The notes under the pieces: generated by a model
Databases searched by the model: none
Seen by the model: the letters and a program-made list of their open reading frames with translations, nothing else
What the model was told of the DNA's origin: nothing
Translations under genes and position numbers: made by a program
From: Spirochaetia bacterium
Lineage (GTDB): Bacteria; Spirochaetota; Spirochaetia; SZUA-6; Bin103
Length of the DNA stretch: 64,000 bases
Assembly (NCBI GenBank): GCA_965203905.1
Contig: CBDBDQ010000005.1
Location: 4,224,001 to 4,288,000 of the forward strand
Direction: 5' to 3'
Part shown: positions 1 to 64,000 of the stretch, piece by piece
Numbering within the stretch: the first letter of the stretch is position 1
How the letters are laid out: each line of letters opens with the position of its first letter

Positions 1-42
1 GGAGGACTACATCTCCGGCCGCTTCGGATAGGGAGGAACCAG

Positions 43-708
43 ATGACACCGCCACTGCGCGCCCAATACGTCCATGCCTTCGACGAGCTGCGGGAAGCGC
101 TCACGACCATGGGAACGCAGGTGGAGCGGGGAATACGCGGCTCGGTGCGCGCGCTGGCGGAGCACGACGTGAGCCGCGCGGAACTGGTATTGCGCGACGA
201 GGACACCGTCAACCGCATGCACCACGACATCGACGACTCCTGCCTGCGGCTGCTGGCCACCGAGCAGCCGGTAGCCACCGACCTGCGCCAGATCGTCGGC
301 ACGCTCAACGTGATCGCGCAACTGGAACGGATCGGCGACCTGGCGGTGCACGTGGCGCGGGTGGCGCAGCGGCTGGCCTCCGAGCAGCTGATCAAGGAAC
401 TGATCGCCATCCCGTTGATGGCCGACGAGACCTGCGCCATGCTGCGCGACTCGGTGCGCAGCTTCGTGACCCTGGACAGCGCCCTGGCGGAGCAGGTGAG
501 CGCCCGCGACAACAAGGTGGACGAGATCTACTCGCAGTTGTTTCGCGAGCTGCTCACCTACATGATGGAGACGCCGCGGAACATCACCCAGGCGTCGTCA
601 CTGCTGTTCGTGGCCAAGCAACTGGAGCGGGCGGGCGACCACACCACCAACATCTGCGAGGCGGCGATCTTCGTGATCACCGGCAAGCACGTCGACCTGA
701 ACCGCTGA
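43..708 (+). CDS. phoU: Phosphate signalling/transport regulator PhoU
   Basis: 221 aa with two PhoU repeats (QPVATDLR..LERIGDLA; LERAGDHTTNI); GGAGG RBS upstream. Confidence 0.95.
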   Translation: MTPPLRAQYVHAFDELREALTTMGTQVERGIRGSVRALAEHDVSRAELVLRDEDTVNRMHHDIDDSCLRLLATEQPVATDLRQIVGTLNVIAQLERIGDLAVHVARVAQRLASEQLIKELIAIPLMADETCAMLRDSVRSFVTLDSALAEQVSARDNKVDEIYSQLFRELLTYMMETPRNITQASSLLFVAKQLERAGDHTTNICEAAIFVITGKHVDLNR

Positions 709-731
709 CCGTCTGACCCCCTGACCGCATC

Positions 732-755
732 AGCGGCCCCGCGCACGGGGCCGCT
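732..755. terminator. GC-rich hairpin between convergent phoU and amtB, probably a bidirectional terminator
   Basis: agcggccccg-cgca-cggggccgct, perfect 10-bp stem; no strong U-tract. Confidence 0.55.
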
Positions 756-841
756 CGGTCACTCTACTCCAAAACCATGTCCGGCAGACGAACCAAGTGC
801 ACCGGGTTTCGTGGCCTCGGCGCCACGGGGGACCTTGCGTG

Positions 842-2200
842 CTACTCGGTGGAGAATACCTGGAAGCCGCCGTACGCGTCGGCGCCGTGCTCGGCGACGT
901 CCAGACCCTTGAGCTCCTCGTCGCGCGGCACGCGCAGGCCCATGACCACGTCGATCAGCTTGAAGATCAGTCCCATCACCACGATGATGAACACGCTCAC
1001 GGTGACCGTACCGAGGAGCTGGATTCCGAGCTGGGCGAAGCCGCCGCCGAACCACAGCCCGTTATTGGGAACTCCGAGAGCGGCCTGGCCCCAGATTCCC
1101 ACGGCCAGGGTGCCCCAGATGCCGTTCATGCCGTGCACGGCGATGGCGCCCACCGGGTCGTCGACGCGGCGGCGATCGAGGAAAATCACCCCGAACACGA
1201 CGATCACGCCGCCCACCAGTCCGATCAGTATCGCGTGCCCGGGTTCCACGAACGCGCACGGCGCCGTGATCGCCACCAGGCCGGCCAGGGCGCCGTTCAT
1301 CCCCATGGTGAGGTCGGGCTTGCCCGCCACCATCCACACGGTGGCGGTAGCGGCGATCGCGCCGGCGGCCGCGGCGAGGTTGGTGTTGGCGGCGACGCGG
1401 GCGATGAGGGAGCCGTCGCCCACGCCCAGGGTCGAGCCGGGATTGAAGCCGAACCAGCCGAACCAGAGCAGGAACATCCCCAGGGAGGCCAGCGGCAGGG
1501 AGTGGCCCTCCAGCACGTTGGGCTTGCCGTCCGGCCCGTACTTGCCGATGCGCGGTCCCAGCACCTTGGTGCCGATGAAGGCCGCCCAGCCGCCCACGGC
1601 ATGCACCACGGTGGAGCCGGCGAAGTCGGTGAAGCCGATGCCCGCGAGCCAGCCGCCGCCCCAGATCCAGTGGCCCACCACCGGGTACACGAAGGCGGAG
1701 ATCAGGAAGGAGTAGACCACGTAGGCGGGAAACTTCATCCGCTCGGCCATGCCGCCGGCCACGATGGTGGCGGCGGCGCCGACGAACACCGCCTGGAACA
1801 GCCAGAAGGCGAACAACGGCACGTCGGCCCCGGACTCGGCGCCGAGCAGCATCCAGCCCGAGGTCCCGAACAGGGCGTTGCCGGAGCCGAACATGATGGC
1901 GTAGCCGAAGATGAAGAAGCCGATCGACGCCATGCAGAAGTCCATCAGGTTCTTCATCAGGATGTTGGCGGTGTTCTTGGCGCGGATCAGGCCCGCCTCC
2001 AGCATGCCGAACCCGGCCTGCATCAGGAACACGAGGAACGCCGCCATCAGCACCCACATCGTGTCGATGCCGGTGATGATGTCGGCGATCTGGGTCGCCA
2101 CCGACGCGTCCTGGGCGAACGCGGGAGCGCCGGCCAACAATCCAAACAGAGCCACGAGGCTCGAAACCCGAGCCCAGCGGCTCGCTCTCAGCTTATTCAT
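842..2200 (-). CDS. amtB: Ammonium transporter (Amt family)
   Basis: FLMQAGFGMLEAG, DFAGSTVVH, LWFGWFGFNPGS and DDPVGAIAVHG motifs; N-terminal signal-like segment. Confidence 0.95.
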   Translation of the reverse strand: MNKLRASRWARVSSLVALFGLLAGAPAFAQDASVATQIADIITGIDTMWVLMAAFLVFLMQAGFGMLEAGLIRAKNTANILMKNLMDFCMASIGFFIFGYAIMFGSGNALFGTSGWMLLGAESGADVPLFAFWLFQAVFVGAAATIVAGGMAERMKFPAYVVYSFLISAFVYPVVGHWIWGGGWLAGIGFTDFAGSTVVHAVGGWAAFIGTKVLGPRIGKYGPDGKPNVLEGHSLPLASLGMFLLWFGWFGFNPGSTLGVGDGSLIARVAANTNLAAAAGAIAATATVWMVAGKPDLTMGMNGALAGLVAITAPCAFVEPGHAILIGLVGGVIVVFGVIFLDRRRVDDPVGAIAVHGMNGIWGTLAVGIWGQAALGVPNNGLWFGGGFAQLGIQLLGTVTVSVFIIVVMGLIFKLIDVVMGLRVPRDEELKGLDVAEHGADAYGGFQVFSTE

Positions 2201-2350
2201 CGCCGGTTAATTTACGTCCTGGGGCGCAAGTGGACAACGCCCGCCAAGCCAAACCCGGACTATCCCACGCTACAAGCCTGCTGCAATCGTAACTCCCGTT
2301 GCCCTCCGACCGACGCCCAACTGCCCAACTCGCACCCCGGCGAGTGCCGA

Positions 2351-3937
2351 TCACGGGGCCTCGCCTGGCGACGGCCCGTACTCCCGATGCCGGAAGCGAT
2401 TGTGAGCAGCACAGAGCACACGGAGATTCCCCGGCTCAGCGCTGCCGCCCAGCGCGAAGGGAACGATGTGGTCGAGCTCCAGCAGAAAGCGGGAGCCGCA
2501 GCGCCGCCCGCTGTGCGGATCGACGTAACTACAGCGGCCACCGTCGCGGCACCACACCTCGCGCTTCACTGTTGCCGGGATGTAGCGGGATCGACGCGCC
2601 CGGTGGGGCGGCTGCGCGCTGCCTCCGGACGGGCCGGCAGCCGCCGGCCGCGCCCGCGAACGGCCATCGAGCTGCGCCGCCGCTGCCGGCTTCGCTGGCG
2701 AAGGAGCGTTGCGACCGCGATCGGCCGCTGCCAGCGCGGTCGGTATTCTCTGGTCTGCCGGTGGCGTCGGCCGTGGCGTCGGTACGGTGGCGTGGGACCC
2801 ACGATCTGCCACCGACTTCGCCGCCGAAGCAGCGGAGCCGGGCGCAGTCGCCGCTGGCTTGGCACTCACCGGGGTGCTGCTGCCGCAAGTCTCGCGCCCC
2901 GACGGCGGCGCGGGCAGCGCTGCCACCGCCGGGGTGCCGGCGTGGCGGATCCCGCGCGTGGGTTTCTCTGCGGACAGCGCTGCCGGCGCCGGGGTGTTGC
3001 CACCGGTGATCGTGCCCTCCGGCGGCGCCGGCGGCGCTCCGGGTTGCTCTTGCGCGTCCCGCTTCGCCGGCGAAGCCGGCGCGCCTTCCGGCCCTTGCTG
3101 CGCCTGCGGCTCCGGCGCCTGGCCCGCGTTTGCCTCCGGGCGCCCGCCTCTGCGCCCGCGCGGCGGTCGTCCCGGGTCGTAGCGCTGCAGGCCGTCCTGC
3201 ACCAGCCGCTCTACCAGCTGCCCCAGCGTCAGGTGCGGGTCCACGTGTGACAGCAGTGCCCGTAGCTGCTCGATCCCGCACTGACACGCCGCGTCGATCA
3301 CCACCTTCAGCTCCCAGCGGCCGTCGCCCAGCGCCCGCATGCGATCCGCCGGCCGCGCCAGCTCGGGAGCCACCCCGGCCAACAACTGCTTCACCTCGCG
3401 GGTGCTCTTGCCGCTCGCCTGCGCCACCAGCTCCTGCCGCTGCGCCGCGTTCAGCGCCGGCACCGGTCGCGCCGGCGCCGCTGCCCCGGCCCCCGAAGCC
3501 CCAGGCCCCCGCGCCGTCCCCGTGCCGAGCGGCAGCAGCTCCGGTGCCGTGGGTGCCGCGCCGGGGTCCGCGGCGGCGGTCGCCGTGCGCTGCAGGAGAT
3601 CGAAGGTGTTCTGCAACTGCGCCGCCGCGCTCAGGGAGAGCGAGCCGTCCTGCAGCCGTTCGCGCGACCCGGCGGTATCGGAGCACAGGCGCATGGCTTT
3701 GATACGGCGCCAAGCGGCGCCTTCGCTGTAGCCCAGTTCGCGTACCGCGTAGTCGAACAGGCTGGAGAACCCGAGGCGCAGGTGCAGATGGCGCGCGTGG
3801 ATCTCACGCAGGTGATCGAGGACGGCAAGCTGCAGCGCCTGCTCGTGCAGGACGAGGGACCTGGTATGCGCCAGCAGCACTTGGTCGGGGAGCCCGGAGA
3901 GCGAGGAGGAGAAGCTGGTGGCGGTCGCGGCAGCCAT
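2351..3937 (-). CDS. HNH endonuclease with helical (DUF222-like) N-terminal domain and long Ala/Pro linker
   Basis: C-terminal YIPATVKREVWCRDGGRC...LELDHIVPFALGG...NLRVLCAAHN; N-terminal GFSSLFDYAVRELGYSEGAAWRRI. Confidence 0.85.
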   Translation of the reverse strand: MAAATATSFSSSLSGLPDQVLLAHTRSLVLHEQALQLAVLDHLREIHARHLHLRLGFSSLFDYAVRELGYSEGAAWRRIKAMRLCSDTAGSRERLQDGSLSLSAAAQLQNTFDLLQRTATAAADPGAAPTAPELLPLGTGTARGPGASGAGAAAPARPVPALNAAQRQELVAQASGKSTREVKQLLAGVAPELARPADRMRALGDGRWELKVVIDAACQCGIEQLRALLSHVDPHLTLGQLVERLVQDGLQRYDPGRPPRGRRGGRPEANAGQAPEPQAQQGPEGAPASPAKRDAQEQPGAPPAPPEGTITGGNTPAPAALSAEKPTRGIRHAGTPAVAALPAPPSGRETCGSSTPVSAKPAATAPGSAASAAKSVADRGSHATVPTPRPTPPADQRIPTALAAADRGRNAPSPAKPAAAAQLDGRSRARPAAAGPSGGSAQPPHRARRSRYIPATVKREVWCRDGGRCSYVDPHSGRRCGSRFLLELDHIVPFALGGSAEPGNLRVLCAAHNRFRHREYGPSPGEAP

Positions 3938-4384
3938 GGCGTAAATATAAGCATGACTGAGAAATGCCCGGTTGCGGCGAGTCCCGGACCGGCACCGGAA
4001 AGGGTGCAGGGCGGCGCTGGCGGTGTGCTGACGGGCCTGGAGGGCGTGGCGGGATGTTCGAAGGGGTCGGAGGGGCCGGAACGTGCGTCAGGAGGCCGTT
4101 ACGAGCAGCGCCATACCCGTCAAGTGCTCAGCGCACTTTTTTGGCATTTTTTTCACAATCCTGCCCCGCGACGCCGACGTGGAAGCAACGCATCGGCGGA
4201 GACCGGCGTGGCGGGTGGGCGGCGACCCGATCATTCCTGGACACATCGTACAGGAACCGAACCACGCACCCCTGAAGGTGGTGATCTGGCCGCCGCCGGG
4301 CCATCACCGCGGCTCGGCCACACATGGGGATGCAGACGTCGTTCAGCATGGGACGTTCTTGGGCCAACCGCGCGGCCGCCGGGT

Positions 4385-4413
4385 TTGACAGCCGGTCGCC
4401 GAGCGGATAGCGT
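4385..4413 (+). promoter_or_regulatory. Putative sigma70 promoter of tRNA-Val
   Basis: TTGACA-17 nt-TAGCGT upstream of the tRNA. Confidence 0.45.
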
Positions 4414-4468
4414 GCAGCGCAACGGGTGAGGCGCGGGGCCGGTGTCGGCCGGATCGCGGCCTGTTCGC

Positions 4469-4541
4469 GGGCGGTTAGCTCAGTTGGTAGAGCACTTGGT
4501 TTACACCCAAGTGGTCGGCGGTTCGAGCCCGTCACCGCCCA
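4469..4541 (+). tRNA. tRNA-Val (anticodon TAC), CCA not encoded
   Basis: Cloverleaf: gggcggt/accgccc acceptor, tagctcagttggtagagc D-arm, cttgg-tttacac-ccaag anticodon arm, ggttcgagcc T-arm. Confidence 0.97.
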
Positions 4542-4556
4542 GCCAAGACTGCGGAC

Positions 4557-5336
4557 ATGGTAACCGAGGCGGAGATCGCACAGTACGAGGAGCGGGGCCA
4601 CGTAACGATTCGCAACCTGCTGCCGCGCACCGACGTGGAGCGGCTGGTGGAACGGCTCGACGGGATGCTGGACGGAGGCTACCCCAGCGACGGCTTCGTG
4701 TGCGGGCCGGCATCCTGGGAGACCCCGGACGATCCGGGCCGCTTCATCCTGCAGGTCATGGCCACCCGGTTTCCGATCAACGACCCGGTGCTGGCCGCGC
4801 TGCACAACAACCGCCGCCTGCGGGAGGCGGCCGCCGCGCTGATGCGCTCCGAGCACGCCACCGTGTTCCAGCAGCAGGCGCTGATCAAGGGGACCGACGC
4901 GGCCAACGCCACCCCCTGGCACCAGGACGACCACTACTGGCAGTTGCAGCGCGCCGGCTTCACCGCGGTGACGGCGTGGATGCCGTTGCGCCGCACCACC
5001 GCCCAAGGCGGCACCATGTGGCTGCTGCCCGGCAGCCACCGCCACCGCATCCATCAGCACGAATGGACCCACGGCGTGAGCATGTTCAAGACCATCACCG
5101 GCGGCGTCCCGGTGCAGGACCTGATTCCCCTGGAGCTGGAGCCCGGTGACGTAAGCTTCCATCACAAGAACATGGTGCACGGCGCGTTCGCCAACCGCGG
5201 CGTGGAGCGCCGGGTGGCGATCGCCCAGCACTACCACAACGCCCCCGAACGAGCCGCCGCCTTCGCCCACCGCCGCGCCGACCCGGTACCGTGGAAGTAC
5301 CAAGTGAAGAAGCGCGTGCGCAGCGGCCGCGCTTAG
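4557..5336 (+). CDS. Phytanoyl-CoA dioxygenase (PhyH) family Fe(II)/2-oxoglutarate dioxygenase
   Basis: TPWHQD (HxD), LLPGSH, PGDVSFH and HGAFAN motifs. Confidence 0.9.
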   Translation: MVTEAEIAQYEERGHVTIRNLLPRTDVERLVERLDGMLDGGYPSDGFVCGPASWETPDDPGRFILQVMATRFPINDPVLAALHNNRRLREAAAALMRSEHATVFQQQALIKGTDAANATPWHQDDHYWQLQRAGFTAVTAWMPLRRTTAQGGTMWLLPGSHRHRIHQHEWTHGVSMFKTITGGVPVQDLIPLELEPGDVSFHHKNMVHGAFANRGVERRVAIAQHYHNAPERAAAFAHRRADPVPWKYQVKKRVRSGRA

Positions 5337-5441
5337 AACGCCACCTCCGGAGAGCTTGCTACCGGCGCCGCGGCCGCGTCTGGTGGTTTGACGCCGCGCG
5401 CGGGGGCGCCGTACTGTAGCCACGTCCGGAGGAGAGGGAGC

Positions 5442-7352
5442 ATGGGGCAGTCTGAGCGCCTGACCATGGGGCAGGCACTGGTGAAGTACCTGGCGGTTCA
5501 GTACAGCGAGCTGGACGGTACGCGGCGGCGGCTGATACCCGCCGTCTTCGGCATCTTCGGCCACGGCAACGTGTGCGGCCTGGGGCAGGCGCTGGAGCAG
5601 GGTGGGGGAGCGCTGCCCTACTACCAGACCCGCAACGAGCAGTCGATGGTGCACACCGCGGCCGGCTTCGCGCGCGCCATGCGGCGCACCCAGACCCTGG
5701 CCTGCACCAGCTCCATCGGGCCAGGAGCCACCAACATGGTGACCGGCGCCGCCACCGCCACCATCAACCGCATGCCGGTGCTGCTGCTGGCCTCCGACTA
5801 CTACGCCACCCGCCACCAGGGGCCGGTGCTGCAGCAGCTGGAGCACCCCTCCGAGGCCGACGTCAGCGTCAACGACTGCTTCCGGCCCGTGAGCCGTTTT
5901 TTCGATCGCATCACCCGGCCGGAGCAGCTCCTCACCGCGCTGCCGCAGGCGATGCGAGTGCTGACCGATCCGGCCGAGACCGGCACCGTGACCCTGTCGC
6001 TGCCGCAGGACGTGCAGGCGCACGCCTACGACTACCCGAGCAGCTTCTTCGCGGAGCGCACCTGGCGCATCGAGCGGCGTCCGCCCTCCCCGGAGCGCAT
6101 CGCCGAGGCGGCGGCGCTGCTCAAGGCCGCGCGCCGGCCGCTGATCATTGCCGGCGGCGGGGTCCATTACTCGGAGGCGTGGGACGCGCTGCACGCCGTG
6201 TCCACCACCTTTGGCATTCCGGTGAGCGAGACCCACGCCGGCAAGGGCGTGCTGCGCGGCGCTCCTGAGTGGTCGCTGGGCGGGCACGGGGTGGAGGGCA
6301 CCTCCGCCTCCGCGCGGCTGGCCGAGGAGGCGGACCTGGTCATCGCCGTCGGCACCCGCATGAGCGACTTCGTCACCGCCTCGCAGAGCCTGTTCCATCA
6401 CCCCGAGGTACGCTTCATCGGCATCAACGTGTGCGCGATGGACGCCTTCAAGCAGGGCGCGGTGCCGGTGGTGGCCGACGCCCGGCTGGCCCTTGAGGCG
6501 CTGCTGGAGGCGGGCCGTGCCGCCGGGGCGGCGTTCCCCGGGTACGAGAAGGACGTGGCCGAGGCGCAGGCGAACTGGGACAAGGTGGTGCGCACCGAGG
6601 CCTATGGCGACCACCCGGGCGAGGTGATGAGCGAGGGCCAGGTGATCGAGGTGCTCAACCAGCAGTCCCAGGGCGCCGATACCGTGGTTGCCGCCGCCGG
6701 CGGGCCGCCCGGCAACATCCTCAAGCTGTGGGACGTGAGCAACGGCAGCCGCTGCCACATCGAGTTCGGCTATTCCTGCATGGGCTACGAATTGCCGGCC
6801 GGCATCGGCGTCCGTATGGCGACCGGCGACGAGGGCGAGGTGTACGTGTACGTGGGCGACGGCACCTTCCTGCTCAACCCGATGGAGCTGATCACCGCGC
6901 TGCAGGAGCGGCTCAAGGTGACCGTGGTGGTGATCGACAACCACGGCTTCCAGGTGATCCGCCGGCTGCAGATGTGGCGTTCCGGGCACGCCTTCGGCAA
7001 CGAGTTCCGCGCCCGCGGCGGAGGCGAGGACAACGGCGGAGGTGACGACAACGGCGGAGCGCGGCTGGAGGGCGAGTACCTGCCGCTCGACATCGGCAAG
7101 ATCGCGGAGGGCATGGGCGCGCGTACCTGGCACGCGTTTACCCCCGACGAGGTGCGCGGCGCGCTGCGCGAGGCGCGGGCCGAGACGCGCTCCTGCGTCG
7201 TGGTGTGCGACGTGGAGAAGCACCGCTACGTGCCCGGCTCCGAGACCTGGTGGGACGTGGCACCGGCCGAGGTGAGCCGCAGCGAGGTGACCCAGACCCT
7301 GCGTTCCGAGTATGAGCGCGACCGCGCCGAGCTGCAGCGCTTCCACTACTGA
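5442..7352 (+). CDS. iolD: ThDP-dependent 3D-(3,5/4)-trihydroxycyclohexane-1,2-dione acylhydrolase
   Basis: RLTMGQALVKYL, GIFGHGNV, RNEQSMVH, HIEFGYSCMGYE and GDGTF motifs; RBS before ATG 5442. Confidence 0.9.
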   Translation: MGQSERLTMGQALVKYLAVQYSELDGTRRRLIPAVFGIFGHGNVCGLGQALEQGGGALPYYQTRNEQSMVHTAAGFARAMRRTQTLACTSSIGPGATNMVTGAATATINRMPVLLLASDYYATRHQGPVLQQLEHPSEADVSVNDCFRPVSRFFDRITRPEQLLTALPQAMRVLTDPAETGTVTLSLPQDVQAHAYDYPSSFFAERTWRIERRPPSPERIAEAAALLKAARRPLIIAGGGVHYSEAWDALHAVSTTFGIPVSETHAGKGVLRGAPEWSLGGHGVEGTSASARLAEEADLVIAVGTRMSDFVTASQSLFHHPEVRFIGINVCAMDAFKQGAVPVVADARLALEALLEAGRAAGAAFPGYEKDVAEAQANWDKVVRTEAYGDHPGEVMSEGQVIEVLNQQSQGADTVVAAAGGPPGNILKLWDVSNGSRCHIEFGYSCMGYELPAGIGVRMATGDEGEVYVYVGDGTFLLNPMELITALQERLKVTVVVIDNHGFQVIRRLQMWRSGHAFGNEFRARGGGEDNGGGDDNGGARLEGEYLPLDIGKIAEGMGARTWHAFTPDEVRGALREARAETRSCVVVCDVEKHRYVPGSETWWDVAPAEVSRSEVTQTLRSEYERDRAELQRFHY

Positions 7353-7359
7353 CCTGCCA

Positions 7360-8439
7360 GTGAACGCCGCCAACTACCGCAGTCCGCTGCACGAAATGAC
7401 GTGCACCACGCCGACCGCGTACTGGAACGACTCCTGCTCGCCGCGCGAGCTGCGCTACGCGCTGGAGCATGGCGCGGTGGGCGCGACCAGCAACCCGGTG
7501 ATCGTGGGGACCGTGCTGCAGCAGGATCTGGACCACTGGCGCGAGCCGGTCCGCGAGCTGGTGCGCGAGATGGCGTGCGCCACCGAGGACGAGCTGGCGT
7601 GGCGCGTATGCGAGCGGGTCACCCTGCACGGCGCCCGGTTACTTGAGGAAATATTCGCCCGCGGCGGCGGGCAGGACGGCCGCATGTCGATTCAGGTCGA
7701 CCCGCGCTGCTACCGCGACGCCGGACGCATGGTGGCGCAGGCGGAACACTTCGCGGCTCTGGCGCCCAACCTGATCGTCAAGCTGCCGGTTACCGCCGCC
7801 GGCCTGACCGCGATCGAGGAGGCCACCAGCCGCGGCATCAGCGTCAACGGCACGGTTTCCTTTTCCGTGTCGCAGGCGGTAGCGGTCGCCGAGGCGGTGG
7901 AGCGCGGCCTGAAGCGGCGCGAGGCGGAGGGTCGGCCGGTCGCGGAGATGGGGCCGATCGCGACCATCATGGTGGGGCGGCTGGACGACTGGCTGAAGGC
8001 GGTGATGGAGCGTGACGACATCATCACCAACCCCGGCTACCTGGAGTGGGCCGGGGTCGCGGTGATCAAGCGTGCCTACCGCATCTTCCGCGAGCGCGGC
8101 TATCGCCTGCGGCTGCTGGCGGCGGCCTACCGCAACCACCTGCACTGGTCGGAGCTGATCGGCGGGGAGCTGGTCGTGTCGATGCCGCACCAGTGGCAGG
8201 TGCGGTTCAACGCCAGCGACGTGGCGGTGACCACGCGTATCGACGATCCCGTGGACCCCGCGATCCTGGACGCGCTGCTGAGCAAGTTTCCGGACTTCCG
8301 ACGCGCCTACGAGGAGCAGGGGCTGGGTGCCGCCGAGTTCGACGGCTTCGGGCCCACGGTGCGCACCCTGCGCCAGTTCATCGCCGGCTATCACGAGCTG
8401 GTGGCGACGGTGCGCGACTTCATGCTGAAGGAGGAATGA
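7360..8439 (+). CDS. Transaldolase family protein
   Basis: YWNDSC, GATSNP, Schiff-base Lys in IVKLP, SVNGTVSFS; start uncertain (GTG 7360). Confidence 0.85.
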   Translation: MNAANYRSPLHEMTCTTPTAYWNDSCSPRELRYALEHGAVGATSNPVIVGTVLQQDLDHWREPVRELVREMACATEDELAWRVCERVTLHGARLLEEIFARGGGQDGRMSIQVDPRCYRDAGRMVAQAEHFAALAPNLIVKLPVTAAGLTAIEEATSRGISVNGTVSFSVSQAVAVAEAVERGLKRREAEGRPVAEMGPIATIMVGRLDDWLKAVMERDDIITNPGYLEWAGVAVIKRAYRIFRERGYRLRLLAAAYRNHLHWSELIGGELVVSMPHQWQVRFNASDVAVTTRIDDPVDPAILDALLSKFPDFRRAYEEQGLGAAEFDGFGPTVRTLRQFIAGYHELVATVRDFMLKEE

Positions 8440-8441
8440 CG

Positions 8442-9164
8442 ATGAGCGTATCGATCATGGAGGCGCGGCGCAGCGGCCGCGGACCCGCCATCTGGCTGGC
8501 CGGCGATCCCGCCGACCTGGGGAAGTGGCTGGAGCGCGGCGCCGTGGGCATCGTCACGAACACGGTGGTGCTGAACGAGATGGTGCAGAAGTACGGCCAG
8601 CTCCTGGACGTGGTGCGCCGCTACCTGGACATCACCGACAAGCCGGTGGTGGTTGAGGTGGAAGGCCATTCCACCCAGGAGCTGCTCGACGTCAGCCACG
8701 TGTTCACCGCCCTGTCGCCGCAGGTGGTGATCAAGATCCCGTGTACCGTGGCCGGCCTCGGCGCTTTCCGCGCCCTGGAGCAGGAGGGGGTGACCACGTT
8801 CTGCACCACGGTGTTCTCGCTGGCGCAGGCGGCGGCGGTGGCACAGGCCGGCGCCAGCCACGTGCTGCCGTTCTGCGAGCCGGTGCGGCAGATGGGCGGC
8901 GACCCCGGCAAGCTGGTACGCGAGTGCGTCGCCATGTTCGCCGGCTGGGAACAGCGGCCCTACGTCACTGCCGCCCTGGTGCGTACGGTGGAGACGGCGT
9001 ACGCGGCACTGCGCAACGGCGCCGACGGCATCATCGTGTTCTGGCCGATCTTCCGCGACATGATGGAACATCCGCTCACCGACACCTGGAACCAGACCTT
9101 CGCCGGCGAGTGGCAGCAGATGCAGGACGCCGGCCTGCTGCAGGGCGTGGTGTCACAGGGGTGA
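8442..9164 (+). CDS. Divergent transaldolase / fructose-6-phosphate aldolase family protein
   Basis: GIVTNT, VVIKIP, CTTVFSLAQA..AQAGA; C-terminal part of ORF 8046..9164; GGAGG RBS. Confidence 0.8.
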   Translation: MSVSIMEARRSGRGPAIWLAGDPADLGKWLERGAVGIVTNTVVLNEMVQKYGQLLDVVRRYLDITDKPVVVEVEGHSTQELLDVSHVFTALSPQVVIKIPCTVAGLGAFRALEQEGVTTFCTTVFSLAQAAAVAQAGASHVLPFCEPVRQMGGDPGKLVRECVAMFAGWEQRPYVTAALVRTVETAYAALRNGADGIIVFWPIFRDMMEHPLTDTWNQTFAGEWQQMQDAGLLQGVVSQG

Positions 9165-10702
9165 ACGCGACGCCGCCGGCGGCGCTCCCATCCGAGGGCC
9201 GGCCGACCACGCCCGGCCGGCCCAACATCCTGCTGCTGATGACCGACGAGCACGGCGCGCAGTTCAGCGGCACCTACGGCCATCCCTTTGTCCGCACCCC
9301 GGCGATGGACCGGCTGGCGGCGGAGGGGGTGACCTTCGACGCCGCCTACTGCAACAACCCGCTGTGCGTGCCGTCGCGCCTCTCCTTCATGACCGGCCGC
9401 CACACCCACCACTGCGCCGGCTGGGACAACGCCACCCCGCTGGCGCCCGACGCGGTGACTTGGCCGCACCTGCTGCGCGCCCAGGGCTACGACGTGGCGC
9501 TGTCGGGCAAGATGCACCTGATCGGCGACGACCACCTGCACGGCTTCCAGGAGCAGTTGGCGCGCGACCTGCACAGCGAGCTGGAGCACCCGATCTTCCC
9601 GTGGGAGCGGGGGATACCGGAGGCGCGGGAGCCCTGGCCCGGGGTGGTGCGCACCGAGTCCCGGGTACCGCCGGGCCCGGACGGCGAAGAGGTGGAGACC
9701 GCGGCCGAGGAGGCGGCCACCCCGCCCACCGGGCCGGGACGCACCCCGGAGATCGATGCCGACGACGCGGCGGTGGAAGCGGCGCTGGCGTTTCTGCGGC
9801 AGCGGGCGCACGGGAGCGCCGAGCGCCCCTTCGCGCTCTGCGTGGGCCTCATCGCCCCCCACTTCCCATTCGTGGTGCCGGAACCATTCTTCTCGCAGTA
9901 CTTCCCGCGCCACGCCGACCTGCCGCGCCTGCCCGAGGGGCATCTGGAGGCGCTGCCGCCGGCGGCGCAGCGGCTGAGGCGGGCGTTCGGCTTTGGTGGC
10001 CACACGGAGCCACAAGTGCGCCGCGCCCGCGCCGCCTACTACGGGCTGGTCAGCTACGCCGACGACAAGCTGCGCCAGCTCCTGGAGGCGCTCGACCAGC
10101 TCGGCCTGGCCGACGACACCCTGGTGATCCACACCAGCGACCACGGCGAGATGCTCGGCGAGCACGGCCTGTGGCGCAAGATGAGCTTCTACGAGCAGTC
10201 GGCGCGCGTGCCGCTGCAGGTGCGCTGGCCCGGCCGTGCCGCGGCGGGCCGCCGCGTGCGCGAGTGCGTCTCCCTGGTGGACGTGACCGCCACCATCGTG
10301 GCGGCGGCCGGCGCGGCGTCCGCGGCAGCGCCCATGGACGGCCACAACCTGGCGAAGCTGCTGGCCGGTGCCGATCCGGAGTGGCGCGACGAGGCCTTCG
10401 CCGAGCACACCGCCCACGGCACCGACCGCCCGCGGGCGATGCTGCGCCAGGGCAACTGGAAGCTGTGCCTGTCCGGCGGCGGCGACCTGGAGCCGGAGCT
10501 GTACGACCTGGAGGCGGACCCGCGCGAGCTGGTCAACCGCGGCGGCGACCCGGCCGTCGTCGCGGTGGAGGAGCGACTGCGCGCTGCGTTGCTGGCACGT
10601 TGGGACTGGCGCCGCATCGACCGGGAGGTGCGCGCCAGCCAGCAGCGCCGGCAACTGATCCGCACGGTCGCTGCAACAGGTCGGCCGCGCCGCGCTCCGT
10701 AG
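9161..10702 (+). CDS. Formylglycine-dependent sulfatase (choline-sulfatase-like)
   Basis: PNILLLMTDEH, CVPSR (CxPxR), GKMH, SDHGEMLGEHG and ELYDL motifs; GTG start overlaps the upstream stop. Confidence 0.9.
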   Translation: MNATPPAALPSEGRPTTPGRPNILLLMTDEHGAQFSGTYGHPFVRTPAMDRLAAEGVTFDAAYCNNPLCVPSRLSFMTGRHTHHCAGWDNATPLAPDAVTWPHLLRAQGYDVALSGKMHLIGDDHLHGFQEQLARDLHSELEHPIFPWERGIPEAREPWPGVVRTESRVPPGPDGEEVETAAEEAATPPTGPGRTPEIDADDAAVEAALAFLRQRAHGSAERPFALCVGLIAPHFPFVVPEPFFSQYFPRHADLPRLPEGHLEALPPAAQRLRRAFGFGGHTEPQVRRARAAYYGLVSYADDKLRQLLEALDQLGLADDTLVIHTSDHGEMLGEHGLWRKMSFYEQSARVPLQVRWPGRAAAGRRVRECVSLVDVTATIVAAAGAASAAAPMDGHNLAKLLAGADPEWRDEAFAEHTAHGTDRPRAMLRQGNWKLCLSGGGDLEPELYDLEADPRELVNRGGDPAVVAVEERLRAALLARWDWRRIDREVRASQQRRQLIRTVAATGRPRRAP

Positions 10703-10828
10703 CCGATGGCGTGAACGCGTAGTCGCCGACCGGAATCGCCACCCCGTAGGTGAAATTCGGCGTCGACAGCCACAGGACGTGACATGCGCGACGTATCTGG
10801 CGCTGACGTGGCGCCGACGTCCGAACGG

Positions 10829-10857
10829 TTGACGGCCTGCCGTGCACGTGCGACAGT
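10829..10857 (+). promoter_or_regulatory. Putative sigma70 promoter of SBP leader A
   Basis: TTGACG-17 nt-GACAGT with TGn extension; same position relative to the uORF as in leaders B and C. Confidence 0.55.
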
Positions 10858-10885
10858 CTGACGCTCGGGGTTCGACGGATACGGA

Positions 10886-10990
10886 ATGAAGCGCCGCGAC
10901 GACAGCCAGCGCCGTGACCGGTTTCATACTGATCGCGCAGGCGGATTCCGTCTTACCTTTGTCATCTGGCAGGGCACCCCATGGCCCTGA
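10886..10990 (+). CDS. Putative leader peptide A, MKRRDDSQRRDRFHTDRAGGFRLTFVIWQGTPWP (34 aa)
   Basis: Manual translation; N-terminus homologous to the uORFs at 19156 and 25347. Confidence 0.5.
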   Translation: MKRRDDSQRRDRFHTDRAGGFRLTFVIWQGTPWP

Positions 10991-11160
10991 AAACGAGCCG
11001 CAAGAGGATACTCAAAGAACCCATACGAGCGCGGCGTGCGCCCGTCGAGTCACGCGCCGCGCGATTCAATTCGGAACTTGCCGCCTCTGTTAGACCGCCG
11101 GCGTTACGGGCACGAGAGTAGGCGGGGAACGGCAATTCACCATGCTATACTCTCAAGAAT
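10946..11160 (+). ncRNA. Candidate structured cis-regulatory RNA, copy A
   Basis: Homologous to 25797-26010; stems with compensatory changes. Confidence 0.45.
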
Positions 11161-11182
11161 CAAAGGTACGGTGTTACGAGAC

Positions 11183-13123
11183 ATGACAAGAGTGTCGATT
11201 CTCATTTTGTGCATTGCCCTGCCAGGCTCTCTGCTGTGGGCAGCAGCCGCGACCGAAGAAGAGCAGGGATCCCAGACCGCAGCCGCGGTTCCCACTGGCA
11301 GATACCTGGAGTCTCCGCTGCTGACTGCGCGAGTAAGCTCTGGAGAACTGCCTCCGGTGGAAGAGCGACTTCCGGATCAACCGGTGGTGTTCGACGCTTC
11401 CTGGAACGACGTTCCGACCGAAGACCTGGACTTTCAGGTAGGCAGGTACGGCGGAACCCTGAGAGCGGTTCGTACCCACCCCAACTGGGATGCCGACGTG
11501 TGGGCGATGTTGAAAGAGACCCTGGTAGCGTCCCCCGGTTGGATGGATGCAAATCCCAAGGACCTGCGGGGCAACGTCATCCTGGACTACGAGATTTCCG
11601 CGGATGGAACGACCTTCACCTTCACCATGCGGGAAGGGCTGAAATGGTCGGACGGTGTTCCCGTTACCACGGAAGACGTGCGCTTCACCTACGAAGACGT
11701 GCACATGAACGATGAGCTGCAGGAATTCGGCTGGGACATCCTGCAACAGTGGATGAGGGCAAGGAATCAGCCGGACGGAGAACCGATGCTGGTGGAGGTC
11801 ATTGACGACTACACCTTCCAGGTGAGCTTTCCGGAGCCCTATCCCGGCTTCATCAATAGCCTGGCAGTGTTCTGGGGCACCTACCGCGACTTTCTGAAGC
11901 CGAAGCATCACCTGATGAATTTTCACCCCGAGTATACTTCCTCGGACAAGCTCAAGGAGGCGCTGGCCGAGGCAGGATTGGAAGACAATGAATGGTACAA
12001 GCTGTTTCTCCAGGAGGACCACAACACCTGGGAGAAGACCAACACCACCGCGGTCGATTTCCCGAGCCTCTGTCCCTGGATCATTTCCGAGGTGACCCCT
12101 ACCGTAACTCTGTGGGAACGGAATCCGTACTACTTCAAGGTCGACTCGGACGGGCAACAGCTCCCCTACATCGACCTGGTGAGGTCGGAGTACGTAACCG
12201 ACAGAGAGACCATAAACCTGAAAATCGTTGCCGGTGAGCTGGATATTGTCGAACGCGAGGCAGGTGGTCCGAATCTACCGTTATTCAAGGAGAACGAGGA
12301 GCGGGGCGGCTATAACGTGACCCTGCTGCAGCAACACTTCGCGCCGGTCGACATATACCTGAACATGACCCATGCGGACCCGGTGTGGCGAGGGCTCGCA
12401 CAGGACGTCCGGTTTCGCCAGGCGCTGAATATGGCGATCAACCGCCAGGACATCATCGACAAGGTGTTTTACGGGTTTGCGTCGCTGCCTGAGGTGGTGC
12501 CCAGCGCCTACGATCCGGCGCGAGCGAATGAGCTCCTGGATGAGATCGGATTGACCGCGCGGGATGGCGACGGCAACCGACTGGGACCGGACGGCGAGCC
12601 GCTCCTGATACCGATCGAGTGGGCGCCGGAGTCCCCGGACTTTCAGCCGGTGGTCGAGCTGCTGACCCGGGACTGGACGGAACTGGACCTCGACGTGACG
12701 CCGAAAGAGCTGCAGCAGGACTTGCTCCATGAGCGCGAGCGCTCGAACGAGATCAAGATCAGCCTGAACTGGGACGACCTGGAGAAGTGGTGGCTGTTCG
12801 CCACCATCTGGGGCTCGCCGAGATTCGCTACCCATTCGTGGCACCTGTGGTATACCAGCGGCGGCGAATCGGGGGAGCAGGGTCCCGACTGGGTGTACGA
12901 GTTCTTCGACCAGATCGCGGAGGTACGGTCGTCCTCCTATGAGGACGCGCAGCGGCTGGTGAAGGGCGCTCAGCAGATCATGTATGACAACATCCTCTAC
13001 ATTCCGACCGTGCAGAAACTGAGGAAGCCGCTATTGACTTCCGTCAAGCTGGGGAATGTACCTACCAGTGGCATGGTCCTGGTCGGCGTCAACAGCGGCG
13101 AGCAGCTCTTTTTCAGAGAGTAG
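11183..13123 (+). CDS. ABC transporter family-5 substrate-binding protein
   Basis: Signal peptide, GELPPVEERLP, LKWSDGVPVTTEDVRF, RNPYYFKVD..GQQLPYID. Confidence 0.92.
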   Translation: MTRVSILILCIALPGSLLWAAAATEEEQGSQTAAAVPTGRYLESPLLTARVSSGELPPVEERLPDQPVVFDASWNDVPTEDLDFQVGRYGGTLRAVRTHPNWDADVWAMLKETLVASPGWMDANPKDLRGNVILDYEISADGTTFTFTMREGLKWSDGVPVTTEDVRFTYEDVHMNDELQEFGWDILQQWMRARNQPDGEPMLVEVIDDYTFQVSFPEPYPGFINSLAVFWGTYRDFLKPKHHLMNFHPEYTSSDKLKEALAEAGLEDNEWYKLFLQEDHNTWEKTNTTAVDFPSLCPWIISEVTPTVTLWERNPYYFKVDSDGQQLPYIDLVRSEYVTDRETINLKIVAGELDIVEREAGGPNLPLFKENEERGGYNVTLLQQHFAPVDIYLNMTHADPVWRGLAQDVRFRQALNMAINRQDIIDKVFYGFASLPEVVPSAYDPARANELLDEIGLTARDGDGNRLGPDGEPLLIPIEWAPESPDFQPVVELLTRDWTELDLDVTPKELQQDLLHERERSNEIKISLNWDDLEKWWLFATIWGSPRFATHSWHLWYTSGGESGEQGPDWVYEFFDQIAEVRSSSYEDAQRLVKGAQQIMYDNILYIPTVQKLRKPLLTSVKLGNVPTSGMVLVGVNSGEQLFFRE

Positions 13124-13204
13124 TCGGAGTTCGCCTGCTGGTTACCGCGTGGCGCTGCGGCCGGGAGCCTCGGCGCCACGCCTTCAGCAACATCGTAGCG
13201 CAGC

Positions 13205-14203
13205 ATGGTAGGATATATTCTCGGCCGTATCCTTCAGGTGGTGCCGCTGTTGATCGCTCTGTCCATCGTCAGCTTTCTCATCATCGAGCTTCCCCCCGGC
13301 GATTATCTGACTTCCCTCATCTTGCGCCTGGAGCAGTCCGGCAAGCAACTCAACGACGAAGAGGTGCTGCGGCTGAAGAAACAGTACGGTCTGGATAGAC
13401 CTGCGGTCGTCCGTTACTCCATGTGGATATGGAATATTCTCAGCGACGGGGACTTTGGCAGATCCTTTACCTGGCAGAGACCGGTAGCCGAAGTAATCAC
13501 CGAGCGCATCGTCTTGACCATGGTCATATCGATAGCTACCCTGCTGTTCACCTGGGTGGTGGCGGTCCCGGCGGGTATCTATTCGGCGCTCCGGCAGTAC
13601 TCTCCATTCGACTACGTTACCACGTTCTTCGGCTTCATCGGGTTGTCGACTCCCAACTTTCTGCTGGCGCTGATCCTGATGTGGTTGGCCTTCAACCATC
13701 TCGGTGTGGCAGTGACGGGGCTGTTCTCTCCCGAGTATGCGGATTCCGCCTGGAGCCTGGCCAAGGTAGGGAACATGCTCAGCCACATCTGGGTACCCAT
13801 TCTGGTCATAGGCACGGCCGGTACCGCAGGGATTATCCGCGTGATGCGGGGATGCCTGCTGGATGAGCTCCGCAAGCAGTACGTAGTCACCTCGCGCGCC
13901 AAGGGGTTGGCCGAGACCAGGTTGGTGTTCAAGTATCCGGTGCGGGTCGCGGTCAATCCGCTGATCAGCACCATTGGTTGGCTGTTGCCGGCGATTATCT
14001 CCGGAGAAACCATAACGGCGATTGTCCTGAACCTTCCGACTTCCGGCCCGATGTTGTTCCAGGCGCTGCTCGCTCAGGATACCTACCTTGCCGCGAGCTT
14101 CGTGTTGATCCTGGCATTCTTGACCATAATCGGAACCTTGATCTCGGATCTTCTGCTGGTCTGGCTGGATCCCAGAATCAGATACCAGGGTGTTGCCAAG
14201 TGA
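13205..14203 (+). CDS. ABC transporter permease (OppB/DppB-like)
   Basis: LPPGD, GDFGRSF, EAA-like loop (YVVTSRAKGL), terminal DPRI. Confidence 0.92.
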   Translation: MVGYILGRILQVVPLLIALSIVSFLIIELPPGDYLTSLILRLEQSGKQLNDEEVLRLKKQYGLDRPAVVRYSMWIWNILSDGDFGRSFTWQRPVAEVITERIVLTMVISIATLLFTWVVAVPAGIYSALRQYSPFDYVTTFFGFIGLSTPNFLLALILMWLAFNHLGVAVTGLFSPEYADSAWSLAKVGNMLSHIWVPILVIGTAGTAGIIRVMRGCLLDELRKQYVVTSRAKGLAETRLVFKYPVRVAVNPLISTIGWLLPAIISGETITAIVLNLPTSGPMLFQALLAQDTYLAASFVLILAFLTIIGTLISDLLLVWLDPRIRYQGVAK

Positions 14204-15312
14204 CTGCGACCGAGGTCGCAAGAGATCGCGAAGAACGCTACTATGTCGCCTCGCAATGGCAACTTATCTGGAGGAACTTCAAGAAACACAGGCTCGGATT
14301 GGCCGCATTGCCGGTACTTGGTTGTCTCTATTTCCTGGCCGTATTTGGCGAGTTTGTCAGTGCCTACACCCCGTTGACCTACTTTCGGGATCGCGAGAAC
14401 GTGCCGCCGCAGAGGATCCACTTCGTGCGCCCGGACGGTACCTTTCAACTGCGCCCGTTCATCTACGGGTTGCAACAGGAGATGGATCCCGACACGTTTC
14501 GGCAGGTGTACCGGCACGATACCACAAGCATCGTTCCTCTGCGCTTCTTCGTGACGGGTGAACCGTACAAGATGTGGAACCTGTTCCACGCCGACAAGCA
14601 CCTCTTCGGAACCGATGGAGAAGCTGTCTTTCTGCTCGGCACGGACCGCTTGGGGCGGGATCTCTTGTCGCGGGTGATATATGCGTCACGCATCTCTCTG
14701 ACCGTGGGTCTGGTCGGGGTGATAATGACGTTCGTGTTCGGACTCGTGCTCGGCGGCGTGTCCGGCTACTTCGGCGGCGTGATCGATACGGTGGTAATGA
14801 GAGCGATTGACTTCGTAATATCGTTGCCGACCATTCCCCTGTGGATGGCGCTGGCGGCGGCGCTTCCGGAGAGCTGGAGCTCGATTCAGGTCTATTTCGC
14901 CATTACCCTCATCTTTTCGATCATCGGTTGGGCCGGCCTGGCGCGCGTAATCAGGGGAAAGCTCCTGGCGTTGCGAGAAGAGGACTTCGTGATGGCGGCG
15001 AAGATCTCCGGAGCCTCCAACGCCAGCATTATCGGCAGGCATCTGCTGCCATCGTTTGCCAGCTATCTCATTGTAAACCTGACGATCGCGGTACCCTCGA
15101 TGATCCTCGGCGAAACCGCCTTGAGTTTTCTGGGTCTGGGGATTCGCCCTCCCTCGGTAAGCTGGGGTACGTTGCTGCAGGACGCCCAAAAGCTACAGGT
15201 ATTGGCCCATCAACCCTGGCTGCTGATACCGTGCATCTTCGTGATCGTTACGGTATTGATGTACAATTTTCTCGGTGACGGACTGCGCGATGCCGCTGAT
15301 CCCTATCGATGA
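14200..15312 (+). CDS. ABC transporter permease (OppC/DppC-like)
   Basis: LLGTDRLGRD, ETALSFLGLG, WGTLL, GDGLRDAADP; GTG start overlaps the upstream stop. Confidence 0.92.
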   Translation: MTATEVARDREERYYVASQWQLIWRNFKKHRLGLAALPVLGCLYFLAVFGEFVSAYTPLTYFRDRENVPPQRIHFVRPDGTFQLRPFIYGLQQEMDPDTFRQVYRHDTTSIVPLRFFVTGEPYKMWNLFHADKHLFGTDGEAVFLLGTDRLGRDLLSRVIYASRISLTVGLVGVIMTFVFGLVLGGVSGYFGGVIDTVVMRAIDFVISLPTIPLWMALAAALPESWSSIQVYFAITLIFSIIGWAGLARVIRGKLLALREEDFVMAAKISGASNASIIGRHLLPSFASYLIVNLTIAVPSMILGETALSFLGLGIRPPSVSWGTLLQDAQKLQVLAHQPWLLIPCIFVIVTVLMYNFLGDGLRDAADPYR

Positions 15313-15338
15313 ATCGCTGAATCGCCGAGGTTTGAGGA

Positions 15339-16901
15339 GTGAGCACGTTGACGGCGAATGATGACAACGTTTCCGGACAGATCGAAAGAATGTCGAGCCT
15401 TGTTCCCCGGGCGCGCGAGCTGCGTGAGAGATACCAACGGGATCCGCACCGGCCGGCGTATCATTTCGTTGCCCCGGAAGGTATCTGCCACCCGTTCGAT
15501 CCGCAGGGCTGCATCTATTGGAAAGGGAGGTGCCACCTGTTCTACGCATACCAGGTGGAGGGCGTGGGCGTGTGGGGACACGCCTCCAGTGCCGACCTGG
15601 TGCACTGGATCCATCACCCGATCCCGTTGGGAGTGTCGCCCGGGGACCCGGAGGAACAGGTCTACGCCGGCGGCTCGCTGGTAAACAAGGATGGCGTGCC
15701 GACCATGATCTACCACGGGGTGAACGCCGGCACGTGCATTGCCACCAGTGAGGACGACGAATTGATCCATTGGACCAAGCATCCGGCAAATCCGGTGATC
15801 CCCAAGCCCAGGGAGGGTGATGATGGCTATGGCAAATACCATGTCTGGGACACCTGCGGCTGGCTCCACGAGGATACCTACTACTCCATTTGCGGGAACC
15901 ATCCGTTCGAGCTTCCCGAATCGGACGGCGACACAGCCTACCTGTTCCGCTCTCACGACCTGGTCAACTGGGAGTATGTCCATCCGTTTTATCAATCCGA
16001 CCGGCGCTGGACGGAGGCGAACGAAGACTGCTCCTGTCCCGATTTCTTTCCGATCGGGAACAAGCACATGCTCATGTTCATCAGCCATACCCACGGCACC
16101 CAGTACTACCTGGGCAGCTACGACGGGGAGAGATTCGTGCCCGAGCGCCATGCTCGGATGAGCTGGGCGGGCGGACCCCTGTTCGCGCAGGAGAGCCTGC
16201 TGGCTGGAGACGGCAGGCGCATCTTCTGGGCCTGGGTGTTCGAGTCCCGGTCGCGGAACGCGCAACTGTCCGCCGGCTGGGCGGGGGTGATGAGTCTTCC
16301 TCGGGTGCTGTCCCTCGGCCAGGATGGCACTTTGCTTATCGAACCTGCCGAGGAGCTGCAGATGCTCAGGCGGAACTACCGCCGGCAGGAAGGTGTCGGC
16401 CTTGCGGACGGGTCGGAAATGAGATTGAAGGGGATGGAAGGGGACTGCCTGGAGCTCGCTCTCGAGGTAGACGATCCCCGTGGGCAGCAGCTCGGGGTGA
16501 TGGTGCGTTGTTCTCCGGATTGCGAGGAGCACACCGTGATTCTGTTCGACGACGAGGCACGGACGCTGCAGGTGGACACCTCGCGCTCCAGCTTGAGCCC
16601 GGAAATCGTGCAACCGTGGCCTCAACACGGCACCTCCTTCTCGCCCAATCCGCTGGACGGGCGGGAAGATGTCCGGGTCCAGAAGGCGCCCTTCGAACTG
16701 GCGCCCGGTGAGCCGCTCAGACTGCGGATCTTCCTTGACCGCTCGATTCTGGAGGTGTTTGCCAACAGCCGGCAGTGCGTGACGCAGAGAATCTACCCGA
16801 CGCGAAGCGACAGCATGGGGGTAAGGCTGTTCAGCCGAAAGGGCCGCATCTCGGTGCGGTCCATCGAAGCCTGGGATATCACCGCGGCCAACCCCTGGTA
16901 A
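15339..16901 (+). CDS. Glycoside hydrolase family 32-like protein with non-canonical active-site motifs
   Basis: HRPAYHF..FDPQG, WGHASSADLVHW, SLPRVL, IFLDRSILEVFAN; CSCPD in place of WECPD. Confidence 0.85.
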   Translation: MSTLTANDDNVSGQIERMSSLVPRARELRERYQRDPHRPAYHFVAPEGICHPFDPQGCIYWKGRCHLFYAYQVEGVGVWGHASSADLVHWIHHPIPLGVSPGDPEEQVYAGGSLVNKDGVPTMIYHGVNAGTCIATSEDDELIHWTKHPANPVIPKPREGDDGYGKYHVWDTCGWLHEDTYYSICGNHPFELPESDGDTAYLFRSHDLVNWEYVHPFYQSDRRWTEANEDCSCPDFFPIGNKHMLMFISHTHGTQYYLGSYDGERFVPERHARMSWAGGPLFAQESLLAGDGRRIFWAWVFESRSRNAQLSAGWAGVMSLPRVLSLGQDGTLLIEPAEELQMLRRNYRRQEGVGLADGSEMRLKGMEGDCLELALEVDDPRGQQLGVMVRCSPDCEEHTVILFDDEARTLQVDTSRSSLSPEIVQPWPQHGTSFSPNPLDGREDVRVQKAPFELAPGEPLRLRIFLDRSILEVFANSRQCVTQRIYPTRSDSMGVRLFSRKGRISVRSIEAWDITAANPW

Positions 16902-16926
16902 CCGCGGCATCAAGAGATCAGTTCAA

Positions 16927-18441
16927 ATGGAATCACCTCGGTACTATGACCGGCCCGACATGGCGCCATGTTCGACGCTTCACTTCCGCCCGGAAGGGGC
17001 ATTGGTCGGGGATGCGTCGTTCTTTCGGCACGGCGATGAGTGTCACATCTTCTACCTGAGCAAGCGCAACGACGATCCGCCGCGCCTGCCGACGTGTCAG
17101 CTCGATCATGCGGTCAGCAAGGACCTCCTGCATTGGGAAAGATTGCCCACGGCTCTGTTTCCGGGAGAACCGGGGGAGCCTGATGACGATGGCATCGGCG
17201 GATGTTCCATCGTGTGTCGGGACGGCAGGTTTCACATGTTCTACGCTGGAACCAATCCCCAGGTGACCTACCATGCGGAGAGCCGTGACCTCATCGAGTG
17301 GCGGAAGGATGACCCGCTGAAGCCGGTCATCGTTCCCGATCCGCGCTGGTACATGGCGCACGACGCGGCGGTGCAGGATCCGTACAACGAGCGGGGTTGG
17401 CGGGATCCGTTTCTGTTTCATGACGACAAGCAAGGACGCTACGTGATGACGGTGACGGCCAGGCGCAACCAGGGACCATGGCGCGAGCGGGGCTGCGTTG
17501 CCTGGGTGGTCAGCAGCGACCTCGTCGACTGGCAGGTGCAGGCGCCTCTCTACGCTCCTTCGCTGGGAATGAACCTGGAGGTCACCGAGCTGTTCGAGAT
17601 GGATGGTCGCTACTTCCTGATTTTCTGTCATGGAGAGACCAATACGACCCGTTACCGGGTGGCGGATCGGTTGGAGGGTCCCTACCGGTGTCCGGCGGAT
17701 GACGTCCTGCTGCCGAACTACCTGTACGCGCCGCGGACGATTGAACGGCTTGGAAAGCGGTACCTGATCCCATGGGTGGCGGATCGCCTCAACGGCAGCG
17801 ACGACAATCGGTCGGAGTTCGGCGCCGAAGGAGTTACCTGGGGCGGCGCCTTGGGCACGCCCCAGGAAATGCGCTGCCTCGCGGACGGCAGACTTGCGCT
17901 GTTCTTCCCGGACATCGTGACAGGGCTGGCCGGCACGCAGACGCTGGGTGCAGGCAGCCTCGACCATCTGCGGACCGAGCGCGGCGAATGGAAGCGGCAG
18001 GGAGAGACGCTACTGGCGTCGTCCGATCAGGGAATGGCACGCGGACTGGTGGCCGTGCGCGGACACGACTTCCTGCTCTCGTGCCGTATCAGGATTGGCC
18101 GTGGCGTAGCCGCGGGATTGATCCTGCGCGCCAGTGAAGACGGCGCGGCCGGCTACTACTTGCGCCTGGAGCCTGCACTGAAGAACGTCTCCCTGTGGAG
18201 GTATCCGCGGCCGTGGTTCTGTGCCAGGCCAATGGCGTTCCGGGTAATCCCGGAGCTGGACCATGGGCAAACCATAGAGGTGAAGGTAATCCTGCACCGG
18301 CACGTGCTCGACGTATACCTGGATGACCGCCAGGTGTTGAGTCGCGCCGTGTACGACTACCGGGAAGGGCAGTTCGGATTGTTCGTCGAAGACGCGGCGG
18401 CAGAGTTCGGACCTCTCGCAGCGAACACCCTCAAGGAGTGA
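16927..18441 (+). CDS. Five-bladed beta-propeller glycoside hydrolase (GH32/clan J)
   Basis: VGDA, HAVSKDLLHWE, WRDPF and LEVTE motifs, plus a C-terminal beta-sandwich. Confidence 0.8.
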   Translation: MESPRYYDRPDMAPCSTLHFRPEGALVGDASFFRHGDECHIFYLSKRNDDPPRLPTCQLDHAVSKDLLHWERLPTALFPGEPGEPDDDGIGGCSIVCRDGRFHMFYAGTNPQVTYHAESRDLIEWRKDDPLKPVIVPDPRWYMAHDAAVQDPYNERGWRDPFLFHDDKQGRYVMTVTARRNQGPWRERGCVAWVVSSDLVDWQVQAPLYAPSLGMNLEVTELFEMDGRYFLIFCHGETNTTRYRVADRLEGPYRCPADDVLLPNYLYAPRTIERLGKRYLIPWVADRLNGSDDNRSEFGAEGVTWGGALGTPQEMRCLADGRLALFFPDIVTGLAGTQTLGAGSLDHLRTERGEWKRQGETLLASSDQGMARGLVAVRGHDFLLSCRIRIGRGVAAGLILRASEDGAAGYYLRLEPALKNVSLWRYPRPWFCARPMAFRVIPELDHGQTIEVKVILHRHVLDVYLDDRQVLSRAVYDYREGQFGLFVEDAAAEFGPLAANTLKE

Positions 18442-18511
18442 ACTTGCGACGATGTAGTTCTCGACCAGCGCCCTGCGCAGGTGGCGTTCGTCCGCCATGC
18501 GGTGCCCCGGT

Positions 18512-18901
18512 TCAGAGTTGCTCCTCGATCCACCTGCCATCGTGCGCGGGGTTGTAGATGAGACCGCGCTGCATGTCCACGGCCAGGTCCAGTAACTCCA
18601 TGACCATATGGCCGACCAGCACCGGCGTACCGTCGGGGAGGTTGGTAACTTCGAGCGTGCCGGACCGTCCCAGGACGGTGAATCTGACCTCCGAATAGGC
18701 GGTCAAGGAACGCGTCGTGCCGACCGGCGTGAGCCCCAACTGGGAGATCAGATTTTGAGGCAACGAGAGCCGGGTGGCACCGGTGTCGACCAACGCATCG
18801 CGCACTTCCAGACTCCGCACTCTCGCGCGCTCGATGATGCCGCTCTCAGCCCGGATTTCATCGGCTCGATTGACCAACGTGATTTCCGTCGTATGGCGCA
18901 T
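18512..18901 (-). CDS. Clan AA (retropepsin-like) aspartic protease
   Basis: ALVDTGATRLSLP; VLVGHMVMELLDL. Confidence 0.85.
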   Translation of the reverse strand: MRHTTEITLVNRADEIRAESGIIERARVRSLEVRDALVDTGATRLSLPQNLISQLGLTPVGTTRSLTAYSEVRFTVLGRSGTLEVTNLPDGTPVLVGHMVMELLDLAVDMQRGLIYNPAHDGRWIEEQL

Positions 18902-19099
18902 GGATGCGCCAGGAACGTACCATCTCGGCCAGGGGCAGGCAACCGAGCCCGCTCCGGCGATCGCGTGACCGGGCGGCTGACATCTTCCTGATCAGCAATC
19001 GCTCGAGCGCTTCGACCTCGCGGTCGTGATCTTGCGTCCCCGTAAGAGATTCGCCGAGCTGCCGTGAAACGCGGCTTGGCTCGCTCGGCTCACGCGCGC

Positions 19100-19127
19100 T
19101 TGACGGTTGGCGGTCGTGTGGTACAGT
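19100..19127 (+). promoter_or_regulatory. Putative sigma70 promoter of SBP leader C
   Basis: TTGACG-16 nt-TACAGT with TGn extension. Confidence 0.6.
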
Positions 19128-19155
19128 GACTGCTTCGGGAGTCGGAAAGCCGCTC

Positions 19156-19239
19156 ATGAAGCGCAGTGACACATCCCACCGCAGCCGCCGGTTCGCTCCA
19201 ACGCAACCGGTGCGTCCCCCCCGGCAGGCAGTCGCGTAA
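19156..19239 (+). CDS. Putative leader peptide C, MKRSDTSHRSRRFAPTQPVRPPRQAVA (27 aa)
   Basis: 13 of the first 22 aa identical, without gaps, to the uORF at 25347. Confidence 0.5.
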   Translation: MKRSDTSHRSRRFAPTQPVRPPRQAVA

Positions 19240-19559
19240 GCCACGCACAAGTAAGCAATAGCGTTACCCAACCCGGGCTGCGTGCAGCCTTGCGGCAGTA
19301 CCCGACACCTCCAATCCTCCGGCGTTGCCGGACCTGGGAGCGAAGCGCTGGCGACCGGCCGGTCCGTGCAAGGGGGTGTCCGTGACGAGATAGACCACGC
19401 CACGGGACCCGCGTAACGCCGCGTCGCGCACGCAGTTCCCGAGTAGCACATGGGCTGCCCGCCTCGCTAATGGCCGCCTGCGGTCGATGTAGGCAACGAG
19501 AGCAGGCGAGGGGCCGGGCCGTGAGATCGGAGAATGCTCTCGAACGAGATCGGAGGTAA

Positions 19560-21098
19560 TTCGCCCCGGTAGTCGAGAAACTCGTCATCGGCGACTGGGC
19601 GATCGGCGGGAGCGAGCATAACTGGCGCAGCTATAACGTGCCGTTCTCGGTCATGCAAGGACAGTTGGCGGAGAGTTGGGAAACGCCGGACGCCACCACG
19701 ATCATCGTCAAGGTCCGCCCGGGCGTTTACTGGCACGACAAGCCACCGATGAACGGTCGGGAGCTGACCGCCAGCGATATCGAGTTCAACTATCATCGCC
19801 TCTTGGGGCTCGGCAGCGGTTTCAGCGAACCCACGCCGTTCAGTTGGACACTCCCTGCCGTCACATCCGTGACGGCCACCGACAAATCGACGGTAGTCTT
19901 CAAGCTGACGAGGCCAGACCTCTTTGGGGTGCGCAAGGCATTCGACACGTGGGATACGTGGATCTACCCTCCGGAGGTCATCCAGCAACACGGCGACATG
20001 AAGGATTGCAGGAATCTGGTGGGCACCGGGCCCATGGAGCTGACGGACCTGGTGGAAGGCAGCTCTTGGACGTGGACCCGGGTTCCCGACTACTGGGGGT
20101 TCGACGAGAAGTTCCCGGACAACCGCCTGCCCTACGTCGACGAGCTGAACGCCCTGGTCATGCCGGATGCGGCGGCGCGGATCGCGGCCCTGCGCTCGGG
20201 TCAACTCGATATGTTGGCGACTCTCGGCGACTCTCAAATGAGGTCACTCGACCAGGTGGAGAGCCTGCGCCGGACCGATCCCGACATCAGGATGTGGGAG
20301 ATCGCGTTTCGGTCCGACAACGCATTCTCCTTCGTAAACCAGCAGAATCCGCCTTTCGATGACATCCGGGTACGCCGCGCCATGCAGATGGCTCTGGACC
20401 TGGAGACGATTGCGAACACCTACTTCAAGGGTTTGGCCGATCCGACGCCACAGGGAATGATCCACAGCGACAATGCCGGAACTGGCACGCCGTTCGACGA
20501 GTGGCCGGAGGAGGTCAAGCAGTACTACCGCTACGATCCGGAACGGGCCAAGCAGCTTCTGGCCGAGGCGGGCTATCCCGATGGCTTCAAGACCCGGCTG
20601 GACTATGGGAACCGCTTCGATGCGAACTACGCAGAGCTCGTCATTGGCTACTGGGGTGAGATTGGCGTCGACGTCGAGCTGTCCGTTAAACCCGGGCCGG
20701 AGATGGTAGCCATCCAGCGGGGGCATACGACGGACGGAATGATGCACTTTTCCAGCGCTGCCACCTACGCCGATGCCGGCACGCTGAAGGCGGTTTTCAC
20801 CTCCGGCTCCACCAGCAACTTTGGCAACATCAACGACCCGGATTTCGACGCTCTGATCGAACGCGCAGAGGCAGCCACGACGCTGGAGGAACGGAATCGG
20901 CTCACCAAAGAGGCGAATCTGTACGCCATAGCCCAGCACTGGGAAGCCGTGGGTCCGACCAGCCCGCAGTTCAACGTCGCCCAGCCGTGGGTCAAAGGCT
21001 ATGACGGGGAGATATCGCTCGGCATGCAGGGCCAGTTCTTGACGCTGACGGCCCGCGTCTGGATCGATCAGGATCTGAAGCGGGAGATGGGATTCTGA
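19560..21098 (+). pseudogene. 5'-truncated family-5 substrate-binding protein (signal peptide and N-terminus deleted)
   Basis: Frame open from 19560 (FAPVVEKLVIGDW...GQLAESWE), aligning to about residue 90 of the paralog at 26029; in-frame TAA at 19557 directly after an orphan GGAGG. Confidence 0.75.
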
Positions 21099-21121
21099 TT
21101 TAGCTGTTGGCACATGACGAA

Positions 21122-21151
21122 GTGGGATGGCGGCGCAGGCCGCCGTCCCAC
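21122..21151. other. Intercistronic hairpin between SBP and permease (also at 30319-30348)
   Basis: gtgggatggcggc-gcag-gccgccgtcccac. Confidence 0.6.
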
Positions 21152-21168
21152 ACCCGAGCCCGCCTGCA

Positions 21169-22134
21169 ATGCGAACCTACATCATCCGCCGCGTCCTGCT
21201 GCTGATCCCGACGTTCCTGCTGCTGACGGTCCTGGTGTTTCTCTCGGTGCGCTTCCTCCCCGGCGACGTCGTCGACGCCATGATGGACCGGCTGTCGAGG
21301 CGCGAAGGCGGGATGGAGCACTTCGACCGCGAGCGGGTCGAGCGCATGCTCGGGCTCGACGTGCCGGCGCCGGTGCAGTACGTGCGCTGGCTGGGCGGCA
21401 TCTTCCTGCACGGCACCCTGGGCGAGTCACTCCTTGGCGGAGTTGCGGTCGAAGAAAAGATCATCGGCCGGCTGGCGATCACCGTCGAGTTGGGCGTGCT
21501 GTCCATCCTCATCGGCCTGGTGATCGCGGTGCCGGTGGGCATCTACTCGGCGGTGCGGCAGGACACCGCGGGCGACTACGCCGGCCGTTCCATCGCCATC
21601 ATCGGCCTGGCCACGCCCAACTTCTGGCTCGCCACCCTGGTGCTGACCTTTCCCGCAATCTGGTGGGCGTGGGCGCCGCCGCTGCGCATGGTGGCGTTTG
21701 TCGACGACCCGCTGCGCAACCTCGGCCACATGCTCATTCCCAGCCTCATACTGGGCACCTACCTGTCGGCTACCGTGATGCGCATGACGCGCACCATGAT
21801 GCTGGAGGTGCTGCGCCAGGACTTCATCCGCACCGCCTGGGCGAAGGGACTGAAGGAGCGGGTGATCATCCTGCGGCACGTGATCAAGAACGCGCTGATC
21901 CCGGTGGTGACGCTGATCGGGCTGCAGTTGCCGATCCTGGTCGGCGGCTCGGTGATCATGGAGAACATGTTCGCGCTGCCGGGTCTGGGGCGGCTGATGC
22001 TGGAGGCCCTCACCGCGCGCGACTACCCGGTGGTGTCGGGCATCAACCTGTTCTTCGCGACCGCGGTGATGACGATCAACCTGTTGATCGACATCCTCTA
22101 CGGCTACCTGGACCCGCGGGTCCAGTACCGCTAG
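21169..22134 (+). CDS. ABC transporter permease (DppB-like)
   Basis: MRTYIIRR, LPGD, QDFIRTAWAKGL, DPRV. Confidence 0.92.
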   Translation: MRTYIIRRVLLLIPTFLLLTVLVFLSVRFLPGDVVDAMMDRLSRREGGMEHFDRERVERMLGLDVPAPVQYVRWLGGIFLHGTLGESLLGGVAVEEKIIGRLAITVELGVLSILIGLVIAVPVGIYSAVRQDTAGDYAGRSIAIIGLATPNFWLATLVLTFPAIWWAWAPPLRMVAFVDDPLRNLGHMLIPSLILGTYLSATVMRMTRTMMLEVLRQDFIRTAWAKGLKERVIILRHVIKNALIPVVTLIGLQLPILVGGSVIMENMFALPGLGRLMLEALTARDYPVVSGINLFFATAVMTINLLIDILYGYLDPRVQYR

Positions 22135-22228
22135 GAGGCTGGCGCGTGCGACAGACTCCTAGCGGACGGTGGGGATGGGCCGAAAGCGGCGCCGTGGCGA
22201 CGGTAGCGGGGCGGTGAGGGGGCCATCG

Positions 22229-23194
22229 ATGGGCGACCCATCCAGACCGCAGTCCAAACCCCGGCCCTTTCTGGTCGACCTGCTGCGGCGGCTGGTGCGG
22301 GAGCGCCCGCTGGGGGCGGCGAGCGCGGTGGTCATCCTGCTGCTGGCGGTGGTCGCCATCCTGGCCGACGTCCTGGCGCCCTTCCCGTTCGCCGAGATGC
22401 ACCTGGTCGACCGGCTGGGCGACCCGTCGGCTACCTACCTGCTGGGCACCGACCAGCTCGGCCGCGACGTGTTGAGCCGGCTGGTGTACGGCGCCCGCAC
22501 CTCGCTCGGGGTGGGCTTTGCCGCCACCCTGCTCAGCACCCTGGTGGCGCTGCTGGTCGGCGGCGTGGCCGGCTTCGTCGGCGGCAAGCTGGACATTCTC
22601 GTGCAGCGCTTCGTCGACGCCTGGATGTCCTTCCCCGGCCTGTTGCTGCTGCTGACGATCATCACCATCGTCGGCCAGGGCATCCTGCAGATCATCGTCG
22701 TGCTCGGCGTCACCTCCGGCATCGGCAACTCGCGCGTGATCCGCAGTGCCGTGATCGGCATCAAGGAGAACCCCTACTTCGAGGCCGCGCGCGCCATCGG
22801 CAGCGCTCCCTGGCACATCCTGAAGCACCACGTGTGGCCGAACATCACCGCGCCGGTGATCGTCGTGTTCTCGATCACGATCGGCGGCATCATCATCGCG
22901 GAGGCGTCGTTGAGCTTCCTGGGGTTCGGCCTGCCGACCACGGTGCCGAGCTGGGGCGGCATGCTGAGCCGCGAGGGGCGTCAATTCATGGAGATGGCGC
23001 CGCGTCTGGCGATGTGGCCGGGGGTGTGCCTGACGGTGGTGGTGTACTGCCTGAACATGTTCGGCGACGCGGTGCGCGACCTGCTCGACCCGCGGCTGCG
23101 GGGCGGTGGCGGCGGCGCCGGCCTCGGCAGCGGCGGCATGAGCGCCCGCGCCATCGAAGGCGCCCGCCGCGCCCTGCACAAGGCGGCGGGGTAG
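22229..23194 (+). CDS. ABC transporter permease (DppC-like)
   Basis: LLGTDQLGRD, EASLSFLGFG, WGGML, GDAVRDLLDP. Confidence 0.9.
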   Translation: MGDPSRPQSKPRPFLVDLLRRLVRERPLGAASAVVILLLAVVAILADVLAPFPFAEMHLVDRLGDPSATYLLGTDQLGRDVLSRLVYGARTSLGVGFAATLLSTLVALLVGGVAGFVGGKLDILVQRFVDAWMSFPGLLLLLTIITIVGQGILQIIVVLGVTSGIGNSRVIRSAVIGIKENPYFEAARAIGSAPWHILKHHVWPNITAPVIVVFSITIGGIIIAEASLSFLGFGLPTTVPSWGGMLSREGRQFMEMAPRLAMWPGVCLTVVVYCLNMFGDAVRDLLDPRLRGGGGGAGLGSGGMSARAIEGARRALHKAAG

Positions 23195-23209
23195 GCGGGC
23201 CGTACCTGT

Positions 23210-23270
23210 TGCCTCACCCAAACATCCACACGAAATAAAACGGGTGCCTCATGCAAATATCCACACGAAA
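23210..23270. repeat. Two imperfect 26-nt direct repeats (period 35) flanked by a short inverted repeat
   Basis: tgcctcacccaaacatccacacgaaa / tgcctcatgcaaatatccacacgaaa; acctgtt...aacaggt flanks. Confidence 0.7.
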
Positions 23271-23414
23271 CAGGTGGCGGTAAAGGGGTGGGTGATCCTC
23301 ATCGAACTCCCCCAACTGCCTCGATCCAGGCGAGCGCCTCGGCAAGAGCCGAATCGAGACCGGAGACCGACTGCGCTACTCGGGTCTAACCGCCGCAAGG
23401 CTCGCGAACCCCGA

Positions 23415-23786
23415 TCACGGCCGCGTTGCGACCCGGCGGAGTCTTATGCGTCCGGCGCGATAGACGGCGATAATCGGTGGCGTCCAGTCGATCTCTTCCG
23501 CTATTAGCGCGTCGATATCAGCTATCACGTCATCCGGTCGACGCCCTCCAGGTCTCATATACAAGATCCCCGTGAACGGTTCACCGCGATGCACGGCCAA
23601 TGTCCCAAAATCTGAATCATGGGTGATCACGAATCGAGACAGTGCGTACGCCCTTGCCAATATCTCGCTGTCAGTGGAATGGCCCCACCGCTCCTCGTGA
23701 GCCGAGATGACTGCGACGCCCCGTTCCCGGAGGAAGTGAACGACCGGAACCGCGATATTCATGTCAGCCACAAGTGGCGGCAGCAC
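23415..23786 (-). CDS. DUF5615 family PIN-like toxin
   Basis: LVADMNI, DSEIL, ITHDSDFG motifs; paired with DUF433. Confidence 0.85.
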   Translation of the reverse strand: MLPPLVADMNIAVPVVHFLRERGVAVISAHEERWGHSTDSEILARAYALSRFVITHDSDFGTLAVHRGEPFTGILYMRPGGRRPDDVIADIDALIAEEIDWTPPIIAVYRAGRIRLRRVATRP

Positions 23787-23787
23787 A

Positions 23788-24039
23788 CTAACGAACCGCC
23801 CCCGCCCGTTTCACTTCGATTATGACATCATTGTGAATTGCCTCTGCTGCGTATTGGATCGCTGATGTAACGTCGTCAATCGTGAGTTCAGGATACGAAT
23901 CAACGATCTCGTGCTGCGACATCCCATCAGCCAGCAAGCCCAGGATATGATCAACACTCAGGCGGGTTCCTTCGATAGTCGGCTTACCACCAAGGATTTC
24001 CGGATTGAGTACAATGCGGCGCACGGCTCCAACCTCCAC
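23788..24039 (-). CDS. DUF433 family antitoxin
   Basis: NPEILGGKPTIEGTRL..V; YPELTIDDV..A..YA. Confidence 0.9.
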   Translation of the reverse strand: MEVGAVRRIVLNPEILGGKPTIEGTRLSVDHILGLLADGMSQHEIVDSYPELTIDDVTSAIQYAAEAIHNDVIIEVKRAGAVR

Positions 24040-24124
24040 CGGACAGTACTACGGACACGTGAACACAATGTAGCATACCGGTGGCATATTCGCTCGGCAC
24101 GGGCAGGCCGGCTGAGGCCGGCAG

Positions 24125-24549
24125 CCGCTGGGGGCGGCGAGCGCGGTGGTGATCCTGCTGCTGGCGGTGGTCGCCATCCTGGCCGACGTCCTTGGCGCCC
24201 TTCCCGTTCGCCGAGATGCACCTGGTCGACCGGCTGGGCGACCCGTCGGCCACCTACCTGCTCGGCACCGACCAGTTCGGCCGCGACGTGCTGAGCCGGC
24301 TGGTGTACGGCGTCCGCACCTCGCTCGGGGTGGGCTTTGCCGCCACCCTGCTCAGCACCGTGGTGGCGCTGCTGGTGGGCGGCGTGGCCGGCTTCGTCGG
24401 CGGCAAGCTGGACATTCTCGTGCAGCGCTTCGTCGACGCCTGGATGACCTTCCCCGGCCTGTTGCTGCTGCTGACGATCATCACCATCGTCGGCCAGGGC
24501 ATCCTGCAGATCATCGTCGTGCTCGGCGTTACCTCCGGCATCGGCAACT
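24125..24549 (+). pseudogene. Internal fragment duplicate of the permease at 22229 (frameshifted)
   Basis: Near-identical to 22307-22730, with an extra T (gtccttggcg) and both ends missing. Confidence 0.85.
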
Positions 24550-24588
24550 ATCTTTCGCCAGGCTGGGTGGGACTGGAGAGAACGATGA
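24550..24588 (+). pseudogene. C-terminal remnant of a HicA-type toxin (IFRQAGWDWRER*)
   Basis: I..QAG is typical of the HicA C-terminus; its TGA overlaps the hicB ATG (ATGA). Confidence 0.6.
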
Positions 24589-25001
24589 ACTACCCGGTCG
24601 TGATCCACGAGGATGCGGACAGTGACTTTGGCGTGACAGTGCCGGATCTCCCGGGCTGTTTTTCCGTTGGCCAAACGATGGACGATGCCCTTACGAATGC
24701 CGCCGAGGCCATCATCACTCATGTAGAGGGGCTTCTCCTGGATGGCGAGCCCATTCCGGAGCCAACAAAGATCGAATCACATCGGGCCAACGCTGACTAT
24801 AGCGACGGCACATGGGCCATGGTGACCTTGGACCTCTCACGGGTGAGTGGCAAAGCACGGCGCATCAACGTCACCATTCCCGAACGAGTTCTGTCACGGG
24901 TGGACGACTATGCGAAGGAGACAGGTGATTCTCGATCGGGTCTGATGGCCGCCGCGGTGCTGGAATATATCAGCCAACGGCTCGAGAAAGAGGTGAGCTG
25001 A
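24585..25001 (+). CDS. hicB: HicB family antitoxin
   Basis: MNYPVVIHED...FGVTVPDLPGCFSVG..A.EAI; C-terminal RHH (RINVTIPERVLSRVD). Confidence 0.9.
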   Translation: MNYPVVIHEDADSDFGVTVPDLPGCFSVGQTMDDALTNAAEAIITHVEGLLLDGEPIPEPTKIESHRANADYSDGTWAMVTLDLSRVSGKARRINVTIPERVLSRVDDYAKETGDSRSGLMAAAVLEYISQRLEKEVS

Positions 25002-25291
25002 CAGATCCGGCTGCAAACCAGTCGCCCGAGGAGGCCAATTCCTCGGTCGCGCCGCTTCGGCAACGGTTTCGTGCGAAGCGACCGACGAGAGGCATTGGCA
25101 CGGTGGCAGGAGCGGTGGCGGTTCCCTGAGGGCCGCTGGGCTGAATCGTCGCGGACTCCGGACGCCGCGCCCCAAGCTGTCCAGAGCACAGCCGCCGTGC
25201 ACAGGGCAGCCGCGGGCTCGCTCGCCATGGCGCGGCGACGTTTCGATCTACGCCCAGCGCAAGGCGGTCACGTTTGGTGAGCTCCGAGTCG

Positions 25292-25320
25292 TTGACAGGG
25301 CGCCGCGCCCATGCAAGCAT
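25292..25320 (+). promoter_or_regulatory. Putative sigma70 promoter of SBP leader B
   Basis: TTGACA-17 nt-AAGCAT with TGn extension. Confidence 0.5.
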
Positions 25321-25346
25321 GCTTGGCCTGGGGTCGACGGATGCCC

Positions 25347-25445
25347 ATGAAGCGCCATGATGACAGTCAGCGCAGTGACGGGTTGGCGGTGACGCAGCCG
25401 ATGCACCCCCCCCCACCCACACTTTTCGAACCGACGAACAACTAA
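25347..25445 (+). CDS. Putative leader peptide B, MKRHDDSQRSDGLAVTQPMHPPPPTLFEPTNN (32 aa)
   Basis: Homologous to the uORFs at 10886 and 19156, with synonymous substitutions. Confidence 0.5.
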   Translation: MKRHDDSQRSDGLAVTQPMHPPPPTLFEPTNN

Positions 25446-25796
25446 CCGCTCCGGCTGATCGCCCCGTACGCAACCCCGCGCACGCCGTCGCCTTCACTAC
25501 CGCCGTAGCTGTCGGTGGCACCGGCTCCGTCCATCGCCGAACCGGCATGCGGGCCGCCCGCACCGTTATCGTCGACCGCGACCGTGCCGGATCCGCGCCC
25601 GCGACTGACTGCCGGCAAAACCCACCTCCGGCGTCGCCGGTCAATCAGACTCGCTGCTTCGCCGACCACCGCCGCGCGGGCGTTGTGACGCAGGTCCCGA
25701 CCTCCGGCGAGCGGTCGGCGTTTGCACGATCGGGCGCCCACCCGCTGCGCGCACCGCACCCCATCTTACGTCTATTGCCCACCCGAGACAGGCAGC

Positions 25797-26010
25797 TTCC
25801 GTCACGCATCTGGCAGGGCACCCTGTGCCCCAAGAGAGAGAGGTGCAAAATGATACTCAAAGAATCTCACGCGCGCGCGGCGTGAGCCCGGGTGAACCCG
25901 GCTGAGTCACACGCCGCGCGCTTCACAAATTGACTCAGACTGGCCGTCCGCGTTGCGGGCCCGAGAGTAGCCAGGGAGCGGCAGTCCGCTCCGCAATACT
26001 CCAAAAAACC
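25797..26010 (+). ncRNA. Candidate structured cis-regulatory RNA, copy B
   Basis: Homologous to 10946-11160; 12-bp stem 25873-25884/25910-25921. Confidence 0.45.
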
Positions 26011-26028
26011 TGATTTATGGAGAAAACC

Positions 26029-27858
26029 ATGAATGTTATCGTAAGCATCACCAGGAGCTTCGCAGTTGCGTTGGTCCTGGTGCTGGCCGCGACCGGCCTC
26101 TGGGCCGCTGGCGCTGAAGAGCAGCCGGCAGCCGCTGCCGACAAGAAGTATGTGACCGACCCCGCCACCGGCGAGGTGGTGGTGGCGCCACAGTACGGCG
26201 GGACATTGACCATCGCCCTGACGTCAACGCCCCCGGAAGTGGACAGCTGGTACGGGCATCCTTCGATGAGCGCCTACACTGGCGATGTAGAGAGGCTAGG
26301 CATCGCGAACTGGGGAATAGATAGGAGCGTGAATGATCTTAAAGGCACCTTCAGGTCTCCAGAAGTCCTCGTAGGGTTGCTGGCTGAAAGCTGGGATATT
26401 TCCCCGGACGGCCTCACCTATACCTTCCACATCCGCAAGGGCGTTCACTGGCATAATGAGGCGCCGGTGAACGGTCGGGAGCTAACTGCCTATGATATCG
26501 AATATAACTATCACCGCTATTTAGGTCTGGGCAGCGGCTTCACCGAAGGTAGCCCCTTTCTTGCCCAGTGGGAAGCACTTGACGATGTGGGAATCGAATC
26601 GATAACGGCCACCGACAACTATACGGTTGTTTTCAAGCTGGCGCGGCCACACCTCGATGCGCTGAAGGTTATCGTGATCACCAACCCTGCTGTTATCAAT
26701 GCTCCCGAGGTAATCAAGGAATATATAACTACTGAGGAGCCACACGGCCCTATTCCGGATTACAGGGCCCTGGTCGGCACCGGGCCCTTTATGCTGATTG
26801 ACTTGATCGAGGACACATCTATGACCTGGACCAAGAATCCTGACTACTGGCGCTACGACGAAAAGTACCCGGAGAACCGCTTGCCCTATGTCGACGAGAT
26901 AAGGGCCCTGGTTATACCAGAAGAAACAACACGTCTGGCGGCACTGCGCTCGGCTAAGATTGATCACATGGGTTGGATGTTTGGTAGTAATATTTCTATC
27001 GAGGTGGCAGAGGGCCTCAAGCGGACCAACCCGGAACTCCTGCTGCACGAGACTTCATTAGGTTCAATGAGTACTGCTTTTTTCAACACGCGCATTCCAC
27101 CCACTAACGACATCAGGGTGCGCCACGCAATGCAAATGGCACTGGACCTCGAGACCATTAACAATACCTACTTTAAGGGTGAAGCAAGTACGACACCTGA
27201 GGGGTGGTTAGGGAGAGGTTTGGTCGGGTATGTCACCGCATTTGAAGACTGGCCGGAAGACATCAAGCAATACTACAGGTATGACCCGGAAGGCGCAGAA
27301 GCGTTGCTTGATGAGGCTGGATATCCGCGCGGTGCCGACGGCATTAGATTCGGGACCGACTTGGAGGTCAGGTGGGATCCGGCGGGATTTTCATATGATT
27401 TGGGCTTTTTTGAAGTAGCCGCGCCATACTGGAAAGAGATTGGCATTGATGTAGAGGTGAAGCCGCTCGAAACGGCTGTTTGGGCCGCTCATATACGAGA
27501 AGCTACTTATGAAGGTCTCACCAGTCATAGCAACATGGAGTTCAGCCCTATCATTCCGCTAACACTACTTCTCTCGACCTCAACATGGAACATGCCCTTA
27601 ACACAGGACCCGGTTTATGACGCTATGGTTGAAGCCGTCCTCGACGCTACCACCCATGAGGAGCAGCAGAGGCTGGTTAGTGAGGCAAATATGTACATTA
27701 CAACAAACCACTGGCAGTTGTGGGGTCCTAGAGTACCTCAGTATAGAGTGAGCCAGCCGTGGCTCATCGGTTATAACGGTGAAGTGCCAGTGCAAGGTCT
27801 TAACATCCTCGCCCGCCTCTGGATTGACTCAGAGCTGAAGGCAGCAATGGGTCATTAG
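26029..27858 (+). CDS. ABC transporter family-5 substrate-binding protein
   Basis: Signal peptide (GLWAAG), PQYGGTL, LAESWD, GTGPF, NRLPYVD; alternative start 26017. Confidence 0.92.
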   Translation: MNVIVSITRSFAVALVLVLAATGLWAAGAEEQPAAAADKKYVTDPATGEVVVAPQYGGTLTIALTSTPPEVDSWYGHPSMSAYTGDVERLGIANWGIDRSVNDLKGTFRSPEVLVGLLAESWDISPDGLTYTFHIRKGVHWHNEAPVNGRELTAYDIEYNYHRYLGLGSGFTEGSPFLAQWEALDDVGIESITATDNYTVVFKLARPHLDALKVIVITNPAVINAPEVIKEYITTEEPHGPIPDYRALVGTGPFMLIDLIEDTSMTWTKNPDYWRYDEKYPENRLPYVDEIRALVIPEETTRLAALRSAKIDHMGWMFGSNISIEVAEGLKRTNPELLLHETSLGSMSTAFFNTRIPPTNDIRVRHAMQMALDLETINNTYFKGEASTTPEGWLGRGLVGYVTAFEDWPEDIKQYYRYDPEGAEALLDEAGYPRGADGIRFGTDLEVRWDPAGFSYDLGFFEVAAPYWKEIGIDVEVKPLETAVWAAHIREATYEGLTSHSNMEFSPIIPLTLLLSTSTWNMPLTQDPVYDAMVEAVLDATTHEEQQRLVSEANMYITTNHWQLWGPRVPQYRVSQPWLIGYNGEVPVQGLNILARLWIDSELKAAMGH

Positions 27859-27954
27859 CGTTTTCACACCTTTGTGGCTTAGCAAAAAGGGTGTCAGGGA
27901 GGTTGCGTGCGGAGCGCGCCTCCCGGCCCCTCACTTATTGAATAGGATGGCCCC

Positions 27955-28914
27955 GTGAAAGCCTATGTCATCAGGCGGTTATTGCTGATAATCCCCACCC
28001 TGTTTATATTGACCGTCCTGGTCTTTCTCTCGGTGCGCTTCATCCCGGGCGATGCAATAGACTTGATCTTTGCTGAGATGGGAGGCAGAAGTCAAAATAC
28101 GGACCGTGAAGCTCTTTTGCATATGCTGGGATTAGACGTTCCTGTCCACGTGCAGTATGGACGCTGGATAGGAGATATTTTTCTGCACGGCACCCTTGGC
28201 GAATCATTGTTTGGCGGCTATTATTCGATAGAGGAGAGGATATTACTTAGATTGCCGGTGACCATTGAGCTTGGCGTCTTGGCACTCGTAATCGGGCTAG
28301 CGATAGCGCTGCCAGTCGGCATCTACTCGGCAATTCGCCAGGATACTGCCGCCGACTACTTGGGGCGCTCCGTCGCCATCATGGGCCTGGCAACGCCTAA
28401 CTTCTGGCTGGGAATCATGGTCATGATCTACCCGGCAATCTGGTGGGGCTGGTCGCCACCGATGGAGTGGGTTCCTTTCACGGAAGACCTGCTGGGGAAT
28501 CTCGGGATTCTCATCATTCCCAGCCTGATTCTGGGGACGGCACTTTCCGCGGCCACCGTGCGGATAACGCGCACCATGATGCTGGAGGTGCTCAGGCAGG
28601 ACTATATCAGGACGGCCTGGTCAAAGGGTCTCAAGGAGAGGGTAGTTGTTATGAGACACGCCGTCAAGAATGCGCTCATCCCGATAGTCACCCTAATAGG
28701 TCTGCAGTTGCCGATCCTGGTCGGAGGCGCCGTGATCGTGGAGAGTATCTTCAACCTGCCCGGGATCGGTCGTCTCTTGGTGAATGCACTCCAAAGGAGA
28801 GACTACCCGGTGGTCTCCGGAGTAAACCTGTTCTTCGCCACCGGGGTCGTAGTGATCAATCTGATGATCGACCTTGTCTATACTTTCTTGGACCCCAGGG
28901 TCCGTTATAAATAG
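27955..28914 (+). CDS. ABC transporter permease (DppB-like)
   Basis: IPGD, QDYIRTAWSKGL, DPRV. Confidence 0.92.
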   Translation: MKAYVIRRLLLIIPTLFILTVLVFLSVRFIPGDAIDLIFAEMGGRSQNTDREALLHMLGLDVPVHVQYGRWIGDIFLHGTLGESLFGGYYSIEERILLRLPVTIELGVLALVIGLAIALPVGIYSAIRQDTAADYLGRSVAIMGLATPNFWLGIMVMIYPAIWWGWSPPMEWVPFTEDLLGNLGILIIPSLILGTALSAATVRITRTMMLEVLRQDYIRTAWSKGLKERVVVMRHAVKNALIPIVTLIGLQLPILVGGAVIVESIFNLPGIGRLLVNALQRRDYPVVSGVNLFFATGVVVINLMIDLVYTFLDPRVRYK

Positions 28915-29859
28915 ATGGAAATAACAGGTATGAGTGAGGCCACGGGGATAGCATCAGGAGTAAGGGAGCCAAAGAGACGTGCCGGTCTGGCTGATTTCTT
29001 TATCAGGCTGGTCAAGGAGAAGCCATTGGGTACTGCCAGTGGGATTATCATAATGCTCTTGATTCTTGTCGCTATCTTTGCTGATGTTGTGGCCCCTCAA
29101 TATAATGAACACCACCTCGAAGACATAATGAAGGGCCCGTCAGCCCGGTATCTCCTGGGCACCGACCACTATGGGCGAGACTTCTTGGGCCGCCTAATCC
29201 ACGGGGCTCGCATTTCGTTACTTGTCGGTCTGGCCGCGACCGCTCTCAATGTTGTGGTCGCTACCCTGATAGGCGGCACTTCCGGATTCCTTGGTGGTAA
29301 ATTGGACATCGCTGTGCAGAGATTTGTCGATGCCTGGATGGCTTTCCCGGGACTGCTCCTGTTGTTGACCATAATGTCCATAGTGGGGCGGGGCATACCA
29401 CAGATAATACTGGTCCTGGGAATATCAGGAGGGATCGGCGGCTCAAGATTGGTCAGAGGTGCCGTTATCGGCATTAAAGAGAGTGTTTATTTTCAGGCGG
29501 CGGAGGCGATTGGCTCCTCAAAATGGAGAACACTTATCCGACGCGTGCTGCCCAATATCATGCCTGTCATAATTATCATATTCAGCATAAGCATAGGGGG
29601 CGTGATCCTCTCTGTGGCTTCTCTGAGCTTCCTCGGATACGGTCTGCCGATCGACGTTCCTGACTGGGGAGGTATGCTTAGCCGGGAAGGGCGTAGGTAC
29701 ATGGAGTTGGCCCCAAGGCTGGCTCTCTTGCCTGGTCTTTGCCTGACTATTACCGTTTACTGTCTAAACATGTTCGGCGACGCGGTGCGGGACCTCGTTG
29801 ATCCAAGGCTAAGGGGTGCTGTCGGACGTTTCGGCGCTGACAGCGCCACGTCGCTTTAG
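28915..29859 (+). CDS. ABC transporter permease (DppC-like)
   Basis: LLGTDHYGRD, SLSFLGYG, WGGML, GDAVRDLVDP. Confidence 0.92.
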   Translation: MEITGMSEATGIASGVREPKRRAGLADFFIRLVKEKPLGTASGIIIMLLILVAIFADVVAPQYNEHHLEDIMKGPSARYLLGTDHYGRDFLGRLIHGARISLLVGLAATALNVVVATLIGGTSGFLGGKLDIAVQRFVDAWMAFPGLLLLLTIMSIVGRGIPQIILVLGISGGIGGSRLVRGAVIGIKESVYFQAAEAIGSSKWRTLIRRVLPNIMPVIIIIFSISIGGVILSVASLSFLGYGLPIDVPDWGGMLSREGRRYMELAPRLALLPGLCLTITVYCLNMFGDAVRDLVDPRLRGAVGRFGADSATSL

Positions 29860-29962
29860 GGCCGGCGCAAATATAAATCCACGTAGATAGACGTAATCAA
29901 GCCGTTATCGGTACGCTGGATGGCGGTATGGACGCGGTAGGACGGTTTGTTGTGGCGTTTCT

Positions 29963-30193
29963 GGCTACTACACTCTTGATGAACTCATCGACTTCGGCCA
30001 ACACGGGCTGTGGTCGTTCCACGACGTGCGGTTCTCGGCCGCCGGTACCCTGCTGGCCACCACCACAGCGGTGGTCAGCGCTGCGCCAGCGGGACAGTTC
30101 AGCGAGGAGTTGGACAACCTGCTGCACGTCGGTATTCAGGATGCCTGCGCAAGCTCGTCCAGCAGCGCAAGCTGACGCGCCAGAAGGTTGGCG
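29963..30193 (+). pseudogene. Frameshifted fragment of a hypothetical protein resembling the accessory ORF of ISAzo13-like elements
   Basis: GYYTLDELIDFGQHGLWSFHDVRFSAAGTLLAT...ELDNLLHV, frameshift, then LRKLV; family assignment from memory. Confidence 0.45.
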
Positions 30194-30295
30194 GGCTATA
30201 ACGGGGAGATATCGCTCGGCATGCAGGGCCAGTTCTTGACGCTGACGGCCCGCGTCTGGATCGATCAGGATCTGAAGCGGGAGATGGGATTCTGA
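30194..30295 (+). pseudogene. 3' remnant of the SBP gene (copy of 20997-21098)
   Basis: Direct sequence match ending at the same TGA. Confidence 0.85.
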
Positions 30296-30365
30296 TTTAG
30301 CTGTTGGCACATGACGAAGTGGGATGGCGGCGCAGGCCGCCGTCCCACACCCGAGCCCGCCTGCA

Positions 30366-31331
30366 ATGCGAACCTACATCATCCGCCGCGTCCTGCTGCT
30401 GATTCCGACGTTCCTGCTGCTGACGGTCCTGGTGTTTCTCTCGGTGCGCTTCCTGCCCGGCGACGTCGTCGACGCCATGATGGACCGGCTGTCGAGGCGC
30501 GAAGGCGGGATGGAGCACTTCGACCGCGAGCGGGTCGAGCGCATGCTCGGGCTCGATGTGCCGGCGCCGGTGCAGTACGTACGCTGGCTGGGCGGCATCT
30601 TCCTGCACGGCACCCTGGGCGAGTCACTCCTTGGCGGAGTTGCGGTCGAAGAAAAGATCATCGGCCGGCTGGCGATCACCGTCGAGTTGGGCGTGCTGTC
30701 CATCCTCATCGGCCTGGTGATCGCGGTGCCGGTGGGCATCTACTCGGCGGTGCGGCAGGACACCGCGGGCGACTACGCCGGCCGTTCCATCGCCATCATC
30801 GGCCTGGCCACGCCCAACTTCTGGCTCGCCACCCTGGTGCTGACCTTTCCCGCAATCTGGTGGGCGTGGGCGCCGCCGCTGCGCATGGTGGCGTTCGCCG
30901 ACGATCCGCTGCGCAACCTCGGTCACCTGTTCATTCCCAGCCTCATACTGGGCACCTACCTGTCGGCCACCGTGATGCGCATGACGCGCACCATGATGCT
31001 GGAGGTGCTGCGCCAGGACTTCATCCGCACCGCCTGGGCGAAGGGACTGCGGGAGCGGGTGATCATCCTGCGGCACGTGATCAAGAACGCGCTGATCCCG
31101 GTGGTGACGCTGATCGGGCTGCAGTTGCCGATCCTGGTCGGCGGCTCGGTGATCATGGAGAACATGTTCGCGCTGCCGGGTCTTGGGCGGCTGATGCTGG
31201 AGGCGCTCACCGCGCGCGACTACCCGGTGGTGTCGGGCGTCAACCTGTTCTTCGCGACCGCGGTGATGACGATCAACCTGTTGATCGACATCCTGTACGG
31301 CTACCTGGACCCGCGGGTGCAGTACCGTTAG
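30366..31331 (+). CDS. ABC transporter permease (DppB-like), near-identical paralog of 21169
   Basis: Only a handful of aa differences from 21169..22134. Confidence 0.92.
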   Translation: MRTYIIRRVLLLIPTFLLLTVLVFLSVRFLPGDVVDAMMDRLSRREGGMEHFDRERVERMLGLDVPAPVQYVRWLGGIFLHGTLGESLLGGVAVEEKIIGRLAITVELGVLSILIGLVIAVPVGIYSAVRQDTAGDYAGRSIAIIGLATPNFWLATLVLTFPAIWWAWAPPLRMVAFADDPLRNLGHLFIPSLILGTYLSATVMRMTRTMMLEVLRQDFIRTAWAKGLRERVIILRHVIKNALIPVVTLIGLQLPILVGGSVIMENMFALPGLGRLMLEALTARDYPVVSGVNLFFATAVMTINLLIDILYGYLDPRVQYR

Positions 31332-31410
31332 GAGGCTGGCGCGTGCGACAGACTCCTGACGAACGGTGGGGAAGGGCCGAAAGCGGCGCCGTGGCGCCGC
31401 TTTCGGGGCG

Positions 31411-32370
31411 ATGAACCAGTCCAAACCCCGGCCCTTCCTGCTCGACCTGGTGCGGCGGCTGGCGGCGGAGCGGCCGCTGGGGGCGGCGAGCGCGGTGGTC
31501 GTCCTGCTGCTGGTGGTGATCGCCATCTTCGCCGACCTCCTGGCACCCTTTCCGTTCGCCGAGATGCACCTGATCGACCGGCTCAGCGGCCCGTCGGCCA
31601 CCTACCTGCCGGGCACGGACCAGCTCGGCCGCGACGTGTTGAGCCGGCTGGTGTACGGCGCCCGCACCTCGCTCGGGGTGGGCTTTGCCGCCACCATACT
31701 GAGCACACTGGTGGCGCTGCTGGTGGGCGGCGTGGCCGGCTTCGTGGGCGGCAAGCTGGACATGTTGCTGCAGCGCGGCGTCGACGCCTGGATGTCGTTC
31801 CCCGGCCTGTTGCTGCTGCTGACCATCATGACCGTGGTGGGGCAGGGCATCCCGCAGATCATCGTGGTGCTCGGGGTGACCTCCGGCATCGGCAACTCGC
31901 GGGTGATCCGCAGCGCGGTGATCGGCATCAAGGAGAACGCCTACTTCGAGAGCGCGCGCGCCATCGGCGGCACCGCGTGGCACACGCTGCGGCGCCACGT
32001 GTGGCCGAACATCACGGCGCCGGTGCTCGTGACGTTCTCGATCACCATCGGCGGCATCATCATCGCGGAGGCCAGCCTGAGCTTCCTGGGGTTCGGGCTG
32101 CCGACCACGGTGCCGAGCTGGGGCGGCATGCTGAGCCGGGAGGGGCGCCAGTTCATGGAGATGGCGCCGCGGCTGGCGATGTGGCCGGGGGTGGCGCTGA
32201 CGGTGGTGGTGTACTGCCTGAACATATTCGGCGACGCGGTGCGCGACCTGCTCGACCCGCGGCTGCGCGGCAGCGGCGGCAGCGCCGCCGGCCTCGGCAG
32301 CGGCGGCATGAGCGCCCGCGCCATCGAAGGCGCCCGCCGCGCCCTGCAGAAGGCCGACCGCTCCACCTGA
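31411..32370 (+). CDS. ABC transporter permease (DppC-like), paralog of 22229
   Basis: GTDQLGRD, EASLSFLGFG, GDAVRDLLDP. Confidence 0.9.
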   Translation: MNQSKPRPFLLDLVRRLAAERPLGAASAVVVLLLVVIAIFADLLAPFPFAEMHLIDRLSGPSATYLPGTDQLGRDVLSRLVYGARTSLGVGFAATILSTLVALLVGGVAGFVGGKLDMLLQRGVDAWMSFPGLLLLLTIMTVVGQGIPQIIVVLGVTSGIGNSRVIRSAVIGIKENAYFESARAIGGTAWHTLRRHVWPNITAPVLVTFSITIGGIIIAEASLSFLGFGLPTTVPSWGGMLSREGRQFMEMAPRLAMWPGVALTVVVYCLNIFGDAVRDLLDPRLRGSGGSAAGLGSGGMSARAIEGARRALQKADRST

Positions 32371-32444
32371 CCCGGCGCCAGGTATCCGGCACGCTGCCAG
32401 CGGCGCGCCGGACGCTACTTCTTTGTCCGGCTGCGCGGGCGAGG

Positions 32445-33443
32445 TCAGCCGCGCTGGTCGCGTAATCGCCGGAGCGCGGCCAGGAAATCCGCCTCATCCG
32501 CGCAGCCCAGTGCCGCCGTCAGCAGCGCCTCCTCGGACGCCGCGGCAAATGCCTCCGTAGTGGTGTCGAACGTCGCCGACACTTCGATGCCCCGTGACCG
32601 CAGAATCTGACGGACCATCTGCGCGCGGCCTTCCGCGCGGGCTTCGGCGCGACCTTCCGCACGACCATGCTCGAACCCCTGGCGCCGCTGCGCTCGCAAC
32701 AGCAGGTCGTCGTCCGGGCCGGTTCCTTCGCGCGCGCCGAGCGCCGCGGCAACCCGCTGCAACGCCGCGCTGGTGCGCGCCGACAATACCGGCTCGTTCA
32801 GCGCCACGTGAATCTCTTCCGCCCGCCAGCCGGGAAACGCCCGGCTTTCGGCCGCAACCCGGAACCGACCGTGCTCCAGCAGGTGAATCGTCAGTCCCGG
32901 GCGGCGCCGGTGGGGCCGGCTCGGTGACGGCGTGTCCGGCACCTCCACCCACACCTCCGGGAAGCCCCACGACTCGTACCGATCGAGCTTGCCGCGGTGG
33001 ACGTCGGTGGTGTGATCCACTTCCAGCACCACGTCGGGAAAGTCATCCTCGCCCACCACCATGGCCGCGGGCCCCGGCCTGGCCCGCGCCGGATGCAGGT
33101 ACACCGACTCGTCCGCCTGCATGATGCGCCGCGGCTCCCCCTCGGAGTCGCGCAGCAGCAGGTCCATCGAGCCGTAGCATTCGATCGGCGACCCGCGCAC
33201 GCCGGCAATCCGCTCGGCCAAGCGCGTCAGCAGACGCGATGGCCGCTCGTGATAGGGAGTGGTCGGATCGCAGATCCACGCGGTCTCGGTGCCCGCATCC
33301 CAATACTCGAGCCGCCCCTCGAAGCGATCGATCTCGGTGCGCGGCAGGCGAACGGGCTTGCAGCCGGGGAACGCGGGCGACTTGGCACGCCGGGATTGCG
33401 CTCCCTCACGCAGCCCGGTTGCCGGTGCTTCGGTGCTGGCCAT
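32445..33443 (-). CDS. Uma2 family (DUF820, PD-(D/E)XK fold) endonuclease-like protein
   Basis: MQADES.Y, PDVVLEVD, KLDRYESWGFPEVWV; GRAEGRAE tail. Confidence 0.8.
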   Translation of the reverse strand: MASTEAPATGLREGAQSRRAKSPAFPGCKPVRLPRTEIDRFEGRLEYWDAGTETAWICDPTTPYHERPSRLLTRLAERIAGVRGSPIECYGSMDLLLRDSEGEPRRIMQADESVYLHPARARPGPAAMVVGEDDFPDVVLEVDHTTDVHRGKLDRYESWGFPEVWVEVPDTPSPSRPHRRRPGLTIHLLEHGRFRVAAESRAFPGWRAEEIHVALNEPVLSARTSAALQRVAAALGAREGTGPDDDLLLRAQRRQGFEHGRAEGRAEARAEGRAQMVRQILRSRGIEVSATFDTTTEAFAAASEEALLTAALGCADEADFLAALRRLRDQRG

Positions 33444-33519
33444 GGCGCCAGCGTAGCCCACCTCTCGCGGGCATGCAAACCGAACGTTCCAGATCCGCAG
33501 CTTACCGTAGCACTCGAAC

Positions 33520-33585
33520 GGCGTTCGTCCGCCATGCGGTGCCCCGGTTCAGAGTTGCTCCTCGATCCACTTGCCATCGTGCGCG
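33520..33585 (-). repeat. Copy of the 3' end and downstream DNA of the clan AA protease gene (18483-18548)
   Basis: ggcgttcgtccgccatgcggtgccccggttcagagttgctcctcgatccac shared. Confidence 0.85.
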
Positions 33586-33664
33586 CCTATAGTCGCCAGG
33601 TATGGTCGCTGTGGTACGGCCTGGCGCTGTTGGCGGGGCATGCTCCCACGCGTATCATGGTGGC

Positions 33665-34051
33665 ATGGGTGCGTTCATGGTCGAGTGTAAGCTGCGGGAT
33701 GTCGCCCAGAGCGGTCCTGAGAAGACGATCGCCGCGGTGCTGGTGGACACCGGTTCGGAGTACACTTGGCTTCCGGAGGACGTTCTCCTGGCGGCGGGTG
33801 TCACAGTCGCTAAGAAGGACCTCGCGTTCGTGATGGCCAACGGCATGACCATCACGCGAGATGTTGGTTATGCCTTCCTTTCCAGTGGGGAGTTCGAGAC
33901 GGTGGACGAGGTTGTGTTCGCCCGCTCGGAAGATCTGAGTTTGCTCGGCGCCAGAACGCTGGAGGGATTCGCCGCGCGGGTGGATTCGCGCGAGAAGCGT
34001 TTGGTCGCCGCAGGGCCGATTCCTGTCGCAGGTACTGTCGCGGTCCACTGA
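33665..34051 (+). CDS. Clan AA aspartic protease (second, distinct subfamily)
   Basis: VLVDTGSEYTWLP; LLGARTLEGF. Confidence 0.85.
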   Translation: MGAFMVECKLRDVAQSGPEKTIAAVLVDTGSEYTWLPEDVLLAAGVTVAKKDLAFVMANGMTITRDVGYAFLSSGEFETVDEVVFARSEDLSLLGARTLEGFAARVDSREKRLVAAGPIPVAGTVAVH

Positions 34052-34145
34052 CTCCACCGTGGGACGACACAAGTGTCGCGGGGCGTGGTTTGCCGCCGCC
34101 GTCGCATCCAGCGCGGGTAGAGGTCGCGAGACACGACGGCCGACG

Positions 34146-34895
34146 TCCGCCTCATTCGTGCAGCCCAGCGCCGCCGTCAGCAGCGCCTCCTCGGACGCCG
34201 CGGCAAACGCCTCCGGAGCGGTGTCGAACGTCGCCGACACTTCGATGCCCCGTGACCGCAGAATCTGGCGGACCATCTGCGTGCGGGCTTCCGCGCGACC
34301 CTCTGCGTGGCCTTCCGCACGACCTGCCGCGTGGCCATGCTCGAACCCCTGGCGCCGCTGCGCTCGCAACAGCAGGTCGTCGTCCGGGCCGGTGCCTTCG
34401 CGCGCGCCGAGCGCCGCGGCAACACGCTGCAACGCCGCGCTGGTGCGCTCCGACAGTACCGGCTCGTTCAGCGCCACATGGATCTCTTCCGCCCGCCATC
34501 CGGGAAACGCCCGGCTCTCGGCCGCAACCCGGAACCGACCGTGCTCCAGCAGGTGAATCGTCAGTCCCGGGCGGCGCCGGTGGGGCCGGCTCGGTGACAG
34601 CGTGTCCGGCACCTCCACCCACACCTCCGGGAAGCCCCACGACTCGTACCGATCGAGCTTGCCGCGGTGGACGTCGGTGGTGTGATCCACTTCCAGCACC
34701 ACGTCGGGAAAGTCATCCTCGCCCACCACCATGGCCGCCGGCCCCGGCTTGGCCCGCCCGGGATGCAGGTACACCGACTCGTCGGCCTGCATGATGCGCT
34801 GCGGCTCCCCTCGGAGTCGCGCAGCAGCCGGTCCATCGAGCCGTAGCACTCGATCGGCGACCCGCGCACTCCGGCGATCTGCCCGGCCAAGGGCG
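34146..34895 (-). pseudogene. Truncated, frameshifted second copy of the Uma2 gene
   Basis: Highly similar to 32488-33230; 5' end and last codons missing; frameshift near 34810. Confidence 0.85.
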
Positions 34896-34911
34896 TCAGA
34901 AGACGAGGGGT

Positions 34912-35005
34912 CCCGGTTCAGAGTTGCTCCTCGATCCACCTGCCATCGTGCTCGATGATGCCGCTCTCAGCCCGGATTTCATCCGCTCGATTGACCAACG
35001 TGATT
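34912..35005 (-). pseudogene. Internally deleted remnant of the clan AA protease gene
   Basis: Matches 18505-18546 joined directly to 18831-18885. Confidence 0.85.
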
Positions 35006-35033
35006 GACAGGCCTGAGCATCCTGGATTAGTAT
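35004..35033 (+). promoter_or_regulatory. Putative sigma70 promoter of SBP leader D
   Basis: TTGACA-18 nt-TAGTAT. Confidence 0.5.
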
Positions 35034-35454
35034 GATTCTCGGCGTCAGGGCAGTTTCAATGCGTGTGACCGGCAATGACAACAGACGTCGACAGCAGACA
35101 TCACCCCCTACCTCGGGCGACGCACGGCAGCGCGCTCGCCATTCCCGCGAAAACACTCACCTGAGGCTCAGTACCCACCGGAGGCGCACGTCTCAGCGTA
35201 GCACCAGGAAGGACCTGCCCGCAGCCCGCAGGAGGTGCGTCATGATTCTCAGGACCGCCCACGACTGAATGGACTGAGCCCGGTTGCCCCGGTGCACTGC
35301 GCGGGAGGCGCGTGAGAGGAGGCATGCGCGCACCCGCACGAGAGGAGCACCGACCGGCGACTCACCGGCGCTGGCAGCAAGCCGGCGCTGCATCCTCTCC
35401 TGGAATCGAGCAATCGAGATCGTCGATCGGACAACGCAGAGTCAGGAGGTAGTG

Positions 35455-37257
35455 ATGATGAATCGCTACAAGTGGACGAGTATCCTCGTCGTCGTCCTTA
35501 TGGCCCCCACCACAGTGCTGTGGGCAAGCGGAGAGGTAGAAGGGGCAGCCGCTGCACCGCGCGAGATGGTGGTAAACTGGCTAGGTGAATCTGTAGAAAA
35601 GCCGGAGCATGGTGGCGTGCTCAATATAGCTACCGCGTTTACCGCCGTTGACTCCTGGGATCAGTGGCGCTATCACCAGACCGGAACTCCCTTTACCGCC
35701 GGCGTTTACCAGGCGCTCGGAGCGATAGACATCAGAACTCCCATCGAAGATAATCAGTTCCAAACCTCAATGTTCACCTGGGACCAGTGGTACGGGATTG
35801 TCGCCGAGAGCTGGGAGCAGACTGATCCCTTGACCATCACCGTCAACGTCAGGCAGGGCATAAAGTGGCAGAACAAAGCACCGATGAATGGCAGGGAACT
35901 GACTGCCGATGATGTCGTCTTTACCCTGCACCGGCAGTATGGTCTGGGCAGTGGCTACACCGAAAAGAGCCCGTACCTCGGGGACCCTCATGTCGAGTGG
36001 CTTGCCGGTTCTACGGTAACCGCACTCGACCGCTACACGGTCCAGGTCGTCACCGATGTCCCGCGGCCGTTCCTGGCATTCGCCATGATGTGCTTTGGCT
36101 GCGGCCTGGTTATCCAGCCGATGGAAGTGATCCAGGAACACGGCGACCTCGAGGATTGGCGCAACGCGGTGGGCACCGGTGCCTGGATGCTGGAGGACTA
36201 CGTGCCGGGTTCCCTGGTGCAGTACTCACGGAATCCCGACTACTGGGAGAATGATCCGCGCTATCCGGGAGAGAATCTGCAGTTGCCGTATGCCGATCAG
36301 CTCAATTACCTGATGTTACCCGACGAATCCACCCGTTTGGCGGCATTGCGGACGGGCAAAATCGCCCAAGCTGGCGGGCAACAGCAGAATATCGACTGGC
36401 GGACGGCAGAAGGTCTCCAGAGCACCAACCCCGAGCTCAACTTTCTCGAGGTTGCCGGGTCGGGCGGAAACGCCTGGGGGTTCAGCATCCGGGTCGACCG
36501 GGAGCCGTTCGACGACATCCGCGTGCGACAAGCCATAGCGATGGCCGTGAATACGCAGGAGATAACGGAAGACTACTACGGCGGCAACGCGGAAGAGTAT
36601 CCGTACCCCGCGCTCTCGCTGTCATGGCCGAAACAGTACATCAAGCCGATTTCACACTTCTCACCGGAGGTTCAGGAGACGTTCGGCTATAACCCCGAGA
36701 AGGCCAAGGCGCTGCTGGCGGAGGCTGGTTATGCCGACGGCTTCAAGACCGACATGCCGATCTCGGCGATCATGGACCTGGAGCTGTATGAACTGGCGGT
36801 CAGCTACCTGGCCGCGGTCGGCATCGAAGTCGATATCCGGGTCATGGAGCACGGGGTCTACAAGGACATCGAGTATGCCGGCGAATACGACGGAATGTTC
36901 TCTCAATATGATCCGATGTCGAATCTGCCGCCGTATCACGTCCTGGCCTGGTATCAGACTGACATCGGGTGGAACGCGAGTCGCGTGAGTGACCCGGAGT
37001 ACGAGCGCCTGCGTGAGGCGGTACTGCAGGAACCCGATCCCGAGAAGCAGAACGAGATGTTCCACCGGTTGTACGAGATGCCGTACGAGTATACCTGGAT
37101 CATTCCGTTTGCCTTGGCAAAGGAGTTCGTGTTCTGGCAGCCATGGCTCAAGGGCTTCCGCGGGGAGGAGAAAACCCACGGCTGTGACCAGAAGTTGAAT
37201 GCCATGAAGTACGCCTGGATCGACCAGAGTCTGCAGAGCGAGATGGGACACTCGTAG
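35455..37257 (+). CDS. ABC transporter family-5 substrate-binding protein
   Basis: GGAGG RBS, signal peptide (LWASG), PEHGG, AESWE, GTGAW, QLPYAD. Confidence 0.92.
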   Translation: MMNRYKWTSILVVVLMAPTTVLWASGEVEGAAAAPREMVVNWLGESVEKPEHGGVLNIATAFTAVDSWDQWRYHQTGTPFTAGVYQALGAIDIRTPIEDNQFQTSMFTWDQWYGIVAESWEQTDPLTITVNVRQGIKWQNKAPMNGRELTADDVVFTLHRQYGLGSGYTEKSPYLGDPHVEWLAGSTVTALDRYTVQVVTDVPRPFLAFAMMCFGCGLVIQPMEVIQEHGDLEDWRNAVGTGAWMLEDYVPGSLVQYSRNPDYWENDPRYPGENLQLPYADQLNYLMLPDESTRLAALRTGKIAQAGGQQQNIDWRTAEGLQSTNPELNFLEVAGSGGNAWGFSIRVDREPFDDIRVRQAIAMAVNTQEITEDYYGGNAEEYPYPALSLSWPKQYIKPISHFSPEVQETFGYNPEKAKALLAEAGYADGFKTDMPISAIMDLELYELAVSYLAAVGIEVDIRVMEHGVYKDIEYAGEYDGMFSQYDPMSNLPPYHVLAWYQTDIGWNASRVSDPEYERLREAVLQEPDPEKQNEMFHRLYEMPYEYTWIIPFALAKEFVFWQPWLKGFRGEEKTHGCDQKLNAMKYAWIDQSLQSEMGHS

Positions 37258-37283
37258 TTGCCAGACGTACACGTATGAAATGA

Positions 37284-37311
37284 GGGTCTGCTGGCGCACG
37301 TCAGCAGGCCC
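37284..37311. terminator. Hairpin between the convergent SBP and permease genes
   Basis: gggtctgctg-gcgcacgt-cagcaggccc followed by gtttacttt. Confidence 0.6.
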
Positions 37312-37318
37312 GTTTACT

Positions 37319-38275
37319 TTAGCGCCCCGACGGAACTCCCGTTTTCTTCGTCTCCATGCGGTTATAGCTTCCTGTGCCGCCTCTCAGTCTGGGGTCCAAC
37401 AGATCCCGCACCGCATCTCCGAACATGTTGGTCGCGTAGATGACGGCGCCCAGGGCAAGGCCGGGCCAGAACGCCAGGCCGGGGGCGATGAACAGGTACT
37501 TGCGAGCGGTTCCACTGAGCATGCCGCCCCAACTCGGCTCGGGCGGCGGGACGCCGAATCCGAGAAAGCTCAACGTCGCTTCCAGCAGGATTACACTCCC
37601 CATTCTGATGGAAACGATGATCAGCACGGCGGGCATGATATTGGGCAGAATGTGGCGCGCAAAGATCCGCCAGATCCGGGATCCAATAGCGTCCGCGGCC
37701 TGCACGTACACCTCTTCCTTGATGCCGAGCACGGCACTTCTGATGACCCGCGACGTGGTGATCCCCATGTGCAACCCAACGATGACTATTACCTGCAACA
37801 TGCCCGGTCCAACGATCGACATTATGGTGATCAGAATCAGGATGTCGGGAAAGCACATCCACGCGTCAACCAGCCGCTGCATGAAAATGTCGTACTTGCC
37901 GCCGAGAAACGCGCTTGGGATACCGATCAGCAGCGAGACCACGACGGACAGGAGCGTGGCAAACACGCCTACGATCATGGACACGCGAGCGCCGTAGATG
38001 ACCCGGCTGAGCAGGTCTCGTCCCAACGTATCGGTGCCCAGAAGGTACTCCGCTGACGGTGGTTTGAGCCGGTCCGCCGGGTGAGGTTCGTTGACGCCGT
38101 CCGGTGCCAGGACAGGGGCAAAAATGCCGGTCGCAAAGAACACGAGGACGACGACACCCCCCAGCGCACCCAGGGGTTTTTCTCTGATCAACCTGATGGC
38201 GAACTCGGCCAGTGGCCGGCGTCTCCTCGGCTCCGTCGCGGCCGCGGCCGACGCCTGTTCCGGAGCGCTACTCAC
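37319..38275 (-). CDS. ABC transporter permease (DppC-like)
   Basis: LLGTDTLGRD, EATLSFLGFG, GDAVRDLLDP. Confidence 0.92.
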   Translation of the reverse strand: MSSAPEQASAAAATEPRRRRPLAEFAIRLIREKPLGALGGVVVLVFFATGIFAPVLAPDGVNEPHPADRLKPPSAEYLLGTDTLGRDLLSRVIYGARVSMIVGVFATLLSVVVSLLIGIPSAFLGGKYDIFMQRLVDAWMCFPDILILITIMSIVGPGMLQVIVIVGLHMGITTSRVIRSAVLGIKEEVYVQAADAIGSRIWRIFARHILPNIMPAVLIIVSIRMGSVILLEATLSFLGFGVPPPEPSWGGMLSGTARKYLFIAPGLAFWPGLALGAVIYATNMFGDAVRDLLDPRLRGGTGSYNRMETKKTGVPSGR

Positions 38276-39248
38276 CTCCCGTATCCTGCCCCACCTGGTA
38301 CGAAATCCGAGGATCGAGCCACGCGTAGGTCAGATCAACGCCCAGATTGACCAGCAGCACGAACCCGGCGAAGAACAGGTTCACGCCGGAGACGATGGTA
38401 TAGTCGCGATAGCTCAGGGCGTCTACCGCGAGCATGCCCATGCCGGGGAGCGCGAATATCTTCTCGATCACCACCTGACCGCCAATGAGGATCGGGATCA
38501 TCAAGCCGATATAGGTGATCACCGGAATCAACGCATTCTTGAGCGCGTGTCGGTACACCACCAGTCGTTCCCGGAGGCCTTTCGACCAGGCGGTCCTGAC
38601 GTAGTCCTGCCGGAGCACGTCGAGCATCATGGTGCGTGACATCCTCATGGTGACTCCGGACATGCTCATGCCCAGTACAACCGCTGGAACGATCACTATC
38701 TTCAGGTTCTCCAGGGGATCCTCAAGAAAGGGAACGTAGAGGACAGGTGGCGACCAGTTCCACCAGATTGACGGGTAGACCATGACCATGGTCGCAAGCC
38801 AGAATCCGGGGACGGCGATACCGAAGATGGCGAATATACGGCCCACGTAGTCCGCTACCGTATCCTGCCTCAAGGCCGAGTACACCCCTATCGGTACGGC
38901 CACCAGTTGCGACAGGATCAGTGCCAACAAGCCAACTTCAAAGGTGACCGGTATCCGACGCAGGATCTCTTCGGTGATGGGCGTCTTCCAGCGCAGAGAG
39001 TTCCCGAGGTCTCCCTGGGTAAGGATATTCGTCATCCAGCGTACGTATTGCACGTGAGCCGGGACGTCCAGCCCGAGCATCGCTTCCAACTGCGCACGGT
39101 CGATGTTGCCGATGCCGCCACCCAATTCGGACAGCGTCAGAGTAATGATGTCACCGGGAATGAGCCGAATGGTAAAAAAGACGATCAGCGTGACAATGAA
39201 GAGCGTAGGGATGACGAGCAATGCGCGTCGTACCAGGTACCCGGTCAT
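38268..39248 (-). CDS. ABC transporter permease (DppB-like)
   Basis: IPGD, GDLGNSL, QDYVRTAWSKGL, DPRI. Confidence 0.92.
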   Translation of the reverse strand: MTGYLVRRALLVIPTLFIVTLIVFFTIRLIPGDIITLTLSELGGGIGNIDRAQLEAMLGLDVPAHVQYVRWMTNILTQGDLGNSLRWKTPITEEILRRIPVTFEVGLLALILSQLVAVPIGVYSALRQDTVADYVGRIFAIFGIAVPGFWLATMVMVYPSIWWNWSPPVLYVPFLEDPLENLKIVIVPAVVLGMSMSGVTMRMSRTMMLDVLRQDYVRTAWSKGLRERLVVYRHALKNALIPVITYIGLMIPILIGGQVVIEKIFALPGMGMLAVDALSYRDYTIVSGVNLFFAGFVLLVNLGVDLTYAWLDPRISYQVGQDTGGE

Positions 39249-39392
39249 GTTGCTACCAGCCCTTGGACCCTACCGCACACCGGCCGTGCCCTTCAACGTG
39301 AGACACCGCGGGTGAAGTGGTATCGCAACTGATGCAGCGCAGCGACCTGCAGGAATGGCTACCGGCCGGCAGGTGATCTGGGCCGGCTGGCG

Positions 39393-40496
39393 TCAGGCGG
39401 CCTCGTCGAACAGGATCACGCCGCGCTTGTGGCCGCCCTTGAGCAGGTCGGCGTAGGCCTCGTTGATCTGGTCGAGGCGGTAGTGGGCCGAGACCAGCTC
39501 GTCGAGCAGCAGCTTGCCGGCGCGGTAGAGCGCGAGCAGGCGCGGAAACTCCCGGTGCGGATCGGTGGAGCCGAAGAATGAGCCGTAGATCCGCTTCTCA
39601 TTCACGTGCAGGTCGAGGCCGGAGTAACGGGTGACCGACCTCGACGGTGCCACGCCGACCACCACCAGGGCGCCGCCCCGGCGCGCGGCCTTGTAGGCGG
39701 CCTCCTGCACCGCCGGCGCGCCGACCGCCTCGAACGCGAAATCCACGCCGCGCCCGCCGGTGAGGGCGCGCACCTGCTCCTGCGCGTCGTCTCCCGCCAC
39801 CACGCCCTCGGTGGCGCCGAACTGGCGTGCGATTTCCAGCTTGGCCGGGTCGGTGTCCACGGCGATGATCGGGTTGGCGCCGCTCAGGCGCGCGCCCTGC
39901 ACCACGTTCAGTCCCACGCCGCCGCAGCCGTACACCGCGACGCTCTCGCCGGGCCGAATGGACACCGTGTTCAGCGCGGCCCCGACGCCGGTGGTCACGG
40001 CACAGCCCACCAGCGCCGCGACGTCGAAGCGGATGTCTTCCGGTATCACCACGCACGACTGCTCCGGCGCTATCACCTGCTCGGCAAAGGTGGACACCAC
40101 GCTGAACTGGTTCACCCGTTCGCCGTTCAGGGTCAGCCGCGTGCTGCCGTCATGCATGGTGCCGTTGTGCCAGTACCACATGGTTTCGCACAGCCCGTTC
40201 TGGCCGCGCAGGCAGTAGAAGCAGCCGCCGCAGGAGGGCGCCCAGTTGATGATCACGTGCTGGCCCGGTTTGACGCGGGTCACCTGGCTGCCCACTTCCT
40301 CCACGATGCCGGCGCCCTCGTGGCCCAGGACCACCGGCTTGGGGCGGTCGAGCTTGCCCATCACGAAGTGCCAGTCGCTGTGGCAGGTGCCCGCGGCGGC
40401 CAGCCGCACGCGCACCTCGTCCGGCTGGGGTGGCTGCAGCTCCACCTCCTCGATAACGAACGGTCCGCCCACTTCATGCAATACCGCGGCTTTCAT
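39393..40496 (-). CDS. Zn-dependent alcohol dehydrogenase
   Basis: CHSD, GHEGAG, CGGCFYC..C and GCGGVG motifs. Confidence 0.92.
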   Translation of the reverse strand: MKAAVLHEVGGPFVIEEVELQPPQPDEVRVRLAAAGTCHSDWHFVMGKLDRPKPVVLGHEGAGIVEEVGSQVTRVKPGQHVIINWAPSCGGCFYCLRGQNGLCETMWYWHNGTMHDGSTRLTLNGERVNQFSVVSTFAEQVIAPEQSCVVIPEDIRFDVAALVGCAVTTGVGAALNTVSIRPGESVAVYGCGGVGLNVVQGARLSGANPIIAVDTDPAKLEIARQFGATEGVVAGDDAQEQVRALTGGRGVDFAFEAVGAPAVQEAAYKAARRGGALVVVGVAPSRSVTRYSGLDLHVNEKRIYGSFFGSTDPHREFPRLLALYRAGKLLLDELVSAHYRLDQINEAYADLLKGGHKRGVILFDEAA

Positions 40497-40622
40497 CTGT
40501 CACCGCCTCCTCCCGTACCTGCCAAGCACGTCGAGGCAGCCTACCAGAGAAGGTTCACCCATCGCCAGCCGCTCGCGCGGGAGGCTTGCGTGGCGGTCGC
40601 GGGAGACGGCATCATGCGGCCC

Positions 40623-41474
40623 ATGGCACAGATAGAGGGCAGGCTTGCCGGGAAGGTGGCAATCGTCACCGGCGGCACCAGCGGCATGGGAGAGGCGACC
40701 GTCGAGCGCTACGTGGCCGAGGGCGCGCGGGTGATGATCGCCGGACGGCGCGAGGACGCCGGCAGCGCGCTCGTGGAACGGCTCGGAGCGGATGCCGCGT
40801 TCACCCGCACCGACGTGACCCGCGAGGCGGAGGTGGAGCGCCTGGTGGCGGCCACCGTCGACCGCTGGGGCCGGATCGACATCCTGTTCAACAACGCCGG
40901 TTCCGGCCACCCCTACCGGCTGGTGGAGGAGTTCGACGGCGAGGAGTTCCTGGCCGACGTGTGGACTCTGGTTGGCTCCTGCTTCCTCACGGTCAAGTAC
41001 GTGGGCCCGATCATGAAGCGCCAGGGCGCCGGCAGCATCATCAACAACGGCAGCACAGCGGCGGTGATCACCGACGGCTCGTCGGCCAGCTACTCGGCCT
41101 GCAAGGCGGCGATGATCCAGGTGACCAAGGTATGGGCCACCGAACTGATTTCCCACGGCGTGCGCGTGAACTGCATCTCGCCGGGGGCGATCACGACGCC
41201 GATCTTCTGGGGCGGCGCCGGCACCCAGACCCCGGAGGAGAACCGCGCCCGGATGGAACGCCTGGATCGCTGGTGGATCGACAACCGGCCGCAGAACCGG
41301 CCCGGGAGTCCCGACGACATAGCCTACGCGGCCGTGTTCCTCGGCAGCGACGAGAGCCTCCACGTCAGCGGCCACAACCTGATGGTCGATGTCGGCGCCA
41401 CGGTCACCAGGGGGGCATTCGAAGAACTGAACGAGATGAAAGCCCAGCGCGACCGCATCATCGCCGGAGAGTGA
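40623..41474 (+). CDS. Short-chain dehydrogenase/reductase
   Basis: TGGTSGMG, NNAG, YSACK and RVNCISPG motifs. Confidence 0.92.
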   Translation: MAQIEGRLAGKVAIVTGGTSGMGEATVERYVAEGARVMIAGRREDAGSALVERLGADAAFTRTDVTREAEVERLVAATVDRWGRIDILFNNAGSGHPYRLVEEFDGEEFLADVWTLVGSCFLTVKYVGPIMKRQGAGSIINNGSTAAVITDGSSASYSACKAAMIQVTKVWATELISHGVRVNCISPGAITTPIFWGGAGTQTPEENRARMERLDRWWIDNRPQNRPGSPDDIAYAAVFLGSDESLHVSGHNLMVDVGATVTRGAFEELNEMKAQRDRIIAGE

Positions 41475-41523
41475 ACCGAGGAGCACCGGCAGCGCAACGC
41501 GGGTGCGCTGCCCGTGGCGGCGG

Positions 41524-41560
41524 TTGACATTCCCGGTTCATGTTTTCATGTTTTTTTCAT
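41524..41560 (+). promoter_or_regulatory. Putative promoter/operator of the FitA-VapC pair
   Basis: TTGACA followed by repeated ttcatg units running into the start codon. Confidence 0.45.
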
Positions 41561-41786
41561 GGCACACATTCAGATCCGCAATGTCCCGGATGCGCTGCAC
41601 CGACGTCTCAAGGCGCGGGCGGCGATGGAGGGCGTCTCCATGTCACAGTACCTGCTATGGCAGATCGAGCGGTCGCTGGCACGGCCGAGTCGGCGGGAAA
41701 CGCTGGACGCCATTCGCCGTGAGCCGCCGCTGATTCTGGACCCGACGCCCGCCGACGTCCTGCGCGAGGAACGGGACGCGCGCTGA
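41559..41786 (+). CDS. FitA-like ribbon-helix-helix antitoxin
   Basis: MAHIQIRNVPDALHRRLKARAA..G.SM. Confidence 0.85.
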   Translation: MAHIQIRNVPDALHRRLKARAAMEGVSMSQYLLWQIERSLARPSRRETLDAIRREPPLILDPTPADVLREERDAR

Positions 41787-42175
41787 TGGTCCTCGACGCC
41801 TCAGCGGCGGTCGAGCTTCTGCTCAATACGCCCGCGGGCCGTCGAGTCTCGTCCCGCCTCGCGGACGAAACGGAAGCTATCCACGCCCCTTACCTGATAG
41901 ACATAGAGGTCGCCCAGGTACTGCGCCGACACGTACTCCACGGGCTGTTGGCAGACACGCGCGCCGTGCGGGCGCTCGATCGCTGGCGCGACCTCGACAT
42001 CGAACGATATCCGCATACGCCTCTGTTGGACCGGGTCTGGCAACTGCGGCACAACGTGAGCGCCTACGATGCGGTGTACGTGGCCCTTGCCGAGGCATTG
42101 TCCATCCCGCTCGTTACCGGCGACGGAAGGCTCGCAAGGGCACCGGGGCTGAACGCCCTGATCGAGTTGGCATAG
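41786..42175 (+). CDS. vapC: VapC family PIN-domain toxin
   Basis: VLDASA, E, YDAVYVALAE, LVTGD; translationally coupled to the antitoxin. Confidence 0.9.
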   Translation: MVLDASAAVELLLNTPAGRRVSSRLADETEAIHAPYLIDIEVAQVLRRHVLHGLLADTRAVRALDRWRDLDIERYPHTPLLDRVWQLRHNVSAYDAVYVALAEALSIPLVTGDGRLARAPGLNALIELA

Positions 42176-42221
42176 CGCCTGCCGCTACCGAGTAGGGGCG
42201 ACGGCGCCCGGGGCGCGGCCA

Positions 42222-42515
42222 TCACTCGGCGGTCTCCTGGGTCGGAGCTAGCGCGCCCCGCTGCTTTCCCTCCACGAGGCCGGCGAGAAACGACACCCGC
42301 TGTTCTACGCCGGCGAGCCGATCCGCCAAGCGTTGATCTCCGGCCGCGACCTGGTCGGCGAGGCGTTGGTCTCCGGCCGCGACTTGGTCCGCGAGCCGTC
42401 TGTCTCCCGTTGCGACCTGGTCCGCCAGCCGGCGGAATCCGGAAACCACCAGCCCCGCGGTGGTTACCCCGGCGGCAACGACCGCCACGAGCACGGCTAC
42501 CCATTCAACGGACAA
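42222..42515 (-). CDS. Small membrane-anchored coiled-coil protein with 11-aa repeats (copy 1)
   Basis: N-terminal hydrophobic helix, (RLADQVAxGDx) x3; GGAGG RBS and TTG start. Confidence 0.65.
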   Translation of the reverse strand: MSVEWVAVLVAVVAAGVTTAGLVVSGFRRLADQVATGDRRLADQVAAGDQRLADQVAAGDQRLADRLAGVEQRVSFLAGLVEGKQRGALAPTQETAE

Positions 42516-42579
42516 TCAGAGTTCCTCCAGAAGCCCGCCCGATTGCAGACTCACAAACTCGCCGCCCCAGGCGCGCCCA

Positions 42580-42843
42580 TCACTCCGCCGCCTCTTGAGT
42601 CGGGGCTGACAACGCACCGCGCTGCCTCCCCTCTACGAGACCGGCGAGGAACGACACTCGCTGTTCGACGCCGGCAAGCCGATCCACGAGGCGTTGATCC
42701 CCAGCCGCGACCTGGTCCGCGAGCCGTTGATCTCCCGTTGCGACCTGATCCGCCAGCCGGCGGAATCCGGAGACCACCAGCCCCGCGGTGGTTATCCCGG
42801 CGGCAACGACCGCCACGAGCACGGCTACCCATTCAACGGACAA
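42580..42843 (-). CDS. Small membrane-anchored coiled-coil protein with 11-aa repeats (copy 2)
   Basis: Tandem paralog with two repeats; GGAGG RBS and TTG at 42843. Confidence 0.65.
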   Translation of the reverse strand: MSVEWVAVLVAVVAAGITTAGLVVSGFRRLADQVATGDQRLADQVAAGDQRLVDRLAGVEQRVSFLAGLVEGRQRGALSAPTQEAAE

Positions 42844-43071
42844 TCGGACCTCCAGGAGCCCACTCGATTGCAGGCTCACAGACTACAACGGGGCGCCGAC
42901 GCTGGCGCTTCTGCGACTTCCGCTCTGAGACTGTAATCAGCCGCAGTCACCAGGTTCAAGCGCCTCGGGGCGCTGGCGCGCCAATCCGACAGACTTCTAC
43001 CGGGAGTAGGGAGCCGACGCCTACGGGTGTGCATTCCTTTATGAGGCGGCACGGCTCGCGGGCTGTTCGGA

Positions 43072-44601
43072 CTACCCTGGCGGCTCGGTGTGGGGCTCCC
43101 AGATGCGGCTCGCGCGTGCCTCGAAGAACCCCTGGTTGGTAGGTCTGAGCTTCCAGATCTCCACCGTGCGCAGGGTCAGCGGTGGGGTGCGTCCGCGGCT
43201 GCCGAACAGGTAGGCGCGCAGCTCGCTGCCGGCGTCACGGTAGGCGGTAAACACGGTCAGCAGCGCCTGGCGGCCGTTGACGAACACTTCCACCAGGTAC
43301 TTGTCGACGAAGATGCGTAGCTCCAGGTCTTCCCCCGGCGGCAGATCCGCCACGGCGAACGGGGCCTCGGTGGCGCCGGCGCAGATGGTGCCGGTCTCCG
43401 GCCGGAGCAGTACCGGCAGGCCCTCGTGGTCGTCGTCGGCGAACAGCAGCAGGCCGAAGCGGTGGCGCTCGGCCTCGGCCCGGTCGACCGAGATCCGCAC
43501 CTCGAACGCGTCGCCCCCCGGCTCCGCGATGCTGGTGCGGGCATAGGAGGGTTGCCCGGCGGCGGGACGTGTGCCGAGGGGCGGCACCACCACGTCGTGC
43601 AGTGTCACCGCATCGTAGCGCAGCGTCTCCAGTTCGCGCAGCGGCTCGATGCGCAGGGTGCCGTCGGCGAACAGGCTTAGCTCGCGCGGCAGCGATTGCA
43701 CCGACTTGAGGTCGATTGCCGGGTCGGCGGTGCACAGCCAGGCCCACATCACCCGCCGTCCGTCGGCGGTGAGCACGCTCTCGGGGGCGAAGAAGTCGCG
43801 GTAGACCGGCTCGGTCAACGACTGGTCGGCGCGCCGCCAGTTCATGCGCTCGTGAATCTGCGGCACGAAATGTTCCGCCTCCGCGTCCCAGTCGCCGAGG
43901 TAGTAGCGGCAGCCGATCTGGTGACTGATGCACAGCAGCATCCACTTGTCGCCGAGCGGATACAGGTTGGCGCAGGAGGTGTCCTCGCCCATGGCGACGT
44001 CGGGAAGGTCGTGCTGCAGCAGCGGGCCGACGTAGCGCCAATTCACCAGGTCGGTGGACTTGACCAGCTCCAGGTTGTCGCCGGCGGAGTAGGCGTAGTA
44101 GGTGTCGCCGACCTGGAACAGGTCGGGATCGCCGGCCAGGATCACCTTCTTGCCCTCCGGCACGCCGGTGGGCAGCACCGGGTAGGGCTTGCTCCAGCGG
44201 CTCAGCCGGTTGTCCTCGGCCACGGTGATGTAGGTGCGGCCGGGATCGGACAGGCCGGGGTACATCGCCGCCGGCTTGTCCTCCCTGGTGATGAAGCCGG
44301 TGCCGCTGAAGGTGCCGTGGCCGGTGAAGCTGGGCTGCAGCTTGGTGGTCTGCCAAGTCCAGTGCAGCATGTCGGGGCTGGTCACGTGGATGAAGCAGAA
44401 CGAGGTCTCCCGGTCGCGCGGCCGCGCGGTACCGCCGCGCCACGGGTGGCGCAGGATGTAGTGCAGGTGGTAGACGCCGTCCAGGCAGTAGGCCAGGTTG
44501 GGGTCGCCGGGCGCGCTGTCCTCGCCCGGGTGCATCAGATGAAAGTTGAGCGCCAGCTCGTCGCTCACGGTGCTGTCGTCGAAGCCCTTTGCAGTTGCCA
44601 T
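43072..44601 (-). CDS. Glycoside hydrolase family 32-like protein (non-canonical)
   Basis: FHLMHPG..PGDPN, SPDMLHW, EDTSCAN, SLPREL, IFVDKYLVEVFVN. Confidence 0.8.
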   Translation of the reverse strand: MATAKGFDDSTVSDELALNFHLMHPGEDSAPGDPNLAYCLDGVYHLHYILRHPWRGGTARPRDRETSFCFIHVTSPDMLHWTWQTTKLQPSFTGHGTFSGTGFITREDKPAAMYPGLSDPGRTYITVAEDNRLSRWSKPYPVLPTGVPEGKKVILAGDPDLFQVGDTYYAYSAGDNLELVKSTDLVNWRYVGPLLQHDLPDVAMGEDTSCANLYPLGDKWMLLCISHQIGCRYYLGDWDAEAEHFVPQIHERMNWRRADQSLTEPVYRDFFAPESVLTADGRRVMWAWLCTADPAIDLKSVQSLPRELSLFADGTLRIEPLRELETLRYDAVTLHDVVVPPLGTRPAAGQPSYARTSIAEPGGDAFEVRISVDRAEAERHRFGLLLFADDDHEGLPVLLRPETGTICAGATEAPFAVADLPPGEDLELRIFVDKYLVEVFVNGRQALLTVFTAYRDAGSELRAYLFGSRGRTPPLTLRTVEIWKLRPTNQGFFEARASRIWEPHTEPPG

Positions 44602-44716
44602 AGCGGTTGCCCGCGAGTGTAGGCGGCGCCGCCGGGGTCCGCAACAGCACAGTTTGGAAGCGTCCCTGCTGACTCTGTCAGCGCGGCGTTTTCGTTTGTG
44701 CTATAATGACATAGTG

Positions 44717-45040
44717 ATGCAGCGGCAGCGCCGGATGGTCTCCAGGGATCTTGTGTTGCAGCGGGCGGCCAGGCTGTTCTGGGATCGACCGCTGTCCCCC
44801 GCTGACTTGGAAACATTTCCCCGCTGGGTGGTTGCGCGAGTGATCCACCATGGTGACCTGGACGACGTACGCGGCCTCGCGGCAGTCATGGGGAGACGTG
44901 CGTTTCTGGAGACGGTCTCCACGGTCAGAATGCAGTCCGTCAAGGTGGCCGCACTCTGGGACGCGGTCCTGAAGCTGGAGGGTGTCCCGTGCACACCGAA
45001 GTGCTCCCGGCAACCAGCGGCGAGCTCCTGGCCACCCTGA
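44717..45040 (+). CDS. DUF6922-like putative antitoxin
   Basis: LFWD....DL....WVVARVI..GDLDD; extended -10 TGCTATAAT just upstream. Confidence 0.65.
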   Translation: MQRQRRMVSRDLVLQRAARLFWDRPLSPADLETFPRWVVARVIHHGDLDDVRGLAAVMGRRAFLETVSTVRMQSVKVAALWDAVLKLEGVPCTPKCSRQPAASSWPP

Positions 45041-45618
45041 CCAGCCGCGGGGCCACTGAGTTCCACGGCTGGGTGTTGGCCGGCGGAACGGGGTTGGCGC
45101 TGCAGCTCGGCCACCGGATCTCCGAAGACTTCTATTTTTTTCGTACGCGTGCCGTGGACACCGCCGCGCTCTCCGACCGGCTGCGCGACGTGGCCACGTG
45201 CGAAACCCTCTACTCCGATGAGCATACGTTGACCGTGCTCGTGGACGGCGTCAAGCTGTTCTTCTTTCAGGTCCGTGATCCGTTCCTGTTTCGGGCGACA
45301 CCGTTCTCGTTTTTTGGCGTCGCCGACCTTCGTGACATCGGGTTGATGAAGCTGCTGGCGGTTACCAATCGGGGCAGTCGCAAGGACTTCGTCGACCTCT
45401 TTGCGCTGCTGCAGACCGGCCCTTCTCTCAGCGACTACCTGCAGCTACTGCCGCGCAAGTATGGACCGGGCCGTTTGAATCCCTATCAGGTAGCGACGAG
45501 CCTGACGTACTTCGAAGATGCGGAAGCGGAGCCGCTGCCACGTATGCGTGAACCCTTCGAGTGGTCGGCGTGCAAGGAGTTCTTCGTCCGGGAAGTGCGG
45601 GCCCTGGTGCTGCCGTAG
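44989..45618 (+). CDS. AbiEii/AbiGii family nucleotidyltransferase toxin
   Basis: LAGGTGLALQLGHRISED, MKL.A...RG..KDFVDL, SLTYFEDAE. Confidence 0.88.
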   Translation: MHTEVLPATSGELLATLTSRGATEFHGWVLAGGTGLALQLGHRISEDFYFFRTRAVDTAALSDRLRDVATCETLYSDEHTLTVLVDGVKLFFFQVRDPFLFRATPFSFFGVADLRDIGLMKLLAVTNRGSRKDFVDLFALLQTGPSLSDYLQLLPRKYGPGRLNPYQVATSLTYFEDAEAEPLPRMREPFEWSACKEFFVREVRALVLP

Positions 45619-45659
45619 GCCGCGCTGGCTCGGCCACGCGCTGGGTAGCAGCCGCGCGT

Positions 45660-46475
45660 TCAGGTCTTCGGCGGCGGCCGCTTGGGCGGCGAGAACAGCA
45701 GCAGCGTGCCGATCTGTCGGTAGCCAACGGTGGTGTACAGCTTGGCCCCGGTGTGCGAGGCGAGCAGCACGGCCAGCTTCGCGCCCGCCGCGCGGTCGTC
45801 GCGCAGCAGGCGGCACAGCATGGCGCGGGCGATGCCACGGCGGCGGAACTCGCGCTGCACGAACATGTTCTGGCACCAGGTCGCGTCCTCCACGGCGATG
45901 CTGCCGACCCAACCGACGATCGCGCCGTCGATCAGCGCGACGTACTGGCGCTGGGGCGCGTCGGCGCCCAGGTTCTCGGGAAGGATCTGGCGGCTGCGCG
46001 CGGCCTTGGCCAGGCGCTGGGCCAGCTCAGGGGTACGGACACGACGGATGGTCGCGGGAGCGGCGACCCGCGGGATGCGCCGCAGGCGGTGGACCATGAA
46101 CGGTTCGGTGGTCATCAGCCGGTAGTCGAGCGCCTTGAACCCGGTGCGCAACGGCTGGTCCGGCTCGTCGGCCGCATGAATTGCGCACACGGTGTAGCCG
46201 CCACGCTGGTGCGGTTGCGGGCCGGTCGCCGCCGCGTGAACCCAGTCCGGCGCCAGGCCGTGGCTCACCCACTCCTCGTTGCGGTACTTGCCGCTCCGGC
46301 GCTCGGCATCGCGCAGTACCCACAGGCTGCCTCCCGGTTGGCTCTCGGGTGTGCCGGTGGGTAGTCGCTCCGCGAGGTAGGGGTGGGTGAAGCTGCGCGC
46401 GAAGCACCAAGCGCGTGCAAACACCTCAATCGCACGCTCGAACTCATCCGCCGTCACCGTTTGACTATACGCCAT
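45660..46475 (-). CDS. GNAT family N-acetyltransferase
   Basis: MFVQREFRRRGIARAML; LYTTVGY. Confidence 0.85.
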   Translation of the reverse strand: MAYSQTVTADEFERAIEVFARAWCFARSFTHPYLAERLPTGTPESQPGGSLWVLRDAERRSGKYRNEEWVSHGLAPDWVHAAATGPQPHQRGGYTVCAIHAADEPDQPLRTGFKALDYRLMTTEPFMVHRLRRIPRVAAPATIRRVRTPELAQRLAKAARSRQILPENLGADAPQRQYVALIDGAIVGWVGSIAVEDATWCQNMFVQREFRRRGIARAMLCRLLRDDRAAGAKLAVLLASHTGAKLYTTVGYRQIGTLLLFSPPKRPPPKT

Positions 46476-46932
46476 TGACTGGCGGGCGGCGGGACTGCCG
46501 GGGGACGGCAACACCGGTGGTGACGAGGATCACCCCGAGCGCTGCCTGCAGCAGGTCGAGCAGGCGGAACGCGTCGGTCAGGGGGTCGCCGTAGGTGAGC
46601 AACAGGGGGAGGTACACCAGCAGGCGCAGCGGCAGGTAGGCGAGGGCGACGATCCCCTCGAGCAGCGTTACCTTGCGCATGGCGGCGCGCAGCCGCCCGT
46701 ACCGCGCAGCGCGGCGGTAGCCGAACCAGATGGCGAAGACCACGACCAGTTCACCGAGCCCGAACAGATAGATCGCCACCATTGAGAGCAGGGCGCGGGT
46801 GCGGGTCCACAGCTCGACGCCGGTGGCGGCCAGGTCCAGGAACTGCAGGAAGAGCGCCAGCGACACCAGGATCGACAGCAGCGCAGCGGCCATGCGCCTC
46901 GCCACCTGCCCAGGAGGCAGCTTGGTTCTCAT
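46465..46932 (-). CDS. Hypothetical membrane protein (about 4 TM helices)
   Basis: Hydrophobic 3' part of ORF 46465..47166; ATG overlaps the upstream stop. Confidence 0.55.
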   Translation of the reverse strand: MRTKLPPGQVARRMAAALLSILVSLALFLQFLDLAATGVELWTRTRALLSMVAIYLFGLGELVVVFAIWFGYRRAARYGRLRAAMRKVTLLEGIVALAYLPLRLLVYLPLLLTYGDPLTDAFRLLDLLQAALGVILVTTGVAVPRQSRRPPVNGV

Positions 46933-48080
46933 TCTGTCCCGGAGGCGGCGAAGCCTATCAGCCGCTGGAGGCCTTCGCGGAGGTCGGGGAGGGCGGTGGC
47001 GAGCGAGATGCGCAGCCGGCCGCTTGCCCCGGCGCCGAAGGTCTCGCCGGGCGCCACGGCGACGTCGACCTGCTGCAGCAGCCGGCGCGCATAGGCGAAG
47101 GTGTCGGCAACCGGCCCCGGCAGATCGACCAGCAGGTAGAAGGCGCCGTCCGGCCGATACCCGCACATCCCGGCAGCGCCCAGGAGGTCGCAGGCGAGGT
47201 CACGCCGCTCGCGGTAGGTGCGCGTCATGTGCGCCACGCACTCCTGCGGCCCGCTGAGCGCCGCCAGCGCGGCGTGCTGCGACGGCGCGGGCGCGCAGGC
47301 GACCGTGGCCTCCTGCAGCTTCACCAGCAGCGGCGCGACCGGCTCCGGGCAGGCCACGTAGCCGACACGCCAGCCGGTCATGGCGTAGCTCTTGGAGAAG
47401 CTGCCGACGGTGAAGCAGCGGTCGCGGGCGCCCAGGCTGGCGGGGCTGACGTGGCGGCCGTCGAATACGATCTTCTCGTAGCACTCGTCGGAGATCAGGT
47501 AGAGGTCGTGGCGCTCGGCCAGCTCCACGATCCCCTGCACCCGGTCGCGGCGCATCACGGCGCCGGTGGGGTTGGCAGGGCTGCCGACCATGATTGCCTT
47601 GGTCCGCGGCGTGATCGCGGCGGCGAGGGCGTCGAGGTCCGGCTGGTAGCCGTCGGCTGCCGGCAGGGGGTAGGGGACCGCCTCGGCCCCGCACAGCTCG
47701 GCGGCCATACGGTAGTTGGGATAGCCCGGATCCGGCACCAGGAGCTGGTCGCCGGGCTCCAGCACGCTCTGCTGGCTGGCGTAGAGGGCACCCATGGCTC
47801 CCATGGTGACGATGATCTGCTCGCTCGCGGCGGCGACGCCGTTGTCCGCCTGCAGCTTGGCGCGGAGGGCGTCGCGCAGCTCCGGCAGGCCTGCGTTCGG
47901 GGTATAGCCGGTGTAGCCGGCGCGCACGGCACGCGCCGCGGCGTCGGCGATGTGCGCCGGCGTGGGAAAGTCGGGCTGGCCGATCTCCAGGTGGATCACG
48001 CCGGGCCGTTGCGCCAGGTCCAGGATGGCACGGATGCCGGAGCGCGGCATCGCCTCCAGGCGCGGGTTGAGCGGGCGCAG
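46929..48080 (-). CDS. PLP-dependent aminotransferase class I/II (aspartate aminotransferase-like)
   Basis: IGQPDF, YTPNAG..ELR, SPANPTG, SDECY, SFSKSYAMTGWRVG; start uncertain. Confidence 0.9.
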   Translation of the reverse strand: MRPLNPRLEAMPRSGIRAILDLAQRPGVIHLEIGQPDFPTPAHIADAAARAVRAGYTGYTPNAGLPELRDALRAKLQADNGVAAASEQIIVTMGAMGALYASQQSVLEPGDQLLVPDPGYPNYRMAAELCGAEAVPYPLPAADGYQPDLDALAAAITPRTKAIMVGSPANPTGAVMRRDRVQGIVELAERHDLYLISDECYEKIVFDGRHVSPASLGARDRCFTVGSFSKSYAMTGWRVGYVACPEPVAPLLVKLQEATVACAPAPSQHAALAALSGPQECVAHMTRTYRERRDLACDLLGAAGMCGYRPDGAFYLLVDLPGPVADTFAYARRLLQQVDVAVAPGETFGAGASGRLRISLATALPDLREGLQRLIGFAASGTE

Positions 48081-48093
48081 AACGGCGGCTCCC

Positions 48094-49404
48094 TCAGCGG
48101 GACGCGGGCAGCGCGGGGTCCGATGCGGCTGCCGCACGTGCAGCGGCGACCGCAAATCCGGGTTGCACCGCCACTCCATATCGCGGCAGCACCCGCTCCA
48201 TCGCCTGCAACAGGGCGCACACGGAGTCCAGGTTGGCGACGAAGCCCATCAGTCCCACCCGGCTCCCGGCGTAGCCCATCTCGGCGACCTCCTGCGAGCC
48301 GCCGGCGGTGGCGATGCCGTGCTCGCGCCACACGGTCTTCATGTATTCCTGGGTGGGGAAGGACGCGCCCGGCATCACCACGCAGGTGGAGCAGGAAGCG
48401 GCGATCGACTCGTCGGCCAGCACCGCCAGCCCCATGGCGCGCACGCCGGCACGCAGTGCGCGGCCGGCTGCAACGTGGCGCGCGATCACCCGTTCCGGCC
48501 CCTCGCGCACGATCTCGCGCAGCGATGCCTGCAGCGCCAGCAGCAGCGAGTAGGACTGGGACGGGCCGTGGGCCGCCTTGTAGGCGGTGATCGAGGTGTC
48601 GACGGCGGCGGGTTCGGCGGCAGCGTCGCTGGCAGTGGGCGCGGCGCCGGGCGGCCCGCCGTTCGCCTGCTCGCGCTCCTGCTGCAATCCGCGGTGCCAG
48701 GTGCGCCAGGTGACCAGGTCCAGGCACAGGCCGGGGATCGGGGTCGAGCGCTGTTTCGCCACCTTCCAGGCACGCGCTCCGACCGCCACGATGGCGATCC
48801 CCTGCGGCGCGTTGATGCACTTCTGGCTGCTGGAGCAGCAGATGTCGATGCCCCACTCGTCCACCCTCAGCGGCTCGGACGTCAGGGAGGAGACTGCGTC
48901 GACCAGGTAGAGCACGTGCGGAAACTCGGCCCGGATCATGGCGCCGATGTCGCGCACCGGGTTGAGCGTGCCCGCCGTGGTCTCCAGGTGCACCACGGCG
49001 AACATCCGGGCCTGGGGATGGTCGCGTAGCGCCTGGCGCGCCTGCTCCACGGTGAGCGAGCTGCCCGGCGGCAGCTTGACCTCAGCTGCCGTTGCACCGA
49101 CCACGCGTACCAGGTCGGTGAGCACCTGGCCGAACATGCCGGTGTTCACGGTGACGCATTGGTCGCCGGGCTCCAGGAAGGTGTTGAACGCCGCCTCCTC
49201 GCCGTAGGTGGCGGAGCCGACCGGCAGCAGCACGTCGCCTGCGGTGTGCAGGAGCCGGCGCAGCAGTGCCACGCACTCGCCTTCCACCTCCGGGAACGGC
49301 GGGTAGTAGATCGGGTCGGGCAGCGGCCGGCTCAGCGCCTGGCGCGCGGCGGGGTAGAGGTCGGTCTGTCCGCAGGAGAGGTTGAGGTACGGCGCGGTGC
49401 TCAT
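48094..49404 (-). CDS. PLP-dependent aminotransferase class V (alanine-glyoxylate/serine-pyruvate-like)
   Basis: VHLETTAG, VDAVSSL, SSSQKCINAPQG. Confidence 0.88.
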   Translation of the reverse strand: MSTAPYLNLSCGQTDLYPAARQALSRPLPDPIYYPPFPEVEGECVALLRRLLHTAGDVLLPVGSATYGEEAAFNTFLEPGDQCVTVNTGMFGQVLTDLVRVVGATAAEVKLPPGSSLTVEQARQALRDHPQARMFAVVHLETTAGTLNPVRDIGAMIRAEFPHVLYLVDAVSSLTSEPLRVDEWGIDICCSSSQKCINAPQGIAIVAVGARAWKVAKQRSTPIPGLCLDLVTWRTWHRGLQQEREQANGGPPGAAPTASDAAAEPAAVDTSITAYKAAHGPSQSYSLLLALQASLREIVREGPERVIARHVAAGRALRAGVRAMGLAVLADESIAASCSTCVVMPGASFPTQEYMKTVWREHGIATAGGSQEVAEMGYAGSRVGLMGFVANLDSVCALLQAMERVLPRYGVAVQPGFAVAAARAAAASDPALPASR

Positions 49405-49446
49405 AAACAGCGACTATGGGGATTGTCGCCCTGCACGGCAACTCCT

Positions 49447-50688
49447 TCAGGGTGCCGGGCCCGCCAAGACGTAGCCGTCACGTGCCACCGGGACGCCGTC
49501 GCGGATCACCGCGCGCACCTGCCGCAGTGCGCGAATATCGGCTCGCGGATCGGCGTCGAGGATGATGCAGTCGGCGCGCTTGCCCACCTCCAGCGTGCCG
49601 ACCTGGTCCTCCAGGCCCAACGCTGCGGCCGCGGTCGCGGTCGCCGCCTGCAGCACCGCGGCCGGCGTCATGCCGCCCAGTCCCACCATGGTCTCCAGGG
49701 TGCGCGCCAGGTCCACGAAGTTGGTGTCGACGATGCCCGCGTCGGTGCCGGCGATCACGGGGACGCCGGCCGCCACCAGGTCGCGGAAGGTGGTGAACCC
49801 GTCCCACGCCGGGTGCTGTGAGCCGGCCGCCTCCAGTTCCTCCAGCGGCCAGCGCTCGAAGCCGGCGATGGTCTTGCACACGAAGGTCCGGCGCGCGCGC
49901 ATCCGCTCCACCAGGTGCGGCCGGTAGTCCGTGCCGGGGCGGCCGCGCGCCAGCCAGCTGCAGTGCTCGATGCCGTCGCAACCGGCGCCGACGCAGCGTT
50001 CGATCCCCTCGGTGCCGTGGGCGTGGGCGGTGACGCGCAACCCGAGCCGGTGCGCGTCGTGCACGATCGCCTGCAGCTCCGCGAGGCCGTACTGCGCGGC
50101 GTTGGGGTTGGTGCCGCGGGTGCCGCCGCCGGTGGCCATCACCTTGATGAAGTCGGCTCCCGCCCGGTGCATGCGCCGCACCGCCCGGCGTACCGCAGTC
50201 TCCCCCTCGGCCTCGTTCTCCAGGAACCAGCAATGGCCGCCCGTGGTGGTGAGCGGCGCCCCGGCGGTAAGCACCCGCGGAGCGACCAGCAGGCGGTCGC
50301 GGACCGCCTGCGCCACGGGGATGATCACCTCCGCCAGGCCGCCGCAGTCGCGCACCGTGGTGACGCCGCGGCTCAGCGCCGCCCGCAGGTTGGCCACCGC
50401 GCGCACCGCGAGCCTGGCCGCCGGCCGACCGATCGCCGCGTACATCGGGTCCATGCCGTTTTCGACTCCGGCACCGCTCCACATCAGGTGCACGTGGCTG
50501 TCGATCAGCCCGGGGGCGATCACCTGCCCGGGGTAGTCGAGACGTTGCGCCGCGCCATGCGCCAGCCGCACGGCGGCGTCACCCGTCTCCACGATGACCC
50601 CATCCTCGACCAGCAGCGCCGCATCGGTGCGCGGCTCCGCGGCGGGGTTGCAGACCAGCAGCCGGCCGCGAATCAGGACTTGCGGCAC
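49447..50688 (-). CDS. Metal-dependent amidohydrolase
   Basis: PGLIDSHVH, GVTTVRD, IKVMATGG, AHAHG, IEH, AGTDAG, GKRAD. Confidence 0.9.
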   Translation of the reverse strand: MPQVLIRGRLLVCNPAAEPRTDAALLVEDGVIVETGDAAVRLAHGAAQRLDYPGQVIAPGLIDSHVHLMWSGAGVENGMDPMYAAIGRPAARLAVRAVANLRAALSRGVTTVRDCGGLAEVIIPVAQAVRDRLLVAPRVLTAGAPLTTTGGHCWFLENEAEGETAVRRAVRRMHRAGADFIKVMATGGGTRGTNPNAAQYGLAELQAIVHDAHRLGLRVTAHAHGTEGIERCVGAGCDGIEHCSWLARGRPGTDYRPHLVERMRARRTFVCKTIAGFERWPLEELEAAGSQHPAWDGFTTFRDLVAAGVPVIAGTDAGIVDTNFVDLARTLETMVGLGGMTPAAVLQAATATAAAALGLEDQVGTLEVGKRADCIILDADPRADIRALRQVRAVIRDGVPVARDGYVLAGPAP

Positions 50689-50882
50689 AGCCTGATCGGC
50701 TTCGTCGCCGTAGTCCGGCCCGCGGAGGTGCCCACCGGCGGCGTAGGGGGCGAATCAGTTGGGTCCAACAGCCCGTCGGAGCTCGTTTTCTCCCAATCAG
50801 ACCGATCGGTGCTTGCAGCCCACTCCGCCCACGCGGAGGAGTAGTGGTCGCCCAACTCGTCCACCGGTCGCAGTCGTGTCAT
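50673..50882 (-). pseudogene. Remnant of a MazE9-like antitoxin C-terminus
   Basis: LGDHYSSAWAEW....DWEKTSSDGL resembles the mycobacterial MazE9 tail; no RHH N-terminus and no toxin. Confidence 0.5.
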
Positions 50883-50893
50883 CACCGGCACCC

Positions 50894-51991
50894 TCACTCG
50901 GACAGTTCGAAGGGTGAGGGTTCCGGGCGGTTGATCACCTCCCAGCCGGTCACGTCGCCGCCGTGCCAGCGGTAGGGCATCGGCACCACGCGTGCGGAGC
51001 GATCGGCGAGCGGCAGCGCAACCCGGCGGTGGCCCTCCCGCGCCGACAGTTTCATGGCCGCCGCTATCTCCAGCACCTGTCGGAAGTCATGTCCGCTGCA
51101 CGGCGCCGGTCGCCCGTCACGCACCGCGTTCATGAGGCTGCCGACCACTCCCAGGAACGGCCCGCCCGCACGTTCGTCGGCGGTGGGCTCGTCCAGAAAC
51201 GCGGGCCGCACGGGGCGGGCCCGGGAGCCGCTTCCCTGCAGCAGCACGGTGCCGGCGGCGCCGGCGAGGTATACCGCGCCCCGCTCTCCGAACAGCGCGA
51301 GCTGATAGGCGCCGGCGGCCGGCATCTCACGGGCAGCGGTACAGACGTAGCCTCCGGGCATGCCCAGCGTGCCGTAGGCAGCGCAGTCGTCGTCGCCCGC
51401 GGCAGCCTCGTCCGGCACGGTCCAGCCCTCTACCCAGTCCACCTCGTCGCCGGTGACGAAGCGGAGATAGTTGAGGATGATGCAGCCCAGACCCGAGACC
51501 TGGTCGCCGTGCGCCAGGTAGCCGTCGGTGGCTGCCCCGGTGAGCCGGCCGATTGCGCCCTCGCGTATCCACGCGCCGATCCTGGCGATGTTGTGCACCT
51601 CCCAGTGCGCGGTGCCGCAGGCGAACGCCGCGCCGTGCCGCTCGCAGGCCGCCACCATCGCATCGGCATCGGCCAGCCGCGCCGCGACCGGCTTCTCGCA
51701 GGAGATGCCCTTGACGCCCGCCTCGGCGCAGGCGATCACCGCCGCGGGGGCCGCGCTCACCGGCAGGATGTTGGCCACCACCTCCGGCACCTGCCACGCC
51801 AGCAGCTCCTGCACCGTGTCGAACTGGTGGGGAATGCCGTAGTGCTCGGCGAACCGCTGGCGCCGGTCACGCGCCGTATCCACCAGCGCGATCAGCTCCG
51901 CCTCCGGGTGGTTGGCGTAGGCATAGGTGTAGCGGCGGCCCCAGTCGCCGCAGCCGCCGGCCACCGCGACCCGCAGTCGCTCCCGTTTCAT
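50894..51991 (-). CDS. Gfo/Idh/MocA family oxidoreductase
   Basis: VAVAGGCGDWG, CEKP motif. Confidence 0.88.
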   Translation of the reverse strand: MKRERLRVAVAGGCGDWGRRYTYAYANHPEAELIALVDTARDRRQRFAEHYGIPHQFDTVQELLAWQVPEVVANILPVSAAPAAVIACAEAGVKGISCEKPVAARLADADAMVAACERHGAAFACGTAHWEVHNIARIGAWIREGAIGRLTGAATDGYLAHGDQVSGLGCIILNYLRFVTGDEVDWVEGWTVPDEAAAGDDDCAAYGTLGMPGGYVCTAAREMPAAGAYQLALFGERGAVYLAGAAGTVLLQGSGSRARPVRPAFLDEPTADERAGGPFLGVVGSLMNAVRDGRPAPCSGHDFRQVLEIAAAMKLSAREGHRRVALPLADRSARVVPMPYRWHGGDVTGWEVINRPEPSPFELSE

Positions 51992-52974
51992 GGTGTTTTT
52001 CCGGCGACACGAGCACCGTCGCCCCAATCGTGCTCCAGCTCCTCCCACCGCGCGGGATCGATCCGCTGCCGGTAGGCGGCGACGTTCTGCGCCACCCGCG
52101 CCGGGGTCGAGAAGCCCAGCAGGATCGAGGCAAAGCGCGTCTCGCGCAGGCAGAAATGGAGGTTGAGGACGTGCAGATCGAGACCGCGCGCGGCGCACCA
52201 GTCGTACATCCACCTGGCGCGCCGCAGCCGGGGGGTCATCTCGACCCGCTCGGGCGCCACCCCGGCGGCACGCGCCGCGACCGCCACGGGATCCTCGCCG
52301 CCGAGCGCGCCGCTGAGCGCGCCGCTGAGCATGATCGAGGCGTTGAACACGCCCACGTCGGCCGCCACCGCCGGCTCCAGCACCCCGGCCAGCGCGGAGC
52401 GTTCGATCAGGTTGTAGTCGGCAAAGGTCAGCGACACGTCGAAGTCGCCGCTGGCGATGCACGCCCGGTGATGCGCGTGCGGCCGGCAGCCCAGGCCGAT
52501 GTGCCGCACCACGCCCTGCTCCTTGAGCGCCAGCAGCGCGTCACGGGCCGCGTGCGGCGCCAGCACCGGCTCGATCTCGGCCGGGTCGTGCACCAGCATC
52601 AGGTCCAGGTAGTCGGTCTCCAGTGCGCGCAGGCTCAGCTCGGTGCTCGCCATGATGGCGTCGTAGGAGTAGTCGTGCGGACGCCGGCGCGAGCCCGCCT
52701 TGCTCTCGATGATCAGTTCCTCGCGCCGGTGGCCACGACGGTACCACTCCTGCAGCGCGATTCCGATGTAGCGCTCGCTGTCGCCGCCGAGATAGGCGGC
52801 CGAGGTGTCGATCAGGTCGATGCCCGCCTCCAGCCCGGCCAGCACCGTATCCACGGCCACCTGCTCGTTGTGGCCGTCGCCGCGCCGGCCGAGCTGCGCC
52901 CCGCCGATTCCCAGCACCGGCACCTGCAGTTCCGTGCGCCCCAGCCGCCGCCGTTCGTACTCGATCGCTTCCAT
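51988..52974 (-). CDS. Aldo/keto reductase
   Basis: LGRTEL.V, IDTSAAY, SLRALETDYLDLMLVHDP. Confidence 0.9.
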   Translation of the reverse strand: MEAIEYERRRLGRTELQVPVLGIGGAQLGRRGDGHNEQVAVDTVLAGLEAGIDLIDTSAAYLGGDSERYIGIALQEWYRRGHRREELIIESKAGSRRRPHDYSYDAIMASTELSLRALETDYLDLMLVHDPAEIEPVLAPHAARDALLALKEQGVVRHIGLGCRPHAHHRACIASGDFDVSLTFADYNLIERSALAGVLEPAVAADVGVFNASIMLSGALSGALGGEDPVAVAARAAGVAPERVEMTPRLRRARWMYDWCAARGLDLHVLNLHFCLRETRFASILLGFSTPARVAQNVAAYRQRIDPARWEELEHDWGDGARVAGKTP

Positions 52975-53032
52975 CTCTCACCAGCATACCCGCCCGCGCC
53001 GTGCCGAGTAACGCCCGCGCCGGTGCCGCTCG

Positions 53033-54172
53033 CTACGGCAGCGCCAGTTCGCCGCAGAGGGTACGGAACGGCAAGACACGGGTGTCGGAGTGCTCGTCGC
53101 CGAAGTCTGCCGTACCGAGATGTACCTGGTAGAAACGTGGAATCTCGCTGCGTTCGCGCATGTAGCGGCAGGCCGGTGCCGCGCGGCGCTCGCCACTCTT
53201 GCACTCGACCGCGAATTCGGGGCGGCCGCCACGCAGCACCACGAAGTCGATCTCGCGTCCGTCGGTGTCACGCAGAAACCGCAGTTCCATCGCGTGCCCC
53301 TCGGTGTCTTCGACCAGGTGGCAGTACTTCAGCAGGTGTCCGGCCACCATGTTCTCGAAGCGGGGCCCGGGATCCTCCACCCGCGACCAGTCCCAGAAGT
53401 AGAGCTTGCGCTCCTTGCGCACGGCCCTGATCGGGGCCGAACCGAACGGCGCCAGCCGGTAGCAGAGGTAGAGCCGCTCGAACGCGGCAATCCAGCGCTC
53501 GACGCTCTCGTGCGATGCCTGCAGCAGTTTGCGCAGGCGGTTGACGGAGAGCGGCGCTCCGACGCAGGCGGGCAGGTGGGAGAGCAGCAGGTCCAGCCGC
53601 GACACCTCACGCACCTGCTCCAGATCGCGAAGATCTTCGTGCACCACCCGTGCGGATTGCTCGCGCAGCCAGCGCCGGTGGAAGCGCTCCTCGCCGCGCA
53701 GAAACGGTTCCGGAAAGCCGCCGAACCGCAACAGTTGTGCGACCGCATCGGCTTCGGTGTCCAGGCGGGCCTCCAGCAGCGTGAACGGATGCAGGCGGTA
53801 GTAGTGGTATCGGCCCTGCAGCGAGTCGCCGCCCTTGCGGTAGTAGTCGAGGCGGGCGGAGCCGGTTACCAGGAACGAGATCGAGGACCGGTGCTTGTCG
53901 TAGAGTCCCTTGATCAGGCCCCGCCAGGCGGCGTACTTGTGGAGTTCGTCGAAGATGAGGAGAGGCTGCCCCGGTGGCAGGCGCGCGGCCAGGATCTCTG
54001 CCCGGTCGACGGGATGGTCCCAGTTCAGGTAGGCCGGCGACGACTCGTCGCTGCCTGCTCCCAACTGCGACAGGGCGAACGTCGTCTTGCCCACCTGGCG
54101 CGGACCGCCCACGAACACCATACGGTCGGCGAGGTCCGCGGTCACGGCTTCCGCGAGGTATCGGGTGGTCAT
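53033..54172 (-). CDS. AAA+ ATPase (AAA_14 plus DUF4143)
   Basis: GPRQVGKTT, FDELHK, TGSARL, GGFPEP, KLYFWD, EIDF...VECK. Confidence 0.9.
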   Translation of the reverse strand: MTTRYLAEAVTADLADRMVFVGGPRQVGKTTFALSQLGAGSDESSPAYLNWDHPVDRAEILAARLPPGQPLLIFDELHKYAAWRGLIKGLYDKHRSSISFLVTGSARLDYYRKGGDSLQGRYHYYRLHPFTLLEARLDTEADAVAQLLRFGGFPEPFLRGEERFHRRWLREQSARVVHEDLRDLEQVREVSRLDLLLSHLPACVGAPLSVNRLRKLLQASHESVERWIAAFERLYLCYRLAPFGSAPIRAVRKERKLYFWDWSRVEDPGPRFENMVAGHLLKYCHLVEDTEGHAMELRFLRDTDGREIDFVVLRGGRPEFAVECKSGERRAAPACRYMRERSEIPRFYQVHLGTADFGDEHSDTRVLPFRTLCGELALP

Positions 54173-54328
54173 CGGTGCGCTCCCAACGCCATGAGTTTTT
54201 TCACGTATACCTGAATATACTCATGAGTGTTTTCTGGTCAACCGGAAAACGCTTACGAGACTGTCAGCGGCAGGGGCGATGGCTGGCAGTTGCGCTTCTG
54301 CTGCCCTTACGCGTGGTACAGTGCGCCG

Positions 54329-54775
54329 ATGGAGTCCTGCATCTTCTGCCGGATCGTTGCCGGAACGCTTCCGGCGAGCGTCGTATTCAGGGATGCCGCG
54401 GTCATGGCCTTCATGGATATCCAGCCCGTGACCGAGGGCCACACCCTGCTCATCCCGCTGGCGCACCGGCCGAACGTCGCCGACCTGGACGACGCTACGA
54501 CCGGACACCTGTTCGGGGTCGCCCGGCGCATCACCCAGGCGCTCTACGACGGGCTCGGATGTGCCGGCGTCAACTGGTTCGTCGCCGACGGAGAGGCCGC
54601 GGGGCAGGAAGTGTTCCATATGCACCTGCACCTGATTCCACGCAATCCGGGGGACGGCTTCGGACTGCGGTTCCCGCCGGACTACCGCCAACTCCCGGAG
54701 AGACAGGCCCTCGACCGTGCCGCCCACGCGATCAGCGGAGCGCTGGCCGACACGCCGCCGGCTACTGCTGACTGA
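54329..54775 (+). CDS. HIT family hydrolase
   Basis: CIFCRI, GHTLLIP, GQEVFHMHLHLIPR. Confidence 0.92.
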   Translation: MESCIFCRIVAGTLPASVVFRDAAVMAFMDIQPVTEGHTLLIPLAHRPNVADLDDATTGHLFGVARRITQALYDGLGCAGVNWFVADGEAAGQEVFHMHLHLIPRNPGDGFGLRFPPDYRQLPERQALDRAAHAISGALADTPPATAD

Positions 54776-54813
54776 GCGCCCAAACTAGCGGGCATCCTCG
54801 GGGTGCGAACTCA

Positions 54814-55426
54814 ATGAGAGGTCTTTTCCCCGCCATCGAGCCGTATGAGTACGGGAAACTGGATGTTGGCGACGGCATCCGCGTCTACTGGGAGACGTGC
54901 GGCAATCCGGGTGGCAAGCCGGCGCTGGTGGTGCACGGCGGGCCCGGTTCCGGCTGCTCGGAGTGGCACCGCAGATTGTTCGATCCGACGGCGTATCGCG
55001 TCGTGTTGTTCGATCAACGCGGCTGTGGACGAAGCACGCCGCACGCCGGTGCCCCGGCGACCGACCTGGAGTGCAACACCACCTGGAAGCTCATCGATGA
55101 CATGGAGGCGTTGCGCCGGTACCTGCAGGTCGACCGCTGGCTGGTGCTCGGCGGATCGTGGGGCAGCACGCTGGCCCTGGCCTACGCCGAACGCCATCCG
55201 CACCGCGTCTCCGAGTTGATCCTGTTCGGGGTGACGACCGGCCGCCACGCGGAATTCGACTGGTTGTTCCGCGGCGGCGTTGAACCGGGTCTGGCCGCGC
55301 GCCGAACTGGTAATCGTGGACGATTCCGGGCATGCGGCCGATGCCGCGATCAGCGAACGCCTGATACGCGCTACCGAACGATTCGCGATGGAAGGACACG
55401 GTCGTGCCTCCGACGATGCGGGGTGA
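54814..55426 (+). pseudogene. pip: Proline iminopeptidase with a large internal deletion and frameshift
   Basis: HGGPG, FDQRGCGRS and GGSWG up to ~55279, then the C-terminus (WPRAELVIVDDSGH...ATERFA) in another frame from 55280. Confidence 0.85.
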
Positions 55427-55427
55427 C

Positions 55428-55958
55428 GTGAAGTCGAGGCTCTTCATCAGACCAGCCTCGGTGGTGGACGCCGAGTTCGTCGCACGCATCTACGTCGATT
55501 CCTGGAATGCCTCATTCGGCGGACTGCTGTCGCGAACGGATCGAGCGGTTACGCCGGAACTGATCGGGCGCTGGCGGCGGGCTCTTTCCCGGCCTGTCCC
55601 GCACCGGACGTGGGTTGCCGAGCGCTCGGGCTCGATCATCGGATGCGCTGAAATCGGTCCGAGCCGCGATCCGGTGGATCCCTCGATCGGCGAGCTGTAC
55701 AGCATCTTCGTCAATGAGCCTTACTGGCGTACGGGAGTCGGCAGTGCGCTGATCGGCGTTGCTCACCGCCATCTCGTGCAGGACCGCTATCGCACGGCCA
55801 TACTTTGGACCGTTGCCGGCTACCGTCAGGGCATAGCCTTCTACGAAGCGATGGGGTGGCGTCGCGACAGTGGCATTCGAGACCAGGGGCGGCAGATCCG
55901 CTTCCGCGGCGAGCCGAGTCGGCTGCATCGCGCGACGGCGGGCGTGCAAGACCGTTGA
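55428..55958 (+). CDS. GNAT family N-acetyltransferase
   Basis: GELYSIFV...WRTGVGSAL; FYEAMGW. Confidence 0.82.
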   Translation: MKSRLFIRPASVVDAEFVARIYVDSWNASFGGLLSRTDRAVTPELIGRWRRALSRPVPHRTWVAERSGSIIGCAEIGPSRDPVDPSIGELYSIFVNEPYWRTGVGSALIGVAHRHLVQDRYRTAILWTVAGYRQGIAFYEAMGWRRDSGIRDQGRQIRFRGEPSRLHRATAGVQDR

Positions 55959-55989
55959 CTCAGGGCACCGGAACACACAGCCTTCCGCC

Positions 55990-56472
55990 ATGAGCAGCGA
56001 CGACATCCGGCAAGAACCAACCTTCGCCACCATCCAGGTCACGCGTGACTTCGATTGTCCGGTGAAGACCTTGTTCGCGCACTGGACCAGTCCCGAGACC
56101 CGGGTCCGCTGGGAAGCAGACCCCGCCAGCGGTATGCGCTATCTCAACTTCGACACGCGCGAGGGCGGAGTCGAACGCCTGGAGATCTCGAACCAGGGCC
56201 AGGTAGTGGGTGAGATGGTCCAGCACATCATGGTGCTGTGCGCAAACGAAGCGCTGGTGGCGTCGATCACCGGCCACTTCGGCGGCCGCATCACCATGGT
56301 GATGCAGGTGACCTGCCGCTTCGAGGCGACGGCGGACGGCAGCCGGCTGACCGGCACCAGCCAGGTGGTCGACCTGACCGGCCGCGACGTTACCGAAGAG
56401 CAGACGGCCGGGTGGAACATGATGCTGGAGAGCTTCGCCTCCGACCTCGCCGCGAATCCACTCTCCACGTAG
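55990..56472 (+). CDS. SRPBCC/AHSA1-START domain protein
   Basis: ATIQVTRDF.CPV..LF..W; FDTREGG; GWNMML. Confidence 0.8.
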   Translation: MSSDDIRQEPTFATIQVTRDFDCPVKTLFAHWTSPETRVRWEADPASGMRYLNFDTREGGVERLEISNQGQVVGEMVQHIMVLCANEALVASITGHFGGRITMVMQVTCRFEATADGSRLTGTSQVVDLTGRDVTEEQTAGWNMMLESFASDLAANPLST

Positions 56473-56519
56473 GGATCGGCAGAGCCGGAACCGCGGACCA
56501 GCCGTCCGGCACGATGGCG

Positions 56520-56812
56520 TCGCGGCGGCGCTGATCGCGCTCGGGGTCGGTGAAGTCGGGATCGGCGACCGGCGAGTTGCAGTCGAAGCCGCGCAGTTGC
56601 CAGCGTTCCAGGGACATGGACTCGAGCGCACGGTCGGCGGCGATGCGCACCTCCACCGGTACCTCCTTACCGTCATGCCAGAACAGGTTGCGGTCGCAGG
56701 CGAAGGTGAAGAGGTCGTACTCGTCGAACTGCCAGGCCACCTCGCAACCTTCCTCGTGCACCGCCTGCCAGTAGCCCTTGAAGCCGTCGTGGGCGATGTC
56801 TACGGGCGCCAT
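56520..56812 (-). pseudogene. C-terminal remnant of a right-handed beta-helix (pectin lyase-fold) protein
   Basis: DRNLFW....SLERWQ..GFD.NS.VADP.F.DP, a tail motif typical of such proteins; rest of gene absent. Confidence 0.5.
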
Positions 56813-57726
56813 GGCGGCACGTCCCAGGTGCGGCGCCAATTCCACTTCCACGCGACTTCCAGCGACGGCAGCGCGATCTCGTACCAGACGCCGGCGGTAA
56901 AGGGGAGGACGGTGGTGCGGTCGCCCACCTGGGCGCGGATCCACTCGATGAAGGCGTTGGCGTCGGTCACGTCCGGGGGCCAGGTGCCGTGGGGGATCGG
57001 GTCCGTCCTGCGGTCGGTGCGGTAGTGGGTCGGAATCAGGAATCTCGGCTGCACCCAATCGACGAGTTGCAGCAGGTGCCCGGTATGCTCTTCGCCGCGC
57101 CACTCGGTGAGGCCGGTCTTCATGTGCACCAGGTAGTCGACTCTTCCGGCGAGAGCCCGCAACTCGGGATAGGGCTCGTGCAGGTCTCCGGTGTGGTAGA
57201 TCGAGACGGAGGTCTGCCGGTCCGTGACCAGGTAGCCGCAGGTGGGGAGGTCGGGCGTGGCGTTTTCGCCGCTCTCGACCACCTCGACACTGATCCGTTC
57301 GAGGTCGAGCGCGGGGTTCGGCGGAAAGCGGCGGCCGGTGCCGATCAGGCTGCTGACGACCTCCGGGTAGACCACCTGCACGCGCTGCGCCGGAATGCTC
57401 CTGGTGATCGGCAGGTCGCGGGCAAAGGCGGCGTCGCCGTACACCTCCGCCAGCGGCTGCGCCGGGTTGACGCAGCCGGGGCTCACGTACAGCTTCTCGA
57501 ACCGCTCTCCCCGGCACAGGCGCCCGAGGGTAGGCGGATGGCAGTGGTCGAAGTGCTCGTGGCTGATGAAGAGGTAGTCGTAGACCGGCTTCGCGGCGCT
57601 CAACTCGGCGTCGAAGAAGTAGGGATCGAAGGCGAAGGCGACCTCCGCGAAGCGTGCCTCGAAGCTGCCGCAACCCGACCAGCGGAGCTGGAACGAGCGC
57701 TCGCCGGCGCGCGTTGCAGGCGGCAT
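56800..57726 (-). CDS. MBL-fold metallo-hydrolase
   Basis: ISHEHFDHC (HxHxDH), YHTGD, IPTHY. Confidence 0.85.
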   Translation of the reverse strand: MPPATRAGERSFQLRWSGCGSFEARFAEVAFAFDPYFFDAELSAAKPVYDYLFISHEHFDHCHPPTLGRLCRGERFEKLYVSPGCVNPAQPLAEVYGDAAFARDLPITRSIPAQRVQVVYPEVVSSLIGTGRRFPPNPALDLERISVEVVESGENATPDLPTCGYLVTDRQTSVSIYHTGDLHEPYPELRALAGRVDYLVHMKTGLTEWRGEEHTGHLLQLVDWVQPRFLIPTHYRTDRRTDPIPHGTWPPDVTDANAFIEWIRAQVGDRTTVLPFTAGVWYEIALPSLEVAWKWNWRRTWDVPPWRP

Positions 57727-57730
57727 GTGC

Positions 57731-58681
57731 TTACTCTACGGCTCGACCCTGCTGCCGAAAAATCGCCAGCGCCTGCTCGAAGCTGATCCGGTCGAGCGGC
57801 TCGGCGGCGGCGTCGAGCACCTGGTCCACCTGCGCCACCGTGTTCAGGCCCACGATCAGGCTCGTCACCACCGGGTGGGCGAGGGCGAAGCGGATCGCGA
57901 AGCGGGTCAGTGCCGCCGGTGCCAACTCCTGCCGCAAGAGCGCCAGGCGTTCGTAGGCGCGATCCCATTCCGGCGCCCGCATCCGGTCTCCGTCCGGCAG
58001 CGACCCGCGGTTGCCGCGCTGGTCGGTCAGCAGCCCGGCCAGCAGCGGGCGAATGCAGAGGAACCCGCCGCCGCGGCGCTGGAGGGCGGGAAAGAAGCGC
58101 GCCATCTCCATCTCGATCACGTTGTAGTAGGCGACCAGGCCCGAGAAGGTCCCGGTGGCGAGCGCCGCCTCGGCGAACGCAGGGGTGTACGGAAAAGAGG
58201 TGAGGTAGCCCACCTTGCCCTCGTCCCGCAGCGTCTCGAAGGTCTCTTTGAGCGGCTCGTCGACCGCCTCCACCGCGGGGACCCGCAGCTCGTCGCTGTT
58301 CGGTGCAGCGCGCTGCAGGTGCTGGATCACGGCGATGCGGTCGGTGTGCAGCTCGGCCAGCGCCTCCTCGACCCGCAGCCGGAACTTGGCCGCATCGAAG
58401 CGGCCGCCATCGTCGAAGTCGGGCACCGGGACCTTGATGACGTGATGGATCTCGTGGCGGCGCGGATGGCCGGCCAGCACCTTGCCCACGGACCAGCGGG
58501 TACCGTACTCGTAGCTGGAGTGCACGAAGTTGACGCCGCGCTCCAGCGCCCGCTCCAGTGCCAGGCGGCCGGCGCGCGAACGCTCGTCGTCGGAGCCTCC
58601 CTTGGCGGCGAAGCGCATCGGCCCGAAGCAGATCGGCGAAACCTCCAGGTCCGTGGATCCAAATCGCCTGTACTCCATCAT
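57731..58681 (-). CDS. Aldo/keto reductase
   Basis: YRRFGSTDLEVSPICFG, GVNF, L.TDRI, FALAHP.V.SLIVG. Confidence 0.85.
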   Translation of the reverse strand: MMEYRRFGSTDLEVSPICFGPMRFAAKGGSDDERSRAGRLALERALERGVNFVHSSYEYGTRWSVGKVLAGHPRRHEIHHVIKVPVPDFDDGGRFDAAKFRLRVEEALAELHTDRIAVIQHLQRAAPNSDELRVPAVEAVDEPLKETFETLRDEGKVGYLTSFPYTPAFAEAALATGTFSGLVAYYNVIEMEMARFFPALQRRGGGFLCIRPLLAGLLTDQRGNRGSLPDGDRMRAPEWDRAYERLALLRQELAPAALTRFAIRFALAHPVVTSLIVGLNTVAQVDQVLDAAAEPLDRISFEQALAIFRQQGRAVE

Positions 58682-58820
58682 GCCTCCCTCAGCCCGGAGT
58701 CTACCGCATCCGCTCCGCGGCGGCACAGGAGCGTAATCATGGGTGGCGTCTCGGGGCGGCCTGCCGCCGCGGCCGACGCGTGGTTGACTTTGGCGGCGGG
58801 CGGATCTAGCATCGGCGGTT

Positions 58821-59867
58821 ATGGCGGCCGCCGCTTCCGCTCACGGGGCAGCCGAGGACCTGCTCATCGAGGTGCGCGACCTGCGCGTCGAGTTCCGGCT
58901 TACGGAGGGGCTGTTGCGTGCGGTGGACGGCGTCAGCTTCGTGGTGCGCAGCCACCAGACGCTGGGCGTGATGGGCGAGTCGGGGTGCGGCAAGAGCGTT
59001 ACCGCGCGCGCCATCATGGGAATCGTGCCGATTCCGCCGGGGCGCGTCACCGGCACCATCAACTACTATCCCGAGCACGGGCCGCCGATCGACCTGGTGA
59101 GCCTCGATCCCAAGGGCGACGAGTACCGCGACATCCGCGGCAACCAGATCAGCATGATCTTCCAGGAGCCGATGACGGCGCTCAGCCCGGTGCACACCGT
59201 CGGCAACCAGATCGGCGAGGTGCTGCGCGTGCACCAGGAGGTGGACCGCAGGCGGGCGCGCGACCAGACCGTCGACCTGCTGGACCGGGTGGGCATCAGC
59301 GACCCGCACCGGCGCGTGGACCAGTATCCGTTCGAGCTCAGCGGCGGCATGAACCAGCGGGCGATGATCGCCATGGCGCTGGCCTGCCGGCCACGGCTGC
59401 TGATCGCCGACGAGCCCACCACCGGCCTGGACGTGACCATCCAGGCGCAGATCATGGAGCTGATCCAGGACCTGCAGCGGGAGTTCGGCATGGCGGTGCT
59501 GTTCATCACCCATGACCTGGGACTGATCGCGGAGATGGCCGACGACGTGCTCACCATGTACATGGGGCAGATCGTGGAGGCCGGCAGCGCCGACCAGGTG
59601 TTCTACGGCCACACCCATCCCTACACCGAGGGCCTGCTGAAGTCGATTCCCATCGTCGCCGCCGAGCATCACCGCCTGGCGCCGATCCGCGGCAGCGTGC
59701 CCAACCCCTACGCACGCCTCTCCGGCTGCCGATTCCGCTACCGTTGTCACCGCTACATCGGCGAGATCTGCGACCAGGAGCCGCCCCAGTTCGGTCCCGC
59801 GCCCGGCCACCTCAGCAAGTGCTGGCTGCACGAGCCCGCCGGGAAGCCGAGCGAGGCGCGGCGATGA
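58821..59867 (+). CDS. Oligopeptide/dipeptide ABC transporter ATP-binding protein (OppD/DppD)
   Basis: GESGCGKS, FQEPM, LSGGMNQR, ADEPTT, HPYT. Confidence 0.93.
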   Translation: MAAAASAHGAAEDLLIEVRDLRVEFRLTEGLLRAVDGVSFVVRSHQTLGVMGESGCGKSVTARAIMGIVPIPPGRVTGTINYYPEHGPPIDLVSLDPKGDEYRDIRGNQISMIFQEPMTALSPVHTVGNQIGEVLRVHQEVDRRRARDQTVDLLDRVGISDPHRRVDQYPFELSGGMNQRAMIAMALACRPRLLIADEPTTGLDVTIQAQIMELIQDLQREFGMAVLFITHDLGLIAEMADDVLTMYMGQIVEAGSADQVFYGHTHPYTEGLLKSIPIVAAEHHRLAPIRGSVPNPYARLSGCRFRYRCHRYIGEICDQEPPQFGPAPGHLSKCWLHEPAGKPSEARR

Positions 59868-60937
59868 ACGAAGCCGCCAACGGTCCGCTGCTGCGGGTGG
59901 AGCACCTGTTCAAGTACTACCCGGTGACCGCCGGCCTGCTGAAGCGCAAGGTGGCCGAAGTGCGCGCGGTCGACGGCGTCAGCTTCGAGGTCGGCAAGGA
60001 GGAGACCCTGGCGCTGGCCGGCGAGAGCGGCTGCGGCAAGACCACCGTGGTGCGCAGCATCTCGCGGCTGGTGGACCCCGACGGCGGCCAGGTCCTGCTC
60101 AAGACCGAGCTGCTGGACGAGTACCGCGACGCCGCCGGCTGGCTCGACCTGGCGGCATTGCCGGGCCGGGAGATGAAGGCGGTGCGCCGCGACCTGCAGG
60201 TGATCTTCCAGGACCCCGACTCGTCGCTCAACCCGCGCTTCACCATCAAGAGCATCGTCGGCGAGCCGCTGGTGGTGCACGGTCTCGGCCGGCGGCGCGA
60301 GATCGCCGACCGGGTGGATGAGCTGCTGCGCCTGGTGGGGCTCGACACCAGCCACCTGAACCGCTTTCCCCACGAGCTCAGCGGCGGCCAGAAGCAGCGC
60401 GTCGGCATCGCCCGCGCACTGGCCCTGGAGCCGCGGCTGATCCTGGCCGACGAGCCGGTGTCGGCGCTGGACATGTCGATCCAGGGGCAGATCCTCAACC
60501 TGATCGAGGACCTGCGCGCCAAGCTGGGGCTGACCATGCTGTTCATCGCCCACGACCTGTCGGTGCTGGCGCATATCAGCGACCGCATGGGGGTGATGTA
60601 CCTCGGCAACCTGGTCGAGGTGGGCGCCACCACCGACCTGTTCCGCAAGCCGCGCCACCCCTACTCGGAAGCACTGCTGACGGCGATTCCGCAGCCCGAC
60701 CCGAAGCGCAAGGTGGAGCGCGTGATCCTCGAAGGCCAGGTGCCGTCGCCGCTCAACAAGCCGGCCGGCTGCCCGTTCCACCCGCGCTGCCCGTACCGGC
60801 AGCAGCGCTGCGAGGGCGAGGTGCCCGAGTTGCGCCCCGCGGGGGACGGACGCATGGTTGCCTGCCACTTCGCCGAGGAGCTGGAGCTGCGCGGCTCGCT
60901 GCAGAGCGACGTGATGGGGCGCCTCGGCCTGACTTGA
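59864..60937 (+). CDS. Oligopeptide/dipeptide ABC transporter ATP-binding protein (OppF/DppF)
   Basis: GESGCGKTT, LSGGQKQR, ADEPVSALD, GCPFHPRC. Confidence 0.93.
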   Translation: MNEAANGPLLRVEHLFKYYPVTAGLLKRKVAEVRAVDGVSFEVGKEETLALAGESGCGKTTVVRSISRLVDPDGGQVLLKTELLDEYRDAAGWLDLAALPGREMKAVRRDLQVIFQDPDSSLNPRFTIKSIVGEPLVVHGLGRRREIADRVDELLRLVGLDTSHLNRFPHELSGGQKQRVGIARALALEPRLILADEPVSALDMSIQGQILNLIEDLRAKLGLTMLFIAHDLSVLAHISDRMGVMYLGNLVEVGATTDLFRKPRHPYSEALLTAIPQPDPKRKVERVILEGQVPSPLNKPAGCPFHPRCPYRQQRCEGEVPELRPAGDGRMVACHFAEELELRGSLQSDVMGRLGLT

Positions 60938-60974
60938 GGGGCCGTGGCGCCGGTAAGGTCGCAGGGCGGTCCGC

Positions 60975-61586
60975 TCAGTCGACCAGGTTGGCGCCGCCGT
61001 CCTCCAGTGTCTCCGGGCGCCGCCAGTAGGAGTACTGGGGCGTCCACTCAGCGTCACCGATCCCGGCCAGAGCCAGCAGTCCCCACAGGGCGCAGTAGAG
61101 GTCGCCGGGACCGAACACGCAGGAGTTCCGGCGCAGGATGGTGTCGCCGGAGCGCTCGTAGAGCACGGCGCCGGGGTAGTTGTCGCTGCCGGGGCTGACC
61201 GACTGCTCGCGCGGGTAGTCGCTGCCGCCGTGGGAGGCCAGCCGGAAGCGCCAGCCGCGGGCGTTGGCGAAGCGCCGCTGCAGCGCCGGCGGATCCTTGG
61301 ACAGCAGCACTACCGCCACTACCGACTCCAGGTGCGGCAGCAGGCCGTTGAAGCCGTCCGCCCACAGCGTGCAGTAGCGACAGCCCTGCCCCATGTTGTG
61401 GATGGCGAGCAGCCGCTGCCGATCGGCGAACAGCTCACGCAGCGTGGTCGGGCCGCTCTGCGTCGTGAAGCGATAGTTGGGCACCGGCGTTCCCGGACGC
61501 TCCTTGCGCAGGGCGTTGAGCTCGGATGTCAACTCGCCGATCCGCCGTTCCAGCTCGGCGATCCTGCTATCGCATTCATCTGCCAT
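60975..61586 (-). CDS. DUF899 family thioredoxin-like protein
   Basis: VPNYRF, LRELF, HNMGQGCRYCTLWADG. Confidence 0.85.
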   Translation of the reverse strand: MADECDSRIAELERRIGELTSELNALRKERPGTPVPNYRFTTQSGPTTLRELFADRQRLLAIHNMGQGCRYCTLWADGFNGLLPHLESVVAVVLLSKDPPALQRRFANARGWRFRLASHGGSDYPREQSVSPGSDNYPGAVLYERSGDTILRRNSCVFGPGDLYCALWGLLALAGIGDAEWTPQYSYWRRPETLEDGGANLVD

Positions 61587-61624
61587 GGCGTAGGTTCCCT
61601 CCCGATGGTTGCGCGCCGGCATCG

Positions 61625-62812
61625 CTACCAGCCCTTCCAGCTACCGTCGGCGTGACGGTACTGCCGGAACCGGGTCGGCCGATAGGGGAGCTGCGCGATG
61701 TCGGCTTCCTTGACGGTGACGCCCAGTCCGGGTTCCTCCGGCACGTTCATGTATCCCTCATGGACCTGGAACGGATGCTCGGCGAAGCGGTCGAACTGGG
61801 CGAGGTATCCGGCCGTGGTCTCCTGGATCAGCAGGTTGGCCATCGCCGCGTCGGCGTGGATCAGCGCCGCGTGGCCCACCGGTCCGGAGGTGTTGTGCGG
61901 CGCCATCAGCATCTGCTGCGCGTCCGCCAGCCGCGCGATCTCCAGCATGCGGTGGATGCCGAAGCACTGGGTGATGTCCGGCTGCAGGATGGCGCAGGCG
62001 CGGCTGTCGGTCAGCTCCTTGAACTGGGCCACGGTGAACAGCTTCTCGCCGGTGGCGATCGGCACCGGGCTGCGCCGGCTGACCTCGGCCAGCGCCGCCA
62101 CCGAGCCCGCCTTGACCGGCTCCTCCAGGAACAGCGGGCGCAGCGGCGCCACCGCGCGGGCGAAGGCGACGCTGAGCTCCGGCAGCGGGCTGCCGTGGGT
62201 GTCGAGCAGGATCTCCAGCTCGGGGCCGGCCGCCTCCCGCATCGCCGCCACGCACGCCCGCGAATGCTCGATGGCGGCCGGATCCAGGGGCGTGGCGCGG
62301 GTCTCCAGCGGGTTGCCCTTGATCCCGGCATAGCCCTGGCGCTGCGCGGCCAGCGCGCTCGCCGCGGCCGCCTCCGGGGAGGCGAAGCTGCCGCCGTTGG
62401 AGTACACCCGCACGCGCTCGCGCCGGCGGCCGCCGAGCACGGTATGCACCGGCACCCCCCACGCCTTGCCCACCAGGTCGTACAGGGCGATGTTCACCGC
62501 CGCCGCGGCGCAGCCCAGCACCGGACCGCCCTTCCACGGCAGGCGGTCGGTCAGGTCCTCGGTGAGGGCGATCACCCGCAGCGGGTCAGCGCCCAGCAGC
62601 AACTCGCGCCAGGCGTGGATCTGGGCTTCCACCGGCTCGACCAGCCACTCCGCGGTACCCTCTCCCCAGCCGGCCAGTCCGGCATCGGTCTCCAGCTTCA
62701 GCAGCAGCCAGCCCTTCTCGGTGCTGGCGATCGCCTCCCCGGTTACCGGGTCATGCTCCCGCTGCCCGGTGGCGACGCTGAACTTGAAGGTCTGCACGCC
62801 GGTGATTTTCAC
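61625..62812 (-). CDS. Mandelate racemase/muconate lactonizing enzyme family (galactonate dehydratase-like)
   Basis: GWGE, IALYDLVGK, LDTHG, FLEEP, IATGE, LQPD, APHN; GTG start with GGGAG RBS. Confidence 0.88.
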   Translation of the reverse strand: MKITGVQTFKFSVATGQREHDPVTGEAIASTEKGWLLLKLETDAGLAGWGEGTAEWLVEPVEAQIHAWRELLLGADPLRVIALTEDLTDRLPWKGGPVLGCAAAAVNIALYDLVGKAWGVPVHTVLGGRRRERVRVYSNGGSFASPEAAAASALAAQRQGYAGIKGNPLETRATPLDPAAIEHSRACVAAMREAAGPELEILLDTHGSPLPELSVAFARAVAPLRPLFLEEPVKAGSVAALAEVSRRSPVPIATGEKLFTVAQFKELTDSRACAILQPDITQCFGIHRMLEIARLADAQQMLMAPHNTSGPVGHAALIHADAAMANLLIQETTAGYLAQFDRFAEHPFQVHEGYMNVPEEPGLGVTVKEADIAQLPYRPTRFRQYRHADGSWKGW

Positions 62813-62927
62813 CGTGAGTCTCCCATGACCGCTCCATCCTAATGGATTGCGCGCCTGACGCCGAGTTGGCGCAGGCCGGGTACAATAGGCCCCGGTCCAG
62901 CAGCGCTGCTGGCAACGGAGGTACGCC

Positions 62928-64000
62928 GTGGGATCTGACACGTTGACTGTCGCCGTGATCGGGTGCGGCCGCATGGGGCAGCAATACGCGACCGTGTACG
63001 CCACCCGGCCCGATACCGAACTGGTGGCCATCGCCGAGGCCAACCCGGAACGGCGCCGCGCGGTAGGCGAACGCTTTGGCGTGTCGCGGCTGTTCGCCGG
63101 CGCCGCGGAGCTGTTCGCGGCCGTGGTGCCGGATGTGGCGGCGGTGGTGCTGCCGGTGCGCTACATCAAGGACGCGGTGCTGGCGGCCGTCGCCGCCGGC
63201 GTGCGCGGGGTCACCACCGACAAGCCGATCGCCGCAACCCTGGCCGACGCCGACGCCATGGTGGCCGCGTGCGAGCGCCGCGGCGTCGTGTTCGGCGGCG
63301 GCAACCTGCAGCGCGCCCGCGGCGACGTGCAGGACGCGGCACGCTGGATCCGTCGCGGCGACTTCGGGGCGGTCACCGGCGCGGCGGTGCACCGCTGGGG
63401 CGGGGGAGAGATCTCCGGCGGCGGCTGCCAGCACGTGTCGGTGCTGCGCCTGCTGGTGGACGCGGAGGTGGCCGAGGTGGTCGCCTGGGGCAAGCCGGCC
63501 CACAAGCTGGCCCCGGACGAGGACGACGCCGGGCTGGCCATCCACGCCCGCTTTACCATGTCCGACGGCCTCTCGGTGCCGGTGTTCGCCGAGGAGACGC
63601 CGCACAGCGGGGTCGACCTGTGGACCGACGCCGCGCTGATCCGCTGGGAGTGGGACGCCACCACGATCTATGCCGGCAGCGACGCCAGCGGCCGGCGCGT
63701 GCCGTTGCAGCGTTCTTTCACTCCCGTGGAGTATCCCCGGTTTTCCTATCTGGGAACTGCCATCGGCTCGTTTCTGGATGCGGTACGCACCGGCAGCGAG
63801 CTGTGGATCTCGGGCCACGATCTGCGCCAGGCGCTGGAAGTGGCGATCGCGGCGAAGCGCTCGGCCGCCCTCGGCTCGGTCCCGGTAGCGCTGCCGCTGA
63901 AAGACCGCGGCCTGACGCTGCGCCCGCGTGCCTACCGCTGGCTGGGCGGCGACGTGACCGGAAGCGAGCAGAGCCTGGCTGAAGCCTCCACGCCGTGGGC
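62928..64000 (+). CDS. Gfo/Idh/MocA family oxidoreductase (3' end outside the window)
   Basis: VAVIGCGRMG, TTDKP; C-terminus similar to the 50894 paralog (LPL.DR...YRW.GGDVTG); absent from the ORF track because it has no stop in the window. Confidence 0.85.
   Translation, partial: MGSDTLTVAVIGCGRMGQQYATVYATRPDTELVAIAEANPERRRAVGERFGVSRLFAGAAELFAAVVPDVAAVVLPVRYIKDAVLAAVAAGVRGVTTDKPIAATLADADAMVAACERRGVVFGGGNLQRARGDVQDAARWIRRGDFGAVTGAAVHRWGGGEISGGGCQHVSVLRLLVDAEVAEVVAWGKPAHKLAPDEDDAGLAIHARFTMSDGLSVPVFAEETPHSGVDLWTDAALIRWEWDATTIYAGSDASGRRVPLQRSFTPVEYPRFSYLGTAIGSFLDAVRTGSELWISGHDLRQALEVAIAAKRSAALGSVPVALPLKDRGLTLRPRAYRWLGGDVTGSEQSLAEASTPW

Follow-up and report, generated by a model that had tools for sequence, protein, structure and literature searches.

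Rho-dependent attenuation under the control of a translated leader ORF operates at the tna operon of E. coli (tnaC) and, in Salmonella, at mgtA (mgtL) and mgtCBR (mgtP, with its proline codons and EF-P). The leaders described here, which lie ahead of ABC importer genes in a sponge-associated spirochaete, resemble these attenuators in that a leader ORF with proline codons stands ahead of a C-rich, poorly structured stretch, an arrangement in which the progress of the ribosome could decide whether Rho loads. They differ in that the proline run is a hypervariable homopolymer (C5-C55), in that the leader, at 350-740 nt, divides into three separable modules and includes a second mini-ORF, and in that it is common to ~40 paralogous operons, with tandem promoter-uORF units possible; a role for Rho is predicted. 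Classical ribosome-mediated attenuation, as in the trp and his leaders, likewise involves a leader peptide, ahead of the structural genes, in which codons of one type follow each other in a row, whereas a search of the sense strand of the spirochaete leaders B, C and D found no intrinsic terminator (a stem followed by a U-run), and the 3' flank of a stem termed P1 is CUUCAC rather than a U-run.

Two further classes of element invite comparison. 'Mobile promoters' are homologous promoter-bearing intergenic segments ahead of different genes, and the spirochaete leaders share with them a recurrent promoter-bearing segment upstream of many genes, decoupled from the divergence of those genes. Unlike in mobile promoters, the downstream genes belong almost all to one family, and the segment has translated and structured parts in a fixed register to the start codon. 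The orphan 5'-UTR motifs and riboswitch candidates of Rfam also present a conserved fold directly before a transporter gene, with the SD and AUG in a hairpin, but the spirochaete element has many copies per genome, is confined to one genus, and has no counterpart among the 4227 models of Rfam when hits are admitted up to an E-value of 5, in agreement with the earlier impression that no known riboswitch or T-box consensus is recognisable.

Simple repeats that switch gene expression form the remaining comparison. Contingency loci and phase-variable simple-sequence repeats include 5'-UTR repeats of Haemophilus influenzae (cf. PMC12721329), homopolymeric tracts in general (cf. PMC2831843) and poly-G tracts at the tpr promoters of Treponema pallidum (cf. 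PMC7864442). As at contingency loci, promoter and gene are separated in the spirochaete by a stretch that includes a long G/C homopolymer, and its length, variable between copies and species, sets the reading frame. In contrast to those loci, the tract is in a leader ORF and not in a promoter spacer or structural gene, the operons concerned are dozens of nutrient importers of a symbiont rather than surface antigens of a pathogen, and the variation is known between copies and species.

A modular leader family in one genus

Within the window (the whole 64,000-nucleotide stretch of DNA analysed), four leaders, termed A, C, B and D in order of position, each precede a gene for a solute-binding protein (SBP), and all four genes encode SBP_bac_5 proteins by Pfam; all features below are on the plus strand. 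As stated in the preliminary description, the leaders begin with TTGAC[A/G] (at 10829, 19100, 25292 and 35004, respectively), and an ATG follows 57, 56, 55 and 55 nt after the start of the -35 box (at 10886, 19156, 25347 and 35059). Leaders A, B and C are homologous and built from up to three modules, M1 (promoter and uORF1), M2 (C-rich spacer) and M3 (structured RNA); the nhmmer values below come from profiles of these modules made from the genome's own copies. The modular family was found at 50 loci in the genome, and the leader pattern is thus far beyond chance. The earlier observation is real and in part confirmed, and the family is larger than first reported. The order M1, M2, M3 is constant across the loci, and at 39 of the 50 a same-strand SBP_bac_5 ORF begins no more than 350 nt downstream, so that the sense orientation ahead of importer genes is borne out. 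The statement that every SBP gene has such a leader is true of the window (4/4) but not of the genome, where ~41 of ~190 SBP_bac_5 ORFs carry one.

The proposed lineage-specificity is upheld: among 10 further genomes of the genus the family was found in 7, and among 81 genomes from the rest of the order it was found in none (0/13 of the sister genus, 0/68 of other families). In the other species, homology to SBP B lies behind M3 in 11 of 11 loci. M1-M2 occurs once ahead of ABC ATPase genes and once ahead of a methyltransferase gene, and M3 also precedes SBPs that belong to another subfamily, with HMM scores of 152.7 and 248.7. Several M3 loci have no detected M1 or M2 (for instance, G000 C5 2904675, 3880289, 5998200 and 6324312), which, together with a leader A devoid of M2 and poly-C, implies that the modules work, or persist, separately. 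Taken as a whole, the family looks like an undescribed shared control cassette.

The suggestion that the cassette is portable gains support from the occurrence of M3 before another SBP subfamily and from a comparison of 231 paralogue pairs, in which M3 nucleotide identity (0.72) exceeds that of the CDS (0.57; third positions 0.50) in 94% of pairs and is uncorrelated with it (r = -0.016). This decoupling would also be expected of a selfish or neutral repeat, bearing a promoter, prone to recombination and homogenised by gene conversion, whose role would be no more than promoter supply and whose M1 arrays would arise by slippage. Consistent with such a repeat are tandem M1 arrays that reach 8 units, M3 copies with insertions or internally duplicated segments, fragments and truncated copies among the loci, and copies ahead of a truncated SBP gene (SBP C, below) and of unrelated genes. 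We nonetheless regard it as unlikely, given the strict order and orientation relative to genes (39/50), the coding signatures in both uORFs, the conserved helices with some compensatory change, and the register of M3 to the SBP start codon, which is maintained in the alignment. Nor is a transposase or any Pfam domain present in the element.

Organization of the four leaders

Leader B opens with M1, which takes in the start of uORF1 (25286..25394; nhmmer E 2.5e-27, M1 alignment). Its promoter-like sequence comprises a -35 TTGACA (25292-25297), a 17-nt spacer and TGC-AAGCAT (25312-25320); with AAGCAT behind TGC as its -10, it is absent from the list given by a consensus promoter scan of positions 19000-36000, a range outside which leader A lies. 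uORF1 (MKRHDDSQRSDGLAVTQPMHPPPPTLFEPTNN; 25347..25445) ends at a conserved TAA stop, has an additional in-frame ATG at 25341, and includes a C9 poly-C tract (25406..25414). M2 (25423..25724; nhmmer E 1e-85) is a C-rich, G-poor spacer without special structure, and among leaders A-D its profile matches B alone. A further frame, frame c, is open for 147 codons from behind the tract to the stop of uORF2 (25442..25885) and is unconnected to uORF1 at the current C9 length.

The M3 of leader B (25839..26032; nhmmer E 4.4e-58, fold z-score, model R1 and pair counts) consists of uORF2, a 12-bp GC stem (P1), two hairpins (P2 and P4), a helix (P3) and a further hairpin holding the SD and ATG of the SBP gene. 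From sequence and alignments, uORF2 encodes MILKESHARAA (25850..25885); a purine-rich, SD-like stretch with GAGG (gagagagaggtg) lies 5-16 nt ahead of its ATG, the family consensus at this place being AGGAGG, and its TGA falls within P1, on the 5' side of the stem (whose arms are 25873-25884 and 25910-25921). SBP B (SBP_bac_5 by Pfam; 26029..27858) likely starts at the ATG at 26029, as assumed previously, rather than at the longest-ORF start at 26017, on the basis of an SD, GGAG, at 26019 and the family alignment.

The kinship of leader A to leader B in the 5' and 3' parts is substantiated by the M1 and M3 profiles and by blastn. M1 of leader A, with the promoter-like TTGACG at 10829 and the start of uORF1, spans 10826..10924 (nhmmer E 1.4e-19), and uORF1, as read from the sequence, encodes 34 amino acids (MKRRDDSQRRDRF...; 10886..10990). 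The poly-C tract and M2 are both missing, and the structured M3 (10994..11178; nhmmer E 1.6e-37, alignments) has lost the start of uORF2, with AGG replacing ATG. Downstream are SBP A (11183..13123; Pfam), permease genes and two GH32 genes.

For leader C, kinship to B holds in the 5' part, where M1 (19095..19197; nhmmer E 6.1e-6) has TTGACG at 19100 and a TG-extended, -10-like TACAGT that scored 9/12 in the consensus scan. It does not hold in the middle part, for which the best M2 match is a motif of ~20 nt at E 2.5. uORF1 (MKRSDTSHRSRRFAPTQPVRPPRQAVA; 19156..19239, read from the sequence) has a C7 run at 19216-19222. The gene behind it, SBP C (19560..21098; Pfam, and tblastn with full-length paralogues), is missing about 90-120 residues at the N-terminus, the signal peptide among them; its homology begins at 19560, facing residue ~123 of a full-length paralogue, and its Pfam domain begins at residue 7. 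Since SBP C is 5'-truncated, 'leader C' adjoins a broken gene.

Leader D, presented earlier as a member of the family, is a remote relative at best, with no nhmmer match to the M1 profile and a weak M3 match at 35230-35285 (E 0.15). Its promoter-like sequence (35004..35033) is TTGACA, an 18-nt spacer and TAGTAT, with 10/12 in the consensus scan. The uORF, read from the sequence, encodes 69 amino acids (35059..35268) and has a C-terminal MILRTAHD, which corresponds to a uORF2-like mini-ORF (ATG 35242, AGGAGG at 35230). SBP D (Pfam) occupies 35455..37257.

The preliminary description did not note that uORF1 can carry a poly-C tract of hypervariable length, that the openness of a third frame is conserved, that a second mini-ORF follows, or that M1 forms tandem arrays.

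Leader ORFs and the poly-C tract

Conserved across 40 aligned copies of M1 are TTGACA, a -35 box of sigma-70-like type, and, 17 nt downstream of it, a TGn-TAGCAT-like box that resembles an extended -10. Judged by substitution pattern, the first ~16 codons of uORF1 evolve like coding sequence, with a pN/pS of 0.59 in codons 1-16 versus 1.00 and 1.08 in the other frames. For uORF2, pN/pS is 0.58 (off-frames of both uORFs, 0.85-1.17), and the canonical start is present in 65 of 82 distinct copies.

What appears as 'polyproline' in uORF1 is the poly-C tract, whose length varies between C5 and C55 across paralogues and species. Of all C/G runs of at least 8 in the genome, 18 of 50 are inside leaders, and each of the 18 reads C on the sense strand. 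The frames beyond the tract were counted in copies that share descent, such that the counts are not independent: all 27 anchored copies have a stop at +3 and 24 of the 27 have one at +16, whereas the third frame has no stop ahead of the uORF2 region in any of the 15 copies with that region located, remaining open for ~100-150 codons up to uORF2. In 12 of these 15 copies uORF2 continues the phase of this frame, despite distances that vary from 109 to 412 nt, and among 43 terminal copies the long frame is the current one in 17, versus 7 and 6 for the two short ones.

Such figures are compatible with a contingency, or phase-variable, switch, which we consider doubtful, where slippage in the poly-C tract would shift the frame of uORF1 and importer operons would flip on and off stochastically. 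Two frames would end at the conserved TAA or TGA past the tract, and the third would cross M2 to the uORF2 stop, the long frame shielding the RNA from Rho or coupling translation into M3. In Haemophilus, simple repeats with a post-transcriptional effect have been described from 5' UTRs (PMC12721329). Against such a switch, the common descent of the copies weakens the counts, and a test for selection against stops, of weak power, gave P ~0.29 (1.23 stops expected in frame c from singleton substitutions, 0 observed, with early-stopping copies counted as merely shorter), which leaves the openness of frame c statistically unsecured. In addition, orthologues of the copy at G000 C5 4846737 retain a short, interrupted tract across strains, and leader A has no tract at all. 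The switch overlaps with the translated cis-regulatory reading favoured below and differs from it in the signal, which would be mutational rather than physiological.

The open third frame could instead belong to a gene for a small protein of ~130-180 amino acids, running from the M1 ATG via frame c to the uORF2 stop and co-transcribed with the SBP gene. The frame is open in every copy examined, G is enriched at codon position 1 (0.38 versus 0.24 at the other two positions), and 116 predicted homologues exist in metagenome assemblies (E down to 1e-86), although these are gene-caller ORFs from like DNA and hence not independent evidence. Over the first 40 post-tract codons, pN/pS in frame c is 1.27, not below that of the off-frames (0.89 and 0.85), and third positions carry no excess variation; there is no Pfam match at E up to 1, and in most copies the frame is disconnected from a start codon. 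Such a protein is accordingly very improbable.

The C-rich spacer and the structured RNA

M2 is rich in C (0.41) relative to G (0.27) over 43 copies, with a C/G ratio of up to 3.1 in leader B, and its fold z-score is -0.42; genes for Rho and EF-P are present in the genome. For M3, the most conserved of the modules (interspecies identity up to 93%), the fold z-score is -3.07. The M3 model has 89% of cells paired, with four helices paired in 88-96%, and its covariation score of 0.126, versus 0.092 in shuffles (reached by 0 of 500) and at most 0.061 with slid partners, derives from an alignment fitted to the model, of copies that are very alike and hold little true covariation. The SD hairpin has the most compensatory changes, yet only 65% of its cells are paired. 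A GAGAGTA segment of M3 has three alternative partners that are indistinguishable, since each is at least 90% pairable.

The conservation, structure and separate occurrence of M3, including its presence before SBPs of a different subfamily, would suit a view of M3 as the functional core, a riboswitch-like element or translational operator in the 5' UTR that binds a protein or ligand and controls SBP translation by way of the SD/AUG hairpin, with M1 and M2 as accessory promoter and spacer. Arguing against such an element, which we hold to be improbable, are the lack of a matching Rfam family, the incomplete pairing of the SD hairpin, and the fact that CsrA, a binder of GGA-loop sites, was not found in the genome (98.7% complete); nor is it obvious how one ligand would serve importers of presumably differing substrates. 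Of the leader-peptide/RNA-switch proposed at the outset, the leader ORF, with a modest coding signature, and the structured RNA at the SBP start find support, whereas a ligand-sensing switch does not, and the earlier interpretation is to this extent partly supported.

A proposed model for translated leader regulation

The explanation we favour, with a probability of roughly 0.4, is that genus-restricted composite 5' leaders drive, and probably co-regulate, an expanded set of family-5 SBP operons by a translated cis-regulatory mechanism. We infer that translation of the poly-C/Pro run is coupled to a spacer of the kind that loads Rho and to an RNA that sequesters the start codon. Transcription would start in M1, and ribosomes on uORF1 would be slowed at the Pro/poly-C run, the extent and speed of uORF1 translation deciding whether Rho loads on the poly-C and C-rich RNA; once loaded, Rho would halt transcription ahead of the SBP gene. 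In E. coli, polyproline ribosome stalling with downstream rut sites leads to Rho-dependent loss of expression (PMC5021804). Depending on the frame, translation would end 3-16 nt past the tract or ~100-150 codons on, in the open third frame, at the P1 stem. Ribosomes finishing at the uORF2 stop may melt P1 and reshape M3, thereby setting access to the SBP start. The cassette itself would have reached its various importer genes through recombination or gene conversion, and not by co-duplication alone.

Leader coverage in metatranscriptomes

In four sponge metatranscriptome runs from three studies, summed contig depth around leader B was 0-6.5 over positions 24900-25241 and rose to 168-4110 in the bin 25242-25412 and those after it; the contigs are mostly 90-95% alike, so that paralogues and relatives are summed, the flank that serves as reference exists in one copy, and DNA carry-over into the RNA libraries is possible. 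Depth dips over M2, which may reflect divergence rather than termination because it climbs again over M3. Individual metatranscriptome contigs span M2 and M3, and one contig joins M3 to the CDS.

Leaders of the solute-binding protein genes

Four genes for solute-binding proteins (SBPs) of the SBP_bac_5 family are identified by Pfam in the window, all on the + strand: SBP A (11183-13123), SBP C (19560-21098; 19638-21098 in the Pfam listing), SBP B (26017 or 26029 to 27858) and SBP D (35455-37257). Permease genes, also recognised by Pfam, accompany all four, lying downstream on the + strand in the case of loci A, B and C, and downstream on the - strand in the case of locus D (37319-39248). The preliminary description had placed a promoter, a small upstream ORF and a structured RNA before every SBP gene, and its landmarks are right on re-reading of the sequence, with TTGAC[A/G] at 10829, 19100, 25292 and 35004 followed by an ATG 57, 56, 55 and 55 nucleotides later in A, C, B and D, respectively.

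Aligning the four leaders at full length with MAFFT gave no useful picture, and separate profiles were used for the modules of leader B: M1 (25286-25394), promoter-like DNA with the start of a first upstream ORF, uORF1; M2 (25423-25724), a C-rich spacer; and M3 (25839-26032), a structured RNA with a second ORF, uORF2. Of the modular homology described for leaders A, B and C, nhmmer recovers M1 in all three and M3 in A and B, with M2 matched only in B. Leader D, which had been counted with the others, is not a clear member of the family: it has no M1 match and only a weak M3 match (E 0.15), located on its AGGAGG-ATG mini-ORF; a further copy of the D leader was not found in the genome, and its conservation is limited to the 3' ~170-190 nucleotides, in two relatives. 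No known riboswitch or T-box had been recognised in these leaders, and cmscan agrees: the sole gathering-score match to Rfam is a tRNA elsewhere in the window, with no riboswitch, T-box or leader family among the matches, and there are no matches over 10700-36000 at E values up to 5.

The first ~90-120 residues of SBP C are missing, and with them the signal peptide. Because a stop codon lies directly upstream of its homology in the same frame, SBP C probably represents a pseudogene joined to part of a leader.

A genome-wide family in register with importer genes

The spirochaete genome to which the window belongs (7.99 Mb, 66% G+C) matches leader B in ~70 places. Iterated nhmmer profiles collect 40 copies of M1, 34 of M2 and 34 of M3 in 50 loci, and the modules follow one another as M1, M2, M3 on one strand with no exception. 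SBP genes, which a strict GC3 gene caller had missed, were counted with a local HMM trained on the four SBPs of the window; there are 190 SBP_bac_5 ORFs, 51 of which belong to a close subfamily with scores above 360 bits. This expansion is extreme, relatives in the family having from 12 to more than 65 matches each. At 39 of the 50 loci an SBP_bac_5 ORF starts at most 350 nucleotides downstream on the same strand, and at two more a reverse-transcriptase gene is inserted between the leader and its M3 and SBP, giving about 41 of 190 SBP ORFs with a leader. The statement that every SBP gene is preceded by such a leader is therefore correct within the window and fails genome-wide. One M1-M2 stands in front of a pair of oligopeptide-type ABC ATPase genes, and another (contig positions 4727600-4730800) lacks M3 and lies directly before a homocysteine S-methyltransferase gene, which is not a transporter gene; the leftover loci are fragments.

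Homologs at random positions or orientations, named beforehand as the mark of a decayed repeat, are not the pattern seen, since 39 of the 50 loci lie on the same strand directly before an SBP gene. For the same reason, and given the fixed module order, a mobile element of the MITE or IS type is disfavoured, as gene-blind insertion is not observed. A selfish repeat that carries its own promoter would be compatible with the frequent tandem repetition of M1 (period ~126 nucleotides, with up to 4 units in this genome and up to 8 in a relative), but is unlikely in view of this register with SBP genes. The best-supported reading is that the leader is a real, conserved and transcribed cassette, found in one genus only and placed in register before importer genes.

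Confinement to one genus and decoupling from the downstream genes

A DNA search detects M3 in 7 of the 10 other genomes from this genus, five of which have tens of copies, and in none of 13 genomes of the sister genus or 17 genomes of other families. A covariance model of M3 applied to 92 genomes of the order likewise finds it in 7 of 10 genomes of the genus, 0 of 13 of the sister genus and 0 of 68 others, bearing out the earlier suggestion that the family is lineage-specific. An exact two-block M3 pattern compared with 185,579 species genomes matches 27 stretches in 4 records, which are Spirochaetia MAGs by title except for one, an unclassified 'bacterium' MAG. The (M1)n-M2-M3 order recurs in other species, where homology to SBP B follows M3 in all 11 loci examined.

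The divergence of M3 was compared with that of the coding sequence (CDS) at 22 loci where M3 is complete and the SBP intact, giving 231 pairs; a further five, with a short ORF or a missing ATG, were left out. Mean nucleotide identity is 0.72 for M3, 0.57 for the CDS and 0.50 for third codon positions of the CDS. M3 identity exceeds CDS identity in 94% of pairs, and the two are uncorrelated (r = -0.016), such that SBP pairs at just 27% protein identity are still 76% alike in M3; two SBPs of other subfamilies are also preceded by M3. Simple co-duplication of leader and gene with neutral decay is at odds with this decoupling, which argues for either strong constraint or spread and homogenisation by recombination. 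Together with the tandem promoter-uORF arrays, such independence from gene divergence makes the family a clear example of how a regulatory cassette spreads through a genome. In an attempt to date the gain of the leader by way of an orthologue of one divergent SBP (contig position 3880498), the best sister-genus matches (46%) are no closer than its own paralogues (44%).

Presence in sponge metatranscriptomes

Sponge symbionts possess very large sets of ABC importers. As the symbionts cannot be grown, their control elements must be read from sequence, and a transcribed leader common to ~40 importer operons per genome would, if regulatory, provide a handle on the global nutrient-uptake programme of an uncultured lineage.

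Parts of the window are present in sponge metatranscriptome runs, and contigs from four runs in three studies were aligned to 24900-30000. The two bins upstream of M1 have summed contig depths of 0-6.5, and values of 168-4110 are reached from the M1 bin on; depth falls over M2 and is high again over M3 and the CDS. The dip and the missing upstream cover are unreadable as termination or start, because the depths sum paralogues and the contigs do not reveal transcript ends. Contigs span M2 and M3, one bridges M3 and the CDS, and some hold M1-M1 junctions; as most are 90-95% alike, they derive from paralogues or relatives. The leader family is abundant in RNA libraries, and the data are silent on where transcription starts and stops.

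uORF1 and the poly-C tract

In an alignment of 40 M1 copies, TTGACA is kept and a TGn-TAGCAT-like box lies 17 nucleotides later. These boxes are followed by two in-frame ATG codons and the conserved peptide M(P/V)MKRHDDSQRSDR(L/F)AVTQPVH. Codons 1-16 of uORF1 have a pN/pS of 0.59, compared with 1.00 and 1.08 in the other frames, and third positions are the most variable, suggestive of a modest but real coding signature.

The 'polyproline' of uORF1 is a homopolymeric C run, ranging from C5 to C20 in this genome and reaching C55 in a relative. Leader loci hold 18 of the 50 C/G runs of at least 8 in the whole genome, and all 18 are C on the sense strand. Directly 3' of the tract is the conserved string AACTAACCGCTCCGGCTGATCG, which provides stops in two frames, TAA in 27 of 27 anchored copies and TGA in 24 of 27, and both of these short frames meet 1-6 stops before M3. 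In the 15 copies with a locatable uORF2 region, the third frame is free of stops as far as that region, and in 12 of the 15 it is in phase with uORF2, despite a distance of 109 to 412 nucleotides. In the case of leader B it runs for 147 codons (25442-25885), and at the present C9 it is unjoined to uORF1. Among 43 terminal M1 copies, the long frame currently accounts for 17, and the two short frames for 7 and 6.

If this long frame were made as a true small protein, purifying selection would be expected along it; pN/pS is 0.59 in codons 1-16 of uORF1 and 0.58 in uORF2, but 1.27 in the M2 part, where the off-frames give 0.89 and 0.85. Conservation as protein is not seen in the long frame, no Pfam match was found in it, and a small protein is a highly unlikely reading, even with 116 unnamed homologues of the long frame predicted by gene callers in metagenomes. 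A low-power test for selection against stops by singleton substitutions (expected 1.23, P about 0.29) is unable to show selection, which leaves the open frame as something observed rather than a proven constraint.

As in contingency loci, uORF1 contains a homopolymer that sets the reading frame, with a different outcome for each of the three frames. A phase-variable version of a translation-coupled device, driven by mutation, is accordingly one way to read the leader, although a rather improbable one; in one orthologous group the tract is short and stable. We attach low probability to the broader proposal of a genome-wide contingency system for nutrient uptake, embracing ~40 importer operons. 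Here, the hypervariable poly-C tract of the translated leader would switch ribosomes between stopping early and reading a 'shielding' frame of ~100-150 codons, which would span a Rho-loading spacer and terminate within the stem of the RNA gating the SBP start, so that each cell would express a stochastic subset of importers at a strength set by the tandem promoter-uORF arrays. If tract length does matter, contingency loci, familiar from pathogen surface antigens, would be extended to symbiont metabolism.

The C-rich spacer and possible translation-coupled control

M2 is rich in C relative to G (0.41 and 0.27, respectively, in 43 copies), with the C/G ratio peaking at 3.1 directly after the tract in leader B. 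Shuffled sequence folds equally well (z -0.42), and the initial ~50 nucleotides of M2 are predicted to lack pairing. Rho classically loads on poly(C) and on C-rich, unstructured RNA. The genome encodes Rho (PF07497, 116 bits, in an open frame of 573 amino acids) and also has a gene for EF-P.

Two types of known attenuator offer comparisons. The leader shares with Rho-dependent attenuators of the tna/mgtA type a C-rich, G-poor, weakly structured RNA 3' of a leader ORF, in a genome that has the Rho gene. With trp/his attenuators it shares a short leader ORF with a codon run, namely uORF1 with its conserved ATG, its pN/pS of 0.59 and its Pro run. However, that type needs an intrinsic terminator (a GC stem and a U-run) with an antiterminator, and none is found on the + strand of leaders B, C and D in a scan of 19000-36000. 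In E. coli, polyproline stalling combined with rut sites leads to Rho-dependent loss of expression (PMC5021804).

The mechanism we favour, with a probability of roughly two in five, is translation-coupled control of SBP expression by the leader. Ribosomes on uORF1 would run into the Pro/poly-C stretch, and their progress and frame would decide whether Rho loads on the C-rich RNA; termination at the uORF2 stop would then open P1, the first helix of M3, and reshape the RNA containing the SBP start. Should the poly-C/proline ORF, together with the C-rich spacer, act through Rho and EF-P, the family would be a natural and massively reused instance of translation-coupled attenuation. A limited full-text search of the literature found no description of such a leader family.

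The structured RNA

M3 folds well (z -3.07). It has an AGGAGG Shine-Dalgarno sequence and the mini-ORF M(I/T)LKEPHARAA (uORF2), with a canonical start in 65 of 82 distinct copies. The TGA stop of uORF2 is inside the 5' arm of P1, a GC stem of 12 bp. This is followed by P2, a small hairpin that is duplicated in some copies, by the P3 helix (GAGAGTA/TACTCTC) that encloses hairpin P4, and by a final hairpin containing the GGAG and AUG of the SBP gene. The covariance model was built from this structure, drawn by hand, and recovered 89 copies. In their alignment, 89% of cells pair, 21 of 39 pairs have a double change, and the covariation score of 0.126 compares with 0.092 in shuffles (0 of 500 reach 0.126) and at most 0.061 with partners slid, figures to be read with caution because the model guided the alignment and the copies are close relatives. 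Two further partners of the GAGAGTA segment are possible upstream, and CTGGC/GCCAG is a potential pseudoknot; these alternatives are indistinguishable, all being 90-94% pairable with non-discriminating covariation.

An RNA that folds well and encloses the SBP start might also act as an autonomous operator, a reading to which we give a low probability. No acceptable -35/-10 pair of an internal sigma-70 promoter was seen by eye in M3, and none was found in a scan of leader B. Control by CsrA, for which a GGA in the loop of the Shine-Dalgarno hairpin would be the site, was dropped because no CsrA gene was found (0 matches to PF02599 in a genome 98.71% complete).

At four loci (contig positions 5140529, 7736658, 6673663 and 2310952), the frame from the ATG at the end of M3 closes after 6-117 codons, and at 5140529 and 7736658 a long SBP ORF starts ~300 nucleotides further on. 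These may be frameshifted genes, homopolymer assembly errors or cases of a wrongly chosen ATG.

Other features of the loci

The two loci with a reverse-transcriptase gene (contig positions 5100555-5102417 and 7566182-7567489) are split at the identical point between M2 and M3, just after a 30-nucleotide stretch that is 100% identical to window positions 25807-25836. The insert, a gene that encodes an RVT_1 domain and lies on the opposite strand, is possibly a group II intron or other retroelement that targets the 30-nucleotide sequence.

Within the window, a segmental duplication relates 20997-23184 to 30194-32354 (97.6% identity over 1221 nucleotides and 90.8% over 941). The duplicated segment comprises the permease pair of locus C and the last ~100 nucleotides of SBP C, repeated 3' of the locus B operon, and locus B consequently has two permease pairs; no ATPase gene was seen near it. 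Just upstream of leader B is a 269-amino-acid ORF with HicB-like antitoxin and RHH domains (24192-25001), and between loci B and D is a weak Uma2-family nuclease-like ORF (32445-33461). Locus A includes two permease genes and two GH32 (fructan/sucrose hydrolase) genes (13205-18441), and its 'peptide-type' SBP operon probably imports a sugar oligomer.

Elsewhere on the contig, at 5126968, 6663028, 4736503 and 2751166, C/G runs of 8-10 lie 150-350 nucleotides upstream of subfamily SBP genes that are without detectable M1-M3. All of these runs are C on the gene strand, and more diverged leader types that share the C tract may exist.

Follow-up and report, generated by a model that had tools for sequence, protein, structure and literature searches.

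A short-peptide leader with a pseudoknotted fold ahead of many binding-protein genes in sponge-associated spirochaetes: a candidate translation-coupled riboregulator

Introduction

What is the role of a sequence element that is found twice within the same stretch of spirochaete DNA, in each case just ahead of a gene for a family-5 solute-binding protein? The two copies, A (10946-11160) and B (25797-26010), lie within what is here called the window, i.e., the whole 64,000-nucleotide stretch that was analyzed, and all features described below are on its + strand. A first-pass annotation held that the two share blocks in the same order, which is borne out with a column identity of 79%, and viewed these as parts of a riboswitch or attenuator-like switch. 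Much of that view stands, that is, as a structured sense-strand leader with covariation and competing pairings, for which ‘attenuator-like’ is a close description; that the leader is a ligand-binding aptamer is, by contrast, unlikely.

The element can be described as a leader mRNA of roughly 190 bases in which a tiny conserved coding frame is followed by a very stable stem and then by a knotted fold. Our preferred reading, which we hold at about even confidence, is that of a transcribed 5' leader acting in cis via translation of a very short peptide, i.e., a translation-coupled riboregulator.

A Multi-Copy Leader of One Genus

With a calibrated covariance model (R1), from whose seed A was excluded as atypical, 34 leader copies are found in the 8-Mb genome from which the window is taken. 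Seven of ten sister genomes are positive as well, with 50, 71, 100, 42, 6, 2 and 1 copies, the 100 being those of a 4.9-Mb genome, and the total is about 300, indeed in excess of 300. The same 8-Mb genome yields 35 nhmmer matches, 32 of them at 98.8 bits or more (E at most 7e-28), with the other three (17-68 bits) consisting of the second segment of a split match and two short fragments. Given these scores of the 32 copies, a chance likeness of A and B is excluded. Directly 3' of the leader is a family-5 solute-binding-protein gene, as seen with 29 of those 32 copies and with all 41 of the loci that were fetched. This PF00496-type gene is on the same strand, and the gap between leader and gene is 4-81 nt.

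Across the whole window, tRNA alone passes the gathering threshold against Rfam 15 (4227 families), and with the surrounding 500 nt of A and of B as queries, nothing beyond weak, unrelated matches (12-17 bits) is returned at E up to 10. The leader is an RNA family without an existing Rfam match. Among 146 genomes that represent other families of the class it is absent throughout, and the sister genus (13 genomes) supplies two marginal matches only. As judged from these searches, its distribution is restricted to one genus, that of sponge-associated spirochaetes. A scan with a 16-nt leader motif, the listed matches to which are mostly single chance occurrences, includes among the matches listed at least seven loci with full leaders (101-176 bits), in two ‘MAG: Spirochaetia bacterium’ records, and five control loci from other records hold no leader except one 18-bit fragment.

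The 8-Mb genome encodes about 130-180 family-5 binding proteins. Upon clustering of the 280-nt regions upstream of 182 such open reading frames (ORFs), one 40-member cluster is obtained that is the leader considered here, the rest being small. Three of the small clusters were inspected (7, 6 and 4 members), and these consist of common upstream or adjacent coding sequence, with no leader. Among the 182 regions, as delimited by rough start estimates, no second leader family was found before the remaining binding-protein genes.

Certain features lie at the margins of the family. The blocks TTCCGTC and CATCTGGCAGGGCACCC are common to few copies and are outside of the core family. Subgroups possess a 5' hairpin upstream of the leader's Shine-Dalgarno sequence (SD), i.e., GCCGG-UUUU-CCGGC or GGGCAC-CCU-GUGCCC, which overall is not significant (mean z -0.41, 106 windows). 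CTGGCAGGGCACCC, present in A and B, was considered as a sigma-54 site and rejected, its spacing to a GC dinucleotide being unfit relative to the consensus.

Conservation and Transcription

Among paralogues, the median identity of the leader is 74%. Coding DNA is at 58% (49% if third codon positions are taken alone) and the region still farther upstream at 42%, and the leader is better conserved than the coding sequence in 97.8% of 406 paralogue pairs. By these measures the leader is under strong purifying selection. The first-pass annotation had allowed that the stems might not be transcribed. This is countered by contigs of sponge metatranscriptomes (four studies) that span 25838-26007 and in some cases run from the leader into the coding sequence, these data being assembled contigs that lack a 5' end, strand or level and for which DNA carry-over is possible. 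The summed contig depth of the leader is high, a depth which cannot rank expression. Within a 1-kb stretch in the RNA runs, certain portions, e.g., 25736-25769 and 26246-26279, are without contig cover. Further RNA runs in which small shares of words occur (0.07-0.15) are given no weight as regards habitat.

The Leader ORF

The coding frame of B consists of 11 codons plus UGA (MILKESHARAA; 25850-25885) and is preceded by an SD that reads GAGAGG (25838-25843). The family consensus of this upstream ORF is MILKEP(H/Y)ARAA followed by a stop codon, and that of its own SD is GGAGG, located 7-8 nt 5' of the start. Among 106 unique copies, G is found at -10 in 93 and at -7 in 96. A start codon is present at the homologous position in 112 of 117 copies (ATG in 93, GTG in 12, CTG in 4, TTG in 3), and the five copies that lack it possess instead an in-frame upstream ATG or GTG. 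Box 1 of B (AUACUC, 25853-25858) is codons 2-3 of this ORF. The most conserved block, GATACTCAAAGAA, which had been taken to be an RNA box, is actually the start and first codons of the leader peptide.

Variants within codons 3-6 are synonymous in 51 cases versus non-synonymous in 16, with variability of 0-0.03 at first positions, 0.02-0.03 at second positions, and 0.07-0.25 at third positions, and all four CCN codons occur among the copies as proline codon 6. Codon 7 is unconstrained, with a stop at this position in 9 unique copies (Glu-Pro-stop). The stop position indeed is variable generally, with several frameshifted long forms seen in addition to those early stops. These patterns indicate that peptide-level conservation holds for codons 3-6 (L, K, E, P), with codon 2 and the portion after the proline not clearly subject to peptide-level constraint. 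At AUA, CUC and AAA the third base varies less than would be expected from synonymous freedom, and part of what appears as ‘peptide’ conservation therefore is a constraint at the RNA level. M-I-L-K-E-P, encoded by codons 1-6, is retained in the alignment as a peptide sequence, with an RNA-level constraint contributing a part. With its own SD, a start codon, and coding conservation within a 5' leader, the frame is, on sequence grounds, a leader ORF. Tandem regulatory codons are absent from MILKEPHARAA, in which Ala alone recurs, the Ala codons being a stem arm. ‘MILKEP’ is absent from the open-access literature searched, in which nothing relevant was found either on solute-binding proteins of sponge spirochaetes, nor on pseudoknotted leader-peptide or upstream-ORF control of ABC transporters.

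Stem P1 and Its Competing Partner

The stem just mentioned, P1, begins at ORF nucleotide 22, its 5' arm being codons 8-12 of the leader ORF. In B it is a 12-bp GC stem (25873-84 with 25910-21; RNAalifold, family pairing), the interior of which consists of a variable tip hairpin (25886-25902) and an unpaired GAGUCA (25904-09). In A it has 10 bp (11029-38 with 11053-62), with GAGUCA at 11047-52. The first-pass annotation thus was correct as to this long stem, which RNAalifold recovers and in which a U-G pair of A (11037/11054) is U-A in B, and as to the retention of GAGTCA in its loop. Among 115 distinct sequences, 96.5% of P1 cells are paired, and the hairpin's median minimum free energy (MFE) is -33.1 kcal/mol. 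Tip length varies, with 22-nt insertions found in L031, L036 and L039. Since the ORF overlaps a conserved arm of P1, occupancy of the leader ORF by a ribosome and formation of the P1 helix are predicted to be mutually exclusive.

GAGUCA is complementary to a linker box of B, UGACUC (25931-25936), which could form either an alternative helix to P1 or instead a pseudoknot with P1. From 91.7 to 97.4% of cells pair, and compensatory changes are absent. The 8-bp ctgagtca/tgactcag alternative that had been noted for B does exist: upon masking of the P1 5' arm, UGAGUCA/UGACUCA is the MFE pairing in two of three folded copies (B and L195; 8-nt arms), with the GAGUCA/UGACUC helix absent from the MFE structure of the third, L042. 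It is not, however, common to both elements of the window, as A has no TGACTC partner. In a five-member subfamily GAGUCA and UGACUC are jointly lost and a local hairpin is in their place, a replacement that is as compatible with a constitutive structural helix as with a switch. Overall the leader retains mutually exclusive complementary boxes, two of GAGU type and three of ACUC type. In thermodynamic folding of three copies, masking of the leader ORF shifts the unpaired fraction of the main SD/AUG by at most 0.07, and no direct pairing of P1 with the main ribosome-binding site was found in the folded copies.

The Pseudoknot Domain

The CTGGC/GCCAG stem pointed out for B turns out to be helix P2 of the family (CUGGC, 25940-44, with GCCAG, 25970-74; 95.1% of cells paired). 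Inside of P2 are the P3 hairpin (25945-51, loop GUU, 25955-61) and a single-stranded GAGAGUA (25963-69). P4 then follows (GGAGCGG, loop CAGU, CCGCUCC; 25975-25992; 88.3% paired; RNAalifold), and after it box 2 (UACUCCA, 25997-26003; family consensus UACUCUC), which RNAalifold pairs with GAGAGUA. As this pairing spans P4, it gives rise to an H-type pseudoknot with P2. The first-pass annotation had GAGAGUA pairing with either an upstream or a downstream UACUC, the latter being listed merely as an option. The downstream pairing is in fact the strongest tertiary feature of the leader, with A-U to G-C replacements at two pairs, while for the upstream UACUC 5 bp are possible with covariation absent.

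Those two replacements are found at columns 277/321 in three copies (L043, L267, L273) and at columns 280/318 in five subfamily copies. Pairs changed on both sides make up two of the seven in the pseudoknot helix, four of seven in P3, and one of five in P2. For P3 the substitutions are C-G to G-C in 10 cells and C-G to U-A in 5 cells, along with many U-G wobbles. The P2 compensation is genuine in L048 (alignment read) and in L245/L248, which supply the two U-A to C-G cells, and the closing pair of P4 goes from G-C to G-U in 36 cells. For all helices combined, 93.9% of 5293 cells pair. Covariation is present, with 17 pairs changed on both sides versus 7.9 +/- 2.0 in shuffles (0 of 500 reach 17) and 54 doubly changed cells versus at most 29 in slid controls, these counts being of cells over related copies within and between genomes, such that variants are not independent events. 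U-G wobbles are frequent (52, 33 and 36 cells) and, since a G-U pair read on the opposite strand would be an A-C mismatch, the structure fits sense-strand RNA only.

Nearly invariant unpaired nucleotides are those of the P3 GUU loop, GAGAGUA, and a CGCAA joiner. P3 is tandemly duplicated in L038, L048-L050 and L228, and L051 is missing the 3' half of the domain yet retains its gene. The P2-P3-P4 pseudoknot possesses the covariation-backed fold that is looked for in a structured aptamer, and is in this respect a candidate only.

Copy A as a Divergent Member

The leader ORF of A is N-terminally extended (MALKTSRKR-ILKEP-, 46 codons; 10981-11121), running from an ATG at 10981 to a TAG at 11119-21 and ending inside of the element, as had been seen previously. 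The canonical start position reads AGG (11005-07) and is followed by the ILKEP codons (11008-11022). In another genome, an A-like copy that is probably orthologous (L279) carries an in-frame GTG at the corresponding position upstream. The 3' domain of A (11095-11154) is divergent, with P3 weakened and P4 broken. Its CCGCC/GGCGG (11095-99 with 11121-25) had been interpreted, relative to B, as two compensatory pair changes. These strands are complementary but register-shifted, the homologous 5' strand in A being UAGAC, and because the columns are non-homologous the changes do not represent covariation. GAGAGUA (11114-20) pairs with UACUCUC (11148-54). Downstream are a family-5 solute-binding protein gene (11183-13123; Pfam), then two permease genes and two GH32 genes (Pfam).

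The Main Start Region

The start of the transporter gene of B is folded into a local hairpin (26013-26034; folding) that contains its ribosome-binding site, with SD2 (GGAG, 26019-22) extending from the 3' end of the 5' arm into the loop and the AUG (26029-31) inside of the stem. Of 90 unique copies, 68% have the AUG paired with a probability above 0.5 (mean z -1.13), and a compensatory change is seen (CAUAC/GUAUG versus CAUAG/CUAUG). The hairpin is local, both arms lying within about 25 nt of the AUG, and masking of the leader ORF has no effect on it in the folded copies. The gene itself encodes a family-5 solute-binding protein (26029-27858; PF00496, E 4.4e-68) and has two permease genes downstream of it (27955-28914 and 28915-29859; PF00528).

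Proposed Mechanism

As a translation-coupled riboregulator, the leader would function as follows. A ribosome translating the leader ORF would have to melt P1, and with Pro6 in the P site its leading edge would be at the P1 arm. The ribosome would be held at this point by the stem and by slow Glu-Pro chemistry, which in 9 copies would involve Glu-Pro-stop, and P1 would be kept open. As reported in PMC7246954 with reference to Hayes 2002, Glu-Pro-stop gives rise to a high level of ssrA tagging upon termination. With P1 open, GAGUCA would be free to pair with UGACUC beside P2, and this would in turn alter how the pseudoknot domain and the downstream ribosome-binding site are folded or how accessible they are. 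Binding-protein synthesis, and perhaps mRNA survival, would then track the movement of ribosomes through MILKEP. A possible signal is the supply of charged tRNAs for the rare, A-rich MILKEP codons, or for proline. As each amino acid is present only once in MILKEP, tRNA-charging sensing would therefore be weak. By means of one common leader, 30-100 transporters with individual promoters could share one post-transcriptional signal.

A stronger version, one that we think less likely than not, is that MILKEP is a new minimal sensor peptide, i.e., that a halt at Glu-Pro before P1 occurs upon a cellular signal and, by way of the pseudoknot domain, sets the translation of a regulon of 30-100 solute-binding proteins. 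Candidates for that signal would be charged tRNA or proline supply, or instead a small molecule in the exit tunnel.

Comparison with Known Systems

The mgtL/mgtA and mgtP/mgtCBR leaders of Salmonella are proline-codon leader ORFs that are coupled to alternative stem-loops. The MILKEP leader is similar in being a short proline-containing ORF within a long, structured, transporter-mRNA leader. In the mgt leaders ribosome progress picks the RNA pairing, whereas with MILKEP such switching is proposed. There is, though, no similarity in sequence or structure, the Rfam models being without a match. The MILKEP leader differs further in having one proline rather than several, in having an ORF that enters a 12-bp GC stem, in its pseudoknotted fold, and in being found in 30-100 copies per genome, before binding-protein genes.

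With erm/cat attenuation, a peptide of about 6-19 codons is translated and segment 1 of a 1:2 hairpin is occluded by the stalled ribosome, leaving segment 2 to pair with segment 3, segment 4 holding the SD and AUG of the resistance gene and the inducers being ribosome-targeting antibiotics. A short leader peptide over a hairpin arm, with an alternative partner for the second arm, is common to both. Unlike in those systems, a 3:4 pairing with the SD is not conserved in MILKEP leaders, and the genes are those of nutrient-binding proteins. A pairing of this kind between the UGACUC linker and SD2 amounts to 3-5 bp by inspection, and is not kept where SD2 reads GGAGAA, GGAAGA or GGACAA. Nor is the main SD/AUG sequestered by a stall-released segment, as the hairpin is local and insensitive to masking.

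TnaC, SpeFL and PepNL are short peptides that stall at arrest or termination. MILKEP resembles these in its conserved peptide, in the proline at or near the would-be halt, and in the 9 copies that end in Glu-Pro-stop. At 6-11 residues it is too short to fill the exit tunnel, known arrest motifs are dissimilar, and stalling is predicted only. With pseudoknotted riboswitch aptamers the leader has in common an H-type pseudoknot formed from internal-loop and 3' strands, covariation, and a position near a ribosome-binding site. It differs in having no ligand, no Rfam family and a range of one genus, and in that a translated ORF is integral to it.

A further likeness is to mgtQ before mgtB, that is, a very short ORF before a transporter gene. 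According to PMC8092293, translation of this 8-codon ORF promotes that of the next gene by undoing a stem-loop, thereby freeing a sequestered ribosome-binding site, with Asp and Glu residues mattering. The stem by which the next ribosome-binding site is sequestered is overlapped directly by mgtQ, whereas the MILKEP ORF stops about 130-160 nt short of the main start.

Alternative Explanations

The leader may instead be constitutive or protein bound, that is, a stabilizer of the mRNA that supports a high, fixed translation of binding protein relative to permeases, or a dock for a global RNA-binding protein, in neither case a switch. We consider this to be rather unlikely. It would be consistent with the very stable 5'-proximal structure that is P1, with a ribosome-binding site that is unchanged between folded states, and with the high summed contig depth, to the extent that a depth unable to rank expression can speak to this. 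Conserved hairpin loops and the tolerated duplication of P3 fit protein-binding sites as well. Amino-acid conservation of LKEP would be needless for a mere stabilizer, however, mutually exclusive complementary boxes are retained, and the location of the main start codon within a hairpin, as seen in two thirds of copies, points to initiation that is regulated and not maximal.

A ligand riboswitch, in which P2-P3-P4 is an aptamer for a global-state molecule (alarmone, second messenger or ion) and the ORF plus P1 a platform or accessory, is in our view improbable. The compact, covarying pseudoknot with its nearly invariant unpaired nucleotides and the strong purifying selection on the leader both fit such an aptamer, and one leader on transporters of presumably different substrates fits a global signal. 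There is precedent, too, in the mgtA leader, where a sensing RNA is combined with a proline-containing leader ORF. Against this are the lack of an Rfam match even at E up to 10 and a one-genus range (0/146 and two marginal matches in 13), which is unusual for metabolite aptamers. In addition, P3 duplicates are tolerated, L051 keeps its gene despite its truncated domain, and the gene context names no ligand.

Transcription attenuation of the pyrBI or trp kind, with P1 serving as a terminator that is blocked by a close-following ribosome, is quite improbable. It would account for the overlap of the leader ORF with the 5' arm of a GC-rich hairpin and for sequence 3' of P1 that, within a 66% G+C genome, is relatively A/U-rich (consensus UUCAnGAAUUU). 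Five or more T within the 8 bases 3' of P1 are found in only 8 of 118 copies, however, and P1 as an intrinsic terminator is rejected for most copies on this basis. A simple terminator scan of the + strand in A and B was empty, its loop limit of 8 nt being such that P1 would be missed in any case, and the RNA contigs extend from leader into gene. The tandem codons of classical amino-acid attenuators (trp, his, leu, thr, pheL) are absent, as is, in most copies, their intrinsic terminator.

That the element acts as DNA, with GATACT/TATACT as -10 hexamers and the inverted repeats as operators or a dispersed repeat, is scarcely credible, for while AATACT matches TATAAT at four of six positions, TGAGTCA...TGACTCA is an inverted DNA repeat, and the element is multi-copy, it has a fixed position and direction with respect to the gene, ‘GATACTC’ is not a -10 element because it is the start codon plus codons 2-3 of an SD-preceded ORF whose triplet periodicity and NTG starts explain box 1, the covarying U to C of box 2 removes the invariant -10 T in L043, L267 and L273, G-U pairs abound that would otherwise be A-C mismatches, and a sigma-70-like promoter scan scored none in the A or B regions.

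Conclusions

To our knowledge, leader-peptide switches normally are single-copy and are found on operons for biosynthesis, resistance or ion transport. The leader described here has reached a copy number of up to 100 and is better conserved than the proteins which it precedes. It consists of three separable parts, a conserved 6-residue peptide, a stem of -33 kcal/mol in the path of the ribosome, and a pseudoknot, and appears to represent a mode of control, as yet undescribed, for an entire set of transporters. If the leader is a true switch, then an uncultured symbiont would be using one post-transcriptional signal to govern much of its uptake capacity, and a very short peptide would join those sequences that ‘talk’ to the ribosome. 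If MILKEP is a sensor peptide as well, then this would be a genome-wide leader-peptide regulon without a described counterpart.

Leader Copies and Their Genes

Leaders A (10946-11160) and B (25797-26010) had been proposed, in the first-pass annotation, to share a structured RNA element. The two are indeed related, aligning with 79% column identity and each lying directly 5' of a family-5 solute-binding-protein (SBP) gene (PF00496; E 4.6e-51 with A, 4.4e-68 with B), which is followed in turn by two permease genes. An nhmmer profile seeded with A and B, and then iterated over this bacterium's own genome (8 Mb, 66% G+C), returned 35 matches, 32 of them above 90 bits. With 29 of these 32 copies a same-strand ORF of 574-660 codons starts -56 to +81 nt from the match end, while two more have shorter ORFs roughly 310 nt downstream and one is truncated. 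At all 41 loci fetched, from own and sister genomes, the ORF starting 4-34 nt past the element matches the SBP HMM.

The number of family-5 SBP genes in this genome is extreme, i.e., at least 133 PF00496 loci scored among 203 candidates (e.g., 11183-13123, 19638-21098, and 26029-27858 in the window), with 182 ORFs of 400 or more codons matching an HMM of the leader-linked paralogues. Set against these counts, the leader marks roughly a fifth of the SBP-like genes. As A is preceded by a sulfatase gene (8741-10702), with two GH32 glycoside hydrolase genes (15339-18441) located downstream of its permeases, A's transporter probably belongs to a locus for the utilization of fructan or sugar rather than to one serving peptides.

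A Conserved Leader ORF

The aligned copies share a short ORF, with consensus GGAGG (the Shine-Dalgarno sequence), 7-8 nt, NTG, and then AUA CUC AAA GAA CCG CAC GCG CGC GCG GCG UGA. This block is present in 117 of 118 copies, and the conserved 'GATACTC' is part of it. The start is ATG in 93 copies, GTG in 12, CTG in 4, and TTG in 3, with GTA instead found at that position in three copies, each having an in-frame GTG two codons upstream, and AGG in two. The latter are A and L279, an A-like copy from another genome that probably is orthologous to A, and these have an ATG or GTG in frame nine codons upstream. Given that upstream start, the long ORF already noticed in A is the family ORF with an N-terminal extension. 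The start codon opens with A in 84 of 106 unique sequences, G in 15, C in 4, and T in 3, its second and third bases being kept as T in 104 and as G in 103.

Codons 3-6 (Leu, Lys, Glu, Pro) vary little at first (0-0.03) and second (0.02-0.03) positions and more at third positions (0.07-0.25), with 51 synonymous versus 16 non-synonymous variants, these not being independent events; CCG, CCU, CCC, and CCA are all seen for proline. Codon 7 varies freely (His, Tyr, Trp, Gln, Leu, Glu, Cys, or Arg) and is UAG in nine unique copies, giving MILKEP-stop. Codons 8-12 lack triplet periodicity as they form a stem arm. Third positions of AUA, CUC, and AAA are conserved beyond what synonymy predicts, which reflects an RNA-level constraint added to that of coding. 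A five-member subfamily (L054, L056, L057, L058, L061) has the leader peptide (M/L)ILKEPHHARGLSS.

Leader RNA Structure

The predicted fold is based on RNAalifold, as applied to 29 own-genome copies, along with a pair table on an alignment of 116 copies, two of 118 having been dropped as truncated or 3'-divergent. Helix P1 is a 12-bp GC stem that pairs leader-ORF codons 8-12 with CACGCCGCGCGC, its tip hairpin varying in length and GAGUCA remaining unpaired on its 3' side. The linker that follows carries UGACUC. P2 (CUGGC/GCCAG) then encloses both the hairpin P3 (CGCCCGC-GUU-GCGGGCG) and the strand GAGAGUA, which pairs across P4 (GGAGCGG/CCGCUCC) with UACUCUC (box 2), thereby forming a pseudoknot with P2.

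Of 5293 cells, 93.9% are pairing. Changes on both sides occur at 17 pairs versus 7.9 +/- 2.0 in shuffles, none of 500 of which reach 17, and doubly changed cells number 54 versus at most 29 with partners slid by 1-3 columns. P3 is best supported, with both sides changed at four of its seven pairs (10 cells going from C-G to G-C and 5 from C-G to U-A). The pairing of GAGAGUA with the downstream box, as suggested from A and B only, is likewise supported by A-U to G-C changes, at one pair in L043, L267, and L273 and at another in the five subfamily copies. P2 displays two U-A to C-G cells, P1 varies little, and GAGUCA/UGACUC exhibits wobble-compatible changes only, without compensation, over the 116 copies. 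A itself is divergent, lacking both a canonical start and UGACUC, with P3 weakened and P4 broken; its previously noted CCGCC/GGCGG stem is complementary, as described, but is register-shifted against the P2 columns.

Various copies depart from this plan. P3 is duplicated in tandem in L038, L048, L049, L050, and L228 (own genome and the compared genome G001), e.g., CCCGCCUUGGCGGG and then CCCGCGUUGCGGG. The tip of P1 is extended by a conserved 22-nt insertion, ACUACGGGCCUGGUUCCCGCUC-like, in own-genome copies L031, L036, and L039, and several sister-genome matches to the covariance model (below) are, by inspection, some 185-190 nt long, consistent with the same insertion. The five-member subfamily lacks GAGUCA and UGACUC, its linker forms a local hairpin of CAGAGA/UCUCUG, and its pseudoknot pairing reads GAGAGUG/CACUCUC.

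Conservation, Transcription, and Upstream Sequence

Among the 29 own-genome copies (406 paralogue pairs), median identity is 74% for the leader versus 58% for coding DNA, 46% for proteins, and 49% for third codon positions; in 97.8% of pairs it is the leader that is more conserved. As median identity is only 42% between nt -140 and -25 relative to the start of the leader ORF, each gene seems to have retained upstream sequence of its own, with the leader common to all.

In four sponge metatranscriptome studies, hundreds of assembled contigs match 25838-26007 with 85-99% likeness, some spanning leader into coding sequence (e.g., 25903-26078) and one reaching approximately 87 nt 5' of a paralogue's leader ORF; such contigs reveal neither transcript ends nor strand nor level, and may include carried-over DNA.

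Just 5' of the Shine-Dalgarno sequence is a small palindrome or hairpin (B, 25817-25831; A, 10973-10988; also L279), a possible marker of the mRNA 5' end. Its sequence is GGGCAC-CCU-GUGCCC in B versus GGCCAC-CCU-GUGGCC in another genome's copy, a compensatory difference, and other subgroups have different small hairpins there (GCCGG-UUUU-CCGGC); over all copies its mean z of -0.41 is not significant. Two further own-genome sites (C5:7567638-7567701 and 5100478-5100541) match only the upstream part common to A and B (TTCCGTC...CATCTGGCAGGGCACCC; profile positions 2-65) and have no full leader there; this block is a separate repeated element.

Possible Modes of Action

We hold it an even chance that the leader is a translation-coupled riboregulator. 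The helicase site of a ribosome sits approximately 11 nt 3' to its P-site codon. The leader ORF has a translated core of six codons. The P1 hairpin has a median of -33 kcal/mol and its 5' arm begins at ORF nucleotide 22, and a ribosome with Pro6 in the P site would be expected to reach that arm. Glu-Pro is a poor context, and with Glu-Pro-stop ribosomes reportedly stall at termination (PMC7246954, citing Hayes 2002). A ribosome held at Pro6 would keep P1 open; when three copies were folded in that state, GAGUCA was predicted to pair with UGACUC next to P2 in two. Of 90 unique copies, 68% have a main start codon predicted to be paired (probability >0.5), and one change there is compensatory. 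Any effect on the main ribosome-binding site would be exerted in some further way, as folding, which leaves pseudoknots outside of its model, predicts no change at that site. Among the sources cited here, the closest worked example is mgtQ, an 8-codon ORF described as freeing, upon its translation, the next gene's ribosome-binding site (PMC8092293).

A leader that is constitutive or bound by a protein is a rather unlikely alternative. The ligand riboswitch that had been suggested is slightly less probable still, and Rfam 15 at E up to 10 gave, around A and B, nothing but unrelated weak matches. Attenuation of transcription, also raised earlier, we doubt strongly: A U-rich tail follows P1 in just 8 of 118 copies, and simple scans of the A and B regions returned no + strand terminator. 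Action as DNA is most improbable of all; scans of those regions returned no sigma-70-like promoter, and the structure belongs to the sense RNA, as its common U-G and G-U pairs (at three pairs, in 52, 33, and 36 cells) would be A-C mismatches on the opposite strand.

Distribution and Probable Expansion

Rfam 15 at gathering scores matches nothing in the window but a tRNA gene at 4469-4541. A covariance model of the leader (R1; 169 positions, 36 pairs) was seeded from 45 of 118 copies, i.e., without A, near-duplicates, or copies with large insertions or deletions. It recovers 34 copies from this bacterium's genome, 50, 71, 100, 42, 6, 2, and 1 in same-genus genomes, and none in three others of that genus (81%, 95%, and 95% complete). 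Thirteen genomes of a sister genus yield two marginal matches only (E 0.004 and 0.009), and in a class-wide sample (150 genomes, 87 genera) every match falls in the genus of this bacterium. Full leaders occur, among the matches listed, in public records titled 'MAG: Spirochaetia bacterium', and RNA runs with related sequence are sponge metatranscriptomes.

Control by leader peptides is itself of a known kind. 'MILKEP' is absent from the open-access text searched, where nothing on such a leader turned up either. Neither that text, as far as searched, nor Rfam describes the peptide and fold of this leader, its confinement to a single genus, or its presence in up to 100 copies before SBP genes. 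Within that genus, copy number ranges from zero in two 95%-complete, single-contig genomes (G009 and G010) to 100 in one of 4.9 Mb (G005), which points to a recent, lineage-specific expansion of leader-bearing SBP genes.

Follow-up and report, generated by a model that had tools for sequence, protein, structure and literature searches.

Within the window analysed here, a 64,000-nucleotide stretch of a spirochaete contig, three short open reading frames begin with the signature MKRxDxSxR, and the question is whether they encode a conserved peptide, as the initial annotation proposed, or owe their likeness to something else. All three (loci A, C and B, Table 1) are present exactly where they had been placed, and each heads the long leader of a transporter operon, at its 5' end and 25-30 nt 3' of a promoter-like site. 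Aligned without gaps, the B and C peptides have 13 of 22 residues in common (59%), and the five synonymous codon differences reported between them are correct (GAT/GAC, AGT/TCC, AGT/AGC, GCG/GCT and CAG/CAA); GAC/GAT and AGC/AGT differences also separate A from B. The reported switch between serine codon boxes, AGT to TCC, is seen in the ungapped alignment but disappears in a hand alignment with two 3-nt gaps, which gives more nucleotide matches. A search for M-K-R-x-D-x-S-x-R with its start codon returned 11 matches in the 7.99-Mb genome, compared with about 0.4 expected from base composition by our own arithmetic, and on this estimate the likeness among the loci is far above chance. A single family accounts for 10 of the 11 matches.

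The three ORFs are not a curiosity of three loci: each is one copy of a promoter-and-leader DNA module that is repeated ahead of numerous nutrient-transporter operons within a single group of uncultured spirochaetes. The repeat unit (122-134 nt) consists of a palindrome, a TTGAC-17/18-nAnnnT promoter-like site, ACGGAT and ATGAAGCGCC..., with the MKR ORF as its 38-nt core. Searching with this core (up to 10 mismatches) gave 29 copies in the genome, and an nhmmer profile gave 36 at E<1e-6. Units occur singly or in tandem arrays of up to seven, linked by a GTSAC-bearing repeat like that in the locus B palindrome; internal array positions carry the unit too, and there the ORF crosses the next promoter. 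The last unit gives way first to a hairpin and a poly-C tract, then to a leader rich in C and poor in G; next comes a structured block (element 2) with another ORF, uORF2, at its start, and finally an SBP_bac_5 gene. Strong matches were found in seven of the 24 family genomes searched and are confined to part of one genus, with numbers of peptide-profile matches that vary widely between genomes (34, 58, 51, 141, 29, 15 and 1). Neither Rfam nor Pfam had a match. Judged by sequence, the cassette is lineage-restricted and multi-copy, and the three ORFs are its conserved 5' core; on the best explanation it would drive ABC-transporter operons that depend on an SBP, together with a small number of further nutrient genes. 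Since family members are young (78-87% identical in nucleotides), their conservation may owe much to recent spread. Between paralogues, leaders are 78-86% identical in nucleotides, whereas the SBP proteins are only 43-55% identical.

Table 1. Coordinates in the window of the cassette features and of the genes behind them
Feature	Position	Strand	Remarks
Promoter-like site, locus A	10829..10857	+	TTGACG, 17 nt, GACAGT; family layout
uORF1 (MKR ORF), locus A	10886..10990	+	34 codons; no poly-C tract; terminus inside element 2
Element 2, locus A	10944..11164	+	nhmmer at 4234944-4235164, E=3.2e-20; structured block directly 5' of SBP gene
SBP_bac_5 gene, operon A	11183..13123	+	Pfam PF00496, E=5.8e-51; solute-binding protein
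Promoter-like site, locus C	19100..19127	+	TTGACG, 16 nt, TACAGT
uORF1 (MKR ORF), locus C	19156..19239	+	27 codons; member of a diverged "C-type" subfamily
SBP_bac_5 gene, operon C	19638..21098	+	ORF listing; Pfam PF00496, E=1.3e-63
Imperfect palindrome, locus B	25263..25285	.	GGCGGTCAC-GTTTG-GTGAGCTCC; directly 5' of -35-like box; family alignments
Promoter-like site, locus B	25292..25320	+	TTGACA, 17 nt, AAGCAT
uORF1 (MKR ORF), locus B	25347..25445	+	32 codons; peptide-profile E=1.5e-14
Poly-C tract, locus B	25406..25414	+	9 C; 4-55 nt across family; Pro codons in any frame
Conserved motif AACAACTAACCGCTCCGGCTGA	25437..25458	+	in 32 terminal copies; stops TAA 25443-25445, TGA 25456-25458
C-rich, G-poor middle leader, locus B	25459..25849	+	uORF2 frame stop-free; GC skew -0.13 to -0.51
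Element 2, locus B	25790..26020	+	nhmmer; leader block of ~170-230 nt
uORF2, locus B	25850..25885	+	MILKESHARAA; MILKEPHARAA in most copies
SBP_bac_5 gene, operon B	26029..27858	+	start at 26017 in ORF listing; Pfam PF00496, E=4.4e-68

The spacing of these elements recurs across the family. TTGAC followed after 16-18 nt by nAnnnT, ending 25-30 nt 5' of the ATG, is present in 84 of 104 units, and a GGA lies 4-14 nt upstream of the ATG in 87 of them; a scan for strict consensus promoters did not call the locus B site (0 found). The core of locus B differs from the family consensus at one of 38 positions and that of locus A at five. Locus C scores weakly with the nucleotide profile (nhmmer, E=5.8) but strongly at the peptide level (E=1.7e-10, with C itself part of the query alignment), and its layout is that of the family: the promoter-like site, about 28 nt, then ATGAAGCGC, with an SBP_bac_5 gene downstream. 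It has three closer relatives, from two other genomes, which have TATAGC, TATAGT or TAGAGT in place of TACAGT; its own ORF contains a CCGGTT...AACCGG hairpin and seven consecutive C. Two permease genes lie behind the SBP gene in operons A and B alike, and operon A has two GH32 genes in addition. The SBP start in operon C may be farther upstream than listed, because similarity to paralogues (BLAST matches over query 482-681) starts near 19561.

Downstream of the core, the leader is unusual in composition and in reading frame. The poly-C tract is left in the three frames at a ratio of 8:15:9, and the AACAACTAACCGCTCCGGCTGA motif that follows closes two of the three frames with stop codons. The 100 nt 3' of the hairpin have a median GC skew of -0.35 (C 42%, G 23%; n=53), a value attained by 0.34% of genome windows. 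In 22 of 28 leaders the middle part is free of stops in the uORF2 frame, compared with two and five of 28 in the other frames; at locus B this frame stays open over 25379-25885 (168 codons), and in the alignment only one of 21 distinct stop columns falls in it. The MKR ATG is in phase with the stop-depleted frame in 15 of 37 leaders, where the ORF ends at the uORF2 stop (12 leaders) or at the uORF2 ATGA (3 leaders). Element 2, with about 35 copies in the genome and no match in Rfam at E up to 5, folds in RNAalifold at -20.6 kcal/mol with 22 pairs; at locus B an 11-bp G+C-rich helix pairs 25870-25885 with 25907-25921, next to further hairpins. uORF2 has a GAGG/GGAGG Shine-Dalgarno sequence upstream and its stop codon within the 5' arm of the helix, and at codons 2-6 its pN/pS is 0.11, a value that none of 2000 permutations reached. 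The coding signature of uORF2 is much cleaner than that of the MKR ORF. At locus A element 2 has no uORF2 start, AGG replacing the ATG. Contigs from four metatranscriptome runs span core, leader and gene, although these are contigs only and the libraries may contain DNA.

Evidence for selection on the MKR peptide is weak. The MKR frame has a pN/pS of 0.56, whereas the other frames have 1.21 and 1.24, which is a synonymous lean among the substitutions, but in the permutation test (pN/pS 0.54) 108 of 2000 column permutations were as low (the lowest 5.4%), and the codon signal is borderline. The wobble bases of codons 6, 8, 9, 10 and 12 vary in only 1-3% of copies, so the conservation acts at least partly on the nucleotides themselves. 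Among C-type copies, substitutions are spread without codon periodicity (5, 7 and 6 at the first, second and third positions), and these copies have lost the "invariant" Arg9. Most copies in the family resemble one another over the first 12 residues. Several have +1 indels after codon 12, and ORF length ranges from 7 to more than 86 codons. The TQPxxPP segment, which the initial annotation singled out, is not conserved across the family; poly-Pro or Pro-Pro codons are reached by most terminal copies, but as the product of a hypervariable poly-C tract that reads as proline in any frame. As a start codon, ATG or GTG is found in 27 of 29 copies of this genome and in 84 of 87 copies across the wider locus set, and ATGAAGCGC is retained in the diverged C-type (4/4) and in A. 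Folding predicts no stable RNA structure over the core (alifold -1.4 kcal/mol; z-scores 0.75, -0.07 and -1.57), so the MKR start would be accessible. The earlier proposal of a sensor or arrest peptide, or of a small protein family, draws support from leader position, promoter spacing, Pro-Pro codons and the synonymous lean, but not from constraint on the peptide.

In the explanation that we tentatively prefer, ribosomes are loaded at the MKR ATG onto a C-rich leader prone to Rho, and the sequence of the peptide is irrelevant. The ATG would be a real initiation site, at which translation as such matters; ribosomes starting there would meet poly-Pro codons and would then either halt at the two-frame stop trap or go on to cover the C-rich leader. 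The termination factor Rho loads preferentially on poly-C and on RNA rich in C and poor in G, and would do so on this stretch; genes for both Rho and EF-P are present in the genome. With ribosome cover and a Rho substrate on one leader, the extent and pace of its translation (set by poly-Pro, EF-P, Pro-tRNA supply and frame) would determine how much transcription reaches the transporter genes. One report (PMC5021804) states that loss of EF-P reduces expression of polyproline mRNAs via Rho if rut sites are present. Several observations count against ribosome loading. Loci A and C have no strong excess of C over G (skews of -0.10 and -0.17), A has no poly-C tract, and the Shine-Dalgarno match of the MKR ORF (GGA) is weak compared with those of uORF2 and the SBP genes. 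Since the C-rich leader extends for about 300 nt, a ribosome stalled at the poly-C would not mask all of it, and the model leaves unexplained why internal array units have an MKR ATG but no poly-C tract.

In the main rival, which we regard as a real possibility, the ORF is incidental to a promoter/operator repeat that recombination keeps uniform. As sites at the level of nucleic acid, the 38-nt core and the GTSAC palindromes would belong to the promoter module, serving on DNA as an operator or activator site or, on the 5' UTR, as a binding site for protein or RNA. The module would be copied and homogenised through unequal crossing-over and gene conversion, and the youth of the copies, together with constraint on each base, would explain why the open frame and ATG persist. 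The almost invariant wobble positions of CAG CGC AGT GAC CGG, the variable number of tandem units and the contrast between similar leaders and divergent SBP proteins all fit, as does TGAC/GTCA, which by our own count occurs about six times per 122-nt consensus unit where composition predicts about 0.8; a G-to-C change at the GTSAC centre preserves the motif and disrupts hairpin pairing. Moreover, the codon pattern is absent in the C-type, a 2-nt insertion (L041) and several +1 insertions alter the peptide while the DNA stays similar, and the ATG is conserved no better than its neighbours. This rival is harder to reconcile with an in-frame pN/pS about half that of the other frames, with the retention of ATGAAGCGC and the upstream GGA in diverged subfamilies, or with a core at about +20 to +60 of the inferred start, farther downstream than most operators; no regulator has been identified, and the rival gives no account of the poly-C tract, of the motif with stops in two frames or of the third frame free of stops. 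A selfish or neutral interspersed repeat, spread by recombination and with no regulatory role, would account for the strong copy-number differences among genomes, the modular architecture with its variable subunit number and the restriction of strong matches to part of one genus. We nevertheless think it unlikely, as the cassette keeps one orientation and one position before the downstream gene in all leaders examined, no copies within genes or in reverse orientation were seen (core search and nhmmer of the genome), and promoter-like features, the strong coding signature of uORF2 and the extreme leader composition point away from it.

The two readings in which a protein product matters fare worse. 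It is distinctly improbable that the MKR ORF encodes the N-terminal end of a genuine small protein, 130-200 residues long (MKRHDD...poly-Pro...QLTAPADRPVRDPAH...CCSDHRHAWRC...MILKEPHARAA) switched on and off by slippage in the poly-C tract. One frame is indeed depleted of stops and in phase in the 15 leaders above, G is enriched at codon position 1 (0.38 vs 0.22 and 0.24), and gene callers have produced 111 clusters of such ORFs in public assemblies, conserved at both ends. However, a majority of copies are out of phase and the middle has large indels; amino-acid constraint is missing from that frame, with pN/pS at 1.11 against 0.84 and 0.75 and variability flat by codon position (0.098, 0.091 and 0.072). 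GC1/GC2/GC3 of 0.72/0.61/0.70 is unlike that of adjoining genes (for example 0.57/0.43/0.62), and no Pfam family matched at E up to 1. Least probable of all, in our judgement, is the reading of the initial annotation, a sequence-specific sensor or arrest peptide (MKRxDxSxR...TQPxxPP) that stalls the ribosome through its own amino acids, as TnaC, SecM and MifM do. Although the first 12 residues are alike in most copies and Pro-Pro comes next in most terminal ones, the region from codon 13 to the prolines is frameshifted in L008, L037, 5088393, 7677096 and L039, the conserved residues stand at no fixed distance from a stop or stall site, C-type copies do without Arg9, Ser7 and Asp5, and a pN/pS of 0.54 indicates far weaker constraint than that on uORF2.

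Ribosome loading onto a Rho-prone leader would resemble known systems in part. As in proline-codon leader ORFs, of which mgtP in the Salmonella mgtCBR leader is one, and in EF-P/Rho coupling, a short ORF heading a long leader meets consecutive Pro codons, and the C-rich RNA downstream could load Rho in an organism that encodes both factors. Here, however, the Pro run is a homopolymeric poly-C tract of 4-55 nt in a multi-copy tandem module, and since tract length differs between copies, so does the exit frame. In the tna operon the arrest peptide TnaC blocks a rut site adjoining its stop codon; the cassette likewise has an upstream ORF followed closely by a rut-like region ahead of the genes that would be regulated. 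TnaC, though, acts via conserved residues at fixed spacing from its stop, whereas the C-terminal part, length and stop position of the MKR ORF are not conserved.

Pneumococcal BOX elements, E. coli BIMEs and Neisseria Correia elements are mosaic intergenic repeats with variable tandem subunits. The cassette is like them in having dozens to hundreds of copies per genome, in a modular construction whose internal unit is present 1-7 times, and in lying between genes near gene starts and carrying promoter-like sequence. It differs in always standing in one orientation directly 5' of a particular class of genes and in having two ORF starts and a 170-nt structured block; no terminal inverted repeats were seen in it. 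Another spirochaete element, the Upstream homology box of the Borrelia ospE/ospF/erp genes, is a highly conserved 5' flank and promoter in front of divergent coding parts of a paralogous exported-protein family. DNA-binding proteins control those genes, which reside on prophage plasmids, and we know of no upstream ORF, poly-C tract or tandem units in the box. Homopolymeric-tract contingency loci mediate phase variation in Neisseria, Haemophilus and Campylobacter, and the cassette shares with them a poly-C of at least 9 nt near an ORF start, tract lengths that vary (here compared between copies) and out-of-frame stops directly downstream. Unlike in those loci, the ORF behind the tract gives no sign of protein-level constraint, and the regulated product would be the downstream operon and not the ORF itself.

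The positions and reading that the initial annotation gave for the three MKR ORFs (uORF1; A, C and B) hold on the sequence, as do the 13 of 22 residues identical between B and C, five of them through different codons, and the GAC/GAT and AGC/AGT codon differences between A and B. These ORFs belong to a large repeat family with more than three loci. In the genome of the window (7.99 Mb, 66% G+C) a regular expression for the motif found 10 members and one unrelated match, a search with the 38-nt core allowing up to 10 mismatches found 29 copies, and an nhmmer profile found 36 at E<1e-6. The core is carried by a unit of 122-134 nt (mostly 122, 126 or 134 nt), which consists of an imperfect palindrome with GTSAC half-sites, a TTGAC(A/G) separated by 17-18 nt from a TAnnnT-like hexamer (84 of 104 units), a stretch of 25-30 nt including a conserved ACGGAT (GGA in 87 of 104), and ATGAAGCGCCATGATGACAGTCAGCGCAGTGACCGGTT. 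A strict promoter scan of B's leader called no site, so that the second part is a putative promoter on the basis of family conservation only. Units are solitary, as at A, B and C, or form head-to-tail arrays of up to seven; their length modulo 3 (24, 20 and 7 of 51) permits no inference, since three copied unit types dominate. Mosaic intergenic repeats such as BOX and BIME are likewise modular, are interspersed in many copies and vary in how many tandem subunits they contain; the likeness is one of architecture only, and we regard the whole as a mosaic interspersed repeat joined to a 5' leader with uORFs.

The family is confined to close relatives among the genomes compared. By BLAST, the whole B leader had matches in 8 of the 10 further genomes searched from its genus, in none of 13 sister-genus genomes and in none of 17 that represent seven other families within the order. 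The search of related genomes with a peptide profile, which had been proposed as a check, gave strong matches in 7 of 24 family genomes (34, 58, 51, 141, 29, 15 and 1). Profile matches at E 0.006-0.7, in four other same-genus and all 13 sister-genus genomes, were considered as deeper homologues and treated as noise; of 13 weak matches inspected, none had a start codon or a fitting context. Exact-pattern matches in the species collection came from two MAG records labelled "Spirochaetia bacterium". One genome of 4.9 Mb (G005) has at least 141 profile matches, a fourfold excess over the 8-Mb genome of the window, with arrays of up to seven units; thus, copy numbers of the unit are very uneven across the genus.

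After the terminal unit of an array come the same parts in fixed order: a hairpin, a poly-C tract, a stop motif, a C-rich leader, element 2 (a structured block directly before the SBP gene) and, about 20 nt past it, the SBP gene. The hairpin, built on CCGGTT, is a likely candidate, with 85% of cells pairing and covariation barely above that of shuffles (23-35 of 500); C-type copies, a diverged subfamily that includes locus C, keep it with a different 3' arm. The poly-C tract measures 4-55 nt and reaches at least 9 nt in 17 of 32 terminal copies; it is of slippable length and varies between copies, as expected of the homopolymer in a phase-variable contingency locus. On its 3' side the motif AACAACTAACCGCTC(C/G)GGCTGA places stops in two frames. 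The leader beyond is C-rich and G-poor over about 300 nt: 53 terminal units have a median GC skew of -0.35 across 100 nt, which lies in the 0.34% tail genome-wide. The skew goes down to -0.51 in the B leader, while A (-0.10) and C (-0.17) lack such a rut-like skew. A C-rich, G-poor stretch 3' of a uORF is likewise found in Rho-dependent leader attenuators (mgtA, corA, tna). With the classical amino-acid attenuators trpL and hisL the family shares a run of codons, here for Pro, in a short leader ORF, but not the alternative hairpins and U-tract terminator: no terminator-like site was found on the + strand between 25100 and 26100 of the window, both sites found there being on the - strand. Neither Pfam nor Rfam gave a family match for the leader; Rfam 15 at the gathering score found only tRNA in the whole window, and zero matches in 25200-26100 at E up to 5.

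How far is the MKR ORF constrained as a translated sequence? A start (ATG or GTG) is present in 27 of the 29 copies of this genome and in 84 of 87 across the leader loci examined, and ATGAAGCGC persists in diverged subfamilies. The start is not buried in structure (RNAalifold over the core: -1.4 kcal/mol, 7 pairs, no compensatory change); RNA structure within the core was itself rejected, single-sequence folds being no better than shuffles and no consensus structure covering the ORF. In-frame pN/pS of the core is 0.56, against 1.21 and 1.24 out of frame, but 108 of 2000 column permutations were as low as the observed value for the 12 codons (0.54), which is borderline. The wobble positions of codons 6, 8, 9, 10 and 12 vary in just 1-3% of copies despite available synonymous changes. 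In the four C-type copies the differing sites number 5, 7 and 6 at codon positions 1, 2 and 3, and Arg9, Ser7 and Asp5 are lost. Frame-breaking changes do occur: at least five copies carry a +1 insertion in the stretch from codon 13 to codon 20, codon 8 is TAG in one copy, 2 nt are inserted in one, and the ATG is replaced by ATC, AAG or ATA in a few. The proposal of a translated sensor or arrest peptide, or of a small regulatory protein family, is supported in part: the start is kept in most copies and the core pN/pS lies below the out-of-frame values. Its TQPxxPP motif is no conserved peptide feature, because poly-C encodes Pro in every frame; runs of two to 19 Pro occur in nearly all of the 32 terminal copies listed, and A is without them. 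Nor is there a conserved arrest motif at fixed spacing to a stall or stop site, as in TnaC, SecM or MifM, given the frameshifts past codon 12 and an ORF length varying from 7 to more than 86 codons. The exit frame from poly-C relative to the next conserved motif is distributed 8:15:9, so that ORFs stop after 31-47 codons or exceed 86. Two trans-acting partners were rejected: CsrA binding at the conserved ACGGAUG, as no CsrA gene is found in this 98.7%-complete genome, and an antisense partner of the core, for which the search gave scattered 14-mers with one mismatch at about chance level.

A much better supported leader peptide, judging by its codon pattern, is uORF2, which opens element 2 as GGAGG, 6-7 nt, and ATG ATA CTC AAA GAA CCG CAC GCG CGC GCG GCG TGA. 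Variation in its codons 2-6 is almost confined to third positions; pN/pS there is 0.11 (2.4 and 3.5 in the other two frames), a value that none of 2000 permutations reached. ATG, GTG or TTG stands at the start in 54 of the 62 matches listed from the motif search, at least three of the 62 not being element-2 copies; the start is missing at A (AGG), and locus C has no element 2. An 11-bp G+C helix holds the uORF2 stop codon in its 5' arm. Element 2 has a consensus fold of -20.6 kcal/mol and matches nothing in Rfam. Two segments of it, GAUACUC at the 5' end and AAUACUCUC close to the 3' end, could each pair with GAGAGUA; this pairing shows a compensatory change in two sequences and is broken in three.

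Coordinates of the MKR ORFs, element 2 and further features
Feature	Location	Observation
MKR ORF A	window 10886-10990	
MKR ORF C	window 19156-19239	
MKR ORF B	window 25347-25445	
uORF2 (MILKEPHARAA) at B	window 25850-25885	strong Shine-Dalgarno; some 54 more copies, from the genome and related loci
Element 2	window 25790-26020 and 10944-11164	about 170-230 nt, before SBP genes; about 35 copies in this genome
Element 2 split by an insert of about 2 kb	G000 contig 5, 5100487-5102549 and 7567692-7566043	two leaders
Longest poly-C	G004 contig 4, 507900-509900 (terminal unit of leader locus L038)	55 nt, 19 consecutive Pro codons in the MKR frame
Exact complement of the core	contig 5, about 4111663-4111677	15-16 nt, one found; about chance expectation
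Sulfatase and two GH32 glycoside hydrolase genes	window 8741-10702, 15339-18441	sulfatase just 5' of cassette A; GH32 genes end operon A
ORF with HicB-like antitoxin domain	window 24192-25001	PF15919, E=1.6e-46; also RHH_5
tRNA gene	window 4469-4541	only Rfam match of the window at the gathering score

From the MKR ATG the ORF runs 92-180 codons to the uORF2 stop in 12 of 37 leaders, and in three further ones it terminates at uORF2's ATGA. Across the middle leader the uORF2 frame is free of stops in 22 of 28 leaders, the corresponding counts for the other two frames being 2 and 5. Of 21 distinct stop columns only one falls in the uORF2 frame, where about a third would be expected from mutational opportunity (binomial estimate about 0.003). 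A protein gene hidden in the leader is nevertheless rejected on a pN/pS of 1.11, on base composition (GC1/2/3 of 0.72/0.61/0.70, unlike neighbouring genes) and on a Pfam search of the long frame, which gave no match; codon-position variability is flat as well. With the borderline value of the 12-codon core, the purifying selection and coding-type composition of a small protein-coding gene are both wanting. The open frame may be a relic; otherwise it would be maintained for the sake of translation itself, the product being irrelevant. Gene callers have turned such leader ORFs into 111 clusters in public assemblies, that is, more than 100 "hypothetical protein" clusters without protein-level constraint.

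Poly-C and C-rich, G-poor RNA is a classical Rho substrate, and the genome encodes both Rho (116 bits) and EF-P. Loss of EF-P lowers the expression of polyproline mRNAs via Rho where rut sites are present, according to PMC5021804. Together with the leader's composition this makes us favour, tentatively, a model in which ribosomes are loaded at the MKR ATG and, by covering more or less of the leader, gate Rho-dependent termination. The parts of the leader and their order are observed; from them we infer that ribosomes would begin at the MKR ATG and shield the leader to a varying extent, that poly-Pro pausing and the exit frame would modulate this coverage, and that its extent would decide on Rho-dependent termination before the transporter genes. 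Ribosome loading leaves unaccounted for the ATG in internal units of arrays and the existence of arrays as such. Tandem arrays, along with conservation at the base level and enrichment of TGAC/GTSAC motifs, speak for the main rival, in which the MKR ORF is incidental to a promoter/operator repeat; this we consider a serious possibility, hardly less likely than ribosome loading.

Another possibility, which we deem unlikely, is that each cassette is a stochastic switch, where poly-C slippage would direct ribosomes from the MKR ATG either into the stop trap or into the stop-free frame. With the operon off, the two-frame trap would stop them and leave about 300 nt of C-rich RNA naked for Rho; with the operon on, they would reach the uORF2 stop codon with the leader shielded. 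If so, with tens to more than 100 cassettes per genome, the SBPs expressed within a clonal population would form an ever-changing mosaic, and phase variation would act via translational shielding from Rho and not in the coding sequence of the regulated gene. Under the favoured ribosome-loading role, one portable module, combining tandem promoters, two uORFs, a hypermutable homopolymer and a Rho-prone leader, would control very many ABC-transporter operons in one group of uncultured high-G+C spirochaetes; it would be a testable case of translation of a non-conserved leader ORF gating transcription, and would show a regulatory cassette spreading over paralogues that had already diverged. The interest of the cassette lies in an unusual architecture and a testable mechanism.

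To our knowledge, the combination of tandem promoter-uORF units, poly-C, a two-frame stop trap, a stop-free unconstrained frame and a helix-ending uORF2 is undescribed, and a narrow search of the literature on leader peptides and spirochaete symbionts found nothing on the cassette. The nearest spirochaete precedent is the upstream homology box common to the Borrelia erp/ospEF family. Metatranscriptome contigs from four runs of two studies (two of the runs labelled sponge metagenome) cover core, leader, element 2 and gene at a match of at least 85%, with 27-29 of 30 bins covered, where bins without cover carry no meaning, and the 122-nt tandem joint present in two runs; as the libraries may contain DNA, this indicates presence only, and not transcript starts, ends or levels.

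The ORFs A, B and C each lie upstream of a family-5 SBP gene (PF00496) heading an Opp/Dpp-type ABC operon. Across the whole genome (contig 5), 88 tblastn matches to B's SBP cover its N-terminal part, and for about 16 of them a unit can be recognised in the 1.1 kb upstream. A few units precede instead a homocysteine-methyltransferase-like gene, an OppD-like ATPase or a family-1 SBP, three assignments made by eye from ORF translations, with no family search. Paralogues with only 43-55% identity in their SBP proteins have leaders that agree at 78-86% of nucleotides, and so the 5' region evolves in concert or has spread recently; even if the MKR ORF were incidental, the family would be a clear case of concerted evolution of 5' regions. 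The family-5 SBP expansion is very large, with conservation of the region coding for the signal peptide also in its DNA sequence. Where element 2 is split by an insert, long Pro/Arg-rich ORFs on the leader strand seem spurious, and hence the other strand may be the one that carries a mobile element. The open frame with the HicB-like domain also holds, ahead of that part, a short fragment matching an ABC permease domain, perhaps a gene remnant. Finally, since operon A includes two GH32 genes, the substrates of these transporters need not be peptides, and its sulfatase and GH32 neighbours suggest that the "peptide-type" transporter of operon A takes up carbohydrate.
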